Part shown: piece by piece, positions 1 through 64,000 of the stretch
Layout of the letters: every line of letters begins with the position of its first letter
Numbering within the stretch: position 1 is the first letter of the stretch
Source: an uncultured bacterium
GTDB lineage: Bacteria > Patescibacteriota > Minisyncoccia > Phycocordibacterales > GWA1-40-21
Length of the DNA: 64,000 bases
Direction: 5' to 3'
Assembly (NCBI GenBank): GCA_963804975.1
Contig: CAWDSG010000002.1
Location: 494,224-558,223 of the forward strand
Program-made: the position numbers and the translations under genes
The notes under the pieces: generated by a model
Told to the model about the DNA's origin: nothing
Databases searched by the model: none
What the model saw: only the letters and a program-made list of their open reading frames with translations

Positions 1-16619: not shown

Positions 16620-17633
16620 CTATTTGAATTGCGAATCTACTTTATTATAGACAAATTTGGATATATCAGCTATCACGGAAGCCAGAACATCAAAATTATT
16701 TCCTCTTGTCATAACGCAAAGCAGATATGGATGATTCGGATAATAAACAATGCCGCAATCATGAAGCTGATTATCCCCAGTGGCAGAACTGGTTCTTTCG
16801 CCAAACTTATGAGAGACCTTAATACTGTCAGGCAAGCCAGCTTTCAATCCATTATCAAATTTAGCTTCATCCAACAAACGCAGAGCTTTTTCAGAATCAT
16901 CCTGATCTAAATAAGAAGCGTTGAAAAGTATCCTGAAAAAAGTGGCGTATTGCTTAACAGTAATTATAATTTGATCTTGAGGCAAATTTATACCCAAATA
17001 TTTATAAACATCATCCAATTTGGATGAATTTAAATTCAAAAGTAAAAGATTCGCAGCGTTGTTGTCAGAATCTATTATCATTTTTTCTATCAATTCATTT
17101 ACCGTATATGTAGCGCCCATAACAAGCCCATCTTCTTTAAAATACTGCGTATCTCCATCCAAGGGTTCGGTAAATTTAATTTTCTTATTCAAAATATCCG
17201 GATTTGCTTCGGATTCCTTCAGATAAGCCATCATGACCGGAACCTTGAGAAGAGATGCCGGCGTAAATTGTTCTTTTTCGTTAATTCCAAACCAAGGGCC
17301 GTTGTTCATATCCCTAAAATACACCGAAATAAAACTGGCTTTTTGATTTTTTATTTCCTGGTCTATTTCGGACTGCAACTTATCTTTAAATAAAATCAGT
17401 TCTTTAGATATTGCGCTGCCGGTATCGCATTCCAAAAGAGGATTAATATATGAGTACTGCGCATTTCCTTCCCTTGTTTCATTCGGCACATTTGGCAGCT
17501 GATTATTAAGGATGTCATTATAAATATTTACAGCGAAAAAGCCGATCAGGAAACCGGCGGCAAAAACCAAGATAAAAACAAAACCTTTTTTATTTTTTAA
17601 ATTTTTCGTCCAAATTTTCATAATTGAAAACAA
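16620..17633 (-). CDS. class A beta-lactamase-like serine hydrolase (membrane anchored)
   Basis: SLLK (SxxK) and DSDNNAANLLL (SDN loop, near-identical to class A SDNTAANLL). A KFG triad replaces the canonical KTG. Confidence 0.6.
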   Translation of the reverse strand: MFSIMKIWTKNLKNKKGFVFILVFAAGFLIGFFAVNIYNDILNNQLPNVPNETREGNAQYSYINPLLECDTGSAISKELILFKDKLQSEIDQEIKNQKASFISVYFRDMNNGPWFGINEKEQFTPASLLKVPVMMAYLKESEANPDILNKKIKFTEPLDGDTQYFKEDGLVMGATYTVNELIEKMIIDSDNNAANLLLLNLNSSKLDDVYKYLGINLPQDQIIITVKQYATFFRILFNASYLDQDDSEKALRLLDEAKFDNGLKAGLPDSIKVSHKFGERTSSATGDNQLHDCGIVYYPNHPYLLCVMTRGNNFDVLASVIADISKFVYNKVDSQFK

Positions 17634-17682
17634 AATATAATCTGTGAAATTGTACTATGAAATGCAACGATTCACAATACCA

Positions 17683-17710
17683 AAACCCCGAGGCGAGACC
17701 TCGGGATTTA
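17683..17710. repeat. GC-rich palindrome family unit (CCCGAGG-CGAGA-CCTCGGG)
   Basis: Intergenic hairpin with A-run and T-run flanks. Confidence 0.6.
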
Positions 17711-17724
17711 TTGCCGTTATGTTT

Positions 17725-18126
17725 TTATTTGGCCTTGGAGGAAGCCGAGGTTGCGGCTGCCGGCGCGATTGCGGTTTCCTGGCTACTAGTCGTGCCTAGC
17801 GGAGCAAGTTCAACAATCTTGTTCAGTTGCGGATCGTATAAAATAGCTTTTTGCGCCTTTGTATAAATAAGAACTTTGTCTCCTACTTTTGCATTGGCAA
17901 AAAACGGCTGATTTTTTAGCACCGAAAGATCCGTTACAACGGCAATAGTCGGCGTCTCATTCGTAGGGAGCACGATAAGTTTGCCTACCGTATTTACTGT
18001 GTCAGTAATTTCTTGTTGGGTCAAATTTGAGGAATTATTAATAAGATTGGAATGTAAAATCAAATAAGCATTCGCGCCAAGAGACAAAGCGAAAAGAATC
18101 CATGGAATTAATAACTTATACTTCAT
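17725..18126 (-). CDS. hypothetical secreted protein
   Basis: Signal peptide. No recognisable family. Confidence 0.45.
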   Translation of the reverse strand: MKYKLLIPWILFALSLGANAYLILHSNLINNSSNLTQQEITDTVNTVGKLIVLPTNETPTIAVVTDLSVLKNQPFFANAKVGDKVLIYTKAQKAILYDPQLNKIVELAPLGTTSSQETAIAPAAATSASSKAK

Positions 18127-18244
18127 TAAATTAACAATTTTATTGAAACCTTAATATCCTTTATTATACAGCATATATAATTTTTAGAAAAGGCATTTAT
18201 GTTGAAACTTGGAGTGAAACCCCTGGGGAGATTTAAAATTATTA

Positions 18245-21200
18245 TCAAGGCGTTGATGTTGCTGAATCCTGAACTGTAATAGCCGCGGGATTGCTTGTAA
18301 TCAAACCGCTTGAAGCGGTAATATTCGCCGTGCCTGCGCCAACCGGCGTGACTAAGCCGCTATCGTCAACCGTAGCGACCAAAACATTGTCCGATGCCCA
18401 AGTAAGAGTAGCTATTATAGAATCTCCATTTTGATCAAGAGTTTCTGCCGACAATTGCTGTGTGGTTGTTGCATCACCGACAGTCAAATTTGCCGTTGCC
18501 GGAGAAATGTTAATTGCAGTGAGAGTAGGCATTGGAGCTGAAACGGAAGCAACAGTGATGACCGAAGAATCGCTTGTAATCAAACCGCTTGAAGCGGTAA
18601 TATTCGCCGTGCCTGCGCCAACCGGCGTGACTAAGCCGCTATCGTCAACCGTAGCGACCAAAACATTGTCCGATGCCCAAGTAAGAGTAGCTATTATAGA
18701 ATCTCCATTTTGATCAAGAGTTTCTGCCGACAATTGCTGTGTGGTTGTTGCATCACCTATAGTCAAGCTGGCTGTCACTGGAGTGATATTAATGGTTGTC
18801 AGTGTTGAAGATGAATTGCCCGATGAACCGCTTCCCGATAAACCGCCTGATGGCGGGCTTGAAGATGCCGCCGGTAGCGTGTAATCCGAAGGATAGCCGA
18901 ATGTCTTCGCGTTCTTTATCGCAAATGCCGTCCAGCTGAAAGTTGTATTGTCAATCGCCGGCTTGTTCAAAATAATTGTAAAGCCAATTGTTGATTTGTT
19001 TGCGATAACATATCGGATATCGTTCGCAAAAATATCCCCGACAGCGGCGCTGTCTGCAGCAGGATTGTCGGATTTATTGAGAGAAATGGTCGCATTTACG
19101 ATCGGCTGTTCCAGATATGGATTGTCAAATTTCACATCAACCGACTCTTGGCCTTTGGCGATGACGGCAAATCCCGCCGTATCGGTATTGAAGTATGGTC
19201 TGCCGAAGAATATCGTGTCGTTCATAAAGCTGATTGCATCCGCAAGCGAGGAAACGCTGTCCACAATCAAGCCGTTGACTTTTATGCTCGGGGCGATTAT
19301 TTCAACGCCGGCGGTAATGCTATCTATTGTAAGAGTTGATGATGAAGCATTCAAGAATCTGGATAATGTATTATTTATTTCATTTATATTTGCTTCATCT
19401 GCCGAGGAACTTGCTTCAAGAGCTGTTGTTGAAGCAATAAAGTTATTATTTAAATCCTGTACACCTTTCAGGATAAGCGGAGTTAATTTGCCATAATCTA
19501 CAGACCAGGTATTTGTTGTGCCGAGAATATAAGGATCTGTACCGTTATCTCCGGCAGTAACAGCGTTTGGATAAATATTGTAAAGATCTTGGGCGATAAA
19601 GCCAGTATCCCCAGAACCATCTGAAATCCATTTGAAGTCCGCCACCTGAACTTTCATAAGATCGGCAAGCCCATAATGAGTTTCTGTTATGTCCGTTTTT
19701 AATCTTCTATCGGAACCTGTGACATACGAGATGGCAGAATTGGAACTATTTATAATAGCCCCAATTTCAGGGCCGCTGATACTTCCAAAACGAATGTAAC
19801 GAAGTCCATTGCCAGAAGCTGAATTTCGATCAATTATGATCCCCGCATCGGCTGTAGTTGATGATGCGGCAGTAGAGCTTGCAAGGATAAACAATGCGGC
19901 GCCGGCTGCTTTACTACTCGAATTCATAATTATAGCTAATCCAGTGCCTCCGGTACTAGAATTCGCGGTAATCTGGGTCGTTGTGCCAGTTGTCGCTAAA
20001 TCCGTAATCTGGAATCCGGTATTGGTATGGGCTGCGTTGAAGTTAAAGTAGACGAGGCCGTTTGTCGGAGCGCCAGTTGAACCTGTCTGCACCAGAAGAG
20101 CGGGACCTGTTTGGGAAGTGCCTGTCGTAAAGATCGCTTCACCCGAACCTGTTGTCAAACCGGTCGCATTGATGGTCAGAGCATTGCCTGTGGTAAGGGA
20201 GTTTGAGGTGATCTGGGTTGTGGTGGCAATCGTAGTTGAGATGTCGGTGATCTGGAAAGCGGCGCCACCAGCTGTTCTAGCTCCGTTGAAGTTGAAATAG
20301 ACGAGGCCGTTTGTAGGAGCGCTTGTTCCTCCGGTCTGGACCTTGAGTGAAGGGCCTGTCTGAGTGGTGTTTGTGGTGATTATTGAAAGTCCCGAGCCGG
20401 ATGTCAAAGCAGTTGCGTTGATGGTCATAGCAGTGCCTGTAGACATTGAGTTTGAAGTAATCTGGGTTGTGGTGCCGTTTGTGGAAAGATCAGTAATCTG
20501 GAATCCTGTATTTGATGTACCTGTATTGCGAGCGCTGTTGAAGTTAAAGTAGACGAGGCCGTTTGTCGGAGCGCCAGTTGAACCTGTCTGCACCAGAAGA
20601 GCGGGACCTGTTTGGGAAGTGCCTGTCGTAAAGATCGCTTCACCCGAACCTGTTGTCAAACCGGTCGCATTGATGGTCAGAGCATTGCCTGTGGTAAGGG
20701 AGTTTGAGGTGATCTGGGTTGTGGTGGCAATCGTAGTTGAGATGTCGGTGATCTGGAAAGCGGCGCCACCAGCTGTTCTAGCTCCGTTGAAGTTGAAATA
20801 GACGAGGCCGTTTGTAGGAGCGCTTGTTCCTCCGGTCTGGACCTTGAGTGAAGGGCCTGTCTGAGTGGTGTTTGTGGTGATTATTGAAAGTCCCGAGCCG
20901 GATGTCAAAGCAGTTGCGTTGATGGTCATAGCAGTGCCTGTAGACATTGAGTTTGAAGTAATCTGGGTTGTGGTGCCGTTTGTGGAAAGATCAGTAATCT
21001 GGAATCCTGTATTTGATGTACCTGTATTGCGAGCGCTGTTGAAGTTAAAGTAGACGAGGCCGTTTGTCGGAGCGCCAGTTGAACCTGTCTGCACCAGAAG
21101 AGCGGGACCTGTTTGGGAAGTGCCTGTCGTAAAGATCGCTTCACCCGAACCTGTTGTCAAACCGGTCGCATTGATGGTCAGAGCATTGCCTGTGGTAAGG

Positions 21201-24200
21201 GAGTTTGAGGTGATCTGGGTTGTGGTGGCAATCGTAGTTGAGATGTCGGTGATCTGGAAAGCGGCGCCACCAGCTGTTCTAGCTCCGTTGAAGTTGAAAT
21301 AGACGAGGCCGTTTGTCGGAGCTCCGGTTGAGCCGGTTTGGACTTGAAAGGCAGGACTGATAAGAGATGCGGATGTGCTAGCAACAGAAAGAATGCTGTT
21401 TGAAGTTGAAGTGCCAATGCCGACATTTCCGTTAAAGTAAGCGGCGTAGTTGCTGGCTGCTCCAGTCGGGGCAATAACTACCAATGAGTAGGCAATCGTT
21501 GTAGAAGCAGAAACAGTTCCGCCATTTACAAAGAGCGCAGTGCTTGTGCCGACATTTTTTATGCCTCCGCCTGAAGTGGTTGGCGCACCTGCAATGTATA
21601 CGCCAAACAGGTTAGTTTGAGTTGTGGAAGCATTGGTTGCCGCGATGGTTTGCTGACCGAAATAATTCCATGTCATGCCGGTGCCTGTTTTGCCTATTGA
21701 AGTGCTTGCATCGGTGAATGTGTACGCCTGTTCGTCGAAAAGAGCGCCCGCCGAGAGAGTGGTCGTACCTGATATTGTTTTGCCGAGTTCAAGAAGAGAG
21801 ACCGGTGTTGATGATCCGATGCCGACGTTGCCTCCCAACAGCCACGAATTTCCCGAAGCTGATATTTTATCCACATAAGCGGTTGTAACTGTAGGCACAG
21901 TGCCTGCAGTATAAACAGCCGGAGTTGATGTTGAAAGAACGAAGGTTGTAGTGGTGGTTGAAATGTAGACGTTTTCATTTCCTGCGCCGGTAGATGTGGC
22001 GAAATAAATCCTGTAGGAAGACGCTCCTGTTACAGAATATCCGGAAAGGGTGATTGAACCGGTAGTGCCTGTGGTTGTAGCTGTAACTTCTGTACTAGGC
22101 GTGGTAACTCCCACTCCGTCTGACGCGGAAATTTTGATGTAATAAACTCTAGCAGAGAGAGTGCCTCCTGTAGTTGACGAGGCGATTGTAGGTTTTGCCG
22201 GAGTGGACATATCTATAGAAATATTGTCTCCACCTGTAAGAGAAAGAGCGTTTTGCGGATTGGATGCGCCGATGCCGACATAACCTGCGTTGCTAACAGT
22301 GAATAATCTTGCCAATGACGATGAAGAAATTGTGAAGAGGTTTGCTTTTTGCAAAGTGCTTGTGCCGTAGACATCAAGAAAAGCGGCTGGCGAAGAGGTA
22401 TTGATTCCTAAGACGCCGGCGATTGAAATACCGGCCGTAAAGTTAAATAACCCATTTATATTTGTTAAGTAGATTGTCGGCTGCTGATTGGCCGGAGTGA
22501 GATATCGGATTATAATGACACCGCTGCCGCCGGAGCCGCCTGTCCCGCCATGCGAGCCGCCTCCTCCACCTCCAGTATTTGCGGTTCCATCTGATCCGTT
22601 ACTCGAGCCGTCTATCGCTCCATCCCCTCCACCGCCAGCGCCGCCAGTGCCGTATACAGTTCCTTGAGTAGAAGCGGTTCCGCCACCTCCCCCTCCGTAA
22701 TAAGCAGTGTACCCAGTGATACCGCTTGAGGTGCCAACTCCGCCATTTCCCGACTGATAAGATGTATAAGTACCACCTACGTCTCCCGCTCCTCCTCCTC
22801 CTCCAGTTTCATAAGGGTCAACTGCGCCAGCACCGTCTCCGCCGTCATAACCTTGGCCGGCAGTTCCGGCTCCTCCGGTAGGACACGAGTAACCTCCGCC
22901 GCCGCCTGATCCTCCATCGCCGGTTGTGCCTTCATAAGTGCAACCATGGCCTCCGCCGGAAGCTGTAAGGTCGTCAAAGGAAGAATCGTCGCCGTTTACG
23001 GCTGGTTCTCCGCCATCACCCACTGTTACAGTATAGGCAGTGCTTGTTGCCAAAGTTATACTTGAAGAAGCTACGGCTCCTCCGGCTCCTCCGCCTCCTC
23101 CTGGAGCTCCTCCGCCTCCTCCGCCTCCTCCGCCTGCGACAATCAAAACACTGTAGTCAGTGGTTGATGCCGGAGTGGTAAAAGTTCCGGATGATGTGAA
23201 CGTGCGGATAGTATAGGCGCCGTCGACCGTAACCGTTCCGCCAAGTCCGGCAGTAGTCGTTCCAAAAGTGATCGCTTGTGTTATATTTGCCGTTCCCGTT
23301 ATCAAAGTGTCTGAAATATTGGCTTCCGTTGAATTAGAAGTGGTTGAATTGATTGTCAAAGCGTTCAAATTTTGAGCACTTATGTCATCGCTTGAAATGA
23401 CGTTTCCCAAAACATTCAGATCGTTTGCTATATATGATGTGGATGTTCCGACTGTCTGGGTCGGATTAATCGCACCGGACAAATATAAAAGATCCAAATC
23501 CACCATAGAAACCAAGTCGGTAGTTCCGTTGCCGCCAATCATGTATCCGGATGGAGAAGAACCGGCTGGACGATACCACTTTATTCCGTTCATGCTTAAG
23601 GTTTTTATTTCCGCATCATTTTTTATAAGCGGCTGGCCTGAATTATTCACAGTAATATTGTCCATCTGCAATGAATCAATGGTCACGCCGCTTTCAATAT
23701 TAAACCAGGGTACATTCGCGCCGTTATACGCCCAGCGACTGTTTGAAATTTGCAGATTGCCGATATGAACCAATCCCGATCCTATATGGTAAGCCTGAAT
23801 CGGCTGGCCATATGTCATGCTGATATTTTCAAGAAGAACATCGTCTATTATTCCGCCTGTATAGGTAGGCGCATCCCAAGCATTCCAAAAACCGATAGTC
23901 CAATATACTGTTGTACCGTGAACATTTTTTATAGTCAGGTGCTTGATGTTGTTAGCCCCCGACAAAACAGAGATGCCATATTCGGAACCCATAAATTCAA
24001 TCCCATCGATTAAAACATCGGTAATGTCTCCCGAGTTAATAATCCAAGGAGTAGCGGAGCAATCCTGCAAGCCGTTCACTGCATCTGTGCTGTTTAAGTC
24101 AATAAGCTGGGCGCCAACCGCTCCTTTGATGTTTTTTAAGACCAAGTGAGAATTCGGACCGGTAAAATGGATGCCGTCATTGTTGGTGGACAAGCCCATA

Positions 24201-27200
24201 TACACTTCAGTATTTTCTACCGTTACATATGAAGTGTTCGTGAACATAATGGGCAGTTCAATATTGGGCTGGTCTGCGTTATAAACCCTTATTGTATCAA
24301 GAGTGACATCGCTTACTCCGTAAAATGCAACGCCGTTCACCCAGCAATCGCCTTCTGATTCGATAGGCGTTGCATCTTGATTTATTCCGTTCAAGCTCAC
24401 CTGGAAGTTAATCAGCTGTATGTTTGTGTCCTGCGCCGTTGTGGTTGAAGGATTTTCGTTCCTGATTATAGGAGCGTCGGTATGGTCAGCCCGATAAAGT
24501 CCGGTGTTCCAGCCAAGCCCTCTGATGGTGATGTCGCTAGGGACATGCAGGCTTCCCACCAGGAAAACTTTGTCAAGAATTAGTTCTCCTCCTCCTTCTG
24601 AAGCAAGCGTATCAATGGCGGATTGCAGGACTGCCGTATCATCTGTGCCGCCGCCGCTTGTAAGATTTGAGTCGCTGTGTATTCCGGATAATGTTGAGGC
24701 ATAAATTACATTTGCAGATAAACTGGAAGAAGCCGAGGAGCCGGAAGGTGTTGTTGTCGTAATGACATTACCGCTTGAATCAACCGCAAGAAATGCATTT
24801 GAAAGATTTGAAATATTTAAGTTTTGAATAGTGGAAGTGCCGATGACATATAATGCGGTGGCTGGAGTTGTTGTGCCGATGCCGACAAAACCGGATGCCG
24901 CGATATAAAGCACTGATGAGTTTGTTGAAGATGCAAAATTAGCTATGGCATTGTTGCCGGCTGTTCCATAAACTTCAAACTTTGCCAATGGCGAGGTTGT
25001 ACCGATTCCGACATTGCCAGAATAATAAATACTTGAAGCATTTGTTGTCCATTGAGAAGATCCTGTCGGTGTCGTTGTAGAAATAATTTTTCCGTTAGGA
25101 TCAACCGCTAAAAATGTGCTTGCAAGTCCGTTGCCAAGGGTAAGCTGTGTGATTGAGGTCGTTGCTAAAGTACTCGTACCTGAAACTGTGAAGGTGTTTG
25201 CTCCAAGGTTCACGTTTGTCGTCGCTCCGGTGTAAGGGACATAGGTTGCGGTGACAAAGGAAGTTGATGCGAAGGTGCTTGATGCATATGCATACGATGG
25301 GAAGTTGTTCACTACGAATGAAGTTGATGCGAAAGTGGAACTCGCATAAGCGAAACTTGGGAATGTGGAAGTGATCCAGGAAGTTGATGCGAATGTTCCA
25401 AGGACCCATGTGGTCGAAGCGTATGTCGATGAAGCGGTGGCGGAAGAGAGAAACTGCGAAGTGGAATTGTCCGCGGTGGAAAGATCCTGGCCGGAGATGT
25501 TTGAAATGTAGTTATTCGTATTTGACCATGCAAGCGGAGAGCCGACGGTTCCAATGCCTGAGAGAGTCCCTCCCGAAGTTACGACGCCTGTGAGATAACT
25601 CATCCCTGTCCATGGAGTGCCTGTGACAAACTCTGATGTGGTGGTGGAAGTGATGTTTCCGTTTTGATCAACTGCAAGGAATGAGCTTGTAAGATTGTTG
25701 CCCAAAGTGACTTGAGAGATAGTGGTTGAGGCCATGATGTTGGTGCCGTTTGCCGTGAAGCTTTGAGTCCCAAGATTGACTGCTCCTGTCGCACCGGTGT
25801 AAGGGACATAGGTTGCGGTGACAAAGGAAGTTGATGCGAAGGTGGAAGAGGCGTACGCAAATGTCGGGAAGTTTGTTGTTACAAAACTTGTGGAAGCGAA
25901 TGTACCGAGGACCCAGGATGTTGATGCGAATGTGGAAGAGGCATAGGTGAATGTTGGATAATTGGATGTCAGATATGAAGTCGAGGCGAATGTACCGAGG
26001 ACCCAGGATGTTGATGCGAATGTGGAAGAGGCATATGCAAAGCTCGGATATGTTGAAGTCAGTGTCGTGGTGGAAACATAATCTGCTCCGAGAGCGGTGA
26101 TTGTTTCAAAAGTGTTTGTCACCCATGAAGTGGAAGCGAAGGTGCTTGATGCATATGCATACGATGGGAAGTTGTTCACTACGAATGAAGTTGATGCGAA
26201 AGTGGAACTCGCATAAGCGAAACTTGGGAATGTGGAAGTGATCCAGGAAGTTGATGCGAATGTTCCAAGGACCCATGTGGTCGAAGCGTATGTCGATGAA
26301 GCGGTGGCGGAAGAGAGAAACTGCGAAGTGGAATTGTCCGCGGTGGAAAGATCCTGGCCGGAGATGTTTGAAATGTAGTTATTCGTATTTGACCATGCAA
26401 GCGGAGAGCCGACGGTTCCAATGCCTGAGAGAGTCCCTCCCGAAGTTACGACGCCTGTGAGATAACTCATCCCTGTCCATGGAGTGCCTGTGACAAACTC
26501 TGATGTGGTGGTGGAAGTGATGTTTCCGTTTTGATCAACTGCAAGGAATGAGCTTGTAAGATTGTTGCCCAAAGTGACTTGAGAGATAGTGGTTGAGGCC
26601 ATGATGTTGGTGCCGTTTGCCGTGAAGCTTTGAGTCCCAAGATTGACTGCTCCTGTCGCACCGGTGTAAGGGACATAGGTTGCGGTGACAAAGGAAGTTG
26701 ATGCGAAGGTGGAAGAGGCGTACGCAAATGTCGGGAAGTTTGTTGTTACAAAACTTGTGGAAGCAAATGTTGAGGAAGCATAAGTGTAGGTTGGATAGTT
26801 AGCTATTGTGGCAAAAGTGTTTGTCACCCACGAAGTGGAAGCGAACGTTCCAACTATCCACGAGGTGGAAGCAAAAGTAGAGGAAGCGTAAGAATAAGGA
26901 ACATAAGTTGCTGTTACAAAACTTGTGGAAGCAAAAGTTGATGAGGCGTAAGCGAAGGTCGGATAATTTGCGGTGAGGGTTGTGGTGGAGACGTAATCTG
27001 CTCCGAGAGAAGCGATTGTCTCAAAAGTGCTGGTCACCCACGAAGTGGAAGCGAATGTTCCAACTATCCACGAGGTGGAAGCAAAAGTTGATGAGGCGTA
27101 TGCGAATGTCGGGAAGTTGTTCACTACGAATGAAGTTGATGCGAAAGTGGAGGAAGCATAATTATAATTTACATAATTAGTGAAAAGATCTGCCGTTGAA

Positions 27201-30200
27201 GTCGCTATCACATTTCCATTCATATCAACCGCAAGGAATGAATTTGAAAGATTTGAAATGTTCAGATTTTGAGTCGTTATTGTTCCCACCACATACAAAA
27301 CTGTGGCAGGCGTAGTCGTCCCAATCCCCACCTTTCCCCCATCTTTTACCGCAAATACTGTGGTTGTATTATCAACCAAATCCAATAAATCTCCTGTTCC
27401 TTTTCCTGTCACATTTAACACTGCTCCTGTTGCAGTAGCGAATCCCTGCGTTATGGAGAGAACATTTGCAGAATGAGCAATAGTTCCTCCTGTTTGTGTC
27501 ATCGTATCATTTATATCAACTACCGAACCTGTAACTGTAAGAGTTTGGCCAGCATTGTTATAATCGTAGCTTCTTGAAAAACTTGCTATATTTCCTGCCA
27601 TTGCATATGAGTTTGCTGTAAGATTTGTCGCTCCCGAAACATTTAATAATTTTCCCGATAATGCTGTCTGGCGAGAAGTCGCTCCTGTTTGAGATATAGA
27701 TAAACCAGTGCCAGAAGTCATTGCCGAACTAGGAGTAACAGTCATAATTGTTCCTGTATAATTTGTGGAAGGGCTAGATTGCACGGAAAGAGCCGTGAGA
27801 GTGTTTGATGTAGCTCCAACAACACTAAGTTGTTCAGTTGGGTTTGTTTGATTTATTCCTACGTAACCTGATGGAGCTATATACAAAGCTGAAGTTCCGC
27901 TTGAAGAAGCGAAATTTGCAATGGCGGGAGTGAAACTTGTGCCGTCTACCATTGTGGTCGTGCCGACAACAGACAAAGAAGCGCTTGGCGTGGAGCTTCC
28001 AATTCCCACCGTTCCGTTGCCAGAAACAACCATAAGAGCATTGGCAGAGGACAAAACATTTCCATTAACCTCTTTGGCTGAAATTACCAAAGTCGGATAT
28101 GTGGTGGAAGCAGATACTGGTTGTATATTGAGAGCTATTTGGTTCGCTTGGCTGTTCGCGGTTGAAACTGCATAAGCTAATCCTGAAAATGTAAGCAAAT
28201 CAGATGATTGGATTCTGTTTCCCGCTGTAGCCGCAGTTGTGTTTGTAATTAAGACAGCATTGCCAGAAGTTGTCGTTCCAATACCATTCATTGTATCGGT
28301 AATGGTGTTTGAAAAACCTCCTGTTGTCGCTCCCGTAAGAGCGCCTGTCATCGTCAAAGTTCCTCCCTGACTAAGCGTTAATCTGGTGGCATAAGCAGAA
28401 TTATTGGAGGAAGAATTAAACATAAGTTGAGGATTTGCAACTGTCGCTTGTTGAGGCACGCTTGTTATTTGCCATTCAGCTGGCTGTGAAGTGGACGCTG
28501 TCGTTCCCCAACCGTAGGATTTGAACCATATTGAAGGGCTGTATTGCTGGCTTCCTGAAGCTGCAGCTGTGTTGTTTATCAAAGACAAACCTGATGTGGT
28601 GGCAGCGGTTGCTCCAATATTTTCAGTATCCAATTCAAGCAATGACGCGGGAGAAGTCGTCCCAATCCCCACATTCCTCGTCGCATAATCATAATAAATC
28701 CCAGAATCGGTCAAAGCACCGCTTGATGTGGCGTATTGAATATATCCAGTTGTGAAAGGAGAGGTGGAAGCCAAGAAAGACAGGGTGTTTGAAAGATATG
28801 GGAGAGAGGTGGAAGCTGAAAGAGGAAGGAAAGTTGAAGTCACCCAGCTCGTGGAAGCAAAAGTGCTTGAAGCGTATGCGAATGTCGGATAGTTGGATGT
28901 CAGATATGAAGTTGATGCAAAAGTTCCAAGGACCCAGGAAGTGGAAGCGAAAGTTGATGAAGCGTAAGTAAACGTCGGGAAGTTTGTTGTTACAAAACTG
29001 GTAGAAGCGTAAGTGGAAGAAGCCATGGCAGAAGAGATAAACTGGGAGGTGGAGTTGTCGGCGGTGGAAAGATCCTGGCCGGAGATGTTTGAAATGTAGT
29101 TATTCGTATTTGACCATGCAAGCGGAGAGCCGACGGTTCCAATACCCGATAGAGTCCCTCCTGAGGTTACGACGCCTGTGAGATAACTCATCCCTGTCCA
29201 TGGAGTGCCTGTGACAAACTGGGATGTGGTGGTAGAGATGACATTACCTGAAGTATCAACCGCAATAAAACTGTTTGTAAGATTTGAAATGTTTAGTCCT
29301 TGTGTTGTGGAAGTACCAATGACCGAAAGCGCTGCGTTTGGAGTGGTAGTACCGATGCCCACAGTTCCGCTAAATGTTGATGTGGCAAACGTTGATGTCC
29401 CCAAGACCGTAAAATTGTGAGTTCCTAAATCCACATCCGCGGTCGCTCCTGAATATGGGACAAAATTTGTTGCATCAACCGTGTTTGAAGGAAGAGCAAT
29501 ATGCGAATCGGCTTCGTCTCCGTAATAAAGATCTACTGTCGGAGAAAATGGACCTGGTCCAGAAATTGTTGCATAAACCTTTGTCACTATTCTCGAAGAA
29601 GTTGAGGCCATAATATATGTGCTTGATGTTGCGAAGTACAAGCGATATTCAACTTCTGAAGTCCCAATGGCTGGTGTTACTTCTGATGTGCCGATTCTGG
29701 CTATATTCGCTCCGCTTGAATTGGCTTCCCAAATCTCTGCGTACAACGTGACAGTCTTGCCGTTTGCTACAGGTCTTGCAGCATGAATATGGAATTCATA
29801 TTGTCCTGCGGGAATAAAAGTAAGATTTGGAAAACCCGGATCTGTAATCCAGTTTTGCACAACATCGGTTCCAACCGGAAGAGTGGTGGTTGATAAAGTT
29901 GTTTTTGGAGTATAAGGAGTTGGAAGTTGTTTTTTGTATCCAGTTACATTTGATGCTGTATTTTGAAAATAATAGGTTAGGGTGCCTTGTGCCGGCAAAG
30001 TTTGCCAACTTGGCGCTGCGGAATTCACTCCATCTCCTGTCTGAGCGAGAAACTTTTGGACAGTTGTTGTGTTGCCGGAAAGAACTGTTGCCGCTCCTGA
30101 ATCTCCGCCATAAATGATATCTCCAAGAGTGGTCATTGGCTGATACGAAGAAGAAGCATATTCAAATGTCGGGAAGTTTGTTGTTACAAAACTTGTCGAT

Positions 30201-33200
30201 GCAAATGTGGATGATGCGTATGAGAATGTCGGATAGTTTCCTGTGAGGTATGAGGTGGAAGCGTAAGTGGAGGAGGCATAAGCGAAGGTTGGATAGTTGG
30301 ATGTCAGATATGAAGTCGAGGCGAATGTACCGAGGACCCAGGATGTTGATGCGAATGTGGAAGAGGCATATGCAAAGCTCGGATATGTTGAAGTCAGTGT
30401 CGTGGTGGAAACATAATCTGCTCCGAGAGCGGTGATTGTTTCAAAAGTGTTTGTCACCCATGAAGTGGAAGCGAAGGTTCCAAGGACCCATGTGGTCGAA
30501 GCGTATGTCGATGAAGCGGTGGCGGAAGAGAGAAACTGCGAAGTGGAATTGTCCGCGGTGGAAAGATCCTGGCCGGAGATGTTTGAAATGTAGTTATTCG
30601 TATTTGACCATGCAAGCGGAGAGCCGACGGTTCCAATGCCTGAGAGAGTCCCTCCCGAAGTTACGACGCCTGTGAGATAACTCATCCCTGTCCATGGAGT
30701 GCCTGTGACAAACTCTGATGTGGTGGTGGAAGTGATGTTTCCGTTTTGATCAACTGCAAGGAATGAGCTTGTAAGATTGTTGCCCAAAGTGACTTGAGAG
30801 ATAGTGGTTGAGGCCATGATGTTGGTGCCGTTTGCCGTGAAGCTTTGAGTCCCAAGATTGACTGCTCCTGTCGCACCGGTGTAAGGGACATAGGTTGCGG
30901 TGACAAAGGAAGTTGATGCGAAGGTGGAAGAGGCGTACGCAAATGTCGGGAAGTTTGTTGTTACAAAACTTGTGGAAGCGAATGTACCGAGGACCCAGGA
31001 TGTTGATGCGAATGTCGAAAGAACCCATGAAGTGGAAGCAAAAGTTCCAACTATCCACGAGGTGGAAGCAAAAGTAGAGGAAGCGTATGCGAATGTCGGG
31101 AAGTTATTCACAACAAATGAAGTTGAGGCGAAGGTGGAGGAAGCGTAGCTGAATGAAACATACGTCGATGTTGCATTCGCAATCTTCAAATAAGTGGATG
31201 AAGCTGTGGTAGTGGAAAGCAAAGCGTTCAAAGCGGTTTCCAAATCTCCTTGATCTGAAAGTGGTCCTGTAATAGCGCCCCATGCCACGGTAGCGCTGCC
31301 GCTTGAAGCAAATGCCCATTCAAAACCGGTTGATGAAGTTGAAGAAGCCTTTAAAAATGTTCCGGGTGTTCCCGTCTCAAGTGAAGCGATTGTCGTTGAT
31401 GAAGTCCAATACGCAAGAGTGTTTGTAGCGCCTCCGCTCAAACTCGCTCCGCTTGTAGGAGTTGTCGTTGAAATAATGTTTCCGTTTGCATCAACTGCAA
31501 GAAAAGAATTGCTTAGACCATTATCAAGCGAAAGAGATGTGATTGAAGTAGTGGCAAGAGTGGAAGTGCCGGAAACGGTGAAAGAGTTTGCTCCGAGATT
31601 CACATTTGCATTTGCTCCGGTGTAAGGAACGTATGTGGCTGTGACGAATGATGTCGAAGCGAAAGTGGAAGAAGCGTATGAGAATGTCGGAAAGTTATTC
31701 ACTACGAATGAAGTGGAAGCAAAGGTTGATGAAGCGTATGAGAATGTCGGATAATTGGATGTGAGAGTTGTAGTAGAAACATAATCAGACGAGAGAATGG
31801 AGGTGAAAGTGGAAGTGGAAATGTAATCTGTTCCAAGCGAAAGGATAGTGGCAAAAGTGTTTGTCACCCAGCTCGTGGAAGCGAAAGTTCCGATGACCCA
31901 TGAGGTGGAGGCGTAAGTGCTTGATGCGTATGAAAAATTTGGAAAATTATTTACAACGAAGCTTGTCGACGCGAATGTCGATGAAGCGTATGCGAATGTT
32001 GGAAATGTGGAAGTGATCCAGGAAGTGGAGGCAAAAGTAGAGGAAGCATAAGCAAAACTTGGAAATGTCGAATTAATCCAGGAAGTGGAGGCGAATGTTC
32101 CGAGAACCCACGATGTCGACGCGAATGTGCTTGAAGCATAAGCAAATGTCGGAAAATTATTTGTTACAAAACTTGTGGAGGCAAATGTGGAAGAGGCGTA
32201 TGCATAGTTTGGATAGTTTGCGGTGACCCACGAAGTGGAAGCGAATGTTGAGTAAACCCACGATGTCGAAGCGAACGTGCTTGAGGCGTAATCAAATGTC
32301 GGGAAATTATTCACTACGAATGATGTGGAAGCGTAAGTGGAAGAAGCGTATGAGAAGCTTGGATATGTTGATGTCAGGGTTGTCGTGGAAACATAATCTG
32401 CGGCAGCGGATGTCGTGGAAAGTTTTTCATTCAGAGCGGTTTGCAAATCACCTTGGCTTGAAAGTGTTCCGGTAATAAAACCCCAGACCCCACTTCCACC
32501 GCTCGACGAAGCCAGTGCCCAATCAAAACCTGTCGGTGATGTAGACGATGACCTTAAAAATGTTCCCGCAGTTCCTGTTGCAAGACCTGTGATTTCCGAA
32601 GTGCCGCTGAATATCGCAAGCTGATTAACTAACCCCGTTCCTGTAACCGGATTTGTTAAAGCTTTTTGAAATGTATCATTTACCCACGATGTCGAAGCGA
32701 ATGTGCTTGAAGCATAAGCAAATGTCGGGAAATTATTCACTACGAATGATGTGGAAGCGTAAGTGGAAGAAGCGTATGAGAAGCTTGGATATGTTGATGT
32801 CAGGGTTGTCGTGGAAACATAATCTGCGGCAGCGGATGTCGTGGAAAGTTTTTCATTGAATATATTCCAATCAGCACTTGATAAGGCGCCCGTTCCTGTG
32901 CTTGAAGCTAAACCGAGCGAAAGAGTTTGTCCTGCTAAATAAAGACCGTTCCCGGTGCCTATTGCCACATCGCCGCTGTTTGTACCAGTTGAAGTTCCGG
33001 AAATATTTGAAGCTGAAATTGCGCCCGTAAATGATGCGTTTATTCCGCTCAAAAGTCCGCTTGAGGCAACAGAAAATAAATTCGCTCCGGAAGAATTTTG
33101 AATTTGAAAAAGATTTGCGACTTGTCCTACAAATCCACCAATTGTGAGCGCCGTGGAATTCGTAGATGTGGAAAGAATACTGACAACCGAATTTGCAATC

Positions 33201-33703
33201 GGCGTCGTGGTGCCGAATGAAGATTGCCCTGTTCCGGAAACTGCACTTGAAAGCTGTGAGAATGCCGAAGCGGTTATGAGCTCGCGCGGAGAAAGAGTTT
33301 CAAAATATATATTGTCGGACGAAACTTCAATTTGAAGATAAACTGTATTGTTTGTGTTGAAATTATAATTCAGCGCATCCGGATATCCATTTGCGGTATC
33401 TCCGATATTCACATTGAAAACTCCCTGTCTGACCGTTGTTGAAGCAGAATTTGGAGAGAGTGCCGGCCAAAGTTTATTGCCAGTCGTAGTGCTTACATTA
33501 TCCCAGAGAGAAAATTTAAAATAATAGATCGTCCCGCTGCCGCCCAAAAGATTTCCGCTTGAATCATACAATCTGCCTTGGAAGCCCAGGATTGCCGGCG
33601 TACCGGATGCCGCGTAAGAAAAATTAAATGCTAAGGAGAATAACGATACTATTATTAATAGCTTCGCCAGGACTTTTTTACTTAAAAAATGTTTTATATA
33701 CAT
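18245..33703 (-). CDS. giant (5152 aa) repetitive surface protein with tail-fibre-like repeats, a pectate-lyase-like beta-helix, a poly-Gly module, a peptidase-S74-like chaperone segment and two C-terminal Big_2 domains
   Basis: Single ORF with a signal peptide. Carries many …NVGIGTTTP…L.V.G and YASSTFASTSW/F repeats, the TDDTAVLQSAIDT…beta-helix, GGGGGGGGGAPGGGGG…VIIIRY, SDRRLKTDITETHYGLADLMK and two TLTAINISPATANLTVGD… Big_2 repeats. Confidence 0.8.
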   Translation of the reverse strand: MYIKHFLSKKVLAKLLIIVSLFSLAFNFSYAASGTPAILGFQGRLYDSSGNLLGGSGTIYYFKFSLWDNVSTTTGNKLWPALSPNSASTTVRQGVFNVNIGDTANGYPDALNYNFNTNNTVYLQIEVSSDNIYFETLSPRELITASAFSQLSSAVSGTGQSSFGTTTPIANSVVSILSTSTNSTALTIGGFVGQVANLFQIQNSSGANLFSVASSGLLSGINASFTGAISASNISGTSTGTNSGDVAIGTGNGLYLAGQTLSLGLASSTGTGALSSADWNIFNEKLSTTSAAADYVSTTTLTSTYPSFSYASSTYASTSFVVNNFPTFAYASSTFASTSWVNDTFQKALTNPVTGTGLVNQLAIFSGTSEITGLATGTAGTFLRSSSTSPTGFDWALASSSGGSGVWGFITGTLSSQGDLQTALNEKLSTTSAAADYVSTTTLTSTYPSFSYASSTYASTSFVVNNFPTFDYASSTFASTSWVYSTFASTSWVTANYPNYAYASSTFASTSFVTNNFPTFAYASSTFASTSWVLGTFASTSWINSTFPSFAYASSTFASTSWITSTFPTFAYASSTFASTSFVVNNFPNFSYASSTYASTSWVIGTFASTSWVTNTFATILSLGTDYISTSTFTSILSSDYVSTTTLTSNYPTFSYASSTFASTSFVVNNFPTFSYASSTFASTSFVTATYVPYTGANANVNLGANSFTVSGTSTLATTSITSLSLDNGLSNSFLAVDANGNIISTTTPTSGASLSGGATNTLAYWTSSTTIASLETGTPGTFLKASSTSSTGFEWAFASSGSATVAWGAITGPLSDQGDLETALNALLSTTTASSTYLKIANATSTYVSFSYASSTFASTSFVVNNFPTFAYASSTFASTSWIVGTFASTSWVLSTFASTSWVLGTFASTSFVTTNFPTFAYASSTFASTSFVTATYVPYTGATGAVNLGTQSFTANGTNIMASTTISQVTLGNNLTSSFLAVDQNGNITSTTTSEFVTGTPWTGMSYLTGVVTSGGTLSGIGTVGSPLAWSNTNNYISNISGQDLSTADNSTSQFLSSATASSTYASTTWVLGTFASTSWVTNTFETITALGADYVSTTTLTSTYPSFAYASSTFASTSWVLGTFASTSYLTSNYPTFAYASSTYASTSYLTGNYPTFSYASSTFASTSFVTTNFPTFEYASSSYQPMTTLGDIIYGGDSGAATVLSGNTTTVQKFLAQTGDGVNSAAPSWQTLPAQGTLTYYFQNTASNVTGYKKQLPTPYTPKTTLSTTTLPVGTDVVQNWITDPGFPNLTFIPAGQYEFHIHAARPVANGKTVTLYAEIWEANSSGANIARIGTSEVTPAIGTSEVEYRLYFATSSTYIMASTSSRIVTKVYATISGPGPFSPTVDLYYGDEADSHIALPSNTVDATNFVPYSGATADVDLGTHNFTVLGTSTFATSTFSGTVGIGTTTPNAALSVIGTSTTQGLNISNLTNSFIAVDTSGNVISTTTSQFVTGTPWTGMSYLTGVVTSGGTLSGIGTVGSPLAWSNTNNYISNISGQDLSTADNSTSQFISSAMASSTYASTSFVTTNFPTFTYASSTFASTSWVLGTFASTSYLTSNYPTFAYASSTFASTSWVTSTFLPLSASTSLPYLSNTLSFLASTSPFTTGYIQYATSSGALTDSGIYYDYATRNVGIGTTSPASLLELDTENIGATAATTSGLSLINNTAAASGSQQYSPSIWFKSYGWGTTASTSQPAEWQITSVPQQATVANPQLMFNSSSNNSAYATRLTLSQGGTLTMTGALTGATTGGFSNTITDTMNGIGTTTSGNAVLITNTTAATAGNRIQSSDLLTFSGLAYAVSTANSQANQIALNIQPVSASTTYPTLVISAKEVNGNVLSSANALMVVSGNGTVGIGSSTPSASLSVVGTTTMVDGTSFTPAIANFASSSGTSALYIAPSGYVGINQTNPTEQLSVVGATSNTLTALSVQSSPSTNYTGTIMTVTPSSAMTSGTGLSISQTGATSRQTALSGKLLNVSGATNLTANSYAMAGNIASFSRSYDYNNAGQTLTVTGSVVDINDTMTQTGGTIAHSANVLSITQGFATATGAVLNVTGKGTGDLLDLVDNTTTVFAVKDGGKVGIGTTTPATVLYVVGTITTQNLNISNLSNSFLAVDMNGNVIATSTADLFTNYVNYNYASSTFASTSFVVNNFPTFAYASSTFASTSWIVGTFASTSWVTSTFETIASLGADYVSTTTLTANYPTFAYASSTFASTSFVTATYVPYSYASSTFASTSWIVGTFASTSWVTNTFATIANYPTYTYASSTFASTSFVTTNFPTFAYASSTFASTSFVTATYVPYTGATGAVNLGTQSFTANGTNIMASTTISQVTLGNNLTSSFLAVDQNGNITSTTTSEFVTGTPWTGMSYLTGVVTSGGTLSGIGTVGSPLAWSNTNNYISNISGQDLSTADNSTSQFLSSATASSTYASTTWVLGTFASTSWITSTFPSFAYASSTFASTSFVVNNFPSYAYASSTFASTSWVTNTFETITALGADYVSTTTLTSTYPSFAYASSTFASTSWVLGTFASTSYLTSNYPTFTYASSTFASTSWVLGTFASTSFVTTNFPTFAYASSTFASTSFVTATYVPYTGATGAVNLGTQSFTANGTNIMASTTISQVTLGNNLTSSFLAVDQNGNITSTTTSEFVTGTPWTGMSYLTGVVTSGGTLSGIGTVGSPLAWSNTNNYISNISGQDLSTADNSTSQFLSSATASSTYASTTWVLGTFASTSWITSTFPSFAYASSTFASTSFVVNNFPSYAYASSTFASTSFVTATYVPYTGATTNVNLGANTFTVSGTSTLATTSITQLTLGNGLASTFLAVDPNGKIISTTTPTGSSQWTTNASSIYYSGNVGIGTTSPLAKFEVYGTAGNNAIANFASSTNSSVLYIAASGFVGIGTTTPATALYVIGTSTIQNLNISNLSNAFLAVDSSGNVITTTTPSGSSASSSLSANVIYASTLSGIHSDSNLTSGGGTDDTAVLQSAIDTLASEGGGELILDKVFLVGSLHVPSDITIRGLGWNTGLYRADHTDAPIIRNENPSTTTAQDTNIQLINFQVSLNGINQDATPIESEGDCWVNGVAFYGVSDVTLDTIRVYNADQPNIELPIMFTNTSYVTVENTEVYMGLSTNNDGIHFTGPNSHLVLKNIKGAVGAQLIDLNSTDAVNGLQDCSATPWIINSGDITDVLIDGIEFMGSEYGISVLSGANNIKHLTIKNVHGTTVYWTIGFWNAWDAPTYTGGIIDDVLLENISMTYGQPIQAYHIGSGLVHIGNLQISNSRWAYNGANVPWFNIESGVTIDSLQMDNITVNNSGQPLIKNDAEIKTLSMNGIKWYRPAGSSPSGYMIGGNGTTDLVSMVDLDLLYLSGAINPTQTVGTSTSYIANDLNVLGNVISSDDISAQNLNALTINSTTSNSTEANISDTLITGTANITQAITFGTTTAGLGGTVTVDGAYTIRTFTSSGTFTTPASTTDYSVLIVAGGGGGGGGGAPGGGGGAGGAVASSSITLATSTAYTVTVGDGGEPAVNGDDSSFDDLTASGGGHGCTYEGTTGDGGSGGGGGYSCPTGGAGTAGQGYDGGDGAGAVDPYETGGGGGAGDVGGTYTSYQSGNGGVGTSSGITGYTAYYGGGGGGTASTQGTVYGTGGAGGGGDGAIDGSSNGSDGTANTGGGGGGSHGGTGGSGGSGVIIIRYLTPANQQPTIYLTNINGLFNFTAGISIAGVLGINTSSPAAFLDVYGTSTLQKANLFTISSSSLARLFTVSNAGYVGIGASNPQNALSLTGGDNISIDMSTPAKPTIASSTTGGTLSARVYYIKISASDGVGVTTPSTEVTATTTGTTGSITLSGYSVTGASSYRIYFATSTGAGNENVYISTTTTTFVLSTSTPAVYTAGTVPTVTTAYVDKISASGNSWLLGGNVGIGSSTPVSLLELGKTISGTTTLSAGALFDEQAYTFTDASTSIGKTGTGMTWNYFGQQTIAATNASTTQTNLFGVYIAGAPTTSGGGIKNVGTSTALFVNGGTVSASTTIAYSLVVIAPTGAASNYAAYFNGNVGIGTSTSNSILSVASTSASLISPAFQVQTGSTGAPTNGLVYFNFNGARTAGGAAFQITDISTTIATTTQITSNSLTTGNALTINATGLTTGSGEAIFTTGTSQTGPALLVQTGSTGAPTNGLVYFNFNSARNTGTSNTGFQITDLSTNGTTTQITSNSMSTGTAMTINATALTSGSGLSIITTNTTQTGPSLKVQTGGTSAPTNGLVYFNFNGARTAGGAAFQITDISTTIATTTQITSNSLTTGNALTINATGLTTGSGEAIFTTGTSQTGPALLVQTGSTGAPTNGLVYFNFNSARNTGTSNTGFQITDLSTNGTTTQITSNSMSTGTAMTINATALTSGSGLSIITTNTTQTGPSLKVQTGGTSAPTNGLVYFNFNGARTAGGAAFQITDISTTIATTTQITSNSLTTGNALTINATGLTTGSGEAIFTTGTSQTGPALLVQTGSTGAPTNGLVYFNFNAAHTNTGFQITDLATTGTTTQITANSSTGGTGLAIIMNSSSKAAGAALFILASSTAASSTTADAGIIIDRNSASGNGLRYIRFGSISGPEIGAIINSSNSAISYVTGSDRRLKTDITETHYGLADLMKVQVADFKWISDGSGDTGFIAQDLYNIYPNAVTAGDNGTDPYILGTTNTWSVDYGKLTPLILKGVQDLNNNFIASTTALEASSSADEANINEINNTLSRFLNASSSTLTIDSITAGVEIIAPSIKVNGLIVDSVSSLADAISFMNDTIFFGRPYFNTDTAGFAVIAKGQESVDVKFDNPYLEQPIVNATISLNKSDNPAADSAAVGDIFANDIRYVIANKSTIGFTIILNKPAIDNTTFSWTAFAIKNAKTFGYPSDYTLPAASSSPPSGGLSGSGSSGNSSSTLTTINITPVTASLTIGDATTTQQLSAETLDQNGDSIIATLTWASDNVLVATVDDSGLVTPVGAGTANITASSGLITSDSSVITVASVSAPMPTLTAINISPATANLTVGDATTTQQLSAETLDQNGDSIIATLTWASDNVLVATVDDSGLVTPVGAGTANITASSGLITSNPAAITVQDSATSTP
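18288..18790. repeat. two tandem 279-bp repeats, each encoding a C-terminal Big_2 Ig-like domain
   Basis: Near-identical DNA copies starting at 18294 and 18573. Confidence 0.7.
19970..21360. repeat. intragenic tandem repeat, 501-bp period, about 2.7 copies, 100% identical
   Basis: Identical sub-ORFs at 20118/20619/21120 and at 20364/20865. Encodes 167-aa units (…TNGLVYFNFN…) with an internal ~83-aa sub-period. Confidence 0.85.
25250..26760. repeat. intragenic tandem repeat, 867-bp period, about 1.75 identical copies
   Basis: Identical sub-ORFs at 25312/26179, 25384/26251 and 25600/26467. Confidence 0.85.
30290..30990. repeat. dispersed third copy of the 867-bp repeat unit, with an internal deletion
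   Basis: The sub-ORF 30682-30942 is identical to 25600-25860. Confidence 0.7.
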
Positions 33704-34156
33704 TTAAAGTATGCAACAAAAATCTCATTAAAAGGTCTTTTTAGTCCAAAATTCCGCAACCTTTTTTCAGTACCATAATTATAAAACGATATGCAAGGAA
33801 ATACAATGGTTTTTACAAGAAAAATCGCTAATAATAAGGACAAAAATAGAATTTGTAAATAAAATTTGTTTAAAGACCATTTTAAGCCATTTTTTGGTGA
33901 ATTTTTTCATTTTTCTTCAGAAAAATTGAGTAAAAAAGTGTTTTTAGTTTTGATTTATCCACTTTTGGAAAAATATGCCGGGCTGGATCATGAGTACATT
34001 TCTCGAAACTTACAGTTTCAGTACCCCCATTGGAGATTTTATTTCGTTACACTCATAAAATCTACACAATGGGGCTTCGAGTCCAGCACGAAACTGCCCC
34101 CGGCAGTTTCTCCGGCGCACATTTTAAAAACATCCGCTAAGGGTGTTTTTAAAATG

Positions 34157-34239
34157 TGCGCCGGGCTGGACTCGAACCAGCGAAGCCCGAAGGCAAGAGA
34201 TTTACAGTCTCCCGTAATTGCCGCTATACGACCGGCGCA
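34157..34239 (-). tRNA. tRNA-Tyr (GTA), class II with a long variable arm
   Basis: The reverse complement reads GCGCCGGTCGTATAGCGGC…GGAGA-CTGTAAA-TCTCT…GCTGG-TTCGAGT-CCAGC-CCGGCGC-A. Confidence 0.85.
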
Positions 34240-34276
34240 ATAGGAGCACTATATCATTTTTTATGATTTTTTCAAA

Positions 34277-36952
34277 TTAAAAGCTTTCAACCAATTCCCT
34301 TTCAATAATCATTCCTTTCTTTCCTTTTTTCACTTCAAAATCCAGTTCTTTGTTTTTCATTCCGATTGCTACAGTTCCGCCCTTTACGATTTCTTGCGAG
34401 ATTATAAGCGAAGCGATCGGATTCAAAATTTTATCTTGAATTAGGCGTTTTAGCGGCCGCGCTCCGTTTTGCGGATTGTATCCTTCCTTCGCCAGATATT
34501 CCAAGGCCTCATTTTTTATATCAAGAGTAATTTCTTTTACTTTCAATCTTTCTTTGACTAAATCAATCTGAATATCTACGATTTTTCGTATCGCTTGCTC
34601 GCTCAAAACGTCAAAAATAATCACATCGTCAAGACGATTCATAAATTCCGGCCTGAAAAAATCTTTCAAAGACGCAAGAATTTTTTCTTTCACCAAACTA
34701 TATTCGTTCGCTTTCCCATCGGAAGTTTTAAATCCGATCTGCTCCATTTTATCTATGAATTGAGCTCCGATATTTGAAGTCATTATAATCACGGTATTTT
34801 TGAAATTAATCGTTCTGCCTTTTGAATCGGTCAGTCGCCCATTGTCCAAAACCTGAAGCAGAAGATTAAAAACTTCCGGATGAGCTTTTTCAATCTCGTC
34901 AAAAAGCACCACAGAATATGGTCTGTGCCTTATCATTTCCGTAAGCGCTCCACCCTCTTCATAGCCGACATATCCCGGAGGCGAACCGATGAGTTTTGAA
35001 GTGGAATGTTTTTCCATAAATTCCGACATATCAACTCTGATAAGCGCTTTTTCATCGTCAAAAAGAAATTCGGCAAGCGCTTTTGTCAGCTCTGTTTTTC
35101 CGACACCAGTCGGTCCGAGGAAAATAAACGAGCCGATAGGCCTCCCCGGATCGGCGATTCCCACACGGGATCTTTTTATCGTCTCCGAAATTTTTCTGAC
35201 AGCTTCATCCTGCCCGACAATTCGCTTTTTGAGTTCATCTTCCATTCTCACAAGTTTGTTCGCTTCGGACTCAAGCATGCGAGAAACCGGCACTCCAGTC
35301 CATTTCGAAACTACTTTTGCAATATCCTCTTCCGTTATCTCTTCTTTCAAAACCCTTCTTGAAACCTGAAGTTTTTTCAGTTTTTTCAATTTTGCATCAA
35401 GTTCTTTTTCCGCTTGCGGAATTTTTCCATATCTTATTTCCGCCGCTTTGGAAAGATCCGTCTGTATTTCCGCATTTTCATCCTCTATTTTCAGAAGTTC
35501 CAGCTGTTTTTTCAAACTTTTAATGCTCCCGAGAATTTCTTTTTCGTTTGTCCAGCGCAATTCCACATCAGCCGTTTTTTCTTTCAAATCGGCGATTTCT
35601 TTTTCAATCGCATCAACTCTTTTTTTATTTTCTTTCTTTTTTTCCGCCGTTGTTTCTTTTTTCAAGGCTTCTTTTTCTATTTCAAGGCGCATGACTTTTC
35701 TGCGGGCTTCTTCAAGCACCGGCGGCATATTTTCCAAAGAAATTTTCAGCATTGAAGACGCTTCGTCTATCAGATCCACCGCTTTATCAGGCAAAAATCT
35801 GTCTGTGATATACCTTGAGCTCAAATTCACCGCGGCTAGAATCGCATCGTCTGTGATCCTCACTCCGTGATAAAGTTCGTATTTTTCTTTGAGTCCGCGA
35901 AGTATTGCTATGCAATCTTCAAGCGTCGGTTCGGCGACAATCACCGGCTGAAAACGCCTTGTCAAAGCCGGGTCTTTTTCTATTTTCTGATATTCTTTGA
36001 GAGTCGTCGCGCCGATGGTTCTGAGTTCCCCGCGCGAAAGCGCCGGCTTGAGCATATTTGAAGCGTCCATTGAACCTTCGGCCGCGCCTGCGCCGACAAT
36101 CGTATGAATCTCATCAATAAAAATAATTATTTTCCCTTCCGATTTTTCTATTTCTTTTATTATGGCTTTCAATCTTTCTTCAAATTCGCCCCTGTATTTT
36201 GTCCCTGCTATCAAAAGCCCGAGATCAAGGGAAACCAGTTCTTTGTCTTTCAATGACTCCGGCACATCCCCTGTTGAGATTCTTGATGCAAGCCCTTCCA
36301 CTATCGCCGTTTTTCCTACGCCGGCCTCTCCGATAAGAATCGGATTATTTTTTGTCCGGCGGGAAAGTATTTGTATGATTCTTGAGATTTCATTGTCTCT
36401 GCCGATAACAGGATCAAGCTTGTTGTCTTTTGCAAGCTTCGTGAGATTCCTCGTGTATTTTAAAATTGCACGGTACTTTTTCGGCTGATTAAGCTCATCG
36501 GGCTTCAAGGTTTTCAATTCCGAAAGAATTTTTACAATCGTACTTTTGTCAATTTTGAATTTCTGCAGAAGATCGCGTGACGAGCAAGGCACGTCAAGTG
36601 CCGCCAAAAAAAGATGTTCTGTGGAAATAAAATCGTCTTTCAGCTCTTGCGCTTCCTTTGCGGACATTTCAAGGATCTGCGCAAGTTCCGGCGTCAGATA
36701 AATCTGATTGTGAAGAGAAAGAGTCGTTGAAGTGCTGTTTGATTCTATCGCTTCAAGTATTGAGTCCGTAAATAAAACGATATCAATATCAAGCCGATCC
36801 AAAATAGACGAGACGACGCTTTCCTCCTGAAGTACGAGCGCAGCGAGAAGGTGAAGCGGATTTACATGATTTTGTCCACGTTCAATAGCAAGCTCATGAG
36901 CCCTTCTTATGACTTCTTTTGCTTTTGTTGTGAAATTATTCAGTGGAGGCAT
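34277..36952 (-). CDS. clpB: ClpB disaggregase chaperone (AAA+, two NBDs plus M-domain)
   Basis: 891 aa with a Clp N-domain, two Walker A/B ATPase domains and a long coiled-coil middle domain. Confidence 0.95.
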
Positions 36953-37020
36953 ATTTTTTGGCTAAAATTAAGGCTAAAATTAGCTTTATGAATCCATTAT
37001 ACCTCAAAAATAAGCTGAGT

Positions 37021-37145
37021 CAAAAAGAAATAAGCGAGCGAGAAATAACTTTTTTGGAGACTTGGGAGCGCGTCGGCGCGAGCACGAGGAATTTTTTAGC
37101 AAAAAAATATCCGTGCTCTAAAAAAGCTATTTTTCGCTCGCTTAT
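37021..37145. repeat. MITE-like palindromic element, copy C1
   Basis: TIRs TAAGCGAGCGAGAAATAACTTTTTTGGAG / CTCTAAAAAAGCTATTTTTCGCTCGCTTA. The centre is GAGCACGAGG-AATTTTTTAGCAAAAAAAT-ATCCGTGCTC. Confidence 0.6.
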
Positions 37146-37148
37146 CAA

Positions 37149-38006
37149 TTATTTCTTCAAAATAGAAATCGCATCCCGTATTGCGCTTGCGGGAGCAAAT
37201 AGATTATCTCCGCTTGAATATGTTGATTTTATTCCCGCAAGCTCGCCGGAAAGATTGAACAAAAGCCCGCCGGATATTAGATTGCTGCTCGGAACACTTG
37301 TTTGCATTGAGATGACGATTGTTTGGATTTGCGGAGTCGTTGATGCCGCCGTGGAAGAAGCGGAAATATCTTTTGTATTTAAACTTGAAATGATTCCCGT
37401 CGCTACAACATTTTTTGTTTGCCCTCCGATATAAACTATTGCTTGGCCGAGCTGCAAATCGTTGCTTGCAAGCGCAACGCTAGACAATGCGGGAGTGCTC
37501 GTGCCATTTATATTTATTTTCAAAAGAGCGACTTTCTGGCTCGGATCTACCTCCATAATGGATAGATCATATGATATCCCGTCATTTGTTTTCATAAAAT
37601 ATTTTCCATCCGTAAATATAATTCCGTTGTCCGTTGCTATAGTTCCGTCATTTGATACGACAACGCCGATTCCGACAAAATCGGCCACGGCAAGACCCGT
37701 GTTCTGATCCACGCCTCTTTCATATATTCTGACAATGCTTCCAGTATTTTTATTTATGGCGCTCACAACCTGATCATCTTCGCTCACAACAACCGTTTCT
37801 TTGATAGTTGTCTGATTATTCTTTGACGGAGTTGATGTTGCAACCACGGTCTCTATCGTTTTTTCTACAACGCGGTTGATCGTCTGACTGACGCCGATCG
37901 GCGCCTGATTCATCAAAGCCACGGTCACAATTCCGGTAGCAATAGAAGTGATGAAACTTACAAGAAGCGTCAGAAGCACTATTTGATGTTTAGTGAGATT
38001 TTCCAT
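37149..38006 (-). CDS. membrane-anchored trypsin-like (HtrA/S1C-like) protease domain protein, possibly degenerate
   Basis: N-terminal TM helix. ISGGLLFNLSGELAGI resembles the HtrA GNSGGPLVNLDGEVIGI block. Confidence 0.45.
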   Translation of the reverse strand: MENLTKHQIVLLTLLVSFITSIATGIVTVALMNQAPIGVSQTINRVVEKTIETVVATSTPSKNNQTTIKETVVVSEDDQVVSAINKNTGSIVRIYERGVDQNTGLAVADFVGIGVVVSNDGTIATDNGIIFTDGKYFMKTNDGISYDLSIMEVDPSQKVALLKININGTSTPALSSVALASNDLQLGQAIVYIGGQTKNVVATGIISSLNTKDISASSTAASTTPQIQTIVISMQTSVPSSNLISGGLLFNLSGELAGIKSTYSSGDNLFAPASAIRDAISILKK

Positions 38007-38036
38007 AATTATATTGAATAATAAGCCAAAACCTGT

Positions 38037-39206
38037 CTATTTGCAAATTTTGAATAATTCGTTCAAGAGATATTTTATATGCTTCATTTTTGTTTCTCTG
38101 CCGAGAGAAAATCTCAAAACCGATTTGGCTCGTGCGTCAATTTCTTTTGCAGATAAATTTGCTCTTTCGCTTATTCTTCTGACAACTTCTGATTCGCCCG
38201 AACCGGAAGCGCAAGCGCTTGCCGAAGAACAAACAATCCCCATTTCATCAAGGCGCAGCACCATCATTTCGCCATCCTGTCCGGGAATTGAAATATTGAT
38301 GTTGTTTGGCAAGCGATTTTTCAAATCGCCGTTTATTATAGCTTCCGGGACGAATTTTTTGACGAAGTCAAAAAATTCGTCTCTCATCTGTGCAACTTTA
38401 ACACTTTCTTTTTCTTTCACCTCTTCATTTATCTCCATCGCTTTTGCAAATCCGACAATCAACGGCACATTTTCCGTCCCGCTCCTTCTTCCTGCTTCCT
38501 GCCCTCCGCCAAAAATAATCGGAGAAATTTTTACTCCGTCTCGCACATAAAGTGCGCCAATTCCTTTCGGTCCGTAAATTTTCTGTGCATCAAGCGTCAT
38601 CAAATCCACTCCGAGTTCTTCAACGTTTAAATTCAAATATTGCGCCGCTGCCGAAGCGTCTGTATGAAAATAAGGGTAATCGATTCTTTCTATGCCAAAT
38701 TCTTTTCGCGCATAGCGAATTTCTTTTATAATTTCCTTTATCGGCTGGATTGTTCCGATTTCACTATTTGCATATCCGATTGAAACAAGAACGGTTTCCG
38801 GTTTTATTAAATCTCGCAAATCCTTAGGATTTATCAGACCGTTTTCATCAACTTTCAAATAATCAACTTTAAAACCTCGCCTTTCCAATTCTTTGAAACA
38901 TTCCAGAATTGAGCTGTGTTCAATTTCCGTAGTTATAAAATGCGCTTTTTTATCAGAAATCAAGCCAAAAATCGCTAAGTTATTCGCTTCTGTTCCGCCG
39001 GAAGTAAAAATAATTTCCCTGTCGTGCGCAGACAAAATATCCGCGATTTTTTTCCTCGCTTCTTGTACTGCTTTTTTCGCTTCCACACTCATTTTGTGGA
39101 TTGAACTCGGATTTCCAAAATCCTTCGCCCAATATCTTTTCATTGCCTTAATTACCCTTTTATCGGTAGGTGTAGTCGCTGCATTATCCAAATAAATTTT
39201 CCTCAT
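38037..39206 (-). CDS. cysteine desulfurase (class V aminotransferase, IscS/NifS-like)
   Basis: MRKIYLDNAATTP start, SGGTEANN and a PLP-lysine region. The ORF track start at 39386 is a 60-codon upstream extension that is unlikely to be used. Confidence 0.85.
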   Translation of the reverse strand: MRKIYLDNAATTPTDKRVIKAMKRYWAKDFGNPSSIHKMSVEAKKAVQEARKKIADILSAHDREIIFTSGGTEANNLAIFGLISDKKAHFITTEIEHSSILECFKELERRGFKVDYLKVDENGLINPKDLRDLIKPETVLVSIGYANSEIGTIQPIKEIIKEIRYARKEFGIERIDYPYFHTDASAAAQYLNLNVEELGVDLMTLDAQKIYGPKGIGALYVRDGVKISPIIFGGGQEAGRRSGTENVPLIVGFAKAMEINEEVKEKESVKVAQMRDEFFDFVKKFVPEAIINGDLKNRLPNNINISIPGQDGEMMVLRLDEMGIVCSSASACASGSGESEVVRRISERANLSAKEIDARAKSVLRFSLGRETKMKHIKYLLNELFKICK

Positions 39207-39270
39207 TGGAAATGAATATAACAAGTTAGAAAGATATTTACAACAATGCAAAAAAATATATAATAGAGAT

Positions 39271-39732
39271 ATGACTTTCGATATATACACAATTGCCGGA
39301 GTCGCGATAATAATTTTACTTCTCTTCTTTTGGATTATTCGCCTTGAAATAAAGCTGCGAAAGCTTCTCGGAAAAAGAAATGGCACTTTGGATGAATCGA
39401 TAGATACTCTCAGAAAAGATGCGGATTATATGAAAAATTATTCGGAAAAAGCCACGGAAAGATTGAATTTGATAGAAAAAAGGTTGAAAAAAACCATTTC
39501 CGGAAATCAAACCGTGAGATTCAATCCTTTCAAAGGCGATGGCTCAGGAGGCAATCAAAGCTTCTCCACAGCTCTTATTGATAGCGAAGGCGACGGTGTT
39601 GTCATATCAAGCATGTATTCCCGAGATCATGTGAGTGTCTTTGGAAAACCCGTAAAAAACCTTAAATCTGAATACGAATTGAGCACAGAAGAAAAAACTG
39701 CCTTGCAAAAAGCCAAAGAAAGTATAATATAA
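39271..39732 (+). CDS. hypothetical membrane protein (N-terminal TM, coiled coil)
   Basis: ORF divergent from the desulfurase gene. No confident family assignment. Confidence 0.45.
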   Translation: MTFDIYTIAGVAIIILLLFFWIIRLEIKLRKLLGKRNGTLDESIDTLRKDADYMKNYSEKATERLNLIEKRLKKTISGNQTVRFNPFKGDGSGGNQSFSTALIDSEGDGVVISSMYSRDHVSVFGKPVKNLKSEYELSTEEKTALQKAKESII

Positions 39733-39850
39733 AGGCTCGCTAATAATAACTTTTCCAGAGCACGGATATTTTCTTGCTAGAAAATTCCTCGTGCTCGCGC
39801 CGTCGCGCTCCCAAGTCTCTGTAAAAGCTATTATTAGCTCGCCTGAAAAA
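39733..39850. repeat. MITE-like palindromic element, copy C2 (inverted relative to C1)
   Basis: TIRs AGGCTCGCTAATAATAACTTTTCCAGAG / CTCTGTAAAAGCTATTATTAGCTCGCCT. The centre is ATTTTCTTGCTAGAAAAT plus GTGCTCGCGCCGTCGCGCTCC. Confidence 0.6.
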
Positions 39851-39897
39851 TACGAATCAAATCGTGAAATACCACACAAACAAAATTAAAAATTACC

Positions 39898-41424
39898 ATG
39901 GAAAAAAATGCCTCAAACAGCATAGTGAAGCGTTCTCCCGTTGTCTGCGTAATGGGGCATATTGATCATGGAAAATCCACTCTCCTGGATTATATTAGAA
40001 AAACCAATATCGCGGAAAGTGAAGCTGGCGGAATCACCCAGAGAATTTCAGCTTATGAGGTTCTCCATAAAACTCCCGAGGGTAAAACAGAAAAAATAAC
40101 TTTTCTTGATACTCCGGGACACGAGGCGTTTAGTGCAATGAGAATATCGGGAACAACCGTTGCCGATGTCGCAGTGCTTGTTGTTTCCGCCGAAGACGGC
40201 GTCAAAAAACAAACTCTTGAAGCGTTTAAAGCCATAAATGACAGCAAACTCCCTTTTGTTGTGGCAATATCAAAAATAGACAAACCGGGGGCAAATATAG
40301 AAAAAACAAAAAGCAGCTTGATTGAAAATGGAATTTACATAGAAGGATACGGCGGAAGCGTCCCATATGTCCCAATTTCTTCAAAAACCGGGAAGGGAAT
40401 CCCGGAACTTATGGATATGATACTTCTTGTCGCGGAAATGGCTGAACTGAAAGGCGACACAAAAAAACTGGCGGAAGGAATGATCATAGAAGCCCGCATG
40501 GACAAGCAGAAAGGCATAACAGCCGTGCTTATAATAAAAAACGGCCATTTGAAAAGCGGAATGTATATTGTCTCGGGAGAAAGCATCACTTCAACGAGAA
40601 TGATGGAGGATTTTTTGGGTAAAAAAATAAAAGAAGCGTCATTCTCCTCTCCCGTCAGAGTTATCGGTTTTGATAAATTGCCGAAAGTCGGAAGGCCTTT
40701 CAAGAGTTTCAAAAGCAAAAAGGAAGCGGAGAAATTTATTGAGACAAAAAAAGAAAATCAAAAAACAATTTCTTCTGTAAAAAAATCAAAATCCGATGAG
40801 TCCACTGAAAATCTTGATAAAGTCCTGATACGAATCGTGATAAAAGCCGAAGTTGCCGGCGCAATAGACGCAATAGAGCATGAAATAAATAAAATAAAAA
40901 ACGATAAAGTAAAAATTAAAATAATCAGCACCGGAATCGGAAATATTTCGGAAAATGACGTTAAGCTCGCTTCAGGAAGAAATCCCGCAACAATACTTGG
41001 TTTTGATGTAGGCATAGATTTATCAGCGAAGGATTTAGCGGAAAGATTTAATGTGCAAATAAAAAACTTTGATATAATCTACAAGATTTCCGAGTGGCTC
41101 GCGGAAGAAGTAGCGAATAAAACCCCGAAAGTCATGGTGGAAGAAACCACTGCTGAAGCGAAGGTTTTGAAATTTTTCAGCACAATGAAGGATAAGCACA
41201 TTATCGGCGCAAGAGTTGAGAAAGGAACCATCTTCATAGGAGAAGATGTAAAAATAATGCGCAAGGGCGTTGAAATAGGCAGAGGAAAGATAAGGGATCT
41301 GGAAAAAGATAAAAATAAGATCGGAGAAGCACGCGAAGGAGTGGAGTTCGGCTGCCAATTCCAGTCCGACATCGTCCCCGCTCCCGGAGACAAATTGGAA
41401 ATATTTAAGATTATGGAAAAGTAG
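39898..41424 (+). CDS. infB: translation initiation factor IF-2 (short form without the N-terminal domain)
   Basis: GHIDHGKST…DTPGHEAF G-domain followed by IF-2 domains II to IV. Only 508 aa. Confidence 0.9.
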   Translation: MEKNASNSIVKRSPVVCVMGHIDHGKSTLLDYIRKTNIAESEAGGITQRISAYEVLHKTPEGKTEKITFLDTPGHEAFSAMRISGTTVADVAVLVVSAEDGVKKQTLEAFKAINDSKLPFVVAISKIDKPGANIEKTKSSLIENGIYIEGYGGSVPYVPISSKTGKGIPELMDMILLVAEMAELKGDTKKLAEGMIIEARMDKQKGITAVLIIKNGHLKSGMYIVSGESITSTRMMEDFLGKKIKEASFSSPVRVIGFDKLPKVGRPFKSFKSKKEAEKFIETKKENQKTISSVKKSKSDESTENLDKVLIRIVIKAEVAGAIDAIEHEINKIKNDKVKIKIISTGIGNISENDVKLASGRNPATILGFDVGIDLSAKDLAERFNVQIKNFDIIYKISEWLAEEVANKTPKVMVEETTAEAKVLKFFSTMKDKHIIGARVEKGTIFIGEDVKIMRKGVEIGRGKIRDLEKDKNKIGEAREGVEFGCQFQSDIVPAPGDKLEIFKIMEK

Positions 41425-41425
41425 G

Positions 41426-41755
41426 ATGCCAGCAAGCAGAAGTGAAAAAATAATAAAAATAATAAAAAGCGCCGCAGCAGAATTCTTGCAAAGAGAATCA
41501 AACGGCGCCTCGCTTATTACTGTTACTGACGCGAAACTTTCAAATGATGAAAAATATGCTACTATTCTTTTTACTGTTTTGCCGGAGGAAAAACAGGATT
41601 CAGCCCTTGAATTCGCCAAAAGAATGCGTTCCGAGTTCAGGGAATATGTGAAAAATAATACCAAGCTAGGCAGAATTCCAATGTTTGATTTTGGGATAGA
41701 TCTGGGCGAAAAACATAGACAAAAGATAGATTTGATATCTTTGAAAAGCAAATAA
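41426..41755 (+). CDS. rbfA: ribosome-binding factor A
   Basis: 109 aa, KH-like RbfA pattern, directly downstream of infB in the conserved gene order. Confidence 0.75.
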   Translation: MPASRSEKIIKIIKSAAAEFLQRESNGASLITVTDAKLSNDEKYATILFTVLPEEKQDSALEFAKRMRSEFREYVKNNTKLGRIPMFDFGIDLGEKHRQKIDLISLKSK

Positions 41756-41827
41756 GGCCCAGTAGCCAAGTGGTAAGGCAGAGATCTGCAAAATCTCTAT
41801 GCGGCGGTTCAATTCCGCCCTGGGCCT
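41756..41827 (+). tRNA. tRNA-Cys (GCA)
   Basis: GGCCCAGTAGCCAAGTGGTAAGGC…GAGAT-CTGCAAA-ATCTC…GGCGG-TTCAATT-CCGCC-CTGGGCC-T. Confidence 0.85.
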
Positions 41828-41864
41828 CAGAAATATCGGCACTGATATTTCGGCGAAATTGTTT

Positions 41865-41949
41865 GCCTGGGTGGTGGAACTGGTATACACGCAACACTTA
41901 AAATGTTGTCTGCTTAACGCGGATGCGGGTTCGATTCCCGCCCCAGGCA
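41865..41949 (+). tRNA. tRNA-Leu (TAA), class II
   Basis: GCCTGGGTGGTGGAACTGGTA…CAACA-CTTAAAA-TGTTG, a long variable arm and GCGGG-TTCGATT-CCCGC. Confidence 0.85.
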
Positions 41950-41960
41950 CAATTCATAAA

Positions 41961-41985
41961 AAGCCTATAAATATAGGCTTTTTAT
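41961..41985 (+). terminator. intrinsic terminator after the tRNA-Cys/Leu cluster
   Basis: AGCCTAT…ATAGGCT hairpin plus TTTTT. Confidence 0.6.
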
Positions 41986-42001
41986 AATACTCCAATTTTT
42001 C

Positions 42002-42030
42002 TTGACAAAAAGTCATAAATATGCTATCAT
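42002..42030 (+). promoter_or_regulatory. sigma70-like promoter TTGACA-N17-TATCAT for the lipoprotein gene
   Basis: Consensus hexamers. A GGAGG Shine-Dalgarno lies before the ATG at 42064. Confidence 0.65.
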
Positions 42031-42063
42031 CTTAACGTAAATACATCAAAAACGGAGGTACGT

Positions 42064-42405
42064 ATGAAAAAATTGATGGTGTTGTTTGTTATTTGTACAA
42101 TAGCTTTGTCCAGTATTGGTTGTTTTGAAACCAATAACAACGAAGAAAACAGTTCTTTTTTTGAGAAACCAATTGTCGGGAATTTTCGGCCAGATCTCAC
42201 CTTTAAGGTTATCTCTCCTGTAGAGAAGGTAAATGGCATGGAAATTGGACGGGTGTTAATTAAATCCGTCGAAATGAGGGAGATGAGATCGGCGTTAGTC
42301 GTTCCTCCAACTCGAAATCTCCCGATTGGTTCACAAGTTCAGTTGTTGGTTTTAAAATACAAACAAGGCCGTATTGATGAACCTTGGATTCTAGTTGTTA
42401 AGTAA
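42064..42405 (+). CDS. small lipoprotein, hypothetical
   Basis: Lipobox-like LSSIGC after a signal peptide. Confidence 0.55.
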   Translation: MKKLMVLFVICTIALSSIGCFETNNNEENSSFFEKPIVGNFRPDLTFKVISPVEKVNGMEIGRVLIKSVEMREMRSALVVPPTRNLPIGSQVQLLVLKYKQGRIDEPWILVVK

Positions 42406-42424
42406 TTGGAACACTGTGTTTCCG

Positions 42425-42458
42425 AAAGCCCCTTGCAAAATCGCTTGGGGCTTTTTTA
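42425..42458. terminator. bidirectional terminator between the lipoprotein gene and glmS
   Basis: AAAGCCCC…GGGGCTTT hairpin plus T6. Confidence 0.6.
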
Positions 42459-44279
42459 TTACTCCACCGTCACGCTCTTTGCCAAATTTCTCGGCCTATC
42501 AACATTGTGCCCTTTTTCAACGGCAAAATAATATGCGAAAAGCTGAAGCGGTATTATAGATAAGATCGGCGAAAGAATATCAATTGTTTTTGGTATTGAA
42601 ATGATATTGTCGGCAATCTTACTTACATTTTTATCTCCTTCGCTCACTAAAGCCAACACATTGCCTTTGCGGGCCTTTATTTCCTGGATATTTGAAAACA
42701 TTTTTTCATATACATTATCGTCAAGGCAAATTGCAACCGTCGGAAAGTCTTCTGTAATCATTGCAAGCGGACCGTGTTTCATCTCCCCCGCAGAGCACCC
42801 TTCAGCATGAACATAAGAAACTTCTTTGAGTTTAAGCGCACCTTCATAAGCGATTGGGTTGTTATATTTTCTGCCGATAAAAAGAAAATCCTTGAATTTT
42901 CCATATTTTTTGGCCAATGATTTTATCTTATCTTTTTCCTTGAGAATTTTTTCAATCTTTTTTGGCATCGCTTCAAGTTCCGTCAGTATATCTCTGCCTT
43001 CCGATATGGACATTTTTCTTTGTCTGCCGAGAAATACGGTTAGCATCGCTAGTGCGACGAGTTGGGAAACAAAAGCTTTTGTTGAAGCAACGCCGATTTC
43101 CGGCCCTGCATGATTATAAATTCCTGCATCAGTTTCGCGTGCAATCGTAGAACCAACCACATTTACAATACCGATCGTCAGTGCTCCTTTTCTTTTTGCT
43201 TCTCTTATTGCTTCGAGCGTGTCCGCTGTTTCGCCCGATTGAGATATTGCGAGCAAAAGTGTTTCTTTATCTATTATTGAATTCCTGTATCTAAATTCTG
43301 ATCCGACTTCCACTTCGGTCGGAATTCCGGCATATTCTTCTATCATGTACTCGCCAACAAGCCCAGCATAATATGCCGTACCGCATCCGACAATTATAAT
43401 TCTTTTTATTTTTTCAAGCTTGTTTGCAACAGATTCAAGCCCGCCAAGCTTTACAAGGCCTTTTTGCGATAAAATTCTTCCGCGAATGGTATTTTCTACG
43501 ACTTCCGGCTCTTCCATTATTTCTTTCAGCATAAAATGCTTGAAACCTCCTTTTTGAATTTGATCCGCTTTCCATTCAATATTTTCCGGCATTCTGTTTA
43601 TCTTCAAATTATTTAAGGAAAAAATATCATGGCTTCCCGATGTCAGAACGGCGACATCGCCATCTTGAAGATAAATGACTTGCTTTGTGTGCCGTAAAAT
43701 CGGCGAAGCATCGGAAGCAACAAATCTTTCGTTTTCTCCAATACCGAGCACAACAGGAGCTCCCATTCTTGCAGCAATGATTTTATTTGGCTCTTTTTTA
43801 AAAGAAAAAACAATTCCATAAGTTCCGCGAACTTCCTTTAGCGCAGAGATGACGGCTTTTTCAAAATTTTTGATTTTTTTGAAATGCTCTTCCACCAAAT
43901 GCGACAGCACTTCCGTGTCAGTGTCTGATTTGAAACGGTGGCCTTTTTGTATCAATTTTTTCTTGAGTTCTTTATAATTTTCAATAATACCGTTGTGAAC
44001 CACCCAGAAATTACCTTTGCAATCTGAGTGCGGATGAGCATTTTCTTCCGTCGGTTCCCCGTGAGTCGCCCAGCGCAAGTGAGCAATTCCGCTTTTGCCT
44101 TTTAATTTGCTTGTGATTTTTTCTCGCAATTTATCCACCGCTCCGACAGATTTAACTGAACCAGATTCAGGCAAATAAACACCGACGGAATCATATCCTC
44201 TATATTCAAGAGAAATCAGGCCATCAATAATTATAGGCAAAGCTTCTTTTTCTCCGACATATGAAAAAATTCCACACAT
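42459..44279 (-). CDS. glmS: glutamine--fructose-6-phosphate aminotransferase
   Basis: MCGIF N-terminal nucleophile, two SIS domains and a C-terminal …VTVE. Confidence 0.95.
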   Translation of the reverse strand: MCGIFSYVGEKEALPIIIDGLISLEYRGYDSVGVYLPESGSVKSVGAVDKLREKITSKLKGKSGIAHLRWATHGEPTEENAHPHSDCKGNFWVVHNGIIENYKELKKKLIQKGHRFKSDTDTEVLSHLVEEHFKKIKNFEKAVISALKEVRGTYGIVFSFKKEPNKIIAARMGAPVVLGIGENERFVASDASPILRHTKQVIYLQDGDVAVLTSGSHDIFSLNNLKINRMPENIEWKADQIQKGGFKHFMLKEIMEEPEVVENTIRGRILSQKGLVKLGGLESVANKLEKIKRIIIVGCGTAYYAGLVGEYMIEEYAGIPTEVEVGSEFRYRNSIIDKETLLLAISQSGETADTLEAIREAKRKGALTIGIVNVVGSTIARETDAGIYNHAGPEIGVASTKAFVSQLVALAMLTVFLGRQRKMSISEGRDILTELEAMPKKIEKILKEKDKIKSLAKKYGKFKDFLFIGRKYNNPIAYEGALKLKEVSYVHAEGCSAGEMKHGPLAMITEDFPTVAICLDDNVYEKMFSNIQEIKARKGNVLALVSEGDKNVSKIADNIISIPKTIDILSPILSIIPLQLFAYYFAVEKGHNVDRPRNLAKSVTVE

Positions 44280-44310
44280 GAGATGAGTATAGCAAATTTT
44301 TAAAAATTTG

Positions 44311-44391
44311 TGGGCGGGAGAGGACTTGAACCTCCATGCCTTGCGGCACTAGCTCCTAAGGCTAGCGTGTCTACCATTTCACCACCCGCCC
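44311..44391 (-). tRNA. tRNA-Leu (TAG), class II
   Basis: The reverse complement reads GGGCGGGTGGTGAAATGGTAGACAC…CTAGC-CTTAGGA-GCTAG with a long variable arm and GGAGG-TTCAAGT-CCTCT. Confidence 0.8.
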
Positions 44392-44414
44392 AATAATAAA
44401 TATTGCAATATCTG

Positions 44415-44500
44415 CAATTTGTGGTCACAAGTATTTTCTTGCTAGAAAATCTCGCGACCCCGCCTCGGCACGTCTGCCTCCGGCTCGCACATTGCGAAAG
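44415..44500. repeat. MITE-like element related copy C4 in the tRNA-Lys/tRNA-Leu spacer
   Basis: ATTTTCTTGCTAGAAAAT plus CTCGCGACCCCGCCTCGGCACG…GGCTCGC. The adjacent 13-bp inverted repeat CGCACATTGCGAA / TTCGCAATGTGCG reaches into the tRNA-Lys 3' end. Confidence 0.5.
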
Positions 44501-44546
44501 AAAATCGCTTAAAAAATAATATGGTGATTTTCAATTATTCGCAATG

Positions 44547-44618
44547 TGCGCCCAGTTGGAATCGAACCAACGACCTTTTGCTTAAGAGGCAATTGCTCTA
44601 CCGACTGAGCTATGGGCG
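44547..44618 (-). tRNA. tRNA-Lys (CTT)
   Basis: The reverse complement reads GCGCCCATAGCTCAGTCGGTAGAGC with anticodon loop CTCTTAA and GTTGG-TTCGATT-CCAAC. Confidence 0.8.
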
Positions 44619-44712
44619 CAAGAACAGACATCAAAATAACAGAAAATTTGAGAAAAATCAATTTAAACAAAAACCGCCTCTCGACAGTTTTTGTTTTTAA
44701 AATTTTATATAT

Positions 44713-46983
44713 TTATATAATCTCGCACATTCCTCCGGCGCAGGCAAGCTCCTTGGCGCCGTTTGTCAGATCTTCCTGCTCGTATGTCATCAGTTTTGAA
44801 AAATCCAAATATCCTAGCATTTTCTTGCGGCGCTCGTATTCATCTTTTGTTATTTCTTCATAAGGCGCAAGCTGATACACATGATTGTCGCGCGGCAAAA
44901 ATGAAAGCCCGCCGACAATATTCCAATTTTCATAAATAAAATTTGCCACTGAAATCCATTCGTTGTCGGCAACATAAACGGTTACGGACGGATTATGTTC
45001 CGTAAAATGCAGCTTTAATCGCTTCCATTCGGCAAGCATATTGAGCGCGCTGACATCTTTGTTCACAAGCGCTCCTTCCGGAGCTTTGCATGGAAACTCA
45101 AGCACCATTGTGGAAGCATTGGATGTGGAGTATCCGACTTCCGGATGCGCCGGCACACCCTGATCTTTTGCAAGCCGAAGCAAAGGGTCGTTTGCGGAAA
45201 CTCGCACGCGGCGAATATAATATTTTGAATACCATGTGTGCATGCCTGAACCAACGGCAAGCAGTTGCCCTGAATTGCCGTGCGGTTTGACACAAGTAAT
45301 CGCAGTAGATGGATTTGTGCCCAATCGTTTCGCGTATTTTTTGTTCACTGCGATTCCTTCATCACGAAGCATGGCAAGATGCTTGTCATTGCGAATGATT
45401 TCATTGTCAAAATAGCCGGTAATGGAGACCCCGAGCAATTGCTCTTTCCTGCAGTTCTCGCCCCATTCTTTGGAAAGATAGGGAAAATGGGTCAATACCG
45501 CCTGATAAGTGCCGAGAATTGTAGCTATGCGCATTTTACGCTTGAGATCGGCAAGAGTATCCTCCGGACGCACAACTATAGAGGTCAAATTGCAGAATTG
45601 TTTCGATTGAAGGTAAATTTCGCCGCACGGATTGAGCCCAACTTGTTTCTTATCCTTAATTACATTCCATCTGCGTTTCGGCACCTGGCTTTCAAGACTT
45701 CCGCGATTGAATATGCCTCTTTCTCCGGAATGAGACGAGACGAGCGCCGACCATTCATCAAGAAATTCTTCGGCAGACGGCTTGGTTTCGTATACGGCGG
45801 AATTGTTTGCCATGGATCTTTGTCCTTCTGTCTGCCAGAACGCGCCTTTTTTGGCATCGCGCATATCATGGTCGTCAAACGCTGAAAGAGAAATGAGTGC
45901 GCTTCTTCTGACGCCGCCCGCAACAACAATCAAACCGATCTGGCAGATGATATCATGGACATCAATTGTGAAAAGCCGGCGTCCTTGCCGGGCAAGCATT
46001 TTTCTGCGCGTAAATTGCATCAGCTCGCGCAGCGGATCCGGACCCGATGCTCTGCCACCCATAGTTAAAAGTCGCGCTCCGGTTGGACGAATTTTTGAAT
46101 AATCAATATCAATATCAAGCCCGTTCTCCCAAGCTTCGCATGCCGATACGAATGCGTTGCACCATCCTTCTTTGCTGTCTTCAACGACAATTGTCGGCGC
46201 TTTCTTCCCAGTTTGTTTTTGAATTTGCGGAAATTTTTCAACGTTGTCCGGCTCAACGGAAAAACCGCATCCGGCTCCGCACATTGAAATATACATTATC
46301 TCCGACAGATCTCTCCACGATACCGGAGCAATGTACGCGCAATTGTACGCGCAGACATTGGATTTGCGGCATGCATCACCGGCAGACCACAGAAGCCGCA
46401 TGGACGGACAAACTTCCTGATTGAGTATCGCTGTCCGTATCTCCGCATATTCAGTTGGCGTAAGCTTCCCGTTAATATTTTCTTTCATGTAATCCATGAA
46501 GCGGTCTATCGCCTCTTCCCATGTTTCCCTTCTGCGAAGATCATCGCGCCATCTGGAATATGACAGATAGAAAATAAATTCTTGATACGGTCCGCGGAAA
46601 TATTTGCTGCTGTCGGAAATTTTTTTGCGCACATCGGGAGGAACAGAAAGGCCGATGGCCCGAAGTTTGTTCCTTTCCTGCCTGTAAAGAATGTATTCCT
46701 TCGCCGATTTTACGTACTCGGAAAGAATGAGTTCCTTCTCAACGATATCTTGGATTCCTTCCACATCCGGCAAAAAGTCCTTGAATTTCTTGGCGATTCT
46801 GACAAGTTCAGCCAAAACTTTGTTTGCAACAAGCTCGGCTTCCTCGGAAGATCCTTCCCCGACAATTTTCATCGCCTTATAAATCGCTCCGCTGATTTTT
46901 GAAAGGTCAAAACGGACTATGTCGCCGTCCCTTTTTTTAATTTTGTCTATCAGATGCGCTCTGCCGTTGCCTGTTTTTACCAT
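44713..46983 (-). CDS. ribonucleotide reductase, class II-like (NrdJ-type) with an N-terminal ATP-cone
   Basis: ATP-cone (HLIDKIKKRDGDIVRFDLSKI), the active-site motif NPCGEIYLQSKQFCNLTSI and a C-terminal Cys pair CAGGMCEII. GC content is visibly higher than the neighbouring genes. Confidence 0.7.
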   Translation of the reverse strand: MVKTGNGRAHLIDKIKKRDGDIVRFDLSKISGAIYKAMKIVGEGSSEEAELVANKVLAELVRIAKKFKDFLPDVEGIQDIVEKELILSEYVKSAKEYILYRQERNKLRAIGLSVPPDVRKKISDSSKYFRGPYQEFIFYLSYSRWRDDLRRRETWEEAIDRFMDYMKENINGKLTPTEYAEIRTAILNQEVCPSMRLLWSAGDACRKSNVCAYNCAYIAPVSWRDLSEIMYISMCGAGCGFSVEPDNVEKFPQIQKQTGKKAPTIVVEDSKEGWCNAFVSACEAWENGLDIDIDYSKIRPTGARLLTMGGRASGPDPLRELMQFTRRKMLARQGRRLFTIDVHDIICQIGLIVVAGGVRRSALISLSAFDDHDMRDAKKGAFWQTEGQRSMANNSAVYETKPSAEEFLDEWSALVSSHSGERGIFNRGSLESQVPKRRWNVIKDKKQVGLNPCGEIYLQSKQFCNLTSIVVRPEDTLADLKRKMRIATILGTYQAVLTHFPYLSKEWGENCRKEQLLGVSITGYFDNEIIRNDKHLAMLRDEGIAVNKKYAKRLGTNPSTAITCVKPHGNSGQLLAVGSGMHTWYSKYYIRRVRVSANDPLLRLAKDQGVPAHPEVGYSTSNASTMVLEFPCKAPEGALVNKDVSALNMLAEWKRLKLHFTEHNPSVTVYVADNEWISVANFIYENWNIVGGLSFLPRDNHVYQLAPYEEITKDEYERRKKMLGYLDFSKLMTYEQEDLTNGAKELACAGGMCEII

Positions 46984-47370
46984 GATTCGTGAAAATTATT
47001 TTTGATTGATAAATGTATGCTAATTCTACACCTAAAAAAAATAAAAAAAATAGAAAATGAAGCGTTTTTCAAAAAACAAATCAAAAATAAAGGATTGTAA
47101 AGCATACGACAGTAATACGCTTGTAAATAAAGATGTTTTTGATTCAAAAAAAAATTTTTTTCCGGTTATCGTTTTTTATTTTCTGTTTTTATCGCAAAAA
47201 ATGAGCTTATAGAGAACTTTTTCAATCCATTATATTCAAAAAGCAATAATTTACTATAATAAAATATATACGTCTTACTTAAAATTTTATATGATGCAAT
47301 TTTTATAAATTTTAGGCTTTTTATTTCAATTTTTATAATAAATTCAAATCAATAAATCATTATTGATTAA

Positions 47371-47913
47371 TTATATTTTTGAAAAAATTATTTTATCTCC
47401 GACCTTGATATTATTTTTATCACAATATCCTGCCGGCAGTTCCAGAACATATTGAGCGATATAATTTTGGCCAAAAATTTCCGACAGTTTCGGATTGGCT
47501 GCATCGTATGTTTTGGGAGAAATATTTTTTTCTACGCCGACAATGTGGAAATCTGCGCTTATCCAAACCATATCAAGCGGAAAATTCATGTCTTTCATCC
47601 AAAAATCATAATTCCCGTCTTTTTCAAAAATAAATATCATTCCGGCATTATCAGCGAGTGAATTTCTGCCGGACAAACCAAGTTCTCTCTTGCATTCATT
47701 ATCGGAAATATCAATATTTATTATTTTATTGTCCGCAATAATCGTGCCTTTCCGATAATTTCCGCAACTTCCCGGCATTTCGGCGGAGCCGGTGGAATAA
47801 ACGGAATTGCCAATATTAACAACATTATTTGGAAATTGTTTTAAAAAAATAAATGCAAAAATTACGAATAAAATTATCAAAAGGATATAGGTATGGATGG
47901 AATTATATTTCAT
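47371..47913 (-). CDS. DUF192-family protein (secreted)
   Basis: GLSGRNSLADNAGMIFIF…FWMKDMNFPLDMVWI pattern. Confidence 0.5.
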   Translation of the reverse strand: MKYNSIHTYILLIILFVIFAFIFLKQFPNNVVNIGNSVYSTGSAEMPGSCGNYRKGTIIADNKIINIDISDNECKRELGLSGRNSLADNAGMIFIFEKDGNYDFWMKDMNFPLDMVWISADFHIVGVEKNISPKTYDAANPKLSEIFGQNYIAQYVLELPAGYCDKNNIKVGDKIIFSKI

Positions 47914-47970
47914 ATCGTTAAAATTTAAAAATATCGTTTATTTAAAAAATGATTTAAATTTTAAATTGAA

Positions 47971-48846
47971 TTACAAAAATTTAAAGCTCTGCGCTATTTT
48001 TTCCAAAACTGAATCAATTTTTGATTTATCAAATTCTTTGACTCCCTGGTCAGGAGAATAATTATAAATATTTGAAGAATGGATGGTATATTCAATCGCA
48101 TAGCATTCATCGTCATGAATTGCTCTATAACTTGTCGTTTCATAAAAATTCCCTGCGCCTGCGTCTGAAAAATTCATTTTTATAAATTGCACGCCGTTTA
48201 TCGTTGTTGTCGAAACCTTTTCCATATTTCCATATTCCGAAATCAAACATTTTTTTATTGCGTCAGGATCAGCGCTTGTACCAACAGTAAACTTCGCTTC
48301 TCCGAAATTTGTTTTTTCTGCAAAAAATGTCCGCGGAATATTTACTATAACAAAAAGAATTCCTGAGCTCGTATTTTGCTCCCGCCAATTTTGCGAATAT
48401 CCGATATCTCCGCCAAAAAGTTTAAATTGATTCGGAAATATGAAAGAAAAAGTTTTTGACATATCGGTATAGTTTGTAGTGTCTGCATCAATTTGTTTTT
48501 CAATTCCGGCGACACAATTTGAATATGTCGTTGCATTTCCTTCGGTGATAAATGCATTGTCGCCTTTATTCCAAAAAACAATACCGCTTGCTTCATATCT
48601 CGCTCCATCGGCAGAAATCGTCTGTGGCAAAATCATTTTTCTTCCATCGGAAAGAGAAATAGAAACACTGCTCGTTCCGTAAGCCGCATTTATTGTTCCC
48701 TCTTCACAATAATAAATTGCAGAAATGATTGAATTTTCTTTTGCGGTATTGATTGAGGTTTTCTTGCCAAGATTCCCGTCGATAAGAATAGCGGCAATAA
48801 TGATAACAAGGTAAATAATGAGATAAATAAAGGTTTTTTTGGACAT
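47971..48846 (-). CDS. MliC-like (membrane-bound lysozyme inhibitor, C-type) domain protein with an additional C-terminal domain
   Basis: YYCEEGTINAAY…LSDGRKMILPQTISADGARYEASGIVFWNKGDNAFITEGN…SNC matches the MliC signature (YxC…SASGAxY…FWxKGD…C). Confidence 0.5.
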   Translation of the reverse strand: MSKKTFIYLIIYLVIIIAAILIDGNLGKKTSINTAKENSIISAIYYCEEGTINAAYGTSSVSISLSDGRKMILPQTISADGARYEASGIVFWNKGDNAFITEGNATTYSNCVAGIEKQIDADTTNYTDMSKTFSFIFPNQFKLFGGDIGYSQNWREQNTSSGILFVIVNIPRTFFAEKTNFGEAKFTVGTSADPDAIKKCLISEYGNMEKVSTTTINGVQFIKMNFSDAGAGNFYETTSYRAIHDDECYAIEYTIHSSNIYNYSPDQGVKEFDKSKIDSVLEKIAQSFKFL

Positions 48847-48867
48847 ATTGGTATTATATCATGAATG

Positions 48868-49260
48868 TTATTTTAATTTCTTTAATTCTTTCACCGCCTG
48901 TTTAACAGAATCAACAACAATTCCGGTTTTTCTAACAAAATCCATTGACCATTTAGGATCTCGATCTTTTTTCCAAATAATAATTAAATTTTTACAGAGA
49001 TCGCCAGACTGTTTTGTATGTTCTGCGTAAAAATATCCTATTTCTATCCAAGTTCCTTCAGAAGAAACAAGACCAGGATTTGCAATAAGTATATCTGCCG
49101 ATTGAATTGCTTTTAAATCATCTGGAAAATAATTCTCAGGCGATATTTGATTTGAATCAAATTCCCAATCGTAAAATTTAAAATCTGGTATTTTCTTAAA
49201 TACCTCTTTCCAATTATTTTCATATTCATTTGGCTGTCCTGCGAGATATACTTTTTTCAT
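48868..49260 (-). CDS. nucleoside 2-deoxyribosyltransferase-like protein
   Basis: MKKVYLAG N-terminus and an …NPG…E… pattern of the NDT fold. Confidence 0.4.
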   Translation of the reverse strand: MKKVYLAGQPNEYENNWKEVFKKIPDFKFYDWEFDSNQISPENYFPDDLKAIQSADILIANPGLVSSEGTWIEIGYFYAEHTKQSGDLCKNLIIIWKKDRDPKWSMDFVRKTGIVVDSVKQAVKELKKLK

Positions 49261-49284
49261 ATCATATTTAATAAATTATTTTTG

Positions 49285-49371
49285 CGGAAGGGGCGGGATT
49301 CGAACCCGCGGTGCCGTTTCCAGCACACAGTCTTTCCAGGACTGCTCGTTAGACCACTCCGACACCCTTCC
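49285..49371 (-). tRNA. tRNA-Ser (GGA), class II
   Basis: The reverse complement reads GGAAGGGTGTCGGAGTGGTCTAACGAGC…CAGTC-CTGGAAA-GACTG with a long variable arm and GCGGG-TTCGAAT-CCCGC. Confidence 0.85.
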
Positions 49372-49424
49372 GTTTTATTTAAAACGAATAACACATCGTC
49401 TTTCCAGAGTTGGTCACATATAAT

Positions 49425-49495
49425 TTTCTGCTGAAAATTTACGCGACCCCGCCTCGCACCGCCGTGCTCCGGCTTTGAAAAGCTCCATATATTCG
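49425..49495. repeat. MITE-like element related copy C5 upstream of tRNA-Ser
   Basis: ATTTTCTGCTGAAAATTT plus ACGCGACCCCGCCTCGCACCGCCGTGCTCCGGC. Confidence 0.5.
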
Positions 49496-49546
49496 CTTTT
49501 CAACACCAGACCAACTATGCGAACCCTCCTTAGATGCGATAATACT

Positions 49547-50230
49547 CTAAATGGAACGATAAATCAAAACGCTGAGAAGCGCAAAGAGTATCGCAAGATA
49601 GAGTGTGTAAGTTGCGATTGTCAAAAAAATATTTAAACCCGAAAGCATAAAAAGGAAAATAAATCCGACTCCGCAGCATTGAAGGATCATCTTAATTTTT
49701 CCAACTGTTTTTGCTGGCACAATCGTTCCTTTGAACCTATAATACGCAGTGGCTACAAGCAGAAGTTCAATGCCTACGATTATAAATGCGATGGCCGAAC
49801 TTATAAATTTGAAAATCAAAATGCCGCCGACGCTTCCTATCAGAAGCTTGTCTGTAAACGGATCAAAGACGATTCCCCAATCGGTAATTTCGTTTCTTGT
49901 CCTTGCAAGCGCGCCGTCAATTGAATCCGAAATCGCAGAAATCAAAAACAAAATAAAAGCAATCGCATAATTATTTTCAAGCAAAAGAATGATTATGAAA
50001 GGAATTGAAATAAATCTGAAAACCGTTACCACATTCGGCCTTACCGATAAAGGAATTGCCCAAAGCAAAACCGCATTCAAAAATTTATCCATTATCGTAA
50101 CTTTGGCTACATACTTCGGCCTTGGTTCATCAAAAACCTTGAAAAGCAATGCTTTCAGTTTTATTTTATTTTCTATATTTTCAGAAATTTTTTTTGCAAA
50201 CTTTTCTTTTTTGTTTGAATTATTTTCCAT
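49547..50230 (-). CDS. CDP-alcohol phosphatidyltransferase (PgsA-like)
   Basis: DSIDGALARTRNEITDWGIVFDPFTDKLL matches the D-G-x2-A-R-x8-G-x3-D-x3-D motif. Confidence 0.7.
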   Translation of the reverse strand: MENNSNKKEKFAKKISENIENKIKLKALLFKVFDEPRPKYVAKVTIMDKFLNAVLLWAIPLSVRPNVVTVFRFISIPFIIILLLENNYAIAFILFLISAISDSIDGALARTRNEITDWGIVFDPFTDKLLIGSVGGILIFKFISSAIAFIIVGIELLLVATAYYRFKGTIVPAKTVGKIKMILQCCGVGFIFLFMLSGLNIFLTIATYTLYLAILFALLSVLIYRSI

Positions 50231-50299
50231 TTAATTATAATTTGGATTTCCCGAGGAGAAACCTTAAATACAAAATCTCAAGGTTTCACTTCCGAAAAT

Positions 50300-51226
50300 T
50301 TATTTCAAATCCATTCCTAAAAGCGCTTTTATTCTGTCTGCGATTGGCGGATGAGTGGAAAGGAGCGCAACAGTTTTTTTGCCAAGTCCGCGAAACGGAT
50401 CGGAAATGAAAAGATGCGCTGTCGCCATACTCGGATTTTTCATCGGAATATCCGCTTTTGAAATCTTTTCGAGTGCCGAAGCAAGGCCTTCCGGATATCT
50501 CGTAAGAAGCGCTCCTGAAGCATCTGCGAGATATTCCCTTTTGCGCGATACGGCAAACTGTATGAGCATCGCAACAACCGGCGAAAGAATCGTGAAGATA
50601 ATCCCCACAATCATTATTATACCTCCTGCTCCACTTTTCTCTCTGCTGCGACTTCCGCCAAGCATGCTTCCGCGCATAAAAATATTGGCAAGTATCGAAA
50701 CAAAACCGACAAGCACCACAACAACGGTTGAAAGCAGGATATCCCTGTTGCCGATATGCGAAAGCTCATGGGAAATCACGCCTTCAATCTCATTTTTATC
50801 CAAAATCCGCAAAAGTCCGCTTGTAACGCATACTACCGCATGTTCTTTATTCCTTCCAGTTGCAAAAGCATTCGGCGATGGGTCATTCATTATATATACT
50901 TTCGGCATCGGAAGCCCAGCGGTAATGGAAAGGTTCTCCACTGTATTATAGAGGTCGTGATATTGATTCTTGTCGGCTTCCTTCGCGCCGGAAACCGAAA
51001 GGACAATCTTGTCAGAATACCAATAACTTGCGATATTCATAACGACGCTGAAAATTATGGCAAAATACAAAATCCACGGACTATTGTAGTAATAACTTAT
51101 AAAATATCCAAGTCCAATGATTATGACCAGAAACAAGCTCATTAAAAGCCAAGTTCTGTGAACATTTTTGTCTTGTTCTGTATATAAAGTGGACATTTGC
51201 TTATTTATTCCTGAGAATTTTATCAA
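50300..51226 (-). CDS. htpX: HtpX-like M48 zinc metalloprotease
   Basis: HELSHIGNRD (HExxH) and TM helices. Confidence 0.85.
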   Translation of the reverse strand: MIKFSGINKQMSTLYTEQDKNVHRTWLLMSLFLVIIIGLGYFISYYYNSPWILYFAIIFSVVMNIASYWYSDKIVLSVSGAKEADKNQYHDLYNTVENLSITAGLPMPKVYIMNDPSPNAFATGRNKEHAVVCVTSGLLRILDKNEIEGVISHELSHIGNRDILLSTVVVVLVGFVSILANIFMRGSMLGGSRSREKSGAGGIIMIVGIIFTILSPVVAMLIQFAVSRKREYLADASGALLTRYPEGLASALEKISKADIPMKNPSMATAHLFISDPFRGLGKKTVALLSTHPPIADRIKALLGMDLK

Positions 51227-51671
51227 CCATTTCTATCTCTTCCCAGATTCCATCTATAATATCGTAAGATTTGGCTTCTTCAAGAGTTACCCATTTATAA
51301 TCGACACTGTCTTCATCAAGCTTAACAACACCTGATTTATATTTCGCATAATAACTTAGGACTACGCACGGCTGCCCATCCGGCCTTATAAAAGTTAAAT
51401 CCAAAAGATATTCCGGTTTTTCTATTTCAAGACTGACTTCTTCTTTCACTTCCCTGCGCAAAGTTTTTTCTATCGCATAATACCATTGGTTTGATTTTGT
51501 GCTGACCGGAGTATTTATATAGTCATCCACTTCAAGACCTCCGCCCGGCACCGTCCATTTATTCGGGAATCTTTTTTTATTAGGCGCTCTTTTTGTAATG
51601 AGATACTTGCCGTCTTTATATATGATAGCTGTAACATCAACTCTATGCAGTTCTTTGTCTTTGATTTCCAT
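51201..51671 (-). CDS. NUDIX hydrolase
   Basis: Nudix box GGGLEVDDYINTPVS…LRREVKEEVSLEI. Confidence 0.7.
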   Translation of the reverse strand: MEIKDKELHRVDVTAIIYKDGKYLITKRAPNKKRFPNKWTVPGGGLEVDDYINTPVSTKSNQWYYAIEKTLRREVKEEVSLEIEKPEYLLDLTFIRPDGQPCVVLSYYAKYKSGVVKLDEDSVDYKWVTLEEAKSYDIIDGIWEEIEMVDKILRNK

Positions 51672-51678
51672 TTAGAAA

Positions 51679-52293
51679 CTAGAATTTGACTTCCACCGGA
51701 TTTTTGGCGACCGCTCCATTTTCATCAAGAGTGAACATTTCCATTTTCAAGAAATGAAAAATTCCTGCGACAATGTTGCTCGGAAAAGTATCAATGGCTA
51801 TATTCAGATCCCTGACGTTGCCGTTATAAAATCTTCGCGATGCCTGAATTTTATTTTCCGTGTCGGAAAGCTCGCTCTGGAGAGACAGGAAATTCTGATT
51901 GGCTTTAAGGTCGGGATATGCTTCCGCGATTGCAAAAACCGATCTGAGCGCGCTTGAAAGCATATTTTCCGTTTTGCCTTTATCAACGATATTCTGCGCG
52001 CCCATCGCTTGAGTTCTCGCTTTTGTAACATTTTCAAACGCTTCGCTTTCATGCGCCGCATAACCTTTGACGGTACTCACAAGGTTCGGAATCAAATCAT
52101 ATCTTCTTTTCAATTGCACATCTATGTCGGACCATGCTTCTTTTGCCCTGTTTATAAGGGTAATGAATCTATTGTAGGCAAAAATCGCCCAAATAACCAA
52201 AAACGCCAAGATTATCAATAGTATATTTCCAGTCATATGTTTGTTTTTTATTTCAATAATTAAAAGCAATGAAAATTGCTTGATGTTTATCAT
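51679..52293 (-). CDS. LemA family protein
   Basis: TM helix plus a LemA core (KEAWSDIDVQLKRRYDLIPNLV). The start is more likely at the internal Met, around 52236. Confidence 0.8.
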   Translation of the reverse strand: MINIKQFSLLLIIEIKNKHMTGNILLIILAFLVIWAIFAYNRFITLINRAKEAWSDIDVQLKRRYDLIPNLVSTVKGYAAHESEAFENVTKARTQAMGAQNIVDKGKTENMLSSALRSVFAIAEAYPDLKANQNFLSLQSELSDTENKIQASRRFYNGNVRDLNIAIDTFPSNIVAGIFHFLKMEMFTLDENGAVAKNPVEVKF

Positions 52294-52349
52294 ACCATAA
52301 AATACGGAAGGAAAATAGTTATATAATAATGATTAAATTCATAAATGTC

Positions 52350-52377
52350 TTGATTTTTTAGCAGTTTTTGCTATAGT
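52350..52377 (+). promoter_or_regulatory. sigma70-like promoter TTGATT-N16-TATAGT upstream of secG
   Basis: Hexamers at the right spacing. The ATG is at 52386. Confidence 0.5.
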
Positions 52378-52385
52378 ATCAGCCA

Positions 52386-52622
52386 ATGACAACTTTAATC
52401 GCATTCTTGCCGTATATACAGATAATACTTGCCGTGCTTCTGACCGGGGCCATTTTGATGCAGAAATCGGACACGAACGCCGGCGGAGTATTCGGAGGAG
52501 CGGACAATTGGAATGCCGGCTATCATACCAGGCGAGGTTTTGAAAAAGGCATTTTCAACGCCACAATCCTGTTTGCCGTGCTTTTCGCGTTGGCATCCCT
52601 TGCAGCATTGCTTCTTAAATAG
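52386..52622 (+). CDS. secG: preprotein translocase subunit SecG
   Basis: 78 aa with two TM helices and the LLQKSDTNAGGVFGG motif. Confidence 0.8.
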   Translation: MTTLIAFLPYIQIILAVLLTGAILMQKSDTNAGGVFGGADNWNAGYHTRRGFEKGIFNATILFAVLFALASLAALLLK

Positions 52623-52766
52623 CATACTATTGCATTGTTCCCATATTCTTGATATCATAATTCTAATAAAGATTGTCTAAATAAATCCCCACACCAACTT
52701 TATTATTATTTTATTGCGTATTAAAAAGATAAAAAAGTGAAGTTGGTGTGGGGATAAAAAAGTATT

Positions 52767-52788
52767 CAGCTTTTCGAAAGCTGTTTTC
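52767..52788 (+). terminator. intrinsic terminator after secG
   Basis: CAGCTTTTCGAAAGCTG palindrome plus TTTTC. Confidence 0.5.
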
Positions 52789-52830
52789 AATACTGTTTTG
52801 AATGCCATACAATAGATAAAAATATAATTC

Positions 52831-54588
52831 GTGAAAGACAGAATAAAACAAATTCTCAATAAAAAATGGAGTGTGGAGTTTTTTGAAAAGCTCTCAAATA
52901 TAATTTCAAATTTAAGCATATTTGAAAGAGTTGTTTTCTATGGCCTTATAACCATATTGATAATTTCAGGGCTTTTTATGCTTGAGAAATTAAACCAGTC
53001 CATCTCGGTAAATGTGCCTGCAGACGGCGGGTCTTTGACGGAAGGCATCATTGGTTCTCCGCGATTCGTAAATCCTGTGCTTGCGGTTTCTGATGTGGAC
53101 CAGGATCTTACCGAACTTTTATATTCCGGCCTTATGAAAGCGACTTCTGAAGATACGCTTGTTCCCGATCTTGCGGCAAGTTATCAGATTTCCACAAGTG
53201 GCCTTGAATACACTTTCACATTGAAAGACAACGTTTATTTCAGCGACGGGGTGAAAGTCACCGCAGACGATGTGATTTACACAATAAATGAAATTCAGGA
53301 CAGTACGATTAAAAGCCCTGAACTGCCGGCATTTTATGACGTAAAAGTTGAAAAAATAAGCGACAATCAGGTAAAGTTTACGCTGAAACAGCCATACGCA
53401 TCATTTTTGGAGAACCTTACAGTCGGGATCTTGCCAAAACATATTTGGGGAAATTTGAGCGATGAAGAATTTCCTTTAAGCCAGTATAACGTAGAGCCGA
53501 TCGGTTCTGGTCCGTATAAAATAAGCGATATGAAAACACTCCAAAAAGACATGATGATTATCCCGACATATTATGAATTGGTGCCCTTTCCCAAATATGC
53601 TCTCGGAAAGCCGTTTATCAACAAGCTCATCATAAATTTCTATCGGGATGAAAAAACATTGATCAATGCGTACAACAGCGGAAATATTGAGTCAATGAAT
53701 TCCATAGATCCGAAAGAAATCACCGGCATCAAAAAACAAAATGATTCAGCCATTATAACTTCCCCCCTGCCGAGAGTTTTCGCGGTTTTTTTCAACCAGA
53801 GCCAATCCAGCGCTTTATCCGATCCGGCGGTAAGAGTTGCTTTGAATGAATCCGTGGATAGAAATCGTATCGTAAATGAAGTTCTTTCGGGGTACGGCAA
53901 ACCGATTGAGGGGCCGATACCGGCAGGATTTATACAAGATGAAACTTCGGGAACTACGACAATATATAACGTTTCGCTTGCATCAAGCACACTTGCAAAA
54001 AACGGCTGGGCAAAAAATCCCGCAACGGGCATCTTGGAAAAACAAGCCGGGAAAAAAACCGTACAGCTTGCCTTTTCGATATCCACACTCAACAGTCCGG
54101 ATCTCGTAAAAACAGCTGAACTCATTCAAAACGATTGGCAGAAATTGGGAGCAAAAGTGGATATAAAACAATTTGAGCTCGGAGATCTTGAGCAAAATGT
54201 CATACGCCCGAGAAAATTTGACGCTCTTCTCTACGGCCTTGTCACGGGACGCGATATGGATTTCTTCGCATTCTGGGATTCTTCGCAAAGAAACGATCCC
54301 GGGCTTAATATTTCCATGTACACGAACAGCAAAGTGGATAAGCTTCTGGAAGATGCAAGAAGCACGCTCGATCAGGCAAAACAAAATCAAGATTATCTTT
54401 CATTTGAAAATTATATAGAAAAAGACGTACCGGCGGTATTTTTGTATTCGCCTGAATTCATTTACGTTGTTCCCGGCAAAATCAAAGGATTGTCTTTGGG
54501 AACGATAACCTTGCCATACGAAAGATTCTTGGACATACACGATTGGTATATCGAAACAAACAACATCTGGAAAATGTTCGCTCACTAA
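52831..54588 (+). CDS. ABC transporter substrate-binding protein, family 5 (oligopeptide/dipeptide type), membrane anchored
   Basis: N-terminal TM helix plus an SBP_bac_5-like fold (…YFSDGVKVTADDVIYT…). Confidence 0.8.
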   Translation: MKDRIKQILNKKWSVEFFEKLSNIISNLSIFERVVFYGLITILIISGLFMLEKLNQSISVNVPADGGSLTEGIIGSPRFVNPVLAVSDVDQDLTELLYSGLMKATSEDTLVPDLAASYQISTSGLEYTFTLKDNVYFSDGVKVTADDVIYTINEIQDSTIKSPELPAFYDVKVEKISDNQVKFTLKQPYASFLENLTVGILPKHIWGNLSDEEFPLSQYNVEPIGSGPYKISDMKTLQKDMMIIPTYYELVPFPKYALGKPFINKLIINFYRDEKTLINAYNSGNIESMNSIDPKEITGIKKQNDSAIITSPLPRVFAVFFNQSQSSALSDPAVRVALNESVDRNRIVNEVLSGYGKPIEGPIPAGFIQDETSGTTTIYNVSLASSTLAKNGWAKNPATGILEKQAGKKTVQLAFSISTLNSPDLVKTAELIQNDWQKLGAKVDIKQFELGDLEQNVIRPRKFDALLYGLVTGRDMDFFAFWDSSQRNDPGLNISMYTNSKVDKLLEDARSTLDQAKQNQDYLSFENYIEKDVPAVFLYSPEFIYVVPGKIKGLSLGTITLPYERFLDIHDWYIETNNIWKMFAH

Positions 54589-54605
54589 AAATTTTAATTA
54601 AATAT

Positions 54606-56600
54606 ATGATAAAAAACAGATTCAATGCGCAAGGAAGAAACTTCGGGCATAAAAGGCCTGAGGTAATTCCAATCAGGCCTACGCGTTCATTTTCACCGGA
54701 AAATCCAAGATTTTTTAGCACCGAAAGCGGAATTGCAGCAAACCAGCAGAAAGAAAAAAAAGTTGTATTTATAAGAAAAGGCCCGTCCCCATCGCAAAGC
54801 CATAGCCATCAAAGCAACCGCCACAATAATCGCCATAACAGAAACAGGCCTATAGACAGGAAAGGCGCTCCGATGAGAAAAGTCACTTCCGAATCGGCCC
54901 TTAGAAGAGAGCAGGTTATTCCGCCGCTTCTCCCGGGAAATATCAGGATTGTGCCTCTTGGCGGGGCGGAAGAGGTTGGAAAGAATATGACCGCCATTGA
55001 ATTCGGCGACGACATAATAGTGGTTGATGCCGGAATCCAATTCAAGACGGAGGAAACTCCCGGCATTGACTATATGCTTCCGAATACCAAGTATCTTGAG
55101 TACAGGAAAAACAAAATCAAAGGCCTAGTTATCACCCACGGCCACTTGGATCATATCGGAGCCATACCTTTTATTATGGGGCTTATCGGCAATCCTCCGA
55201 TTTACACCAGAGAATTCGGAGCGCTTCTTATAAAAAAGAGGCAAACTGAATTTCCTCATTTGCCTCCGCTTAATATAAAAATCGTGGATGAAAAAACCGA
55301 CTTTTTGCCTATTACGCCAAACATAAAAATTAAATTTTTCGGAGTTACCCATTCCATACCCGATTCAACAGGCGTAATTATAGAAACGCCTCTCGGAGAC
55401 ATCGTCTTTACTGGTGACGTAAGGGTAAACAGCGTAAATGGCGTTCCGACAGCCGAAGAGTACGAGCAGTATAAATTTTTCAAAAACAGAAATATTCTTT
55501 TGCTTTTGTCCGATTCCACCGGCGTTGAAAAGCCGGGGTGGAACATATCCGAGGAAACGGTTATTGGAACTATAGATAATATCGTTAAAAACGTTCCGGG
55601 AAGAGTCATTATCTCCACTTTTTCTTCACAGGTTGAAAGAATAATCGGCTTCCTGGACATGGCTGAAAAATACGGAAAAAAAATCATCTTTGAAGGGCGC
55701 GGCATGAAAAATAACGTTGAAGTGATAAAATTCCTGAAAATTGCCGACACAAAAAACGTCATCCCTGTTGAGGAAATGCAAAATTACCCGCCGCATAAGA
55801 TCATAGTGGTATCAACCGGAGCTCAAGGAGAAGAATTCGCCGCCTTAATGAGAATGTCCAACGATTCGCATAAACAGATAAGATTGAATAAAACCGATAC
55901 CATAATACTTTCCTCTTCCGTTATTCCAGGCAACGAAGTGTCCGTTGCCGCGCTCAAAGACAACCTTTACAGGCATGATTCAAAAATAATTACATACGCC
56001 GACAGCGATGTGCACGCCGGAGGACACGGAAAACGAAGCGAGCTTGAATGGATATACAGGCAAATTCCCCACAAATTTTTTATGCCGGTTCATGGTCATC
56101 ACTATATGCTTAAAATGAGCGCGGAACTCGCGGTTTCCATCGGCATGAAAAGAGAAGATATCGTTGTGCCTGATAACGGTTCCGTTGTGGAAATCACGGA
56201 CAATGGAACCAAAATAAAAATGCTGAAAGAAAAAGCGCCATCAGGAATCGTCATGGTTGACGGATTTTCCGTCGGAGATGTCCAGGAGGTTGTTATTCGT
56301 GACAGGCAAATGCTGGCCCAGGACGGAATGTTCGTCATCGTGGCAAGCATTGACATCAACACCGGCAAGCTCAGGAAATCGCCGGATTTGATTTCGCGCG
56401 GCTTCGTTTATCTGAAAGAATCACAGGATTTGCTGAAGCAAACGAGATTTATAATCAAAAAAACCGTTGAAGAAGGAGCTATCGGAAATCCGATAAACTT
56501 TGATTTGCTGAAAGATATGATTACCGACAATGTCTCAAGATATCTTTTCCAAGAAACAGCCAAACGCCCTATGGTTATACCGGTAGTGATTGGAGTTTAA
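54606..56600 (+). CDS. rnj: ribonuclease J (metallo-beta-lactamase/beta-CASP) with a basic, disordered N-terminal extension
   Basis: ITHGHLDHIGAIPF motif, beta-CASP and a C-terminal domain. The first ~125 aa are Arg/His/Ser-rich. The ORF track start at 54543 overlaps the upstream gene, so the Met at 54606 is preferred. Confidence 0.85.
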   Translation: MIKNRFNAQGRNFGHKRPEVIPIRPTRSFSPENPRFFSTESGIAANQQKEKKVVFIRKGPSPSQSHSHQSNRHNNRHNRNRPIDRKGAPMRKVTSESALRREQVIPPLLPGNIRIVPLGGAEEVGKNMTAIEFGDDIIVVDAGIQFKTEETPGIDYMLPNTKYLEYRKNKIKGLVITHGHLDHIGAIPFIMGLIGNPPIYTREFGALLIKKRQTEFPHLPPLNIKIVDEKTDFLPITPNIKIKFFGVTHSIPDSTGVIIETPLGDIVFTGDVRVNSVNGVPTAEEYEQYKFFKNRNILLLLSDSTGVEKPGWNISEETVIGTIDNIVKNVPGRVIISTFSSQVERIIGFLDMAEKYGKKIIFEGRGMKNNVEVIKFLKIADTKNVIPVEEMQNYPPHKIIVVSTGAQGEEFAALMRMSNDSHKQIRLNKTDTIILSSSVIPGNEVSVAALKDNLYRHDSKIITYADSDVHAGGHGKRSELEWIYRQIPHKFFMPVHGHHYMLKMSAELAVSIGMKREDIVVPDNGSVVEITDNGTKIKMLKEKAPSGIVMVDGFSVGDVQEVVIRDRQMLAQDGMFVIVASIDINTGKLRKSPDLISRGFVYLKESQDLLKQTRFIIKKTVEEGAIGNPINFDLLKDMITDNVSRYLFQETAKRPMVIPVVIGV

Positions 56601-56616
56601 ATAAAAAACCCGAGGG

Positions 56617-56670
56617 AAAACCCCGAGGTTAAACCTAGGGGAGCTCCCCTAGGTTTAACCTCGGGGTTTT
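56617..56670. repeat. nested GC-rich palindrome (compound copy) acting as a bidirectional terminator between rnj and the 804-aa gene
   Basis: AAAACCCCGAGGTTAAACCTAGGGG-AGC-TCCCCTAGGTTTAACCTCGGGGTTTT, a perfect 25-bp arm. A half-unit CCCGAGGG precedes it. Confidence 0.75.
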
Positions 56671-56672
56671 TG

Positions 56673-59087
56673 TTAAATCTTGAAATCAAGATTGAGAATT
56701 CCTTTGGCGACGTCAAGAACAGATGTCTTCAAAACCTCGGTATATGTTTCGTCGTCATTCTTCTTTTCCACCTTGATATAATATTTCCCATTCGGCAGAA
56801 GCGCGTAATAACCTCCGAATTTATCGGCTATTTTCTTTGCAAACGGAGCATCTTCGCCTTCCCTGAAAATATTCACTATGGCGAACGATAAAGGAATATT
56901 CGTGTTTTTTTCCGCAATCCTGCCTGATTTCTTGGTTTTAAAGACGACATAATTCAAAACATAAGCCACAACGTATAATCCGAATATTATGTAATTGTAA
57001 GGCACCGGCGCATAAATCAAAGCAATAAGGGAAACTATGGCGCCTATGGAAAATAGAATTTTGGATATCCTCGCCCAAGTCACATCGCTGCCTTTCATAA
57101 ATTTATTCACGTCCATCTTGGTCTTGGCAAATTCGTTCCAATTGAACGACAGAGGATCCATCGGAATATTCTTTGTTATCGTTTCGTTTTCGTTTATAAT
57201 CACGAGCTCTCCTCCGAAATACAAGTCATTGTAAACTTCATCAAATAATTTACCCATCATTTTCAGCGAAGGCGAAGTGTAATTTGTCTTTTTTGTTTCT
57301 ATCCTATATTTGCCCGGGAGCACCAGAAATCCGTATCTTCCGTCAATATCAGTTATAGCCGAGTCCACTTCCACATTCGTTTCAGTGTTTATAAGCGACA
57401 CTACCGCAGGATCAAGCGGTCTTTTTGTGATTGAATCGTACACGGTGCCCCAAGGGCGATTTTTCCTCTTCAGGCCGGACAATTCAAGAAAGAATCCGAG
57501 AAGGCGCAGAAAAGACAGCCAAAAATCGGAAATTGAAACCGATGCGGCAGCTACAGGCAGTGATAATCCGGTAGCGACACCCAAAGTGGAAATTGTTTTT
57601 GTAACAGCAGAACCTGTATCTGTGTTTACGAATTGCTTGGTGCCCTCAGCGATATCTTTTGCCACAGAAAAAGGATTGCTGATAATATCTTTCACTCCGT
57701 TTGTTAAGCCGTTGATTAAATCTCCAACCACTCCGCTAAAATTATTTACAATGGAGTTTAATTCATTGGTTAAAGCGGGAGGTATCAATGGGTTTTGATT
57801 ATTAGGATTTTTGGGATTATTAATCGGAGAAGAAACCACATTAACCGTTCTCGTCACGGTTGAAACATTTCCCGCCTCATCGGTGGCTGTATAAGTAATC
57901 TCGTATGTGCCTGGTTTGCTTGTGTCTACATTGTTTGAAATTACATAGGCAGGAACCGATCCGCTTACATTATCAAACGCTGTCGCTCCTTCATCAGTGT
58001 ATGTTGAACCGACAGTTATGGTTATCGGGGTGCCTCCTGTGACAGTAATTACCGGAGGAATATTATCTGTTGATGTGCTTTCTTCAACTACATAAACTTT
58101 TCTTGTGGCATTTGCAATATTTCCCGCCGTGTCGGTAGCTTCGTATTCAACAAAGTATGTCCCGAGAATATTTGTGTCAACATTGTTAAAAATTATAACA
58201 ACTGGAACTTTTCCATCCGTATTATCCATTGCTGTTGCGCCTTTATCCACATAATTTGAATTTAAAAAAACCGTTGTTGGAGTACCACCTGTTACTGTAA
58301 TAACGGGCGGAATATTGTCTATTATTGGAGCCGCAATGATTTCTACTGTTCTTGTTGCCACCGCCATATTTCCAGCATTGTCAGAAACTTTATAAACAAT
58401 TGAAAATGTTCCCGTCGCTGAAGTGTTGATCGGAAGGCCGGTAATATTTATCCTTGAAGTAACGTTTCCGTCTTCATTATCCGTTGCCGTTGCGCCGGCA
58501 TCAATATAAGTATCTCCAACTGTAAGTAAAATTGTGATATTGCCGTTTATTGTGATAACGGGAGGAGTAGTGTCAAGTATCAGAACTCCGCCGCCGCCGC
58601 CAGTCGGTGGGTGAGGAGGAGTGGTAGTTCCCGGCCTCCAATCAGTTTCAACGTCGCAATGAGTGCAATTAAAAGTCAGAATGCCGATTATTGTACCTGT
58701 AGCGGTTCCGGAAAATTTACCTGTAGTCGTATTGATTGATACTCCCGAAAAACCGATCCAGCCGATATTACTTCCCCATGCAGTGCCTGAAAGATGGCCG
58801 TGTCCGTCATTTATCACCCCGCCATTTAGCGGAGCAAAATTGATCCAGCCATAATTTTGCGACCAGGCAGAACCTGTTAAAGTAGAGTCAGTTACATATA
58901 CGCCTTCGTATGCTTCGTTATTTGAATTTATCGGAGCAAAATTTACCCAGCCGATATTATTGCTCCAAGCGGCGTTTGTGGTAGTTCCTATGGTGCCGGT
59001 TGCCGCATGAGAAATTGCCGGAAATAAAAAAATCAGTAAAATAATAAAACCGAAATGACAGAATTTATTTTGAAAAAAATCACGCAT
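56673..59087 (-). CDS. surface protein with three DUF5011-like Ig domains, an N-terminal GW(I/V)NF repeat region, a CarboxypepD_reg-like domain and C-terminal TM helices
   Basis: Signal peptide. Three copies of PPVITVTGG…YTDEGATAxDN…GTYxVxYxATDxAGN. A RYGFLVLPGKYRIE segment. Confidence 0.6.
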   Translation of the reverse strand: MRDFFQNKFCHFGFIILLIFLFPAISHAATGTIGTTTNAAWSNNIGWVNFAPINSNNEAYEGVYVTDSTLTGSAWSQNYGWINFAPLNGGVINDGHGHLSGTAWGSNIGWIGFSGVSINTTTGKFSGTATGTIIGILTFNCTHCDVETDWRPGTTTPPHPPTGGGGGVLILDTTPPVITINGNITILLTVGDTYIDAGATATDNEDGNVTSRINITGLPINTSATGTFSIVYKVSDNAGNMAVATRTVEIIAAPIIDNIPPVITVTGGTPTTVFLNSNYVDKGATAMDNTDGKVPVVIIFNNVDTNILGTYFVEYEATDTAGNIANATRKVYVVEESTSTDNIPPVITVTGGTPITITVGSTYTDEGATAFDNVSGSVPAYVISNNVDTSKPGTYEITYTATDEAGNVSTVTRTVNVVSSPINNPKNPNNQNPLIPPALTNELNSIVNNFSGVVGDLINGLTNGVKDIISNPFSVAKDIAEGTKQFVNTDTGSAVTKTISTLGVATGLSLPVAAASVSISDFWLSFLRLLGFFLELSGLKRKNRPWGTVYDSITKRPLDPAVVSLINTETNVEVDSAITDIDGRYGFLVLPGKYRIETKKTNYTSPSLKMMGKLFDEVYNDLYFGGELVIINENETITKNIPMDPLSFNWNEFAKTKMDVNKFMKGSDVTWARISKILFSIGAIVSLIALIYAPVPYNYIIFGLYVVAYVLNYVVFKTKKSGRIAEKNTNIPLSFAIVNIFREGEDAPFAKKIADKFGGYYALLPNGKYYIKVEKKNDDETYTEVLKTSVLDVAKGILNLDFKI

Positions 59088-59096
59088 ATTTATATA

Positions 59097-62000
59097 TTAT
59101 TGATCATTAACCGAAATGGAGTAATTTGTTGTCTGCTCTCCGTAAGCTACGGTGAGTGTTTCGCTTGCGGTTGTGGTTGATGAATCGAATCCTGTTATGT
59201 CCTCAGGCGTGATAGGTTTGATTGAAGTTGAACCATCGGAATAAGTTCCGGTAACGACAAGGCCTGCGATATCAAGGGTGTCGCCAATGATGTAAACAAG
59301 TTTGTCTGCCGGAGTTGTGATTGCAATACTCAATAAAGTCGGTGGCGATGGAATCGGATTATTATCGGAATCGCCGGATGATATTACTGTAACGGTTGTT
59401 GAAGCGGAAAGATTTCCGACAGTCGCGGTAATGATTACAGTTCCAGTTGAAGATGCGGTAAAGATTCCTGCCAGCGGATCAATCGTGCCAACCGAATCAT
59501 CCGAAATTGCCCATGCGGTTGTTGTTGAAAGTGTTATTCCGTTTTGATCGGTTATATAAAATGAGGTGGAAGAACCAATAGAAACATTTGTATTATAAGG
59601 AATTATATTTATTGAGGTAGTTGTTGAATTTGAATTTGAAGCTGGTATATTTGCATTTCCTGAAGAATTTCCTCCTGAGTTCAGGACTGAAGCAGTGCTG
59701 TCAGCATTTGTTGAAGAATTTTGTATTTCGCAAGCCCCAAGTTTATTAACCAAGATGCCATTATCAATAATTACGCAATATTCCTGTCCTGTAGATTTAT
59801 CATACATCGTAATCCCTTCCGGTTTCCCGCTTGTGCCAATTGCAATGCCCGTAAGATGAGCCAGTCCGTTTTCAACTTTTATTATGAACGAGCCGATTTC
59901 TTTTATGGCATTGACGAGAGCAGCGATGATCGTCCTGTCTGTAATGGCCAGATATCCTCTTGTGTCAGTGGCTACAGCTTCAGGAATGGCAAGCTGCATG
60001 TTTTGGGCTGAAAATCCTGAGTAGACATTTGCCGTATCATATCCCGTTCCCGGTTTCCATGTATAGTTGATGGAATTAATTTTCATTACATCGGATAAGC
60101 TTCTTTCATACGGACCTTGAATGTTTTTCAGTATTTCATCTGATTCTCCGCCTGGAATTATATTTCCCTGAATATCTACTGTGATTTCAGCCATTGTACT
60201 GCTTGAAAGGCTCATGATCTGAATGGTGCCTGTGGCAACTGTCAGTGTAGCTTCCGGAGTTGAGGTGCCAATACCGACATTGCCTGCACTTGTGATAGTA
60301 AACAATCTTTCATTGCTTGATGAAGAAACTGCGAAAAGATCTGTGGTTGGTGAAGAGCTTGTGCCGTAGATATCAAGAACGGCAGAAGGAGTTGAAGTTC
60401 CAATTCCTAAAGTTGTAGTTATAATGCCAGATCCAAAATTTAAATTGCCGTCTGGTGTTAAAGTGATTTCCGCTTGTTGAACAGCCGGAGTAAGATATCG
60501 AATTATAACAATACCACTGCCTCCGGATCCAGGCGTACCAGTATGCGAACCGCCGCCTCCTCCTCCAAGGTTTGAAGTTCCGTTTTCTCCGCTGACAGGT
60601 CCTGCCGTTAAAGCTCCATCTCCTCCGCCGCCAAGCCCGCCAGTCCCTCCTGCGGCTCCTTGATCGGTTGCAGTTCCTCCTCCGCCTCCAGCATAATAAA
60701 CTTCGGCACCAGTAATTGAAGACGTAGTTCCGATTCCACCGTTTCCTGATTGATCTGTTGTATAGTCATCGCCCGGACCCCCTGCTCCGCCTCCGCCTCC
60801 AGTTTCATAAGTTCCAGCAAGACCGTGTCCGTCTCCTCCGTCATAACCTTGGCCTTCAGTTCCTGTTCCCCCGCTTGCGCAAGAAATACCTCCTCCACCT
60901 CCGGATCCTCCATCACCACTTGAAGAAGTACAACCATGGCCTCCGCCAATAGCTGTAAAACCATTTAAAGAAGAATCTTGGCCGTTTGTTCCCGCTGCAC
61001 CGCCATTACCCACGGTAACACTATAACTTCCCGCTAAAGACATACTTGAAGAAGATATAACTCCGCCTCCGCCTCCGCCTCCGCCCGGAGCACCTCCTCC
61101 CCCTCCGCCTCCGCCTCCAGCAACAATCAAAATGCTATAATCGGAAACCAGCGGAGAAGCTGTAAAAGTTCCGGATGATGTAAATGTGTGAACAGTGTAA
61201 GCGCCATCAGTTGTAATAGTTCCGCCAGTCCCAAGAGGATTATTACCAATCACTAATGAATCATCAACATTGACTGTTCCGCCCGTTAATGTACTTGCTG
61301 TTATATCAGGAATACTTAAACTGCTTACGCTCGTTGTTCCTATGATAATTCCGCCTTGTATAGTTAGAGCATTTTCCGCATTAATACTGGCTGTGATACC
61401 TGCCATCGGTGTTGTTGTTCCCACCGAATATCCTAAAGCATCTATACCCTGAGGCGCTAATAATGTTCCGGATTTTGCTAACAGGTAAGTTAACCACGTT
61501 GAACTGGAATAACCAGTTAGCCGGATTCCTCCGTTAGTGAAATCGTATATATATGTCTCCAGAGTGCTTGCATCGGTTGTCAGGCCACTGGAAGGAGATC
61601 CTACTCCATTTCCAAAATTATATCCGTAACTACTACCATATAAACTCAGTGCCCCTTTTTGTAAATTAACTTTTTCACCAAAAGTATTTTCTTTGGCTTT
61701 ATCGTTGGCCTTTGAGACAGCCATACTTAAAATTTTATTCAAACTATTTTGATCGGTAAGTTTGATGACATTAGCGACATTTGGATCAATAGTATCTGTT
61801 TTAACTGGCACTTCTGTTCCCCAATCTATTAAATCAGTAGATTCTTTGTAAAATGCATTATTGTGGGTCTTGTCCAAATCTGCGTAGTAAATTCTCCATG
61901 TAACTGGTGTTGTCGGCAATTGAACAAAAGAATAACCTTCGTAAAGTCCATTCCAATGCGGCGCAACCGGATTAAGTGTGGTGTAAGGGCCGGTAAGATT

Positions 62001-64000
62001 GGAGGAGGTTGCTTCCCGGTCCGGTCCGCTTTCCAAATAAAATAAATAGTATGTTGAATCTTTTTTAACAATCACAGGTTCGTCGATTGAAGCTGCTCCG
62101 TTAAAATCTCCAGTCAATGCTACGGGAGCGCTCCACGAAGTGAGATCCGAATTTTGTGCTTGTGTAATCCACAGAGAAAGATTGTCCCCAGAGGTTGTCG
62201 CGCTGGCAAAAGTAATATAAACATTATCACCCTCAACATACCAAGCTGCATTGACAGAATAACCATATCCGGGATTAGTGGTGGAAGCAACAAAAGTCCA
62301 GTTGGTCAAATCATCTGATGAAATAATCGAAAATGTAGGACTCCAAGAACCGTCTATGTAGCAAATCCAATATTTTCCGTGATAGTAAAGCGGAACAGGA
62401 TTCCAAATAAAATCTGTATAAACGGGAGAAGTATCTAATAAATTAAAGCTTAAACCGTCATTTGATACCAGAAGATTCATAACCTGAGTTTGTCCCGGCG
62501 TCGTAACCATTAAATAAATAGGTTGGTTTAATGTTGAGTCCGTACCGGAAGAAGTTGTTGCTACAACATTTCCGCCTGAATCAACAGCAAGATATGCATT
62601 TGAAAGATTTGAAATATTTAAAGCTGATGTGGTTGTAGTGCCTATAAAGTTGCCGTTTACAAAATAACTGTTTTTATTTTGAACTAAATCATTAATACTA
62701 GATTGCATAATTGATCCAACCAGTGCATAGCCGGTATCAGTTAAATGAACTCCGTCTCCTGAGAAATAAGTTGTGCTGGCGTAAGCGCCGTCCGCGCCTA
62801 AGTCATTGTTTGCAGCCAAATCAGCCAAACCGTCAGCAAACTCCGGCCAATCCGCTCTGATCAGATTATTATATAAATTCTTTTGGTCATCCAATCCGAC
62901 GCGGGAAATCATTGTTGCAACCAGCACTTTGAAGCCCAGTGCTTTTTCATGCTGTCCAAATGCTTTTAGATAAGAAAATGTAGTTGAAGCGGTAGAACCG
63001 GAGAAAAGATCGTTGGTTCCGCCCCATATAACAGCAATATTCATTCCTGAGTTAATACTATAGAGAGGATTGAGATTGCTGTAGGCCTGCTGATACATTG
63101 TCTGTAATGTTCTGCCGGAAACTCCGATATTAGAAGAAGTAAAACTTTGGCCATTCCAAGTTGGCAATGTAATATAATAATCGTAAGGATACGTGCCGTT
63201 AACGCCAACTGTTAAAGAATCTCCCACATAAACAATATTCGGGCTGCTACTGCTATCATTACCGATATAAAAATCTCCAGAACGGCTAATGCCGTTTACG
63301 TCTAATGTATAAAGAGGTGTTGTCGTGCCGATACCAATATTGCCATTAGTATCAATTACGAAACGAGGAAGCACTGCGGCTTGATCAAAAATATAATATT
63401 TATCGGCTAGATTATATGCCGACTCAGATGCGTTACCAACACCGGTAAGATAAGTTCGGCCGGTGCCGACATATTTCATTTGAGTATAACCATCTGCACT
63501 AAGATTTTGGAGAGCAAGTAAAGGAGTAGAGGCAGTAGTGCCGTATAAATCCAATGGGCTCTCAGGAGTTGTTGTACCGATACCAACGTTACCGCTAGTA
63601 TCAATAGTGAAACGAGGAAGTCCGGCGTTTTGATCAAAAATGTAGTATTTGTCAGCTAAACTGTATGCCGACTCAGATGCGTTACCAACACCGGTAAGAT
63701 AATTCCTGCCGGTACCGGTATATTGCATTTGAGTATAACCGGTAGCACTAAGATTCTGGAGAGTAAACAAGGGAGCATTGTCCACAGTGCCGGATAAATA
63801 CAATAAATTTTCAGGTGTAGTCGTCCCAATCCCCACATTTCCTGTAAAGTCGGCATTTCCTGCGACCGTCAATAAATTGGAGGGAGTTGTTGTGCCTATT
63901 CCCATATTTCCATCCGCAGTAAAGACGGTGTTGAGATTTCCGGAAGAATTATAAATATCAAGAACATCTGCAGTTGCTCCCCCGTCAGGAACAAGGGCCA
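59097..64000 (-). CDS. large surface protein, 5'-partial (at least 1602 aa), paralogous in architecture to the 5152-aa protein. Has an SGNH/GDSL esterase domain plus a beta-propeller glycoside-hydrolase-like domain.
   Basis: The reading frame stays open to the window edge. GIGTTTP repeats, GDSLT/GGTND/DGVHLT SGNH blocks, a beta-propeller-like region (DEPVIVKKDSTYYLFY), the GGGGGGGGGAPGGGGGGGG…IVIIRY module, the ESDEILKNIQ…MKINSINYTWK S74-like chaperone segment and a C-terminal Big_2 domain. Confidence 0.75.
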   Translation of the reverse strand, partial: ALVPDGGATADVLDIYNSSGNLNTVFTADGNMGIGTTTPSNLLTVAGNADFTGNVGIGTTTPENLLYLSGTVDNAPLFTLQNLSATGYTQMQYTGTGRNYLTGVGNASESAYSLADKYYIFDQNAGLPRFTIDTSGNVGIGTTTPESPLDLYGTTASTPLLALQNLSADGYTQMKYVGTGRTYLTGVGNASESAYNLADKYYIFDQAAVLPRFVIDTNGNIGIGTTTPLYTLDVNGISRSGDFYIGNDSSSSPNIVYVGDSLTVGVNGTYPYDYYITLPTWNGQSFTSSNIGVSGRTLQTMYQQAYSNLNPLYSINSGMNIAVIWGGTNDLFSGSTASTTFSYLKAFGQHEKALGFKVLVATMISRVGLDDQKNLYNNLIRADWPEFADGLADLAANNDLGADGAYASTTYFSGDGVHLTDTGYALVGSIMQSSINDLVQNKNSYFVNGNFIGTTTTSALNISNLSNAYLAVDSGGNVVATTSSGTDSTLNQPIYLMVTTPGQTQVMNLLVSNDGLSFNLLDTSPVYTDFIWNPVPLYYHGKYWICYIDGSWSPTFSIISSDDLTNWTFVASTTNPGYGYSVNAAWYVEGDNVYITFASATTSGDNLSLWITQAQNSDLTSWSAPVALTGDFNGAASIDEPVIVKKDSTYYLFYLESGPDREATSSNLTGPYTTLNPVAPHWNGLYEGYSFVQLPTTPVTWRIYYADLDKTHNNAFYKESTDLIDWGTEVPVKTDTIDPNVANVIKLTDQNSLNKILSMAVSKANDKAKENTFGEKVNLQKGALSLYGSSYGYNFGNGVGSPSSGLTTDASTLETYIYDFTNGGIRLTGYSSSTWLTYLLAKSGTLLAPQGIDALGYSVGTTTPMAGITASINAENALTIQGGIIIGTTSVSSLSIPDITASTLTGGTVNVDDSLVIGNNPLGTGGTITTDGAYTVHTFTSSGTFTASPLVSDYSILIVAGGGGGGGGGAPGGGGGGGGVISSSSMSLAGSYSVTVGNGGAAGTNGQDSSLNGFTAIGGGHGCTSSSGDGGSGGGGGISCASGGTGTEGQGYDGGDGHGLAGTYETGGGGGAGGPGDDYTTDQSGNGGIGTTSSITGAEVYYAGGGGGTATDQGAAGGTGGLGGGGDGALTAGPVSGENGTSNLGGGGGGSHTGTPGSGGSGIVIIRYLTPAVQQAEITLTPDGNLNFGSGIITTTLGIGTSTPSAVLDIYGTSSSPTTDLFAVSSSSNERLFTITSAGNVGIGTSTPEATLTVATGTIQIMSLSSSTMAEITVDIQGNIIPGGESDEILKNIQGPYERSLSDVMKINSINYTWKPGTGYDTANVYSGFSAQNMQLAIPEAVATDTRGYLAITDRTIIAALVNAIKEIGSFIIKVENGLAHLTGIAIGTSGKPEGITMYDKSTGQEYCVIIDNGILVNKLGACEIQNSSTNADSTASVLNSGGNSSGNANIPASNSNSTTTSINIIPYNTNVSIGSSTSFYITDQNGITLSTTTAWAISDDSVGTIDPLAGIFTASSTGTVIITATVGNLSASTTVTVISSGDSDNNPIPSPPTLLSIAITTPADKLVYIIGDTLDIAGLVVTGTYSDGSTSIKPITPEDITGFDSSTTTASETLTVAYGEQTTNYSISVNDQ

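What the first reader, a model, noticed from the sequence alone, without database searches (positions are those of the whole stretch)
18245..33703. 5152-aa surface protein with a phage tailspike/depolymerase-like domain order
One ORF encodes, in order, a signal peptide and hundreds of residues of tail-fibre-like motifs (NVGIGTTTP…L.V.G and degenerate YASSTFASTSW/F repeats of ~19 aa). A right-handed beta-helix segment of pectate-lyase/tailspike type follows (TDDTAVLQSAIDTLASEGGGELIL…). Next come a poly-glycine module and a segment matching the peptidase-S74 intramolecular-chaperone motif of phage tail spikes and endosialidases (SDRRLKTDITETHYGLADLMKVQVADFKW). This chaperone-like motif is internal rather than C-terminal. 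The protein ends with two Big_2 Ig domains. The combination looks like a host-surface polysaccharide-degrading or adhesion appendage built from phage tail-fibre parts.
Basis: partly seen in the sequence, partly recalled or inferred. Interest (0 to 1): 0.6.

Follow-up and report, generated by a model that had tools for sequence, protein, structure and literature searches.

The report
Giant phage-fibre-like adhesin of a Patescibacterium
A tiny, probably host-dependent bacterium encodes a 5,152-residue secreted fibre built like a phage tail fibre, and the closest characterised relatives are the fibres that the predator Bdellovibrio uses to recognise prey, so this is a plausible host-attachment device but not a new kind of protein.

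Summary
Window 18245..33703 (-) is one 5,152-codon ORF in a cellular Patescibacteria genome, not a prophage.

Tools confirm these parts:
- a signal peptide;
- a decapeptide-repeat shaft;
- VGIGTTxP...L motifs;
- a right-handed beta-helix;
- a Gly_rich_2 domain;
- an internal Peptidase_S74 chaperone with an intact Ser4664/Lys4669 dyad;
- two Big_2 domains.

1. The beta-helix is a distant GH28/tailspike relative, but the family's acid pair is missing. That pair is Asp in 118 and 126 of 129 homologues and reads Ala3198-Gln3199 here. It is probably a binding module, not a depolymerase.
2. An H-type-lectin-like domain lies between S74 and the Ig domains. The layout S74, then this domain, then an Ig domain recurs in syntenic orthologues. 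A second protein in the window also has an internal S74 followed by Ig domains.
3. The closest characterised system is the Bdellovibrio mosaic adhesive trimer (MAT) fibre family.

Best reading: a secreted trimeric surface fibre, folded from its C-terminal chaperone and self-cleaved at Ser4664, used for adhesion to a host cell. Trimerisation, cleavage and adhesion are inferred. It is a new variant of a known kind. Exact length is uncertain because of near-identical internal repeats.

The parts
18245..33703 (-). Whole ORF, 5,152 aa plus stop codon
   Evidence: identical to library protein P0244
33611..33703 (-). Signal peptide, aa 1-31 (MYIKHFLSKK / hydrophobic core / NFSYA|AS)
   Evidence: Read from the sequence. 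It is the only TM-like segment. Homologues keep an AxA|A site just before the conserved domain. No signal-peptide predictor was available.
32954..33610 (-). Conserved N-terminal domain, aa 32-~250 (GTPAILGFQGRLYDSSGNLL...); presumed cell-proximal base of the fibre
   Evidence: It is 55-70% identical to more than 200 Paceibacterota/Parcubacteria proteins, most of them 330-370 aa. It is 62% identical in the syntenic orthologue L003. The anchoring role is inferred by analogy with the MAT N-domain.
24734..32953 (-). Shaft, aa 251-2990. It holds decapeptide repeats (YASSTFASTSW type), YVPYTGA..V.LG / FLAVD.NGN modules and VGIGTTxP...L motifs, and is interrupted by unique segments at aa 1188-1416 and ~1690-2110.
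   Evidence: The unique segments have no Pfam or PDB match. aa 2102-2142 match the Bdellovibrio MAT structure 8OJN weakly, E 0.031.
23264..24733 (-). Right-handed parallel beta-helix, GH28/tailspike-like, aa 2991-3480
   Evidence: Homologues at E down to 2.5e-88. 10 of 30 homologues hit PF00295. AF2 pLDDT 81. Foldseek matches 2UVE/3JUR/5OLP, AlgE4, HK620 and Sf6 tailspikes and the PfbA adhesin.
24107..24112 (-). Ala3198-Gln3199, at the position of the family's Asp-Asp pair (the GH28 'GDD' motif)
   Evidence: These columns are D in 118/129 and 126/129 homologues. Asp3176 of the NxDG motif is kept. Ser3245 replaces an Arg present in 106/129.
22502..23197 (-). Gly_rich_2 (PF21722) domain, aa 3503-3734
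   Evidence: E 7e-21. Together with the helix it matches phrog_2295 at E 8e-53. The same helix + Gly_rich_2 + S74 cassette occurs in P0245. It is 64% identical to the copy in ORF 59097..63905.
21407..22501 (-). Linker region, aa 3735-4099, with two VGIG..P...L motifs and a segment that looks FN3-like by eye only
   Evidence: no family or PDB match
19784..21406 (-). About 6.5 tandem copies of an 83-84-aa repeat, aa 4100-4640; presumed beta-helical stalk leading into S74
   Evidence: phrog_1980 'tail fiber protein' covers aa 4408-4774. It is about 60% identical in L002/L003.
19304..19714 (-). Peptidase_S74 intramolecular chaperone, aa 4664-~4800. Catalytic Ser4664 is at 19712..19714 and Lys4669 at 19697..19699. 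The predicted cleavage is N-terminal to Ser4664.
   Evidence: Pfam. S, D, R, L and K are invariant in the alignments. The profile hits 8JOV, 6F45, MYRF 7DC3 and GA-1 3GUD; the 3GUD chain begins at the aligned SDERHK. Cleavage itself is inferred.
18839..19291 (-). Conserved post-S74 beta-sandwich, aa ~4805-4955, H-type-lectin-like (tentative)
18248..18805 (-). Two Big_2 Ig-like domains, aa 4967-5059 and 5060-5152
   Evidence: The two DNA copies are about 90-92% identical. The orthologues carry PF16403 here instead.

Best explanation
This is a Sec-secreted, probably homotrimeric cell-surface fibre of a small-genome Patescibacterium. It has the same plan as phage tail fibres and the Bdellovibrio MAT adhesins.

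Proposed mechanism:
1. The signal peptide is removed.
2. The conserved N-terminal domain (aa 32-~250) docks the fibre on a conserved element of the cell's own envelope.
3. Three chains are registered and folded from the C-terminal side by the S74 intramolecular chaperone.
4. The Ser4664/Lys4669 dyad then cuts the chain just before Ser4664.

Cleavage would separate a fibre of about 4,630 residues from a C-terminal fragment of 489 residues. That fragment holds the chaperone, the H-type-lectin-like domain and two Big_2 domains.

The fibre carries a long decapeptide-repeat shaft and several candidate ligand-binding modules. One is a GH28/tailspike-type beta-helix that has lost its catalytic acid pair, so it most likely binds a glycan rather than cleaving it. 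Another is a Gly_rich_2 domain.

The likely role is long-range adhesion to the surface glycans of a host bacterium.

Shown: the ORF, the domain identities, the retained dyad, the lost Asp pair, the conservation and synteny, and the cellular context. Inferred: trimerisation, cleavage, N-terminal anchoring and host adhesion.
For: ORF and domains.

Cellular, non-prophage context:
- LepA, ClpB, IF-2, GlmS, RNR and 9 dispersed tRNAs.
- The source contig is 606,401 bp.
- Relatives are all Patescibacteria.

S74:
- Scores above the Pfam cutoff, and the SDxRLK residues are invariant.
- The family profile hits the self-cleaving phage and MYRF structures.
- The released GA-1 chaperone chain starts at the aligned Ser.

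MAT link:
- A family profile hits Bdellovibrio MAT structures: 8OND at 5.8e-16, plus 8OML, 8OJN, 8ON4 and 8OL4.
- The MAT paper describes the same plan: signal peptide, a conserved N-domain of about 130 aa proposed to bind the cell's own surface, a trimeric beta-helix with capping loops, and an SDxxxK S74 domain with proven self-cleavage.

N-domain: 55-70% identical in more than 200 Paceibacterota proteins.

Beta-helix:
- Fold and GH28/tailspike kinship.
- Lost DD and Arg.
- A beta-helix acting purely as an adhesin has a precedent among the fold matches, PfbA.

Architecture conserved beyond this gene:
- Syntenic orthologues L002/L003 keep S74, the post-S74 domain and an Ig domain.
- A second protein in the window has enzyme domains, then Gly_rich_2, S74, Big_2 and Big_3.

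Giant surface proteins and a fibrous layer between epibiont and host of about 100 nm are reported for another CPR bacterium.
Against: - No experiment or trimer model was possible. The monomer AF2 model of the S74 part had low confidence.
- Homology of the N-domain to the Bdellovibrio MAT N-domain could not be tested.
- The window's own VGIG region matches a MAT structure only at E 0.031. The strong PDB hits came from a profile built from relatives.
- No covalent anchor was seen. There is no TM-like segment apart from the N-terminal signal peptide, and Pfam found no dockerin or cohesin domain. No sortase motif was noticed by eye in the C-terminal sequence; no motif search was run. The fibre could therefore be shed.
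- The closest beta-helix subfamily already varies at the first Asp (S/A-D), so a non-canonical activity cannot be excluded.
- If the C-terminal fragment is simply discarded, its conservation is not explained.
- Whether this organism is an epibiont is itself inferred from its phylum and contig size.
Confidence: 0.55

Rival explanations
1. It is an active depolymerase appendage. The beta-helix cleaves a host capsule, cell-wall or exopolysaccharide, as phage tailspikes do, so that the cell can reach or feed on its host.
For: GH28/tailspike fold and homology. A phage homologue sits in a tail-gene position. The other S74 protein in the window carries GDSL-lipase and GH43-like domains, so enzymes on such fibres do exist in this genome. 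Asp3176 is retained.
Against: Ala3198-Gln3199 replace an Asp-Asp pair conserved in 118 and 126 of 129 homologues. Ser3245 replaces a conserved Arg. No Pfam GH28 signal appears even at E 10.
Confidence: 0.15
2. Reversed polarity, with S74 acting as a release switch as in MYRF. The C-terminal lectin-like and Ig module holds the protein on the cell's own wall. S74 cleavage then releases the 4,630-residue fibre, or the freed lectin-Ig trimer acts as a separate glycan-binding product or as a transient cap.
For: The C-terminal extension after S74 is rare: 4 of 84 homologues have more than 200 aa. Yet it is conserved in orthologues, and a second protein in the window also has Ig domains after an internal S74. 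The post-S74 domain also occurs in Parcubacteria proteins that lack S74. H-type lectins are oligomeric glycan binders (established knowledge; fold match). MYRF uses an internal S74 to release one part from an anchored part (7DC3 match; mechanism from established knowledge). Transient chaperone 'caps' have been proposed for phage fibres.
Against: The strongly conserved N-domain immediately after the signal peptide fits the cell-proximal role proposed for MATs. Nothing shows that the lectin-like domain binds the cell's own wall. In phage systems the cleaved chaperone dissociates (established knowledge).
Confidence: 0.2
3. It is a tail fibre of a prophage, tailocin or contractile injection system that happens to lie in the chromosome.
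For: PHROG tail-fibre hits. S74 is typical of phage fibres. An IS110-type transposase lies about 10 kb away.
Against: No phage structural, integrase or injection-system genes are in the 64-kb window; the neighbours are housekeeping genes. The gene has a Sec signal peptide, which virion proteins lack (established knowledge). The locus is syntenic in two other Patescibacteria genomes, together with envelope-type neighbours.
Confidence: 0.04
4. It is an assembly artefact. Repeat-mediated mis-joins have inflated or chimerised a shorter gene.
For: Internal repeats reach 644 bp at 99.5% identity. The orthologue in L003 is only about 2,900 aa and lacks the helix/Gly-rich cassette.
Against: 15.4 kb stays in frame. 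The N-terminal and C-terminal modules lie in one gene in L003 as well. The unique modules are each flanked in frame by shaft motifs. The Gly-rich copy in the other gene is only 64% identical, too divergent for a mis-join.
Confidence: 0.08

Closest known systems
Bdellovibrio bacteriovorus MAT (mosaic adhesive trimer) fibres, S74 subgroup, e.g. Bd3182 (Caulton et al. 2024, PMC10769870)
   Same: A cellular rather than viral protein. Signal peptide followed by a conserved N-terminal domain. A long fibre with VG.G..P...L loop motifs. An S74 domain with an SDxxxK dyad. Modular adhesive domains. It is made by a bacterium that must attach to other bacteria. A family profile hits five MAT crystal structures.
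   Different: About 5 times longer than the ~1,000 aa typical of MATs. A monoderm-type Patescibacterium rather than a Gram-negative predator. S74 is internal and followed by a lectin-like domain and Ig domains. It contains a GH28-like helix and a Gly_rich_2 domain. It has a decapeptide-repeat shaft. Homology of the N-domain was not tested.
Phage tailspikes and tail fibres with a C-terminal intramolecular chaperone (K1F endosialidase, T5 pb1, S16 gp37, GA-1 gp12)
   Same: S74 chaperone with a Ser-Lys dyad. A beta-helix of tailspike type. A C-terminal beta-sandwich resembling the distal domains of tailspikes and pyocin fibres.
   Different: Encoded in a chromosome with a signal peptide and no virion genes. 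The chaperone is not terminal. The beta-helix lacks the acid pair.
GH28 exopolygalacturonases (2UVE, 3JUR, 5OLP)
   Same: Right-handed beta-helix fold, with the N-terminal cap motif GGGTDDT..LQ.A and the NxDG motif.
   Different: No Pfam PF00295 match. The DD pair and a conserved Arg are replaced.
MYRF (myelin regulatory factor) ICA domain
   Same: An S74-type domain inside the protein, with further domains after it (7DC3 match).
   Different: A eukaryotic membrane-bound transcription factor. The flanking domains are unrelated.
'Tail fiber domain-containing proteins' of Bacteroidota, Verrucomicrobiota and Gracilibacteria (e.g. P0072, P0073, P0111)
   Same: VGIGTT.P motifs and a closely similar S74 domain, 40-50% identical.
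   Different: These are 300-630 aa with S74 at the very end (median tail 120 aa) and different N-termini.

Membership tests
Peptidase_S74 / intramolecular chaperone auto-processing domain | Profile match above the curated threshold | tested here: met
   PF13884: 45.8 bits against a cutoff of 22, aa 4664-4716
Peptidase_S74 / intramolecular chaperone auto-processing domain | Catalytic Ser-Lys dyad in an SDxxxK motif | tested here: met
   S4664 and K4669 are invariant in the 17- and 11-sequence alignments. They align to SDERLK (8JOV), SDRRIK (6F45) and SDERHK at residue 1 of 3GUD.
Peptidase_S74 / intramolecular chaperone auto-processing domain | Domain forms the extreme C-terminus and is the only part released | tested here: not met
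   489 aa lie from the Ser to the end, against a median of 120 aa. Only 4 of 84 homologues exceed 200 aa.
Peptidase_S74 / intramolecular chaperone auto-processing domain | Trimer-dependent autoproteolysis actually occurs | not testable with these tools
   Needs expression of the wild type and an S4664A mutant
MAT superfamily (Bdellovibrio) | Signal peptide followed by a conserved N-terminal domain | tested here: inconclusive
   A signal-peptide-like N-terminus and a domain conserved at 55-70% in more than 200 Paceibacterota proteins are present. Homology to the Bdellovibrio N-domain could not be tested, because no sequence or structure of it was available in the tools.
MAT superfamily (Bdellovibrio) | Beta-helical fibre with VG.G..P...L capping-loop motifs related to the solved MAT tips | tested here: inconclusive
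   There are 8 matches to the motif pattern, and 9 VGIG strings in all. A family profile hits 8OND at 5.8e-16 and four other MAT entries. The window sequence alone reaches only E 0.031 to 8OJN.
MAT superfamily (Bdellovibrio) | S74 or another adhesive domain at the distal end | tested here: met
   S74 plus lectin-like and Ig-like domains
MAT superfamily (Bdellovibrio) | Intertwined homotrimer on the cell surface | not testable with these tools
   No multimer prediction or experiment was available
Glycoside hydrolase family 28 | Right-handed parallel beta-helix fold | tested here: met
   AF2 pLDDT 81. Foldseek best hits are 2UVE, 5OLP and 3JUR at E 2e-9 to 1e-8.
Glycoside hydrolase family 28 | Family profile match | tested here: not met
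   No PF00295 hit at E up to 10. 10 of 30 homologues do hit it.
Glycoside hydrolase family 28 | Catalytic carboxylates (NxD plus the DD pair) | tested here: not met
   D3176 is kept. A3198-Q3199 stand in place of DD, which is conserved in 118/129 and 126/129 homologues.
Gly_rich_2 (PF21722) | Profile match above threshold | tested here: met
   75.7 bits against a cutoff of 24.3, covering profile positions 1-225 of 226
Big_2 (PF02368) | Profile match above threshold, two copies | tested here: met
   46.5 bits against a cutoff of 22.8, two stretches. PDB Ig-domain matches.
H-type lectin | Fold and profile match | tested here: inconclusive
Prophage / tailocin / contractile-injection tail fibre | Adjacent virion or injection-machinery genes | tested here: not met
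   The neighbours are housekeeping and envelope genes. The locus is syntenic in two other genomes.

The most novel reading that the evidence does not exclude
The internal S74 domain is a programmed switch that turns one giant precursor into two working products. One is a fibre about 0.3 micrometres long carrying a dead glycosidase as a glycan reader. The other is a trimeric chaperone-lectin-Ig module, which acts as a cap, a sensor or a temporary wall tether. On this reading, the N-domain family seen across Paceibacterota marks a phylum-wide, MAT-like host-recognition system of Patescibacteria. This would be the first molecular handle on how these unculturable epibionts choose hosts.
Probability: 0.2. 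Interest if true: 0.75.

Novelty: new variant of a known kind. Interest (0 to 1): 0.55.

Why it matters
How Patescibacteria (CPR) recognise and hold on to their hosts is largely unknown, apart from type IV pili.

A fibre family with a shared, highly conserved base domain and swappable distal modules would give concrete candidates for host-range determinants. These could be tested by binding assays and used to predict hosts from genomes. The family parallels the Bdellovibrio MAT adhesins and phage receptor-binding proteins.

The dead GH28-like helix is an example of an enzyme fold reused as a probable binding module. The internal S74 followed by lectin and Ig domains is an unusual use of a well-known autoprocessing chaperone.

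If none of this holds functionally, the gene is still an ordinary member of the widespread 'tail fiber domain-containing' surface proteins, only very long.

Tried and rejected
Searches that found nothing useful:
- Pfam, NCBIfam and PHROGs on the first 3,000 aa gave nothing significant.
- Pfam at E 10 gave nothing real for the N-domain, the unique segments at aa 1188-1416 and 1690-2110, the beta-helix or the post-S74 domain.
- PDB sequence searches of aa 1180-1420 and 3720-4120 found nothing meaningful. The Gly-rich segment matched only a linker artefact.
- tblastn of aa 3001-3740 against 50,697 GenBank phages found no match. Homologues appeared only with profile methods and in IMG/VR contigs.
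- No paper mentions PF21722/Gly_rich_2. No paper was found that links Patescibacteria with S74 fibres.

Look-ups limited by the tools:
- An exact look-up of the ClpB neighbour failed. Its own genome is not among the GTDB representatives scanned.
- The giant protein exceeds the 5,000-residue limit stated for the exact-contig look-up, so no look-up was attempted and no independent assembly could be checked.

Structure prediction:
- The monomer AF2 model of the S74 part was unreliable, with pLDDT below 50.

Interpretations considered and rejected:
- Prophage or tailocin fibre: rejected on context.
- Pectate lyase: the nearest relatives are GH28, and lyases did not rank at the top.
- S-layer or sortase-anchored protein: the domain searches found no SLH domain and no dockerin. 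No LPXTG motif was noticed by eye in the C-terminal sequence; no motif search was run.
Full report
**1. Observation**

Window 18245..33703 on the minus strand is a single ORF of 5,152 codons.
- The protein is 17% Thr, 15% Ser, 10% Ala and 10% Gly.
- An identical 5,152-aa protein is present in the public representative library as P0244.
- Other proteins of the window are on record from one 606,401-bp contig.

The gene has long internal DNA repeats: 644 bp at 99.5%, 562 bp at 99.1% and 892 bp at 96% identity. The number of repeat modules, and hence the exact length, is less certain than the domain order. An open frame of 15.4 kb is not a chance event.

**2. Context**

The window is cellular DNA.
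- It has nine dispersed tRNA genes.
- It encodes LepA, ClpB, IF-2, GlmS, a ribonucleotide reductase, an aminoacyl-tRNA synthetase, RNase J and TsaD.
- No phage structural gene was found.

Relatives of the C-terminal part come from Patescibacteria MAGs, apart from one weaker Bacteroidales hit. Relatives of the N-terminal part are named Paceibacterota, Parcubacteria, Wolfebacteria, Vogelbacteria and Niyogibacteria. The organism is therefore most likely a Paceibacterota-type Patescibacterium with a genome of about 0.6 Mb or somewhat more. Its name was not recovered.

**3. Anatomy, N to C** (coordinates checked)

(a) aa 1-31, signal peptide.
- It has a basic start, a hydrophobic core and NFSYA|AS.
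- It is the only TM-like segment in the protein.
- Homologues keep an AxA|A site directly before the conserved GTP.I..YQGRL.

(b) aa 32-~250, N-terminal domain.
- It is 55-70% identical to more than 200 proteins, nearly all named from Paceibacterota or Parcubacteria lineages.
- Most of these are only 330-370 aa and end in a small Cys-containing tip.

(c) aa 251-2990, shaft.
- 48 ASTS[WFY] motifs are spaced 10 or 20 residues apart.
- Recurrent YVPYTGA..V.LG / FLAVD.NGN modules and VGIGTTxP...L motifs are present.
- Two unique inserts, aa 1188-1416 and ~1690-2110, match nothing.

(d) aa 2991-3480, right-handed beta-helix (section 4).

(e) aa 3503-3734, Gly_rich_2, E 7e-21.

(f) aa 3735-4099, linker with two more VGIG motifs.

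(g) aa 4100-4640, about 6.5 copies of an 83-84-aa repeat.

(h) aa 4664-~4800, Peptidase_S74 (section 5).

(i) aa ~4805-4955, conserved beta-sandwich (section 6).

(j) aa 4967-5152, two Big_2 domains.

**4. The beta-helix**

Pfam does not see it, even at E 10. A weak PDB sequence match covers only the N-terminal cap, shared with a GH28 exopolygalacturonase (3JUR, E 0.03).

Homologues settle the fold.
- The word-indexed search found five 27-31% identical proteins at E 1e-19 to 1e-29. Two of them carry PF00295.
- The exhaustive search found 338 hits, 140 below 1e-10.
- 10 of 30 top homologues match GH28. Others carry Mtd_N, Phage_depo_C, S74 or Gly_rich_2.
- An AlphaFold2 model built on this alignment is confident (mean pLDDT 81, pTM 0.85) and nearly all beta.
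- Its best PDB fold matches are GH28 exopolygalacturonases (2UVE, 5OLP, 3JUR; E 2e-9 to 1e-8). Next come AlgE4 epimerase, the HK620 and Sf6 tailspikes and the pneumococcal beta-helix adhesin PfbA.
- Viral contigs encode homologues. In L012 a 780-aa protein with a closely similar N-terminal cap follows tape-measure-like and distal-tail-like genes.

The tailspike/depolymerase-like fold is therefore real, but it is GH28-type rather than pectate-lyase-type.

The active site is not intact.
- In an alignment of 129 homologous domains, the two columns of the GH28 'GDD' motif are Asp in 118 and 126 sequences. The window protein has Ala3198-Gln3199.
- A following Arg, present in 106 of 129, is Ser3245.
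- The NxDG Asp (D3176) is kept.
- The nearest subfamily often has Ser/Ala-Asp. Only one other aligned sequence (P0252, Ser-Asn) lacks both Asp, as the window protein does.

By the established GH28 mechanism, which uses three carboxylates, canonical hydrolysis is unlikely. I read the domain as a glycan-binding pseudoenzyme. This is an inference.

**5. S74**

- The Pfam match is well above threshold.
- In alignments with orthologues and diverse 'tail fiber domain-containing' proteins, Ser4664, Asp4665, Arg4667, Leu4668 and Lys4669 are invariant.
- A profile of the S74 region hits five solved structures. They are a phage tail fibre (8JOV, 1.5e-14), the S16 long tail fibre (6F45, 7.9e-14), MYRF (7DC3, 8.8e-10), the GA-1 neck appendage chaperone (3GUD) and the T5-like L-shaped fibre (8HQZ).
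- The 3GUD chain begins at the aligned SDERHK. That fits cleavage immediately before the Ser.

The domain is internal. 489 residues run from the Ser to the end, against a median of 120 in 84 homologues, of which only 4 exceed 200.

**6. What follows S74**

Residues ~4805-4955 are a separate, well-conserved domain.
- It is also found in Parcubacteria proteins that lack S74. One of these is named 'H-type lectin domain-containing' by NCBI.
- AF2 models it confidently, at pLDDT 80-96, although the rest of that model is poor.
- Foldseek gives only weak matches (E 0.08-0.3): the Sf6 tailspike, the R2 pyocin fibre and discoidin II.
- Pfam H_lectin appears in only 1 of 11 homologues, at E 0.02.

I call it H-type-lectin-like, tentatively.

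**7. Conservation of the plan**

Two other Patescibacteria genomes (L002, L003) have syntenic loci.
- The fibre gene is followed by the same neighbours. These are a Beta-lactamase2-like protein, a 133-aa membrane-anchored protein, a Big_6+dockerin protein and paralogous proteins related to a cohesin+Big_13 protein.
- The L003 orthologue spans about 8.7 kb and is read as three overlapping frames. It shares the N-domain (62% identity over aa 5-287) and aa 4100-4940 (about 60%).
- It has S74 with the dyad, the post-S74 domain and a different C-terminal Ig domain (PF16403).
- It lacks the helix/Gly-rich cassette.

That cassette is mobile. P0245 has LVIVD repeats, then the helix, Gly_rich_2 and S74. 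phrog_2295 covers the helix plus the Gly-rich part at E 8e-53.

In the same window, ORF 59097..63905 (1,602 aa) reads GDSL lipase, GH43-like, Gly_rich_2 (64% identical to the giant's), S74 (SDEILK), Big_2 and Big_3. An internal S74 followed by Ig domains therefore recurs in this organism. The fuller layout of S74, the post-S74 domain and an Ig domain recurs in the syntenic orthologues. Neither is an accident of one gene.

**8. Closest known system**

A profile that included upstream parts of S74 relatives hit five crystal structures of Bdellovibrio 'cell wall surface anchor family' proteins: 8OND/bd2133 at 5.8e-16, plus 8OML, 8OJN, 8ON4 and 8OL4. These are the mosaic adhesive trimer (MAT) fibres.

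According to Caulton et al. 2024 (PMC10769870):
- MATs are proteins of about 1,000 aa with a signal peptide and an invariant beta-rich N-domain of about 130 aa. That domain is proposed to bind a surface element of the predator itself.
- They form an intertwined trimeric beta-helix with VG.G..P...L capping loops.
- They end either in an S74 domain with SDxxxK or in other adhesive tips. Self-cleavage was shown for Bd3182 and abolished by S782A.
- They sit on the predator surface, and one binds prey glycans.

The window protein shares this plan. Two links remain unproven. The window's own VGIG segment matches 8OJN only at E 0.031. The N-domains could not be compared.

**9. Mechanism proposed**

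Steps: Sec export; signal-peptide removal; C-terminal registration and folding of three chains by S74; cleavage before Ser4664. This would yield a mature fibre of aa 32-4663, held to the cell by the conserved N-domain and presenting binding modules along and at the end of a very long shaft.

Scaling from the ~550 A model of Bd3182, which self-cleaves at S782, gives a rough length of 0.3 micrometres. This is my extrapolation. Giant surface proteins and a fibrous layer of about 100 nm between cells are described for the CPR epibiont Vampirococcus.

The fate of the 489-aa chaperone-lectin-Ig fragment is the main open point. Its conservation argues that it does more than fold the fibre. Possible roles are a transient cap, a temporary tether or a separate lectin. 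A cap-like role has been suggested for phage fibre chaperones.

**10. Verdict**

The protein is a new variant of a known kind, the S74/MAT-type tail-fibre-like adhesins.

It is notable for its size and its host lineage. It also has a degenerate GH28-like module and an unusual internal S74 followed by lectin-like and Ig domains. The depolymerase idea is weakened. The adhesion idea is strengthened by analogy but remains untested.

Noticed in passing
window 59097..63905 (-): A second protein with an internal S74 domain, 1,602 aa. Its order is GDSL lipase, GH43-like, Gly_rich_2 (64% identical to the giant's), Peptidase_S74 (SDEILK), Big_2, Big_3. The ORF begins MGIGTTTP with no signal peptide, so its true start may be wrong or disrupted.
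   Followed up: partly
window 56673..59087 (-): An 804-aa protein with three Bact_surface_Ig-like (PF16403) domains and HYR, directly downstream of the second S74 protein. PF16403 is the Ig type that replaces Big_2 at the end of the giant's orthologues in L002/L003.
   Followed up: no
window 11410..18126 (-); L002 and L003: A gene cluster next to the giant gene is conserved and syntenic in two other Patescibacteria. It holds a 133-aa membrane-anchored ORF, a Beta-lactamase2-like protein (weak D-Ala-D-Ala carboxypeptidase signal in the L003 orthologue) and a Big_6+dockerin protein. It also holds three mutually related ORFs (509, 296 and 388 aa) similar to a cohesin+Big_13 protein of L003. This may be a cohesin-dockerin surface scaffold in a CPR bacterium.
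   Followed up: partly
proteins P0126, P0133, P0142, P0186 and more than 200 others: A widespread Paceibacterota family of proteins of about 340 aa has the giant's N-terminal domain at 55-70% identity. Many, including the four read, have one VGxGT motif, and all four end in a Cys-containing tip (NENLWVCSGGSCG...FDEGQ). They look like 'mini-fibres' on the same base.
   Followed up: partly
L012 5635..7977 (IMGVR_UViG_3300017988_000041): A viral contig encodes a 780-aa protein immediately after tape-measure-like and distal-tail-like genes. It has a closely similar beta-helix N-cap (VVYASKLSGIHANSNVNTGGGTDDTATLQ) and an intact NDD motif, so it is a phage tailspike relative of the giant's helix.
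   Followed up: partly
L003 2691..11407: The orthologous fibre gene in this MAG reads as three overlapping ORFs in different frames. This could be sequencing frameshifts or a real pseudogene; the two were not distinguished.
   Followed up: no
window 7220..8332 (-): An IS110/IS116/IS902-family transposase lies among tRNA genes, about 10 kb from the giant gene.
   Followed up: no
proteins P0023, P0025, P0029, P0035: Parcubacteria proteins carry the post-S74 lectin-like domain after a different conserved module (…GRVPVKV.ENG.I..GD.LT.S..PGVAMKATKAG…) instead of S74. P0035 also starts with the end of a Gly-rich domain. The identity of this alternative module is unknown.
   Followed up: no

Follow-up and report, generated by a model that had tools for sequence, protein, structure and literature searches.

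The Locus and Its Two Giant Proteins

The window, that is, the whole stretch of 64,000 nt that was analyzed, carries on its minus strand two genes for very large proteins, here called protein A and protein B (Table 1). Protein B is cut by the window edge. Its reading frame is open up to base 63998, and the database protein P0367, identical over all 1633 visible residues, gives a full length of 2688 aa. The 1602 aa assigned to protein B in the first-pass annotation are hence a window artefact. The neighboring genes encode TsaD, a class I aminoacyl-tRNA synthetase, LepA, ClpB, IF-2, GlmS, ribonucleotide reductase, RNase J and nine tRNAs, and the ORFs scanned in the window included no genes for capsid, terminase or tail proteins. 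LepA shares 89% identity with Candidatus Paceibacterota sequences. Together with the housekeeping neighbors, this marks A and B as chromosomal genes of a CPR (Paceibacterota) bacterium that do not belong to a prophage. The host is probably an episymbiont.

Protein A starts with a signal peptide, followed by about 3000 aa of S/T-rich repeats, a region of 500 aa, a glycine-rich domain, 925 aa of repeats, an S74 domain and two Big_2 domains. The 501 aa upstream of the glycine-rich domain had been suspected from the sequence to form a pectate-lyase-like beta-helix, and a search for Pfam and PDB sequence matches to this region returned none. Full-length protein B has a signal-like hydrophobic segment at its N-terminus. 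Its Pfam order is LVIVD beta-propeller repeats, a GDSL esterase, a GH43-like region, the glycine-rich domain, S74, Big_2 and Big_3. Judged by their sequences, A and B are predicted to be giant secreted surface fibre proteins.

Table 1. Positions of the two proteins and their features in the window (aa numbering of protein B is that of the window unless stated otherwise).
Feature	Position	Strand	Extent	Basis and remarks
Protein A	18245-33703	-	5152 aa	Database protein P0364
S74 domain of A	19556-19714	-	aa 4664-4716	PF13884, E 2.1e-11, 44.3 bits; starts SDRRLK
Segment of A between glycine-rich domain and S74	19715-22489	-	925 aa	No Pfam match
Near-identical 501-nt tandem repeats	20036-21337			Within the 925-aa segment of A
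Segment of A matching the neck of B	22214-22489		aa 3739-3830	About 50% identical to the first ~80 aa of the neck
Glycine-rich domain of A	22490-23248	-	aa 3486-3738	PF21722; HMM and model bounds; TNF-like beta-sandwich with Gly-helix lattice (predicted)
Module of A, DGAYT to IRYLTPA	22490-23224	-	aa 3494-3738	Motif bounds
Protein B, cut by window edge	59097-64000 (called ORF 59097-63905)	-	2688 aa at full length	P0367
Big_3 of B	59109-59309	-		Pfam
Big_2 of B	59385-59621	-		Pfam
S74 domain of B	59973-60143	-	aa 1255-1311	PF13884, E 1.5e-5, 25.6 bits; starts SDEILK; AlphaFold2 pLDDT about 80
Neck of B between glycine-rich domain and S74	60144-60482	-	113 aa	GIGTSTP-type motifs; monomer pLDDT 34-64
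Glycine-rich domain of B	60483-61232	-	aa 892-1141 (aa 1995-2223 of full-length P0367)	PF21722, hmmsearch
Module of B, DGAYT to IRYLTPA	60483-61208	-	aa 900-1141	Motif bounds
GH43-like region of B	62019-62429	-		Score under the Pfam cut-off
GDSL esterase domain of B	62721-63227	-		Pfam

A Glycine-Rich Module Shared by Both Proteins

The first-pass annotation had described a glycine-rich module common to both large proteins, and the comparison of the two copies bears this out. All motifs it quoted are found in both proteins, namely DGAYT(I/V)(R/H)TFTSSGTFT, LIVAGGGGGGGGGAPGGGGG(A/G)GG, GGGHGC, GGSGGGGG, ETGGGGGAG, GGGGGGSH and GSGGSG..IIRYLTPA. Its starting point has to be moved, however. The module had been taken to begin after DGAYT..FTSSGTFT, whereas the Pfam/HMM bounds and the predicted model place this stretch inside the domain, where it builds the first beta-strands. 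In both copies, the domain starts about eight residues upstream of DGAYT.

Overall identity between the copies is 68%; it rises to 87% at Gly columns and is still 54% at the other columns. Aligned locally, they score 932, compared with 217 ± 13.5 for 200 composition-preserving shuffles (z = 52.8). At the DNA level, the domains are 69% identical across 762 nt. Both use a mixture of GGA and GGC codons for glycine, and the choice differs between A and B, so that neither a recent duplication nor a faulty assembly explains the similarity. Thus, the shuffle score, the identity outside glycine and the codon differences together show that the shared module is real and old, and no effect of composition. 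The regions upstream of the domain are merely 12-28% identical between A and B; downstream, about 80 aa follow at about 50% identity. A search with the domain HMM (hmmsearch) finds one copy in A and one in B, and the same HMM finds no further copies in the six-frame translation of the window. Glycine makes up 36-37% of the module in the A and B copies. The low-complexity filter of BLAST masks the module entirely. For this reason, tblastn against a phage collection gave no match, which does not speak for absence from phages, as a viral structure library yields 246 matches.

Family Assignment and Predicted Fold

Each protein contains one complete copy of PF21722 (Gly_rich_2, "Glycine-rich domain"), a compact autonomous domain of about 250 aa. 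The matches reach 80.4 bits (E 2.6e-22) in A and 77.2 bits (E 2.4e-21) in B, about 50 bits above the gathering score of 24.3 bits. They cover profile positions 1-225 of 226 in both copies and persist when the whole proteins are searched. PHROG 2295 also matches both copies (E 1e-48 to 1e-52). NCBIfam and PADLOC gave no match, and neither copy matches PF12810, the ALK/LTK glycine-rich domain, at E ≤ 1. The module is hence already catalogued; it is also solved in relatives and very common. No mention of PF21722 was found in the literature searched.

Structure prediction, which the first-pass annotation had named as a check, yields a folded module and no disordered linker. The AlphaFold2 model, built from an alignment of 53 sequences, has a mean pLDDT of 94.5 and a pTM of 0.91. 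It comprises about ten beta-strands and long high-confidence stretches without regular secondary structure, which coincide with the Gly runs. In a second model spanning aa 870-1320 of B, pLDDT is 93-98 over the domain, 34-64 over the neck and about 80 over S74. The high values over the domain as opposed to the low values over the neck indicate that the module is an autonomous globule. In the model, the strands at both ends and in the middle of the domain form a TNF-like sandwich, and the long connections between them are made up of some 12-14 conserved Gly runs.

This predicted fold matches the solved types of Bxb1 gp33, Pam3 gp24 and ALK, the similarity to ALK being far weaker than that to the phage members. 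The fold searches concur, since Foldseek gives the same order of matches. Bxb1 gp33 itself matches PF21722 with 45 bits and reaches 79.5% probability in hhalign against the module alignment. Its match to PF21722 means that the family has an experimentally solved member (PDB 9D93). In Pam3 gp24, the loops of a TNF-like beta-sandwich form 12 glycine-rich motifs that are stacked about 5 Å apart and held by main-chain hydrogen bonds (PMC9608196). The solved relatives and the high-confidence regions without regular secondary structure suggest that the Gly runs of A and B likewise adopt polyglycine-II geometry.

Sequence searches of the PDB behave differently. Plain phmmer with the module retrieves nothing but artificial Gly linkers from scFv and fusion constructs. 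An hmmsearch with the untrimmed alignment A1 gives only low-complexity matches (CCDC6, IC140) and misses Pam3 gp24 and Bxb1 gp33, probably because flanks outside the domain were included.

Distribution, Partner Domains and Conservation

A phmmer search of 1.84 billion cluster representatives returns 12,709 proteins at E ≤ 1e-3, of which 4,755 remain at E ≤ 1e-10. A word-indexed search gives 3,410 matches, and all among the matches listed are already annotated as PF21722. In a viral structure library, 246 matches are found at E ≤ 1e-3, most of them named "Glycine-rich domain-containing protein". These viral matches include uncultured Caudovirales, the cyanophages S-TIM4 and Bellamy, Pelagibacter phage HTVC025P, prasinoviruses and Halorubrum phage HF2. 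Among the matches listed, the genomic loci confirmed by tblastn belong to Lentisphaerae, Planctomycetota, Verrucomicrobiota, Bacteroidetes, Elusimicrobiota, several CPR phyla and Woesearchaeota, and about half of them are from CPR or DPANN.

In the relatives listed, the domain is accompanied by Laminin_G_3, SPRY, fn3, PKD and Big/Ig-like domains and by type IV pilin N-termini; fusions of the same domain to such pilin N-termini occur in CPR relatives. The combination of PF21722 with the S74 domain PF13884 is present in 9 of the 120 relatives listed. Tandem copies are frequent in relatives, often three to four or more and ranging from 3 to 12.

Conservation was assessed on 326 near-full domains, taken from 123 proteins with pairwise identities of at most 50%. 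Mean entropy is 0.62 bits at the 75 Gly-dominated columns, 2.06 bits at the 58 strand columns and 2.83 bits at the 118 remaining columns between Gly runs. The first-pass annotation had described conserved Gly motifs alternating with variable segments and had called for a comparison of these segments across relatives; both copies follow this pattern, it holds family-wide, and the segments are hypervariable among the 123 proteins. In alignment A1, 24 of the 25 invariant columns are Gly, and the consensus carries the terminal motifs HTFTSSGTF and GGSGIVIIRY. Differences between A and B fall mostly within the same variable segments. Apart from the A/B paralogue, no relatives more than 70% identical were found. 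Near-invariant glycines combined with hypervariable segments are the signature that would be expected of a fixed scaffold displaying diversifiable turns.

The S74 Domains and the Position of the Module

Both proteins exceed the PF13884 cut-off of 22 bits. A serine followed by a lysine after four residues is kept at the start of S74 in both A (S4664-DRRL-K) and B (S1255-DEIL-K). With the lysine at +5, the motif matches the spacing of the catalytic pair Ser911/Lys916 in the chaperone of endosialidase. S74 is internal and not C-terminal. It is followed by a stretch with the Big_2/Big_3 domains, which measures about 490 aa in A and about 350 aa in B.

The module had been placed just before S74, in keeping with a distal receptor-binding tip. 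For B, where 113 aa separate the two domains, the adjacency holds and a tip next to S74 is loosely compatible with the arrangement. It does not hold for A. There, the glycine-rich domain lies 925 aa before S74 and about 1400 aa before the C-terminus, and is therefore no terminal tip.

Proposed Function and Alternatives

We propose that the PF21722 domain sits as a predicted knob on an S74-assembled fibre of a Paceibacterota bacterium and that its variable turns bind a surface ligand. We put the probability of this reading, the family assignment and the fold included, at roughly 80%. The Gly runs would pack as side-by-side helices of the polyglycine-II type, connected by main-chain hydrogen bonds as in Pam3 gp24 and ALK and, reportedly, in Bxb1 gp33 and gp29. 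Such packing would leave side chains no room, and the Gly columns may be nearly invariant for this reason. The turns joining the helices would be free in sequence and length and would provide a diversifiable surface. S74 would drive trimerisation of an upstream shaft like that of phage tail fibres and may afterwards cleave itself off. The self-folding glycine-rich domain would then stand out from the shaft like a globular knob, and its variable turns would bind a ligand on a host or partner cell, most likely a glycan or a component of the envelope. An extracellular adhesive setting is indicated by the signal-like N-termini of A and B and by the lectin-like, Ig-like, S74 and pilin partners in relatives. 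In the Klebsiella phage fibre TFP_Y, which recognizes LPS, host-range mutations fall in the glycine-rich domain (PMC12671077).

Alternatively, the module might be purely structural, serving as a rigid knob, a spacer or a nucleus of folding or oligomerisation that binds no ligand. TNF-like folds commonly mediate trimer contacts, so that a domain of this type can trimerise, and the 3-12 tandem copies of relatives could act as shaft material. The internal position in A, ahead of S74 and far from both ends, also fits such a role. Moreover, no account of a demonstrated receptor or function of Bxb1 gp33 was found in the literature searched. Hypervariable turns on an invariant scaffold would be unexpected for a purely structural element, however, and the co-occurrence with lectin-like domains and pilins and the host-range mutations in TFP_Y (PMC12671077) also speak against it. 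We therefore regard a purely structural role as unlikely, though less so for A. If A and B were tail-fibre genes of a phage or prophage, and the domain a true viral receptor-binding domain, this would account for the phage-like parts, namely the S74 chaperone, the GIGTTTP motifs and the strong match of the glycine-rich domain to a PHROG, as well as for the 246 structural relatives in viral proteins. The housekeeping genes and nine tRNAs on the flanks, the lack of virion genes among the ORFs scanned and the 606-kb size of the source contig speak against it. The same applies to the signal peptide of A and the signal-like segment of B, the Ig-like C-termini and the protein lengths of 5152 and 2688 aa, far above typical fibre size. 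Hence, a phage or prophage gene is extremely improbable.

Two further alternatives concern the nature of the module. A low-complexity, disordered Gly linker shared by chance or through composition would agree with the glycine content, the complete masking by BLAST and the retrieval of nothing but Gly linkers from the PDB by phmmer. It is ruled out by the z-score of 52.8 against shuffles, the PF21722 match and the high-confidence AlphaFold2 fold. The first-pass annotation had favored a resemblance to the T-even gp38 adhesins, whose polyglycine-II sandwich forms a receptor-binding domain at the distal tip. The sequence logic, in which hypervariable segments separate conserved Gly motifs, is indeed common to gp38 and PF21722, and thus has no power to separate them. 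Published structures also connect the two. Pam3 gp24 superimposes on the PPII bundle of gp38 with 2.7 Å over 52 Cα atoms, its diversity rises toward the distal turns, and its authors relate the fold to S16 gp38 and ALK (PMC9608196). The domains of Pam3, Bxb1 gp33 and Bxb1 gp29 have been classed as PPII-helix bundles resembling gp38 (PMC13243192). Nevertheless, the profile search against gp38-type adhesins that had been suggested as a check gave no match. Neither copy is matched at E ≤ 1 by the GP38 HMMs PF05268 and PF21721 (Gp38_N), for which S16 gp38 as positive control scores 246 bits. The probability in hhalign to gp38 is 2.3%, and S16 gp38 (PDB 6F45) is not retrieved by the fold searches. 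A gp38 homologue is rejected on these grounds, and we consider this assignment very unlikely. The polyglycine-II principle behind the suggested likeness stands, the family does not. The earlier interpretation was thus right on the kind of module, folded, of polyglycine type and phage-fibre-like, wrong on its family and partly right on its position.

Implications for CPR Bacteria

For annotation, the gain is immediate. What appears as low-complexity Gly filler is a folded, catalogued domain, and these so far unannotated CPR proteins should carry the label PF21722. The scaffold that combines a TNF-like sandwich with polyglycine-II helices, known from phage fibres and ALK/LTK, here occurs in giant fibres of ultra-small, probably episymbiotic bacteria. 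The less ordinary aspect is this setting. Parts of phage fibres, including S74, in surface fibres of a probable episymbiont could bear on how CPR bacteria recognize their partners.

On a wider and much more tentative view, which we hold to be possible but doubtful, giant S74-assembled fibres with a glycine-rich domain might be the organelles by which Paceibacterota and other CPR/DPANN episymbionts recognize their hosts. A receptor-binding toolkit of phages would have been co-opted, the turns would set partner specificity, and A and B, as paralogues with just 54% identity outside the Gly columns, would recognize different ligands. Hints in this direction are the CPR/DPANN share of about half of the tblastn loci listed, the pilin fusions in CPR and the pairing of the domain in B with a GDSL esterase and a weak GH43-like region. 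If the turns do set partner recognition, the domains could speculatively serve as practical markers for the host range of uncultured CPR bacteria.

Comparison With Known Systems

With endosialidase-type tail spikes and fibres, A and B share an S74 domain (PF13884) with the Ser-x4-Lys spacing downstream of a fibre part. S74 is C-terminal in these spikes, whereas in A and B it is followed by 350-490 aa with Big_2/Big_3, and the proteins belong to a cell and not to a virion.

The receptor tyrosine kinases ALK and LTK (PDB 7LIR, 7LRZ, 7NWZ) have the fold of a TNF-like sandwich with a polyglycine-II lattice that is also predicted for the domain of A and B. Their setting is different, that is, a metazoan receptor that also has an EGF-like domain and whose ligand is a cytokine. 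ALK binds its ligand through the region homologous to the A/B domain, a further point in favor of a binding role.

The gp38 adhesins of T-even phages and S16 work by the same principle, as PGII-type helices of conserved Gly motifs display hypervariable receptor-binding loops (PMC9608196; PMC13243192). However, gp38 is a separate protein that caps the gp37 trimer, it is built without a TNF-like sandwich, and it has no detectable homology to the A/B domain. The fold of the A/B domain is predicted to be that of Pam3 gp24, Bxb1 gp33 and ALK, in which a glycine-rich lattice extends a TNF-like beta-sandwich, and not that of gp38.

The "tail wing brush" protein gp33 of mycobacteriophage Bxb1 is the solved member of PF21722 and has the same fold as that predicted for the A/B domain. 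It is a virion protein of 267 aa, while the A/B domain resides in cellular proteins of 2.7-5.2 thousand aa together with S74, Big_2 and enzyme-like domains. The tail fibre gp24 of cyanophage Pam3 (PDB 7YPX/7YFW) likewise combines the TNF-like sandwich with the glycine-rich lattice predicted for the A/B domain. It is 250 aa long, docks to the baseplate by a helical domain at its N-terminus, has its glycine-rich domain at the C-terminus and relies on a separate chaperone, gp25. In contrast, A and B have no helical docking domain, carry S74 in cis, hold the glycine-rich domain internally and are encoded among housekeeping genes instead of phage genes.

Protein Architecture

Protein B, the second giant surface protein in the window, is known at full length from a public entry (P0367, 2688 aa), to which its visible 1633 aa are identical. 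According to this entry, the N-terminal 1055 aa outside the window include a signal-like segment and approximately nine LVIVD beta-propeller repeats. In both B and protein A, the 5152-aa surface protein, the S74 "C-terminal" chaperone domain is non-terminal and is followed by ~350 aa in B and ~490 aa in A, Big_2/Big_3 domains included. Putative S74 autocleavage, if it occurs, would free a fragment that contains Ig domains and not the chaperone alone.

Short S/T-rich units that follow the pattern (F/Y)ASSTFASTS(F/W)V, with GIGTTTP-type motifs scattered between them, make up most of A (aa ~30-3000). The S/T-rich units are not recognized by Pfam above threshold. Directly upstream of the glycine-rich domain (PF21722), a 500-aa region resembles, by eye, a right-handed beta-helix or depolymerase, as in the stretch GGGTDDTAVLQSAIDTLASEGGGELILDK, and searches with this region returned nothing from Pfam at E<=1 or from the PDB sequences at E<=0.01. 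Gene A further contains two stretches of near-identical DNA repeats, and its repeats include 501-nt units present three times in tandem as well as 300-nt blocks at 867-nt spacing, both at 98-100% identity. Either these long repeats arose by very recent duplication or their copy number in the assembly is uncertain.

Positions of features in the window
Feature	Position	Strand	Remark
ORF with weak IS110/IS116/IS902-family transposase domain	7220-8332	minus	
tRNA genes (Phe, Arg, Gly)	5298-8860		surround the transposase-like ORF
4 ORFs with signal-peptide-like N-termini	11410-16418	minus	immediately downstream of A
A, S74 domain and following sequence	18248-19714	minus	
A, intragenic DNA repeats	20036-21337; 25251-26528		
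A, region upstream of glycine-rich domain	23234-24736		aa 2990-3490
A, S/T-rich units	~24700-33600		aa ~30-3000
291-aa protein with MliC domain	47971-48846	minus	
804-aa protein with Ig-like surface domains	56673-59087	minus	directly downstream of B
Protein B	59097-64000	minus	extends past window edge; reading frame open to base 63998
B, S74 domain and following sequence	59100-60143	minus	

Genomic Neighborhood

Three of the four ORFs downstream of A are without a Pfam match, and the fourth matches Big_6 and dockerin weakly, with scores that do not exceed the Pfam cut-offs. Given the signal-like N-termini of the ORFs beside A and the Ig-like protein beside B, both genes appear to lie within surface-protein clusters. 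Elsewhere in the window lies a protein that has a hydrophobic segment at its N-terminus and a lysozyme-inhibitor domain of the MliC family, which could be tied to a lifestyle on the surface or in the vicinity of other cells.

The Glycine-Rich Domain in Relatives

Among the matches listed, half of the genomic loci at which tblastn confirmed the glycine-rich domain (8 of 16: L004, L006, L009, L012, L014, L015, L017, and L018) belong to ultra-small lineages. These comprise CPR bacteria (Paceibacterota, Moraniibacteriota, Gottesmanbacteria, and Staskawiczbacteria) and archaea (three Woesearchaeota and one unclassified archaeon). Within these matches, the share may reflect enrichment in episymbionts or a bias towards relatives of the query.

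In ~430-aa CPR proteins outside the window (P0024, P0034, P0063, P0083, and P0114; e.g., from Candidatus Falkowbacteria), a prepilin-type N-terminus (G-F-T/S-L-x-E; PF07963) is fused to the glycine-rich domain, which suggests that the domain is displayed on type IV pili in these relatives. While A and B each carry a single glycine-rich domain, other relatives outside the window (P0244, P0366, P0369, and P0373) carry several in tandem, with three to four stretches according to Pfam and up to 12 stretches matched by phmmer in a 7335-aa protein.

Follow-up and report, generated by a model that had tools for sequence, protein, structure and literature searches.

The repeats present in the 64-kb stretch of DNA analysed here (the window) belong to a new family of structured, probably RNA, elements with some mobility, which is spread across Patescibacteria (CPR) and is neither a classical MITE nor a promoter or terminator. 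This family, a strand-specific three-way-junction repeat, is apparently undescribed, and literature searches on CPR revealed nothing of the kind. It occurs in two forms: type a, in which the conserved core lies at the apex of a long hairpin, and type b, which is located beside tRNA genes. The explanation that we consider best, and to which we give about an even chance, is that these are CPR-wide structured elements, probably an RNA module, with long-lived type b copies and dispersed type a copies.

An earlier note on this DNA had listed five copies and one fragment, and all six places carry the motifs described there, far beyond chance. As compared to dinucleotide shuffles of the window, the AT palindrome has 6 matches (1.0 expected), CTCGCGCCGWCGCGCTCC has 4 occurrences (0.04 expected), and TTYYAGCARRAA and GGAGNNNGNCGNNNCGAG have 6 each (0.43 and 0.36 expected, respectively). 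A covariance model built from 124 copies, with which the whole window was scanned unfiltered, detects exactly five strong copies (62–82 bits) and one decayed copy. The cores of the strong copies are located at 49407-49478 (82.3 bits), 44418-44489 (79.2 bits), 9433-9500 (64.8 bits) and 39753-39819 (62.0 bits) on the minus strand, and at 37057-37123 on the plus strand (62.7 bits, against 13 bits on the minus strand). The fragment, noted at 6443-6465, is real and forms part of the decayed copy (6414-6485, plus strand, 21.2 bits, E ~0.001), in which only the AU-rich hairpin with its AGCA loop (6454-6471) is still recognisable; this copy is on the strand opposite to the neighbouring tRNA-Arg (6313-6385). 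Together with their outer repeats, the type a copies extend over 9414-9526 (minus), 37030-37145 (plus) and 39733-39846 (minus), while both type b copies (cores at 44418-44489 and 49407-49478) are on the minus strand, which is that of the tRNAs. The units of ~115 bp in the window resemble one another, arms included: the three type a copies are 74–82% alike, and the copy at 39733-39846 is 82% complementary to that at 37030 (82% alike over 119 nt). A multi-copy, structured, intergenic repeat family is genuine; the names given to its neighbours in the earlier note (clpB, infB and an ftsB-like gene) agree with Pfam, which identifies ClpB, a short IF-2 and a DivIC/FtsB-like protein. In a public assembly of the same strain, breaks fall exactly within two copies.

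The similarity extends well beyond the window, as the earlier note had proposed to check. A degenerate pattern matched more than 119 genomic stretches, all of them from Patescibacteria/CPR and from many lineages labelled as separate candidate phyla, and had no match in 2.9 million viral contigs. In 697 kb of pattern-matched loci (comparison loci outside the window being 8-kb stretches), the covariance model gives 132 hits, of which 28 do not fit the search pattern. Density is estimated at roughly one copy per 13–25 kb, and genomes seem to carry dozens of copies. Rfam 15 yields no gathering-score match in the window or in 18 loci, and none overlapping the core at E ≤10.

The conserved unit is a core of ~70 nt consisting of two adjacent hairpins. 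In the first of them, H1 (lost in the decayed copy), a G+C stem of 4 bp carries a GNCG tetraloop and stands on a tandem G·A platform (C-G-GA...GA-G), beneath which come 2–3 closing pairs. The second, H2, is 16–17 bp long and rich in A+U towards its top, where it ends in an AGCA tetraloop; a single A is bulged out of it. The flanks pair with each other as a third helix, P1, and thereby join H1 and H2 in a three-way junction. The two GC-rich segments regarded in the earlier note as alternatives turned out to be different things: the GC hairpin (CTCG..CGNC..CTCC) is present in all five strong copies, including those of type b (CTCGGCACGTCTGCCTCC at 44464-44481 and CTCGCACCGCCGTGCTCC at 49453-49470), while CGCGACCCCGCC is an additional segment, which forms the base of H2 and is confined to the two tRNA-linked copies.

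Over the 22 modelled pairs in 124 copies, 93.3% of the cells are paired, as compared to 70% in shuffled and at most 49% in slid controls, and 581 cells are changed on both sides, against 168 in shuffles. The closing pairs covary (columns 6-28 and 7-27), the GA/GA positions and their flanking helices are present, and the bulged A is retained in 120 of the 124 copies. Since the search pattern fixes 23 core positions, their conservation is only partly tested, through the 28 off-pattern hits. These copies extend the covariation (pair 12-23 changes from G-C to A-U) and partly confirm the pattern-fixed GA positions. There are also variants with swapped modules, in which the AGCA hairpin stands on the GGAG/CGAG platform and a GA-GCGACGGC-GA hairpin sits atop H2; such swapping of apical modules is typical of folded RNAs.

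The AT palindrome of the earlier note does occur in the copies, although it is really a hairpin with a fixed and asymmetric AGCA loop, and therefore the strand of each copy can be defined. In the core of the 124 copies, G·U combinations outnumber A·C ones by 159 to 18 (34 to 6 in type a copies alone), and since G·U pairs lie on one strand, the core folds as a single strand. The strand-specific G·U pairing and the tandem G·A motifs are as would be expected of a folded single strand. The covariance model assigns 62–82 bits to one strand of the five window copies and at most 13 bits to the other, and in four of the five the canonical strand folds better by 8–17 kcal/mol. Single-stranded DNA, too, can form G·T wobble and sheared G·A pairs.

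Type a cores are placed at the apex of long, near-perfect, copy-specific hairpins, often next to stop codons and in either orientation. The terminal inverted repeats reported in the earlier note are real in all three type a copies of the window (28–30 nt), but they are not conserved between copies elsewhere: the arms are unrelated between copies of other genomes and only partly common within single MAGs (L018/L021 and L079). In the copy at 37030-37145 (plus), P1 pairs 37030-37059 with 37116-37145 (30-nt arms, 90% complementary), H1 is GGA-GCGC-GTCG-GCGC-GAG at 37065-37082, and the AGCA loop of H2 is at 37098-37101. This copy ends 3 nt from the stop codon of a trypsin-like gene (37149-37151), its canonical strand is antisense to both neighbouring genes, and its fold has −53.5 kcal/mol (z = −7.6). 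The copy at 39733-39846 (minus) has its P1 arms at 39733-39760 and 39817-39844, and close to the foot of this stem there is a tandem G·A motif (GGC-GA...GA-GCC). It begins directly past the DUF4446 stop codon (39730-39732) and upstream of the IF-2 gene, with its canonical strand antisense to both genes and a fold of −52 kcal/mol, against −44 for the opposite strand. In the copy at 9414-9526 (minus), the P1 that closes the core (9433-9500) is long and includes a GA...GA motif. This copy separates the lepA stop codon (9537) from the DivIC/FtsB-like gene, and its canonical strand is sense to both genes; the canonical and opposite strands fold at −50.1 and −41.1 kcal/mol, respectively.

The long outer stems are nearly pure Watson–Crick helices without G·U bias (60 vs 43), and they look like the product of DNA-level palindrome maintenance, not of RNA selection. 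Type a copies are within 15 nt of the gene in 18 of 48 cases facing 3′ ends, as compared to 5 of 43 facing 5′ ends; with respect to the gene whose stop adjoins, 10 are sense and 16 antisense, i.e., there is no sense preference. Because orientation is unbiased and no own promoter was detected, many type a copies may never be transcribed on the canonical strand. Their proximity to tRNA genes (5/51) is at background level, and flanking direct repeats at score ≥14 were seen at none of 47 type a copies (controls, 2). The gap between the DUF4446 and IF-2 genes is 165 nt in the window and 46–63 nt in more than 10 relatives, in which the site is empty, and that between the trypsin-like gene and clpB is 196 nt in the window and 5–100 nt in relatives. 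A closer relative (L008) has a copy with unrelated arms at the same site as a type a copy of the window, and there are relatives with plain long hairpins at a site where the window has a type a copy. These differences in the occupancy of orthologous intergenic sites point to gain and loss.

Type b copies are linked to tRNAs: 43 of 77 have a tRNA within 200 nt, and among the tRNAs near them, 50 share the strand of the element and 7 do not. The earlier statement that orientation is not fixed holds for the three long-hairpin copies of the window but not for the tRNA-linked ones, which follow the tRNA strand. Type b copies are found before tRNAs, after them, and between tRNAs without space for a promoter. 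The copy at 44392-44545 (minus) takes up the whole spacer that separates tRNA-Lys(ctt) (44546-44619) from tRNA-Leu(tag) (44310-44391), two genes that share its strand. Its arm X′ (44486-44498, TTCGCAATGTGCG) is complementary to the 3′ end and trailer of tRNA-Lys (44537-44550), and a partial repeat of this trailer (CACAAATTGC, within 44412-44423) occurs past the core. The module of tRNA-Lys(ctt) and element is common to the window and to loci L122, L126, L132 and L136, with compensatory changes: across these loci the tRNA-Lys 3′ end with its trailer and arm X′ co-vary perfectly, the neighbouring proteins being only 50–75% identical to those of the window. tRNA-Leu(tag) directly follows the module in the window and in all of these loci except L122. 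The other type b copy (49393-49529, minus) is placed inside a truncated pseudo-copy of tRNA-Ser, upstream of the real tRNA-Ser(gga) (49284-49371). It comprises a tRNA-Ser-like 5′ fragment (49504-49529), hairpin H0 with a GAAUAUAUGGA loop (49475-49503), the core (49407-49478) and an anticodon-arm remnant (49393-49411); a promoter-like site (49567-49539) is directly upstream of the fragment, and in locus L057 the same tRNA-Ser 5′ fragment forms an exact 27-nt direct repeat.

Of 70 type b copies, 24 are flanked by directly repeated pieces of the target tRNA or 5S. These repeats are 15–74 nt long, and their variable length differs from that of a fixed-length target-site duplication; the earlier note had suggested to look for target-site duplications. 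In ~12 copies, the repeat of the tRNA 3′ end starts in the T-loop and extends a few nt beyond the gene, leaving the tRNA intact, while other duplications involve 5′ parts of tRNAs or fragments of 5S. Duplicated tRNA pieces extend into flank that is untranscribed or unprocessed, and CCA is missing from them. Many copies have the arrangement X-X′-core-X, where X′ is an inverted copy of the target adjoining the core, and the 3′ boundary is constant (...GTGACC) while the 5′ modules are variable. The four 5S-associated copies are antisense to 5S rRNA.

Conserved cis-regulatory architecture, i.e., a promoter, operator or terminator serving tRNA and housekeeping genes, might be suggested by the intergenic position of the copies, by the location of type b near tRNAs on the same strand, by type a copies abutting stops and by the plain long hairpins at the same site in relatives. 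However, no terminator was found at the elements in a scan of the window, and there is no U-tract after the type a hairpin in either direction (mean T per 10 nt 3.2 vs 2.8; at least 6 T in the 10 nt past the hairpin in 8–10% of cases, either direction). Sigma-70-like promoters are neither associated with the elements nor enriched there, and the strong promoter-like site of clpB (37023-36996) is outside the element. Given also the mixed orientation of type a, the occurrence of type b on either side of tRNAs and between them, and an invariant 70-nt core that a generic hairpin would not need, we consider a regulatory origin highly improbable and abandon the promoter or terminator role supposed in the earlier note. 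Still slimmer is the chance of a classical MITE, i.e., a DNA transposon that has terminal inverted repeats but depends on a transposase encoded elsewhere. The ~115-bp unit with its 28–30-bp inverted ends, the likeness of the three window copies (ends included), the assembly breaks at copies and the differing occupancy among relatives would all fit, but it is the centre that is conserved and not the ends, with arms wholly different between copies elsewhere and partly so within one genome. Moreover, the core is strand-asymmetric, its distribution is superphylum-wide and not lineage-restricted or local, the long-hairpin copies have no target-site duplication, and no transposase with matching ends was found in the window or the 8-kb loci; the only transposase gene of the window, of the IS110 family (7220-8332), has flanks unrelated to the element.

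A single-stranded-DNA element, whose core is recognised and moved or copied by a recombinase or HUH-type enzyme that makes the flanking duplications, as in REP/RAYT, IS200/IS605 ends and integron attC sites, is rather unlikely in our opinion, though it accounts for a good deal: the promoterless and randomly oriented type a copies, their near-perfect Watson–Crick arms, the tRNA and 5S repeats at type b copies, the antisense position of the 5S-adjacent copies and the variable occupancy. The core hairpin also has a bulged base, which is a known recognition feature of such enzymes. However, no Y1/HUH gene is encoded in the window, where the IS110-family gene is the only transposase gene, and the loops, platform and bulge are kept across many candidate phyla, which would be unusual for REP-like sites, since these co-evolve with their enzyme within genera. 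G·U as the commonest combination at one pair position (78/124 copies), variants with swapped modules typical of RNA tertiary folds, and the strong same-strand bias of type b with tRNAs also speak against it. A retroposon-like small RNA, whose "master" copies in tRNA operons are reverse-transcribed and inserted by target-primed synthesis, seems quite improbable. It would account for the target duplications of variable length, for the variable 5′ modules behind a constant 3′ boundary (truncation), for the inverted target copies in the X-X′-core-X layout (template jumps or snap-back) and for randomly oriented, apparently young type a copies with perfect arms. Against it, the window encodes no reverse transcriptase, the duplicated tRNA pieces carry untranscribed or unprocessed flank and no CCA, and the same repeats could result from homologous recombination or from tandem duplication with later decay; we know of no bacterial precedent for such insertion.

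More specific identities were also rejected. A sigma-54 promoter (GG-N10-GC around TTGC) would require a better −24 box and, in the tRNA-linked copies, another spacing, and a heat-shock operator (CIRCE/HAIR-like) upstream of clpB does not agree with the same element lying beside unrelated genes. Covarying stems show that the loop is GNCG and not the ACGR of mini-ykkC/guanidine-II; the CUGANGA of the hammerhead, considered for its GA-stem-GA core, is absent; and the AGCA that recalls SRP RNA is here a hairpin loop of a multi-copy element. The resemblance to the Y RNA/Ro-binding stem (GGUC.../...UUGUGACC) has no Rfam hit and is only a lead. Domain V of group II introns has 34 nt with an AGC triad and a GNRA loop, and domain VI has a bulged A; H1 is only ~23 nt with a GNCG loop, there is no Rfam Intron_gpII hit, and the bulged A of the core is 9 nt from the constant 3′ boundary (7–8 nt from the end in domain VI). 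TIGR-Tas stem arrays are tandem arrays adjoining tas genes, with box C/D motifs and spacers (PMC12045711), while the units of our element are dispersed. The ncRNAs of UG/Abi reverse transcriptases (PMC9226505) were judged not relevant.

Under the reading that we prefer, that of CPR-wide structured elements, the core would be an RNA module, probably a protein-binding scaffold, although it may alternatively be a small ribozyme. Type b copies lie within tRNA transcription units, and we infer that they would be transcribed from tRNA promoters on the tRNA strand and freed by tRNA-processing enzymes as RNAs of ~90–150 nt. They may be long-lived, as suggested by the tRNA-Lys-element module shared with relatives, while type a copies are presumably younger and dispersed, with a fast turnover, and may serve merely as generic 3′-end hairpins. 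Under this reading the family spreads or duplicates within genomes, and at tRNA and 5S genes duplicated pieces of the target flank it. More tentatively, with less than an even chance, it may represent a kind of small structured RNA that has not been recognised before and is specific to Patescibacteria. Such an RNA would be produced from tRNA operons and would insert copies of itself into the ends of genes for tRNAs, 5S and proteins; an RNA-mediated or structure-directed mechanism would then leave the duplicated and inverted target pieces (X-X′-core-X). If so, we would be dealing with a bacterial SINE-like or ribozyme-like mobile RNA occupying ~1% of streamlined genomes.

Patescibacteria have genomes of ~1 Mb with very little non-coding DNA, and yet the element seems to be present at dozens of sites per genome. 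So many sites, together with the radiation-wide conservation, argue for a function connected with some process or factor that all these organisms share, for which tRNA maturation, RNA turnover or a conserved RNA-binding protein are candidates; the alternative would be an unusually ancient and successful selfish element. The duplications of tRNA and 5S fragments hint at an insertion mechanism not described in bacteria. In practice, a new RNA family and its covariance model become available for the annotation of CPR genomes, the element explains assembly breaks and spurious ORFs in CPR MAGs, and the system is testable, since Saccharibacteria can be cultivated.

Among known systems, the REP/BIME sequences of enterobacteria and pseudomonads (associated with RAYT transposases) are likewise short structured extragenic repeats with tens to hundreds of copies per genome, often at gene 3′ ends in both orientations and with a defined hairpin strand. 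However, they are single hairpins of 20–40 nt that have a tetranucleotide of the GTAG type at the 5′ end and are restricted to one genus or family, whereas our element has a two-hairpin junction core of ~70 nt kept across a superphylum, with half of its copies linked to tRNAs and with no RAYT gene seen in the window; the REP/RAYT architecture, which also includes a RAYT gene flanked by REPs, is not that of our element. Correia/NEMIS of Neisseria, ERIC, RUP and BOX elements share the length of ~100–150 bp, the inverted ends forming long hairpins, the intergenic location and the strain-variable occupancy, but they are lineage-restricted and have conserved terminal repeats and target duplications (TA for Correia), while in our family the ends are copy-specific, the centre is conserved and the long-hairpin copies have no duplication. 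Islands of tyrosine integrases, which target the T-loop or anticodon loop of tRNAs, similarly leave a repeat of the tRNA 3′ end and an intact tRNA, as seen in 12–24 type b copies; the insert of our element is only ~90–200 bp without any ORF or integrase, and it also has tRNA 5′ and 5S duplications and X′ beside the core. The kink-turn of box C/D RNAs, bound by L7Ae-family proteins, resembles the core in its tandem sheared G·A around a hairpin (C-G-GA-[stem]-GA-G), and a second GA...GA motif near the base of several type a outer stems adds to this likeness; the bulge of the element is 1 nt and not 3 nt, with neither box C/D sequences nor guide segments. Small RNAs derived from tRNA precursors, such as the 3′ETS-leuZ sponge of E. 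coli and tRNA-linked snoRNAs, would share with type b the proposed route of expression, in which tRNA processing frees a structured RNA from the leader, spacer or trailer. These RNAs are single-locus and lineage-specific, whereas the element described here is multi-copy and its fold is conserved.

The palindromic repeats noticed in the window share a core of about 70 nt, drawn as a three-way junction of a GC hairpin with a GNCG loop (H1), an AU-topped hairpin with an AGCA loop (H2) and an outer stem formed by the flanks. The motifs described in the earlier note were found at all six named places, and they far exceed the counts expected from dinucleotide-shuffled versions of the window: 6 matches vs 1.0 for the AT palindrome, 4 vs 0.04 for the GC 18-mer, 6 vs 0.43 for TTYYAGCARRAA, and 6 vs 0.36 for GGAGNNNGNCGNNNCGAG. 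When the canonical strand is defined as the one with the AGCA loop, all five window copies follow the same order: GGA-(4 bp)-GNCG-(4 bp)-GAG, 9–17 nt, and the A+U-rich AGCA-loop hairpin. The two GC-rich segments are not the alternatives that they had been taken for: the first hairpin is present in every copy, and CGCGACCCCGCC is an addition restricted to the two tRNA-linked copies.

The three-helix structure was tested on an alignment of 124 non-identical cores (73 columns), where H1 pairs columns 12–15 with 20–23, two closing pairs beneath the GGA/GA internal loop join columns 6–7 to 27–28, and H2 pairs columns 31–47 with 52–68, leaving a single bulge at column 59. Standard pairs occupy 93.3% of the cells, versus 70% after shuffling and at most 49% with slid partners; both sides are changed in 581 cells vs 168 in shuffles, and double changes are seen at 19 of the 22 pairs. 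At positions left free in the search pattern, the bulged A is kept in 120/124 copies and a C precedes GGA in 106/124. Pair 12–23, fixed by the pattern, becomes A-U (GGAA...TGAG) in five copies recovered by the covariance model without the pattern, and the H2 loop in copies recovered in this way is only AGCA, ACCA, AGUA, or UGCA. Several model-recovered copies have exchanged apical modules: the GGAG/CGAG platform carries the AGCA hairpin, and H2 is topped by a GA-GCGACGGC-GA hairpin. Exchanged or nested variants occur in the comparison loci L038 (7690–7785), L066 (7541–7637), L070 (1210–1305), L007 (6744–6839), L048 (1066–1160), L086 (135–231), L020 (3830–3925), and L123 (in the tRNA-Lys trailer). 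Module swapping is typical of RNAs with a tertiary fold.

The core is strand-specific. On the canonical strand, the modelled pairs include 159 G·U vs 18 A·C (the latter being G·U on the other strand); type a copies alone, in which the core tops a long hairpin, give 34 vs 6, and at columns 36–64 G·U is the commonest pair (78/124 copies). The covariance model scores the window copies at 62–82 bits on one strand and at most 13 on the other, while the canonical strand folds 8–17 kcal/mol better in four of the five. The tandem G·A platform is another single-strand feature. Together, these data indicate that the core is a folded single strand, for which RNA is the simplest reading and single-stranded DNA a less likely one.

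The similarity is not confined to the window. Scanning the degenerate pattern GGAGNNNGNCGNNNCGAGN{9,20}TTYYAGCARRAA against GTDB, with one genome per species, gave at least 119 matching stretches, and among the matches listed every titled record is a Patescibacteria/CPR or unclassified MAG, with named lineages that include Saccharibacteria, Nomurabacteria, Paceibacterota, Kaiserbacteria, Doudnabacteria, Yanofskybacteria, Zambryskibacteria, Niyogibacteria, Adlerbacteria, Yonathbacteria, and Minisyncoccia. The absence of matches in 2.9 million viral contigs shows that the pattern is highly specific. The covariance model R1 detected 132 copies in 697 kb of pattern-matched loci, 28 of them outside the search pattern, or roughly one extra copy every 25 kb; the window contains five in 64 kb. 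By extrapolation, a genome of ~1 Mb would carry dozens of copies.

Type a (spacer of 10–12 nt; 51 copies) is represented in the window by three copies. One (37030–37145) lies between the stop codon of the trypsin-like peptidase gene (37149–51) and the strong clpB promoter-like site TTGACT-16-TATAAT (37023–36996), which is outside the element; another (39733–39846) begins directly after the DUF4446 stop codon, upstream of the IF-2 gene; the third (9414–9526) is between lepA and a DivIC/FtsB-like gene. The IF-2 gene (39898–41424, +) encodes only 508 aa, comprising the GTPase, IF-2, and C-terminal domains without the long N-terminal region, and this short length is conserved among relatives. A public contig encoding an identical DUF4446 protein has its two ends within the inverted copies, an assembly break at the repeat. 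The outer stem closing the type a core has a median of 30 bp, is 86% Watson-Crick and often perfect (e.g., 38/38), and no G·U bias was found in it (60 vs 43). Gene 3′ ends facing the stem are within 15 nt in 18/48 cases vs 5/43 for 5′ ends, and in only 10/26 does the canonical strand run in the sense of the gene that the stem abuts; tRNAs are near 5/51 copies, which is background. The supposed lack of fixed orientation holds for type a, which is mixed relative to its flanking genes, and does not extend to type b, where 50 of the tRNAs within 200 nt share the strand of the element and 7 have the opposite orientation.

Type b (spacer of 14–17 nt; 77 copies, two in the window) has the addition GCGGGGTC.../...GTGACC at the H2 base and a tRNA within 200 nt in 43/77 copies. 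The copy at 44418–44489 takes up the whole tRNA-Lys(ctt)/tRNA-Leu(tag) spacer, and that at 49407–49478 is inside a truncated tRNA-Ser pseudo-copy (5′ fragment 49504–49529, anticodon-arm remnant 49393–49411) upstream of the real tRNA-Ser. A promoter-like site (49567–49539) is just upstream of the 5′ pseudo-fragment, and none was found for the adjacent real tRNA-Ser itself. The pseudo-fragment (−) is closer to the tRNA-Ser of another genome, at L057 2132–2158 (~22/26 identical), than to the adjacent tRNA-Ser(gga), a likeness which suggests that it may have moved along with the element or may reflect an older tRNA.

Direct repeats flank 24/70 type b copies vs 1 in shuffled controls. They are fragments of the neighbouring stable-RNA gene and form three groups. 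In the 3′ class, the repeat directly follows the core and comprises the end of the tRNA, running from the T-loop (position 57/58) to 1–5 nt beyond the gene (L067, where GATTCCCTCATCGCCCGCAGGCAG is present twice; L064, L074, L069, L078, L034, L009). In the 5′ class, the repeat precedes the element and duplicates the first part of the tRNA downstream; it begins 1–6 nt upstream of that tRNA and extends to the D-loop, position 26 or the anticodon loop (L028, L070, L057, L046, L110). In the 5S class, a 27–74-nt stretch of the 5S gene is duplicated (L003, L092, L101); the copies in these loci and in L085 are antisense to 5S. An inverted copy X′ of the target, short or long, usually adjoins the 5′ side of the core, giving X-X′-core-X. 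Possible causes are site-specific integration, template switching in replication or reverse transcription, spread by homologous recombination via tRNA homology, and tandem duplication followed by decay. L117 (~4090–4195) has a tandem pair of copies, of which the first carries an ACCA loop; the 15 nt between them are a fragment (D-stem to anticodon loop) of the tRNA-Glu located downstream.

The 48 metagenomic loci retrieved via the aminotransferase at 38037–39203 keep the gene order rbfA, IF-2, DUF4446, aminotransferase, trypsin, clpB. The DUF4446/IF-2 gap is 165 nt in the window, where it holds the element, and 46–63 nt in over ten relatives, among them L138 (proteins ~72% identical); in L122 and L123 it is 130–150 nt, with unrelated perfect 20–28-bp tetraloop hairpins instead of the element. 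These lie at the exact site of copy 39733 (L122 3330–3470, L123 3340–3465; arms of 20 and 28 bp, loops GAAG and TTCG), and long palindromes appear to arise or turn over fast at gene ends in these genomes. In L008 (77–78% tblastx identity to the window over the aligned segments of IF-2 and the aminotransferase), the site of copy 39733 holds a copy in the orientation seen in the window, with unrelated arms and a diverged core. The trypsin/clpB gap is 5–100 nt in most relatives vs 196 nt in the window. A copy directly follows tRNA-Lys(ctt) in the window, L126, L132, L136, and L122, with tRNA-Leu(tag) next in all of these except L122. In this module, X′ on one side and the tRNA 3′ end with its trailer on the other have both changed, yet their complementarity is still perfect (CGCACATTGCGAA/TTCGCAATGTGCG in the window, CGGACAATGTAAA/TTTACATTGTCCG in L126). 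The retained tRNA-Lys module and the variable intergenic gaps indicate that some copies are old and kept while others turn over.

The window has other repeats as well. Eight units of a perfect palindrome, AAAACCCCGAGGTTAAACCTCGGGGTTTT (16336–16387, 16540–16612, 17682–17709, 56604–56669), look like bidirectional terminators, and a similar palindrome occupies the trypsin/clpB gap of L122. A 5152-aa ORF (18245–33703, −) is packed with internal repeats of 60–870 nt and has repeat units in common with a 1602-aa surface-type protein (59097–63905, −; Gly_rich_2, GDSL lipase, Big_3, Peptidase_S74). An IS110/IS116/IS902-family transposase gene (7220–8332, −; Pfam Transposase_20) is flanked by 119-nt direct repeats, 89% identical (6894–7012 and 8527–8645), with three GCGCTGGAC...GTCCAGCGCAGC hairpin units nearby (~8690–8632, 7205–7150, 7060–7000). 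The IS110 family uses a non-coding "bridge" RNA; no sequence relation of these flanks and hairpins to the three-way-junction element was found.

Neither Rfam 15, whether searched at gathering score or with E values up to 10, nor a full-text literature search yielded such an element. The earlier suggestion of a MITE does not hold, as direct repeats flank 0/47 type a copies and the outer stems differ from copy to copy; REP-like status fails on its defining tests too. Promoter or terminator function was likewise not borne out for type a hairpins, before which no sigma-70-like promoter and after which no U-tract was found, and the reading as an intrinsic terminator falls with the latter. Tests of the features that define a tRNA-integrating island and a group II intron fragment also speak against both. 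The main rival is a single-stranded-DNA recombination element, which would share the folded single strand and which we consider rather unlikely. The window encodes no detectable reverse transcriptase or HUH enzyme, and no transposase other than the IS110-family one was found there. The best-supported reading, to which we give about an even chance, is that the family represents a new structured RNA module found throughout Patescibacteria, which resides in tRNA operons and in dispersed, hairpin-capped copies alike. Under the RNA module reading, tRNA processing would release the type b copies; the bulged A, the two conserved tetraloops, and the G·A platform may provide contacts for a conserved partner, and many type a copies are probably young duplicates. 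Their perfect arms are possibly maintained by the template-switch "palindrome correction" known from quasipalindrome mutagenesis.

Follow-up and report, generated by a model that had tools for sequence, protein, structure and literature searches.

A modular phage-tail-fibre-like protein encoded on a Patescibacteria chromosome combines an apparently intact SGNH esterase with a degenerate GH43-like propeller

Phage-like fibres can serve a bacterium that lives off other bacteria in the recognition of other cells. The mosaic adhesive trimer (MAT) fibres of Bdellovibrio bacteriovorus, particularly the S74 subgroup with members such as Bd3182, are encoded by chromosomal genes and provide a precedent for surface-displayed S74 fibres that recognise other bacteria (Caulton et al. 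2024, PMC10769870). They are about 1000 aa long and have a signal peptide, a conserved beta-rich N-terminal domain of about 130 aa, a long phage-like beta-helical shaft with G-x-G…P capping-loop-type motifs, diversity at the tip only, and a terminal S74 chaperone/protease with an SDxxxK motif. Phage tail proteins form a second point of comparison, and S74-assisted folding is itself a phage tail-spike device. SGNH deacetylase domains are documented on phage tail spikes and fibres, including those of Acinetobacter phage Aristophanes (PMC8471582), Klebsiella prophage receptor-binding proteins (PMC13123978) and the esterase petal of the Salmonella phage epsilon15 tailspike (bioRxiv 10.64898/2026.07.31.742079), where the trimeric fibre or spike that bears the esterase recognises bacterial surface polysaccharide; the structures 9lna and 9d84 in the PDB serve as further comparisons. 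GH43 enzymes (clan GH-F) are five-bladed propellers, and in the bifunctional GH43-carbohydrate-esterase structure 6mly the propeller adjoins an esterase. Within the Patescibacteria, or CPR, giant surface proteins such as those of Vampirococcus have generally been proposed to act in attachment (PMC8080830), and many proteins bear the uncharacterised NCBI PGAP name "tail fiber domain-containing protein".

Here we describe a fibre gene at the edge of a window of 64,000 nucleotides, by which we mean the whole stretch of DNA analysed; all features given below with coordinates lie on its minus strand. The gene occupies 59097..64000, with its stop codon at 59097-59099 and a frame open up to base 63998, and the window part encodes at least 1633 aa. 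An earlier note, made from the sequence of the window, had described this open frame with its missing N-terminus, GIGTTTP repeats, an intact SGNH/GDSL catalytic set, a GH43-like propeller and a poly-Gly module, and each of these observations is confirmed by the present analysis. The recovery of the N-terminus, which the note had called for, was achieved by an exhaustive protein search that returned a protein of 2688 aa (P0026) with 100% identity over the query. The window therefore holds the C-terminal 1633 of 2688 codons, 1055 codons lie beyond it, and window residue n, the numbering used below, is full-length residue n+1055. The part beyond the window encodes two LVIVD beta-propellers (Pfam LVIVD, 235 bits in 11 stretches) as well as a GIGTSTP unit and an N-terminal signal peptide or membrane anchor, and full-length residues 13-42 form the sole strongly hydrophobic stretch of the protein. 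Logan contigs reached via the neighbouring gene and the RNR gene were short, none extended past the window edge, and for P0026 itself no record turned up. One independent Logan assembly contig is identical to the window over 56641-63444 with 0 mismatches, and the fibre-gene sequence is thus no artefact of one assembly pipeline. An assembly error behind the Asp-to-Asn replacement in the propeller (see below) is also unlikely, since the independent assembly is identical, though possibly from the same sample.

The modules of the fibre are strung along a repetitive scaffold. The shaft (residues 33-245; 63264..63902) is punctuated by GIGTTTP repeats, with GIGT at residues 33, 56, 139 and 222, and its two full 83-residue units are identical at 63 of 83 positions (76%). 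Residues 122-238 of the shaft show a weak match to the tip of the MAT fibre Bd3182 (PDB 8OJN; E=0.003 over 117 residues), and the 83-residue repeat is present in 98 of the 119 top database relatives. A junction motif (…GTTTTSALNISNLSNAYLAVDSGGNVVATT…; 62544..62651) marks the boundary between esterase and propeller and was recognised by its recurrence in P0026 and in a giant paralogue encoded in the same window. The consensus LNISNLSNAxLAVDxxGNV occurs in three copies in each of these two proteins, mostly directly after a GIGTTTP unit. Between the propeller and the glycine-rich module lies a linker or shaft (residues 746-939; 61182..61763) that has no Pfam match, but its C-terminal part falls within a match to phrog_2295 (residues 877-1175, E=5e-51) that spans the glycine-rich region. 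The glycine-rich module itself (residues 940-1168; 60495..61181) matches Pfam Gly_rich_2 at 71.4 bits and has no sequence relative in the PDB. It is followed by a distal shaft of two GIGTSTP units (residues 1176-1285; 60144..60473), a segment termed "postGly" that is likewise found in 98 of the 119 relatives.

The C-terminal region contains domains that the earlier note had missed, namely a predicted self-cleaving S74 chaperone domain and the Ig-like domains Big_2 and Big_3, all detected with Pfam. The Peptidase_S74 intramolecular chaperone/autoprotease (59844..60143) scores 25.6 bits (cut-off 22) and is matched from profile position 1. Its SDEILK motif, with Ser1286 (full-length Ser2341; 60141-60143) and Lys1291 (60126-60128), conforms to SDxxxK, the catalytic motif of S74 (PMC10769870), which is kept in 60 of the 64 S74-bearing relatives. 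S74 is terminal in MAT and phage proteins, whereas in this fibre the S74 module is trailed by about 250 residues that include Big_2 and Big_3, and nearly 350 residues, the two Ig-like domains included, lie downstream of the predicted cleavage site. Big_2 (residues 1460-1538; 59385..59621) scores 21.6 bits, just below its cut-off of 22.8, and Big_3 at the C-terminus (residues 1564-1630; 59109..59309) scores 30.5 bits against 21.2 and matches PDB 4fd0 at E=1.4e-7. At least 150 residues follow S74 in 31 of the 64 relatives too. Because of these residues beyond the S74 site, cleavage is possibly regulated or absent, or the fibre may be oriented or anchored otherwise than in the model proposed below.

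The first enzyme-derived module within the window is an SGNH/GDSL esterase (residues 252-440; 62679..63245), matched by Pfam Lipase_GDSL_2 over residues 258-426 at 47.9 bits, above the gathering cut-off of 32.9. Members of this superfamily are recognised by the Ser of GDS(L), a block II Gly, the Asn of GxND and a block V DxxH on an alpha/beta/alpha fold, and all of these features are found in the module by alignment, Pfam, AlphaFold2 and Foldseek. The four blocks (GDSLT, GVSGRT, GGTND and DGVHLT) fall on invariant or near-invariant columns among 18-24 homologues, with Ser261 (63216-63218), Asn329 (63012-63014), Asp415 (62754-62756) and His418 (62745-62747) each in a conserved column; an alignment of 19 sequences shows no variation at G20, S22 and H179 and a conservation of 90% or more at D21, G88, N90, D91 and D176. 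The AlphaFold2 model of the module (pLDDT 94.8, pTM 0.91) aligns with SGNH esterases at TM 0.64-0.71 in Foldseek, and its nearest structures are mixed, comprising acetyl-xylan, polymer-acetate and sialate O-acetyl esterases as well as PAF-AH. The phage tail-fibre esterases 9lna and 9d84 are also among the matches. Moreover, the region matches PHROG lipase and tail-fibre families, and homologues with 50-56% identity are parts of tail-fibre proteins that also contain DUF2793 and S74. Judged by its motifs, its fold and the confidence of the model, the esterase appears to be intact and working.

It is also evident that the module following the esterase, a five-bladed GH43-like beta-propeller (residues 488-745; 61764..62537), is degenerate. 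Pfam Glyco_hydro_43 scores 29.5-31.5 bits on it, below the cut-off of 32.2 and over the first half of the profile only. A family HMM built from 20 members, the target left out, gives 182.9 bits. This GH43-related family comprises 193 representatives in an exhaustive HMMER search, and 74 of 83 members match Pfam GH43. The target is an outlier, sharing at most 39% identity with any other representative. In a word-indexed search for homologues, the propeller by itself drew no match and esterase plus propeller drew esterase relatives only; it took the exhaustive HMMER search to bring the family to light. The propeller of P0185, a fibre protein of a related genome, escaped phmmer when the target propeller was the sole query, but the family HMM finds it at E=1.8e-78. 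The AlphaFold2 model (pLDDT 89.6) has the GH43 structure 3kst as its best PDB match (TM 0.67) and also matches GH117, GH32 and GH159 as well as 6mly, while phage proteins are structurally closer, with TM 0.82 and 0.76. At the level of fold and family, therefore, the GH43/GH32-type assignment made in the earlier note stands.

The catalytic residues tell otherwise. GH43 enzymes carry three catalytic carboxylates, a general-base Asp, a pKa-modulating Asp and a general-acid Glu; Asp639 (62082-62084) and Glu687 (61938-61940) are retained in the target, but Asn533 (62400-62402) stands in place of the general base. Asp occupies this column in 73 of 81 family members (at least 90%), and it corresponds to chain residue 15 of the GH43 xylosidase 2exh, provided that the aligned ranges are ungapped; residue 15 of this enzyme, XynB3, we take to be its general base, Asp15. 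Furthermore, the family motif RDPS reads WNPV in the target, with the neighbouring Arg also replaced, WAPE reads VNAA, and the conserved C-terminal His is absent, all at positions at least 90% conserved across the family. Because of the Asn at the base column and the loss of WAPE and of the conserved His, an active glycosidase is unsupported. The propeller lacks the general base and part of the -1 subsite, and it is most likely a lectin-like glycan-binding module and no hydrolase, though Asn at the base position may still allow some other chemistry.

To see how this architecture is distributed, we compared the fibre with its database relatives. The scaffold is matched by 529 proteins at E<=1e-10, and several of the named ones are "tail fiber domain-containing proteins" of Patescibacteria, Kaiserbacteria or Taylorbacteria, which share the scaffold, size class and phylum of the target. 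Besides S74, present in 64 of the 119 best relatives, scaffold relatives carry SGNH, GH32N/GH43-like, GH5, pectate-lyase/beta-helix, LamG, F5/8-C, Kelch, FG-GAP and LVIVD modules. Among the same 119, this SGNH family occurs in only six and this propeller family only in P0185, and no other protein in the databases searched has the exact module combination of P0026. A close orthologue did not turn up, nor did any relative when GTDB genomes were scanned with the enzyme region. At the syntenic locus of the related genome there is a tandem pair consisting of an LVIVD fibre and an esterase-plus-propeller fibre (P0185), so that the modules of the target are split differently over two tandem genes; the propeller is canonical there and degenerate here, and the esterase-propeller junction of the target is 75-84% identical to the junctions on either side of the propeller in P0185.

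A second fibre gene in the window, the giant paralogue of 5152 aa (18245..33703), shares with the target the junctions, Gly_rich_2, S74 (SDRRLK) and Ig-like domains, in its case C-terminal Big_2 domains, and differs in cargo. The glycine-rich module of the target is 64% identical over 197 aa to residues 3466-3662 of the giant, and the N-terminal regions of the two proteins have no BLASTP match at E<=1e-5. The cargo module of the giant has no Pfam and no PHROG match; its lone PDB match, to the N-terminal part of a GH28 exo-polygalacturonosidase, is marginal (E=0.03 over 46 residues), and the label "pectate-lyase-like beta-helix" that it had received is a weak one. The module is 61% identical to part of P0188 of the related genome. 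Directly downstream of the target, 9 nt past its stop, lies a gene for a protein of 804 aa (56673..59087). Pfam finds three Bact_surface_Ig-like domains and one HYR domain in this protein, which also has a signal peptide and a C-terminal region that is hydrophobic. An orthologue with 64-72% identity is found immediately downstream of the fibre pair in the related genome, making this conserved Ig-like neighbour a possible partner of the fibre.

These results bear on how the earlier note had interpreted the locus. Its proposal of modular carriers on a common fibre is borne out by the shared junctions, glycine-rich module, S74 and Ig-like domains of the two paralogues, by the 529 relatives with their varied cargo and by the reshuffled tandem pair, which emerged from the comparison of related genomes that it had suggested. 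The logic of phage tails holds as well, given S74 with SDxxxK, the PHROG tail-fibre matches and the phage tail relatives of both modules; the fibre is real, modular and phage-derived. What does not hold is the presentation of two active enzymes, since the propeller has Asn533 and has lost WAPE and His. With this key residue lost, a fibre that binds and modifies the surface of a host is probable, rather than a two-enzyme depolymerase.

Our preferred reading, which we regard as probable, is that P0026, encoded on the chromosome, is exported by Sec and forms a phage-tail-fibre-like fibre on the surface of the Patescibacteria cell, with an active esterase, a propeller turned binder and C-terminal self-cleavage. 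The N-terminal signal peptide or anchor would direct export and keep that end of the protein at the cell or close to it, and S74 would act as an intramolecular chaperone for trimerisation of the shaft before cutting itself at Ser1286, releasing the chaperone together with Big_2 and Big_3. The mature fibre would then present two LVIVD propellers, the SGNH esterase, the GH43-derived propeller and the glycine-rich module between GIGTTTP/junction connectors, with the distal shaft as its C-terminal tip. The esterase would most likely deacylate a polysaccharide on the surface of another cell, with O-acetyl or similar acyl groups as its target, and the degenerate propeller, its fold kept, would most likely position the esterase as a lectin-like glycan binder. 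By analogy, such a function would match that of receptor-modifying phage tail fibres and of the MAT prey-recognition fibres. The MAT family is the closest characterised system: it shares with the target a chromosomal gene in a bacterium that lives off other bacteria (putatively so for the Patescibacteria cell), a signal peptide (a signal-like N-terminus in P0026), capping-loop-type motifs, S74 with SDxxxK, a mosaic build and several paralogues per genome, and the long shaft of P0026 may be of the phage-like beta-helical kind seen in MAT fibres. The two differ in size and in that the target and its own paralogue have dissimilar N-termini; the described MAT cargo consists of lectin, TNF or beta-sandwich adhesin folds, whereas SGNH, GH43-like, LVIVD and glycine-rich modules lie inside the target fibre. 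The word "Parcubacteria" is absent from the supplements of PMC10769870, where neither of two "Candidatus" entries is CPR, and our literature search found no paper naming both MAT fibres and CPR. The esterase is fibre-mounted as in the phage spikes; unlike these, the target is a cellular gene product with a secretion signal, exceeds them several-fold in length, has extra cargo and has no virion genes nearby. It also differs from GH43 enzymes in being embedded in a fibre instead of soluble. In size class it resembles the giant CPR surface proteins.

Two other readings retain some standing, though we consider both unlikely. If the protein were a bifunctional secreted depolymerase, esterase and propeller would both be active and together degrade an acetylated polysaccharide, whether from the host envelope or from the environment. 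This could explain why an esterase adjoins a GH43-like module in the target as in 6mly, why P0185 likewise pairs an esterase with a propeller, there a canonical one, and why two of the three carboxylates (Asp639 and Glu687) are kept, but it is difficult to reconcile with the replacement of the general base, the Arg, WAPE and His at positions at least 90% conserved, or with the outlier status and sub-threshold Pfam score of the propeller. Alternatively, with a similarly low probability, the fibre may be purely adhesive or structural, serving in biofilm, aggregation or an S-layer-like coat, with both enzyme-derived modules only binding. A degenerate propeller is in line with this, many members of the scaffold family carry lectin-like or Ig-like cargo alone, the characterised MAT tips are adhesins and not enzymes, and attachment is the role proposed for giant CPR surface proteins (PMC8080830). 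However, all catalytic blocks of the esterase are kept at family-invariant positions, which would be unexpected were catalysis dispensable, and the neighbouring propeller illustrates what relaxed constraint looks like within the same protein.

The genomic setting is that of a cellular chromosome. The gene lies on a 606-kb contig, corresponding to a Patescibacteria (Paceibacteria-like) chromosome of about 0.6 Mb whose LepA is 88-90% identical to that of Patescibacteria/Paceibacterota MAGs (CAWCTC010000001.1 and JBDRJU010000017.1 are examples of genomes at this level of LepA identity), and it is surrounded by genes for TsaD, an aminoacyl-tRNA synthetase, LepA, ClpB, IF-2, GlmS, RNR and RNase J and by nine tRNA genes. 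Among the window ORFs annotated, those of at least 150 aa plus the target (about 27 with Pfam assignments and a few without), there are no capsid, portal, terminase, baseplate or integrase genes, and the only mobile element is an IS110-type transposase 50 kb away; a prophage was rejected on the lack of virion genes among these ORFs. Although phage relatives exist for each element of the scaffold (S74, PHROG tail-fibre families, phrog_2295) and both enzyme modules are matched by phage tail proteins, a phage or prophage gene or remnant that is chromosomal by chance and serves a virus rather than the cell is very improbable, given the N-terminal Sec-type signal or anchor, the absence of virion and integrase genes among the scanned ORFs, the two paralogues 25 kb apart amid housekeeping genes, the conservation of the locus beside FtsW, pilin, glycosyltransferase and SecDF genes in the related genome, and the chromosomal genes of other Patescibacteria genomes among the scaffold-sharing proteins of similar length.

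More tentatively, Patescibacteria may have domesticated a phage tail-spike kit, consisting of S74, the GIGTTTP shaft and junction-bounded cassettes, into recombining "host-range" fibres. We hold this to be a real though minor possibility. The present fibre would then pair an active deacetylase with a glycosidase turned lectin, and either the C-terminal fragment freed by S74 cleavage, with the chaperone and the Ig-like domains, or the conserved Ig-like membrane protein encoded downstream would be a separate attachment component. If so, the fibre repertoire would decide to which hosts an episymbiont can attach. The recognition and holding of hosts by ultrasmall CPR/Patescibacteria is, beyond type IV pili, largely a mystery, and this locus offers a concrete candidate in the form of a fibre family of phage style, predicted to process itself, whose cargo can be exchanged and which resembles MAT fibres but carries enzyme modules. 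The fibre modules can be expressed separately, and cultivation of the organism is unnecessary. Moreover, an intact esterase beside a glycosidase that is degenerate here and canonical in the syntenic P0185 may reveal the conversion of a depolymerase into a binder.

The reading frame of the fibre protein at 59097-64000 (-) has its stop codon at 59097-59099 (-) and is open up to base 63998 (1633 codons), so the N-terminus is absent from the window, as the earlier note had stated. In an exhaustive HMMER search using the propeller segment as a query, we retrieved the full-length form, P0026 (2688 residues; 100% identity over the query), from one NCBI/ENA contig of 606,401 bp; window residue n, used throughout, corresponds to full-length residue n + 1055. 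Moreover, positions 56641-63444 show 0 mismatches with an independent Logan assembly contig. The domain order was taken from a Pfam scan, a PHROG scan and the sequence itself. From the N-terminus, a signal peptide or anchor (MDTKITQKFFRKMCDFRLYTIASIFLFSLLIFAPGSIFA), the sole strongly hydrophobic stretch of the protein, is followed by a GIGTSTP unit with a junction motif, two LVIVD beta-propellers (11 repeats; Pfam 235 bits), GIGTTTP-punctuated shaft repeats including two 83-residue units of 76% mutual identity, and an SGNH esterase (residues 252-440). A further junction motif leads to a GH43-like five-bladed propeller (488-745), and a linker without family separates the latter from Pfam Gly_rich_2 (940-1168, overlapping a phrog_2295 match with E=5e-51). 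A distal shaft with two GIGTSTP units, Peptidase_S74 starting at Ser1286 (motif SDEILK), a linker rich in Ser/Asn/Thr, and Big_2 and Big_3 complete the protein. The repeats, esterase, propeller and poly-Gly module reported from the first reading are all present in this map; the S74 and Ig-like domains had been overlooked.

Judging by its motifs and predicted fold, the SGNH esterase is intact, in agreement with the catalytic set claimed earlier. The Pfam Lipase_GDSL_2 score exceeds the gathering score, homologues share 50-56% identity, and alignments with 18-24 of them show that all four blocks are kept: GDSLT (Ser261), GVSGRT, GGTND (Asn329) and DGVHLT (Asp415, His418). The AlphaFold2 model is confident (pLDDT 94.8, and ~98 over the SGNH blocks), and in the PDB it comes closest to polymer-acetate and acetyl-xylan esterases, PAF-AH and sialate O-acetylesterases; the esterase domains of two tail fibres of phages, namely SFP21A Gp09 (9lna) and Gp48 of Shigella phage B2 (9d84), are also among its best matches. 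Sequence homologues of the module, such as the database relative P0003, have a tail-fibre build with DUF2793 heads, the same type of shaft repeat and S74 ends, and the PHROG families matched are 'lipase' and 'tail fiber protein'.

The propeller had been likened to those of GH43/GH32-type hydrolases, and the homology and fold are borne out. The segment has 193 representative relatives (E<=0.001), Pfam GH43 is matched by 74 of the 83 full-length family members (E<=0.001), and the family profile retrieves structures of GH43, GH159, GH32 and GH117. The model (pLDDT 89.6) has its best solved-structure match in GH43 3kst (TM 0.67), and two phage proteins are closer still (TM 0.82 and 0.76). The family signature is RDPS … WAPEWF … ID … EG … WR.Y … H, with conservation of at least 90% at each of the Asp, Pro, Trp-Ala-Pro, Asp, Glu and Arg positions. 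In our protein RDPS is replaced by WNPV (Asp to Asn, Arg to Trp) and WAPEWF by VNAAWY, with Trp-Ala-Pro-Glu gone, and the C-terminal His is missing; the second Asp (639), Glu (687) and Arg (702) are retained. Judged from aligned ranges, the family Asp column coincides with residue 15 of 2exh, a GH43 xylosidase; we take this to be Asp15, the general base of a triad that also contains Asp128 and Glu187. Against a family HMM built without it the protein scores 182.9 bits, and its substitutions fall in the most conserved columns; it is also an outlier, with at most 39% identity to every other representative. Because the Asp, WAPE and His are lost at conserved columns in such an outlier, an active inverting glycosidase is very unlikely, and the propeller is, on these residues, GH43-derived but degenerate. 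It is more likely that it was retained as a glycan-binding module.

To place the scaffold, we searched with the 1633-residue segment (E<=1e-10) and found 529 proteins, usually of 900-2800 residues; named ones are mostly 'tail fiber domain-containing protein' of Patescibacteria, Kaiserbacteria or Taylorbacteria. Among the 119 best matches, the shaft repeat occurs in 98, S74 in 64, LVIVD in 12, the Gly-rich module in nine and the same SGNH family in six, and SDxxxK is present in 60 of the 64 S74-bearing relatives. Alternative cargo in precomputed Pfam lists includes GH32N, GH5, Pectate_lyase_3, Beta_helix, LamG, F5/8-C, Kelch, FG-GAP, BNR, CBM48 and Ig-like domains. By these names and domain contents, the scaffold defines a large family of mosaic proteins, most of them from Patescibacteria. 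S74 is often non-terminal, with at least 150 residues, frequently Ig-like, beyond it in 31 of the 64 (relatives P0178-P0296), and likewise in our protein (59100-59843 (-)). P0031 (1391 aa), retrieved in the search with the propeller segment, is another signal-peptide fibre; its propeller is a canonical member of the propeller family and precedes a GIGTSSP shaft, S74 and, at the C-terminal end, a Bact_surface_Ig-like domain. Its last residues are ATSTP and those of the giant paralogue SATSTP, which may be a common C-terminal motif.

The shaft repeat matches PDB 8OJN, the tip structure of the fibre Bd3182, which belongs to the Bdellovibrio mosaic adhesive trimer (MAT) family (PMC10769870). This family has 21 paralogues, and in 13 of them the C-terminus is S74 with SDxxxK; MAT fibres have signal peptides, are displayed on the predator surface and carry chimeric tips, with prey-glycan binding demonstrated for one member and S74 self-cleavage proven experimentally (PMC10769870). 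The resemblance in logic is strong. However, S74 is terminal in MAT fibres and phage tail spikes but not here, MAT fibres share a conserved N-terminal domain whereas the N-termini of our protein and its giant paralogue are unlike each other, and MAT cargo is adhesive rather than enzyme-type; membership in the MAT family is thus only partial. Phage tail spikes that bear SGNH esterases are well known (PMC8471582, PMC13123978, bioRxiv 10.64898/2026.07.31.742079), and for giant surface proteins of CPR bacteria a role in attachment has been proposed (PMC8080830). Our literature search found no paper connecting MAT fibres with CPR. The protein is a variant of the S74 fibres known from phage tail spikes and MAT.

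The giant paralogue (5152 residues; 18245-33703 (-)) shares with it the junction motif LNISNLSNAxLAVDxxGNV, in three copies each, and a Gly-rich module of 64% identity, and also has S74 (SDRRLK) and C-terminal Big_2 domains. The pectate-lyase-like beta-helix that the earlier note placed in the paralogue is a tentative label; this module has no match in Pfam or PHROG. The gene has a GC content of 0.45-0.51 (0.37-0.42 elsewhere) with strong positive GC skew, and encodes long near-identical internal repeats, several of ~100-150 residues being present three times. In the related CPR chromosome OY970290.1 (LepA 82% identical), two tandem fibre genes, P0188 and P0185, lie at 4737-15553 of the stretch L083. 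P0188 contains LVIVD, a module sharing 61% identity with residues ~2990-3145 of the giant (its supposed beta-helix region), Gly_rich_2 and S74. In P0185, a homologous signal region, a GDSL-type esterase different from ours and a junction precede a canonical propeller of the family (ARDPS, WAPS, IDA, FEAP; E=1.8e-78 against the family HMM), after which come another junction, Gly_rich_2 and S74. The esterase-propeller pairing is thus common to both proteins, with the propeller intact in P0185 and degenerate in ours, and the pair jointly holds our module types, differently arranged. Nine nucleotides past the fibre stop starts a gene (56673-59087 (-)) for an 804-aa protein, possibly a partner or anchor of the fibre, whose C-terminal region is hydrophobic and which also carries a signal peptide, three Bact_surface_Ig-like domains and a HYR domain; its orthologue (64-72% identity) directly follows the P0188/P0185 pair (L083 15568-17352). 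Given the modules of the pair and this downstream orthologue, our protein seems to have arisen by fusing or reshuffling such a pair at an orthologous locus. The arrangement indicates that cassettes are exchanged between paralogues as well as between genomes, and backs the modular carrier idea better than the two paralogues in the window alone.

The remaining ORFs scanned in the window are cellular housekeeping genes or lack a Pfam match, and nine tRNAs are present. The genes identified are those for TsaD, a class I aminoacyl-tRNA synthetase, LepA, ClpB, IF-2, GlmS, a cysteine-desulfurase-like protein, class II RNR, RNase J, an SBP_bac_5 protein, LemA, NUDIX and an M48 peptidase, among others. 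Genes for a capsid, portal, terminase or baseplate were not found among the ORFs scanned. The only mobile-element gene found in the window is an IS110/IS116/IS902-type transposase (Transposase_20; 7220-8332 (-)) among tRNA genes ~50 kb from the fibre gene. A 291-aa protein with a MliC domain (membrane-bound inhibitor of C-type lysozyme) is encoded at 47971-48846 (-). Four consecutive ORFs at 11410-16418 (-) (388, 296, 509 and 476 aa), without significant Pfam family except for a weak Big_6 match in the last, sit between LepA and a beta-lactamase-like gene (16620-17633), which is directly adjacent to the giant fibre gene. The LepA protein shares 88-90% identity with that of MAGs named as Patescibacteria, Paceibacterota or 'uncultured bacterium' (contigs of 0.68-0.73 Mb in some), and by this identity the organism is a CPR bacterium of the Paceibacteria type. 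An episymbiotic lifestyle would be a reasonable prior, given the literature on the phylum.

The features observed in the earlier note are confirmed, and its interpretation is supported in part: for the modular carrier, but not for an active glycosidase propeller. We propose that the fibre would be exported by Sec, trimerise with the aid of S74 and then cleave itself at Ser1286, releasing a chaperone-plus-Ig fragment, and that a long fibre would be displayed. The SGNH module would then deacetylate polysaccharide on the surface of another cell, and binding would be provided by the degenerate and LVIVD propellers and possibly the Gly-rich module. We consider it reasonably probable that the protein is a modular fibre of phage origin on the cell surface, in which the esterase is active and the propeller inactive; with less certainty than this general reading, such a fibre may target the host.
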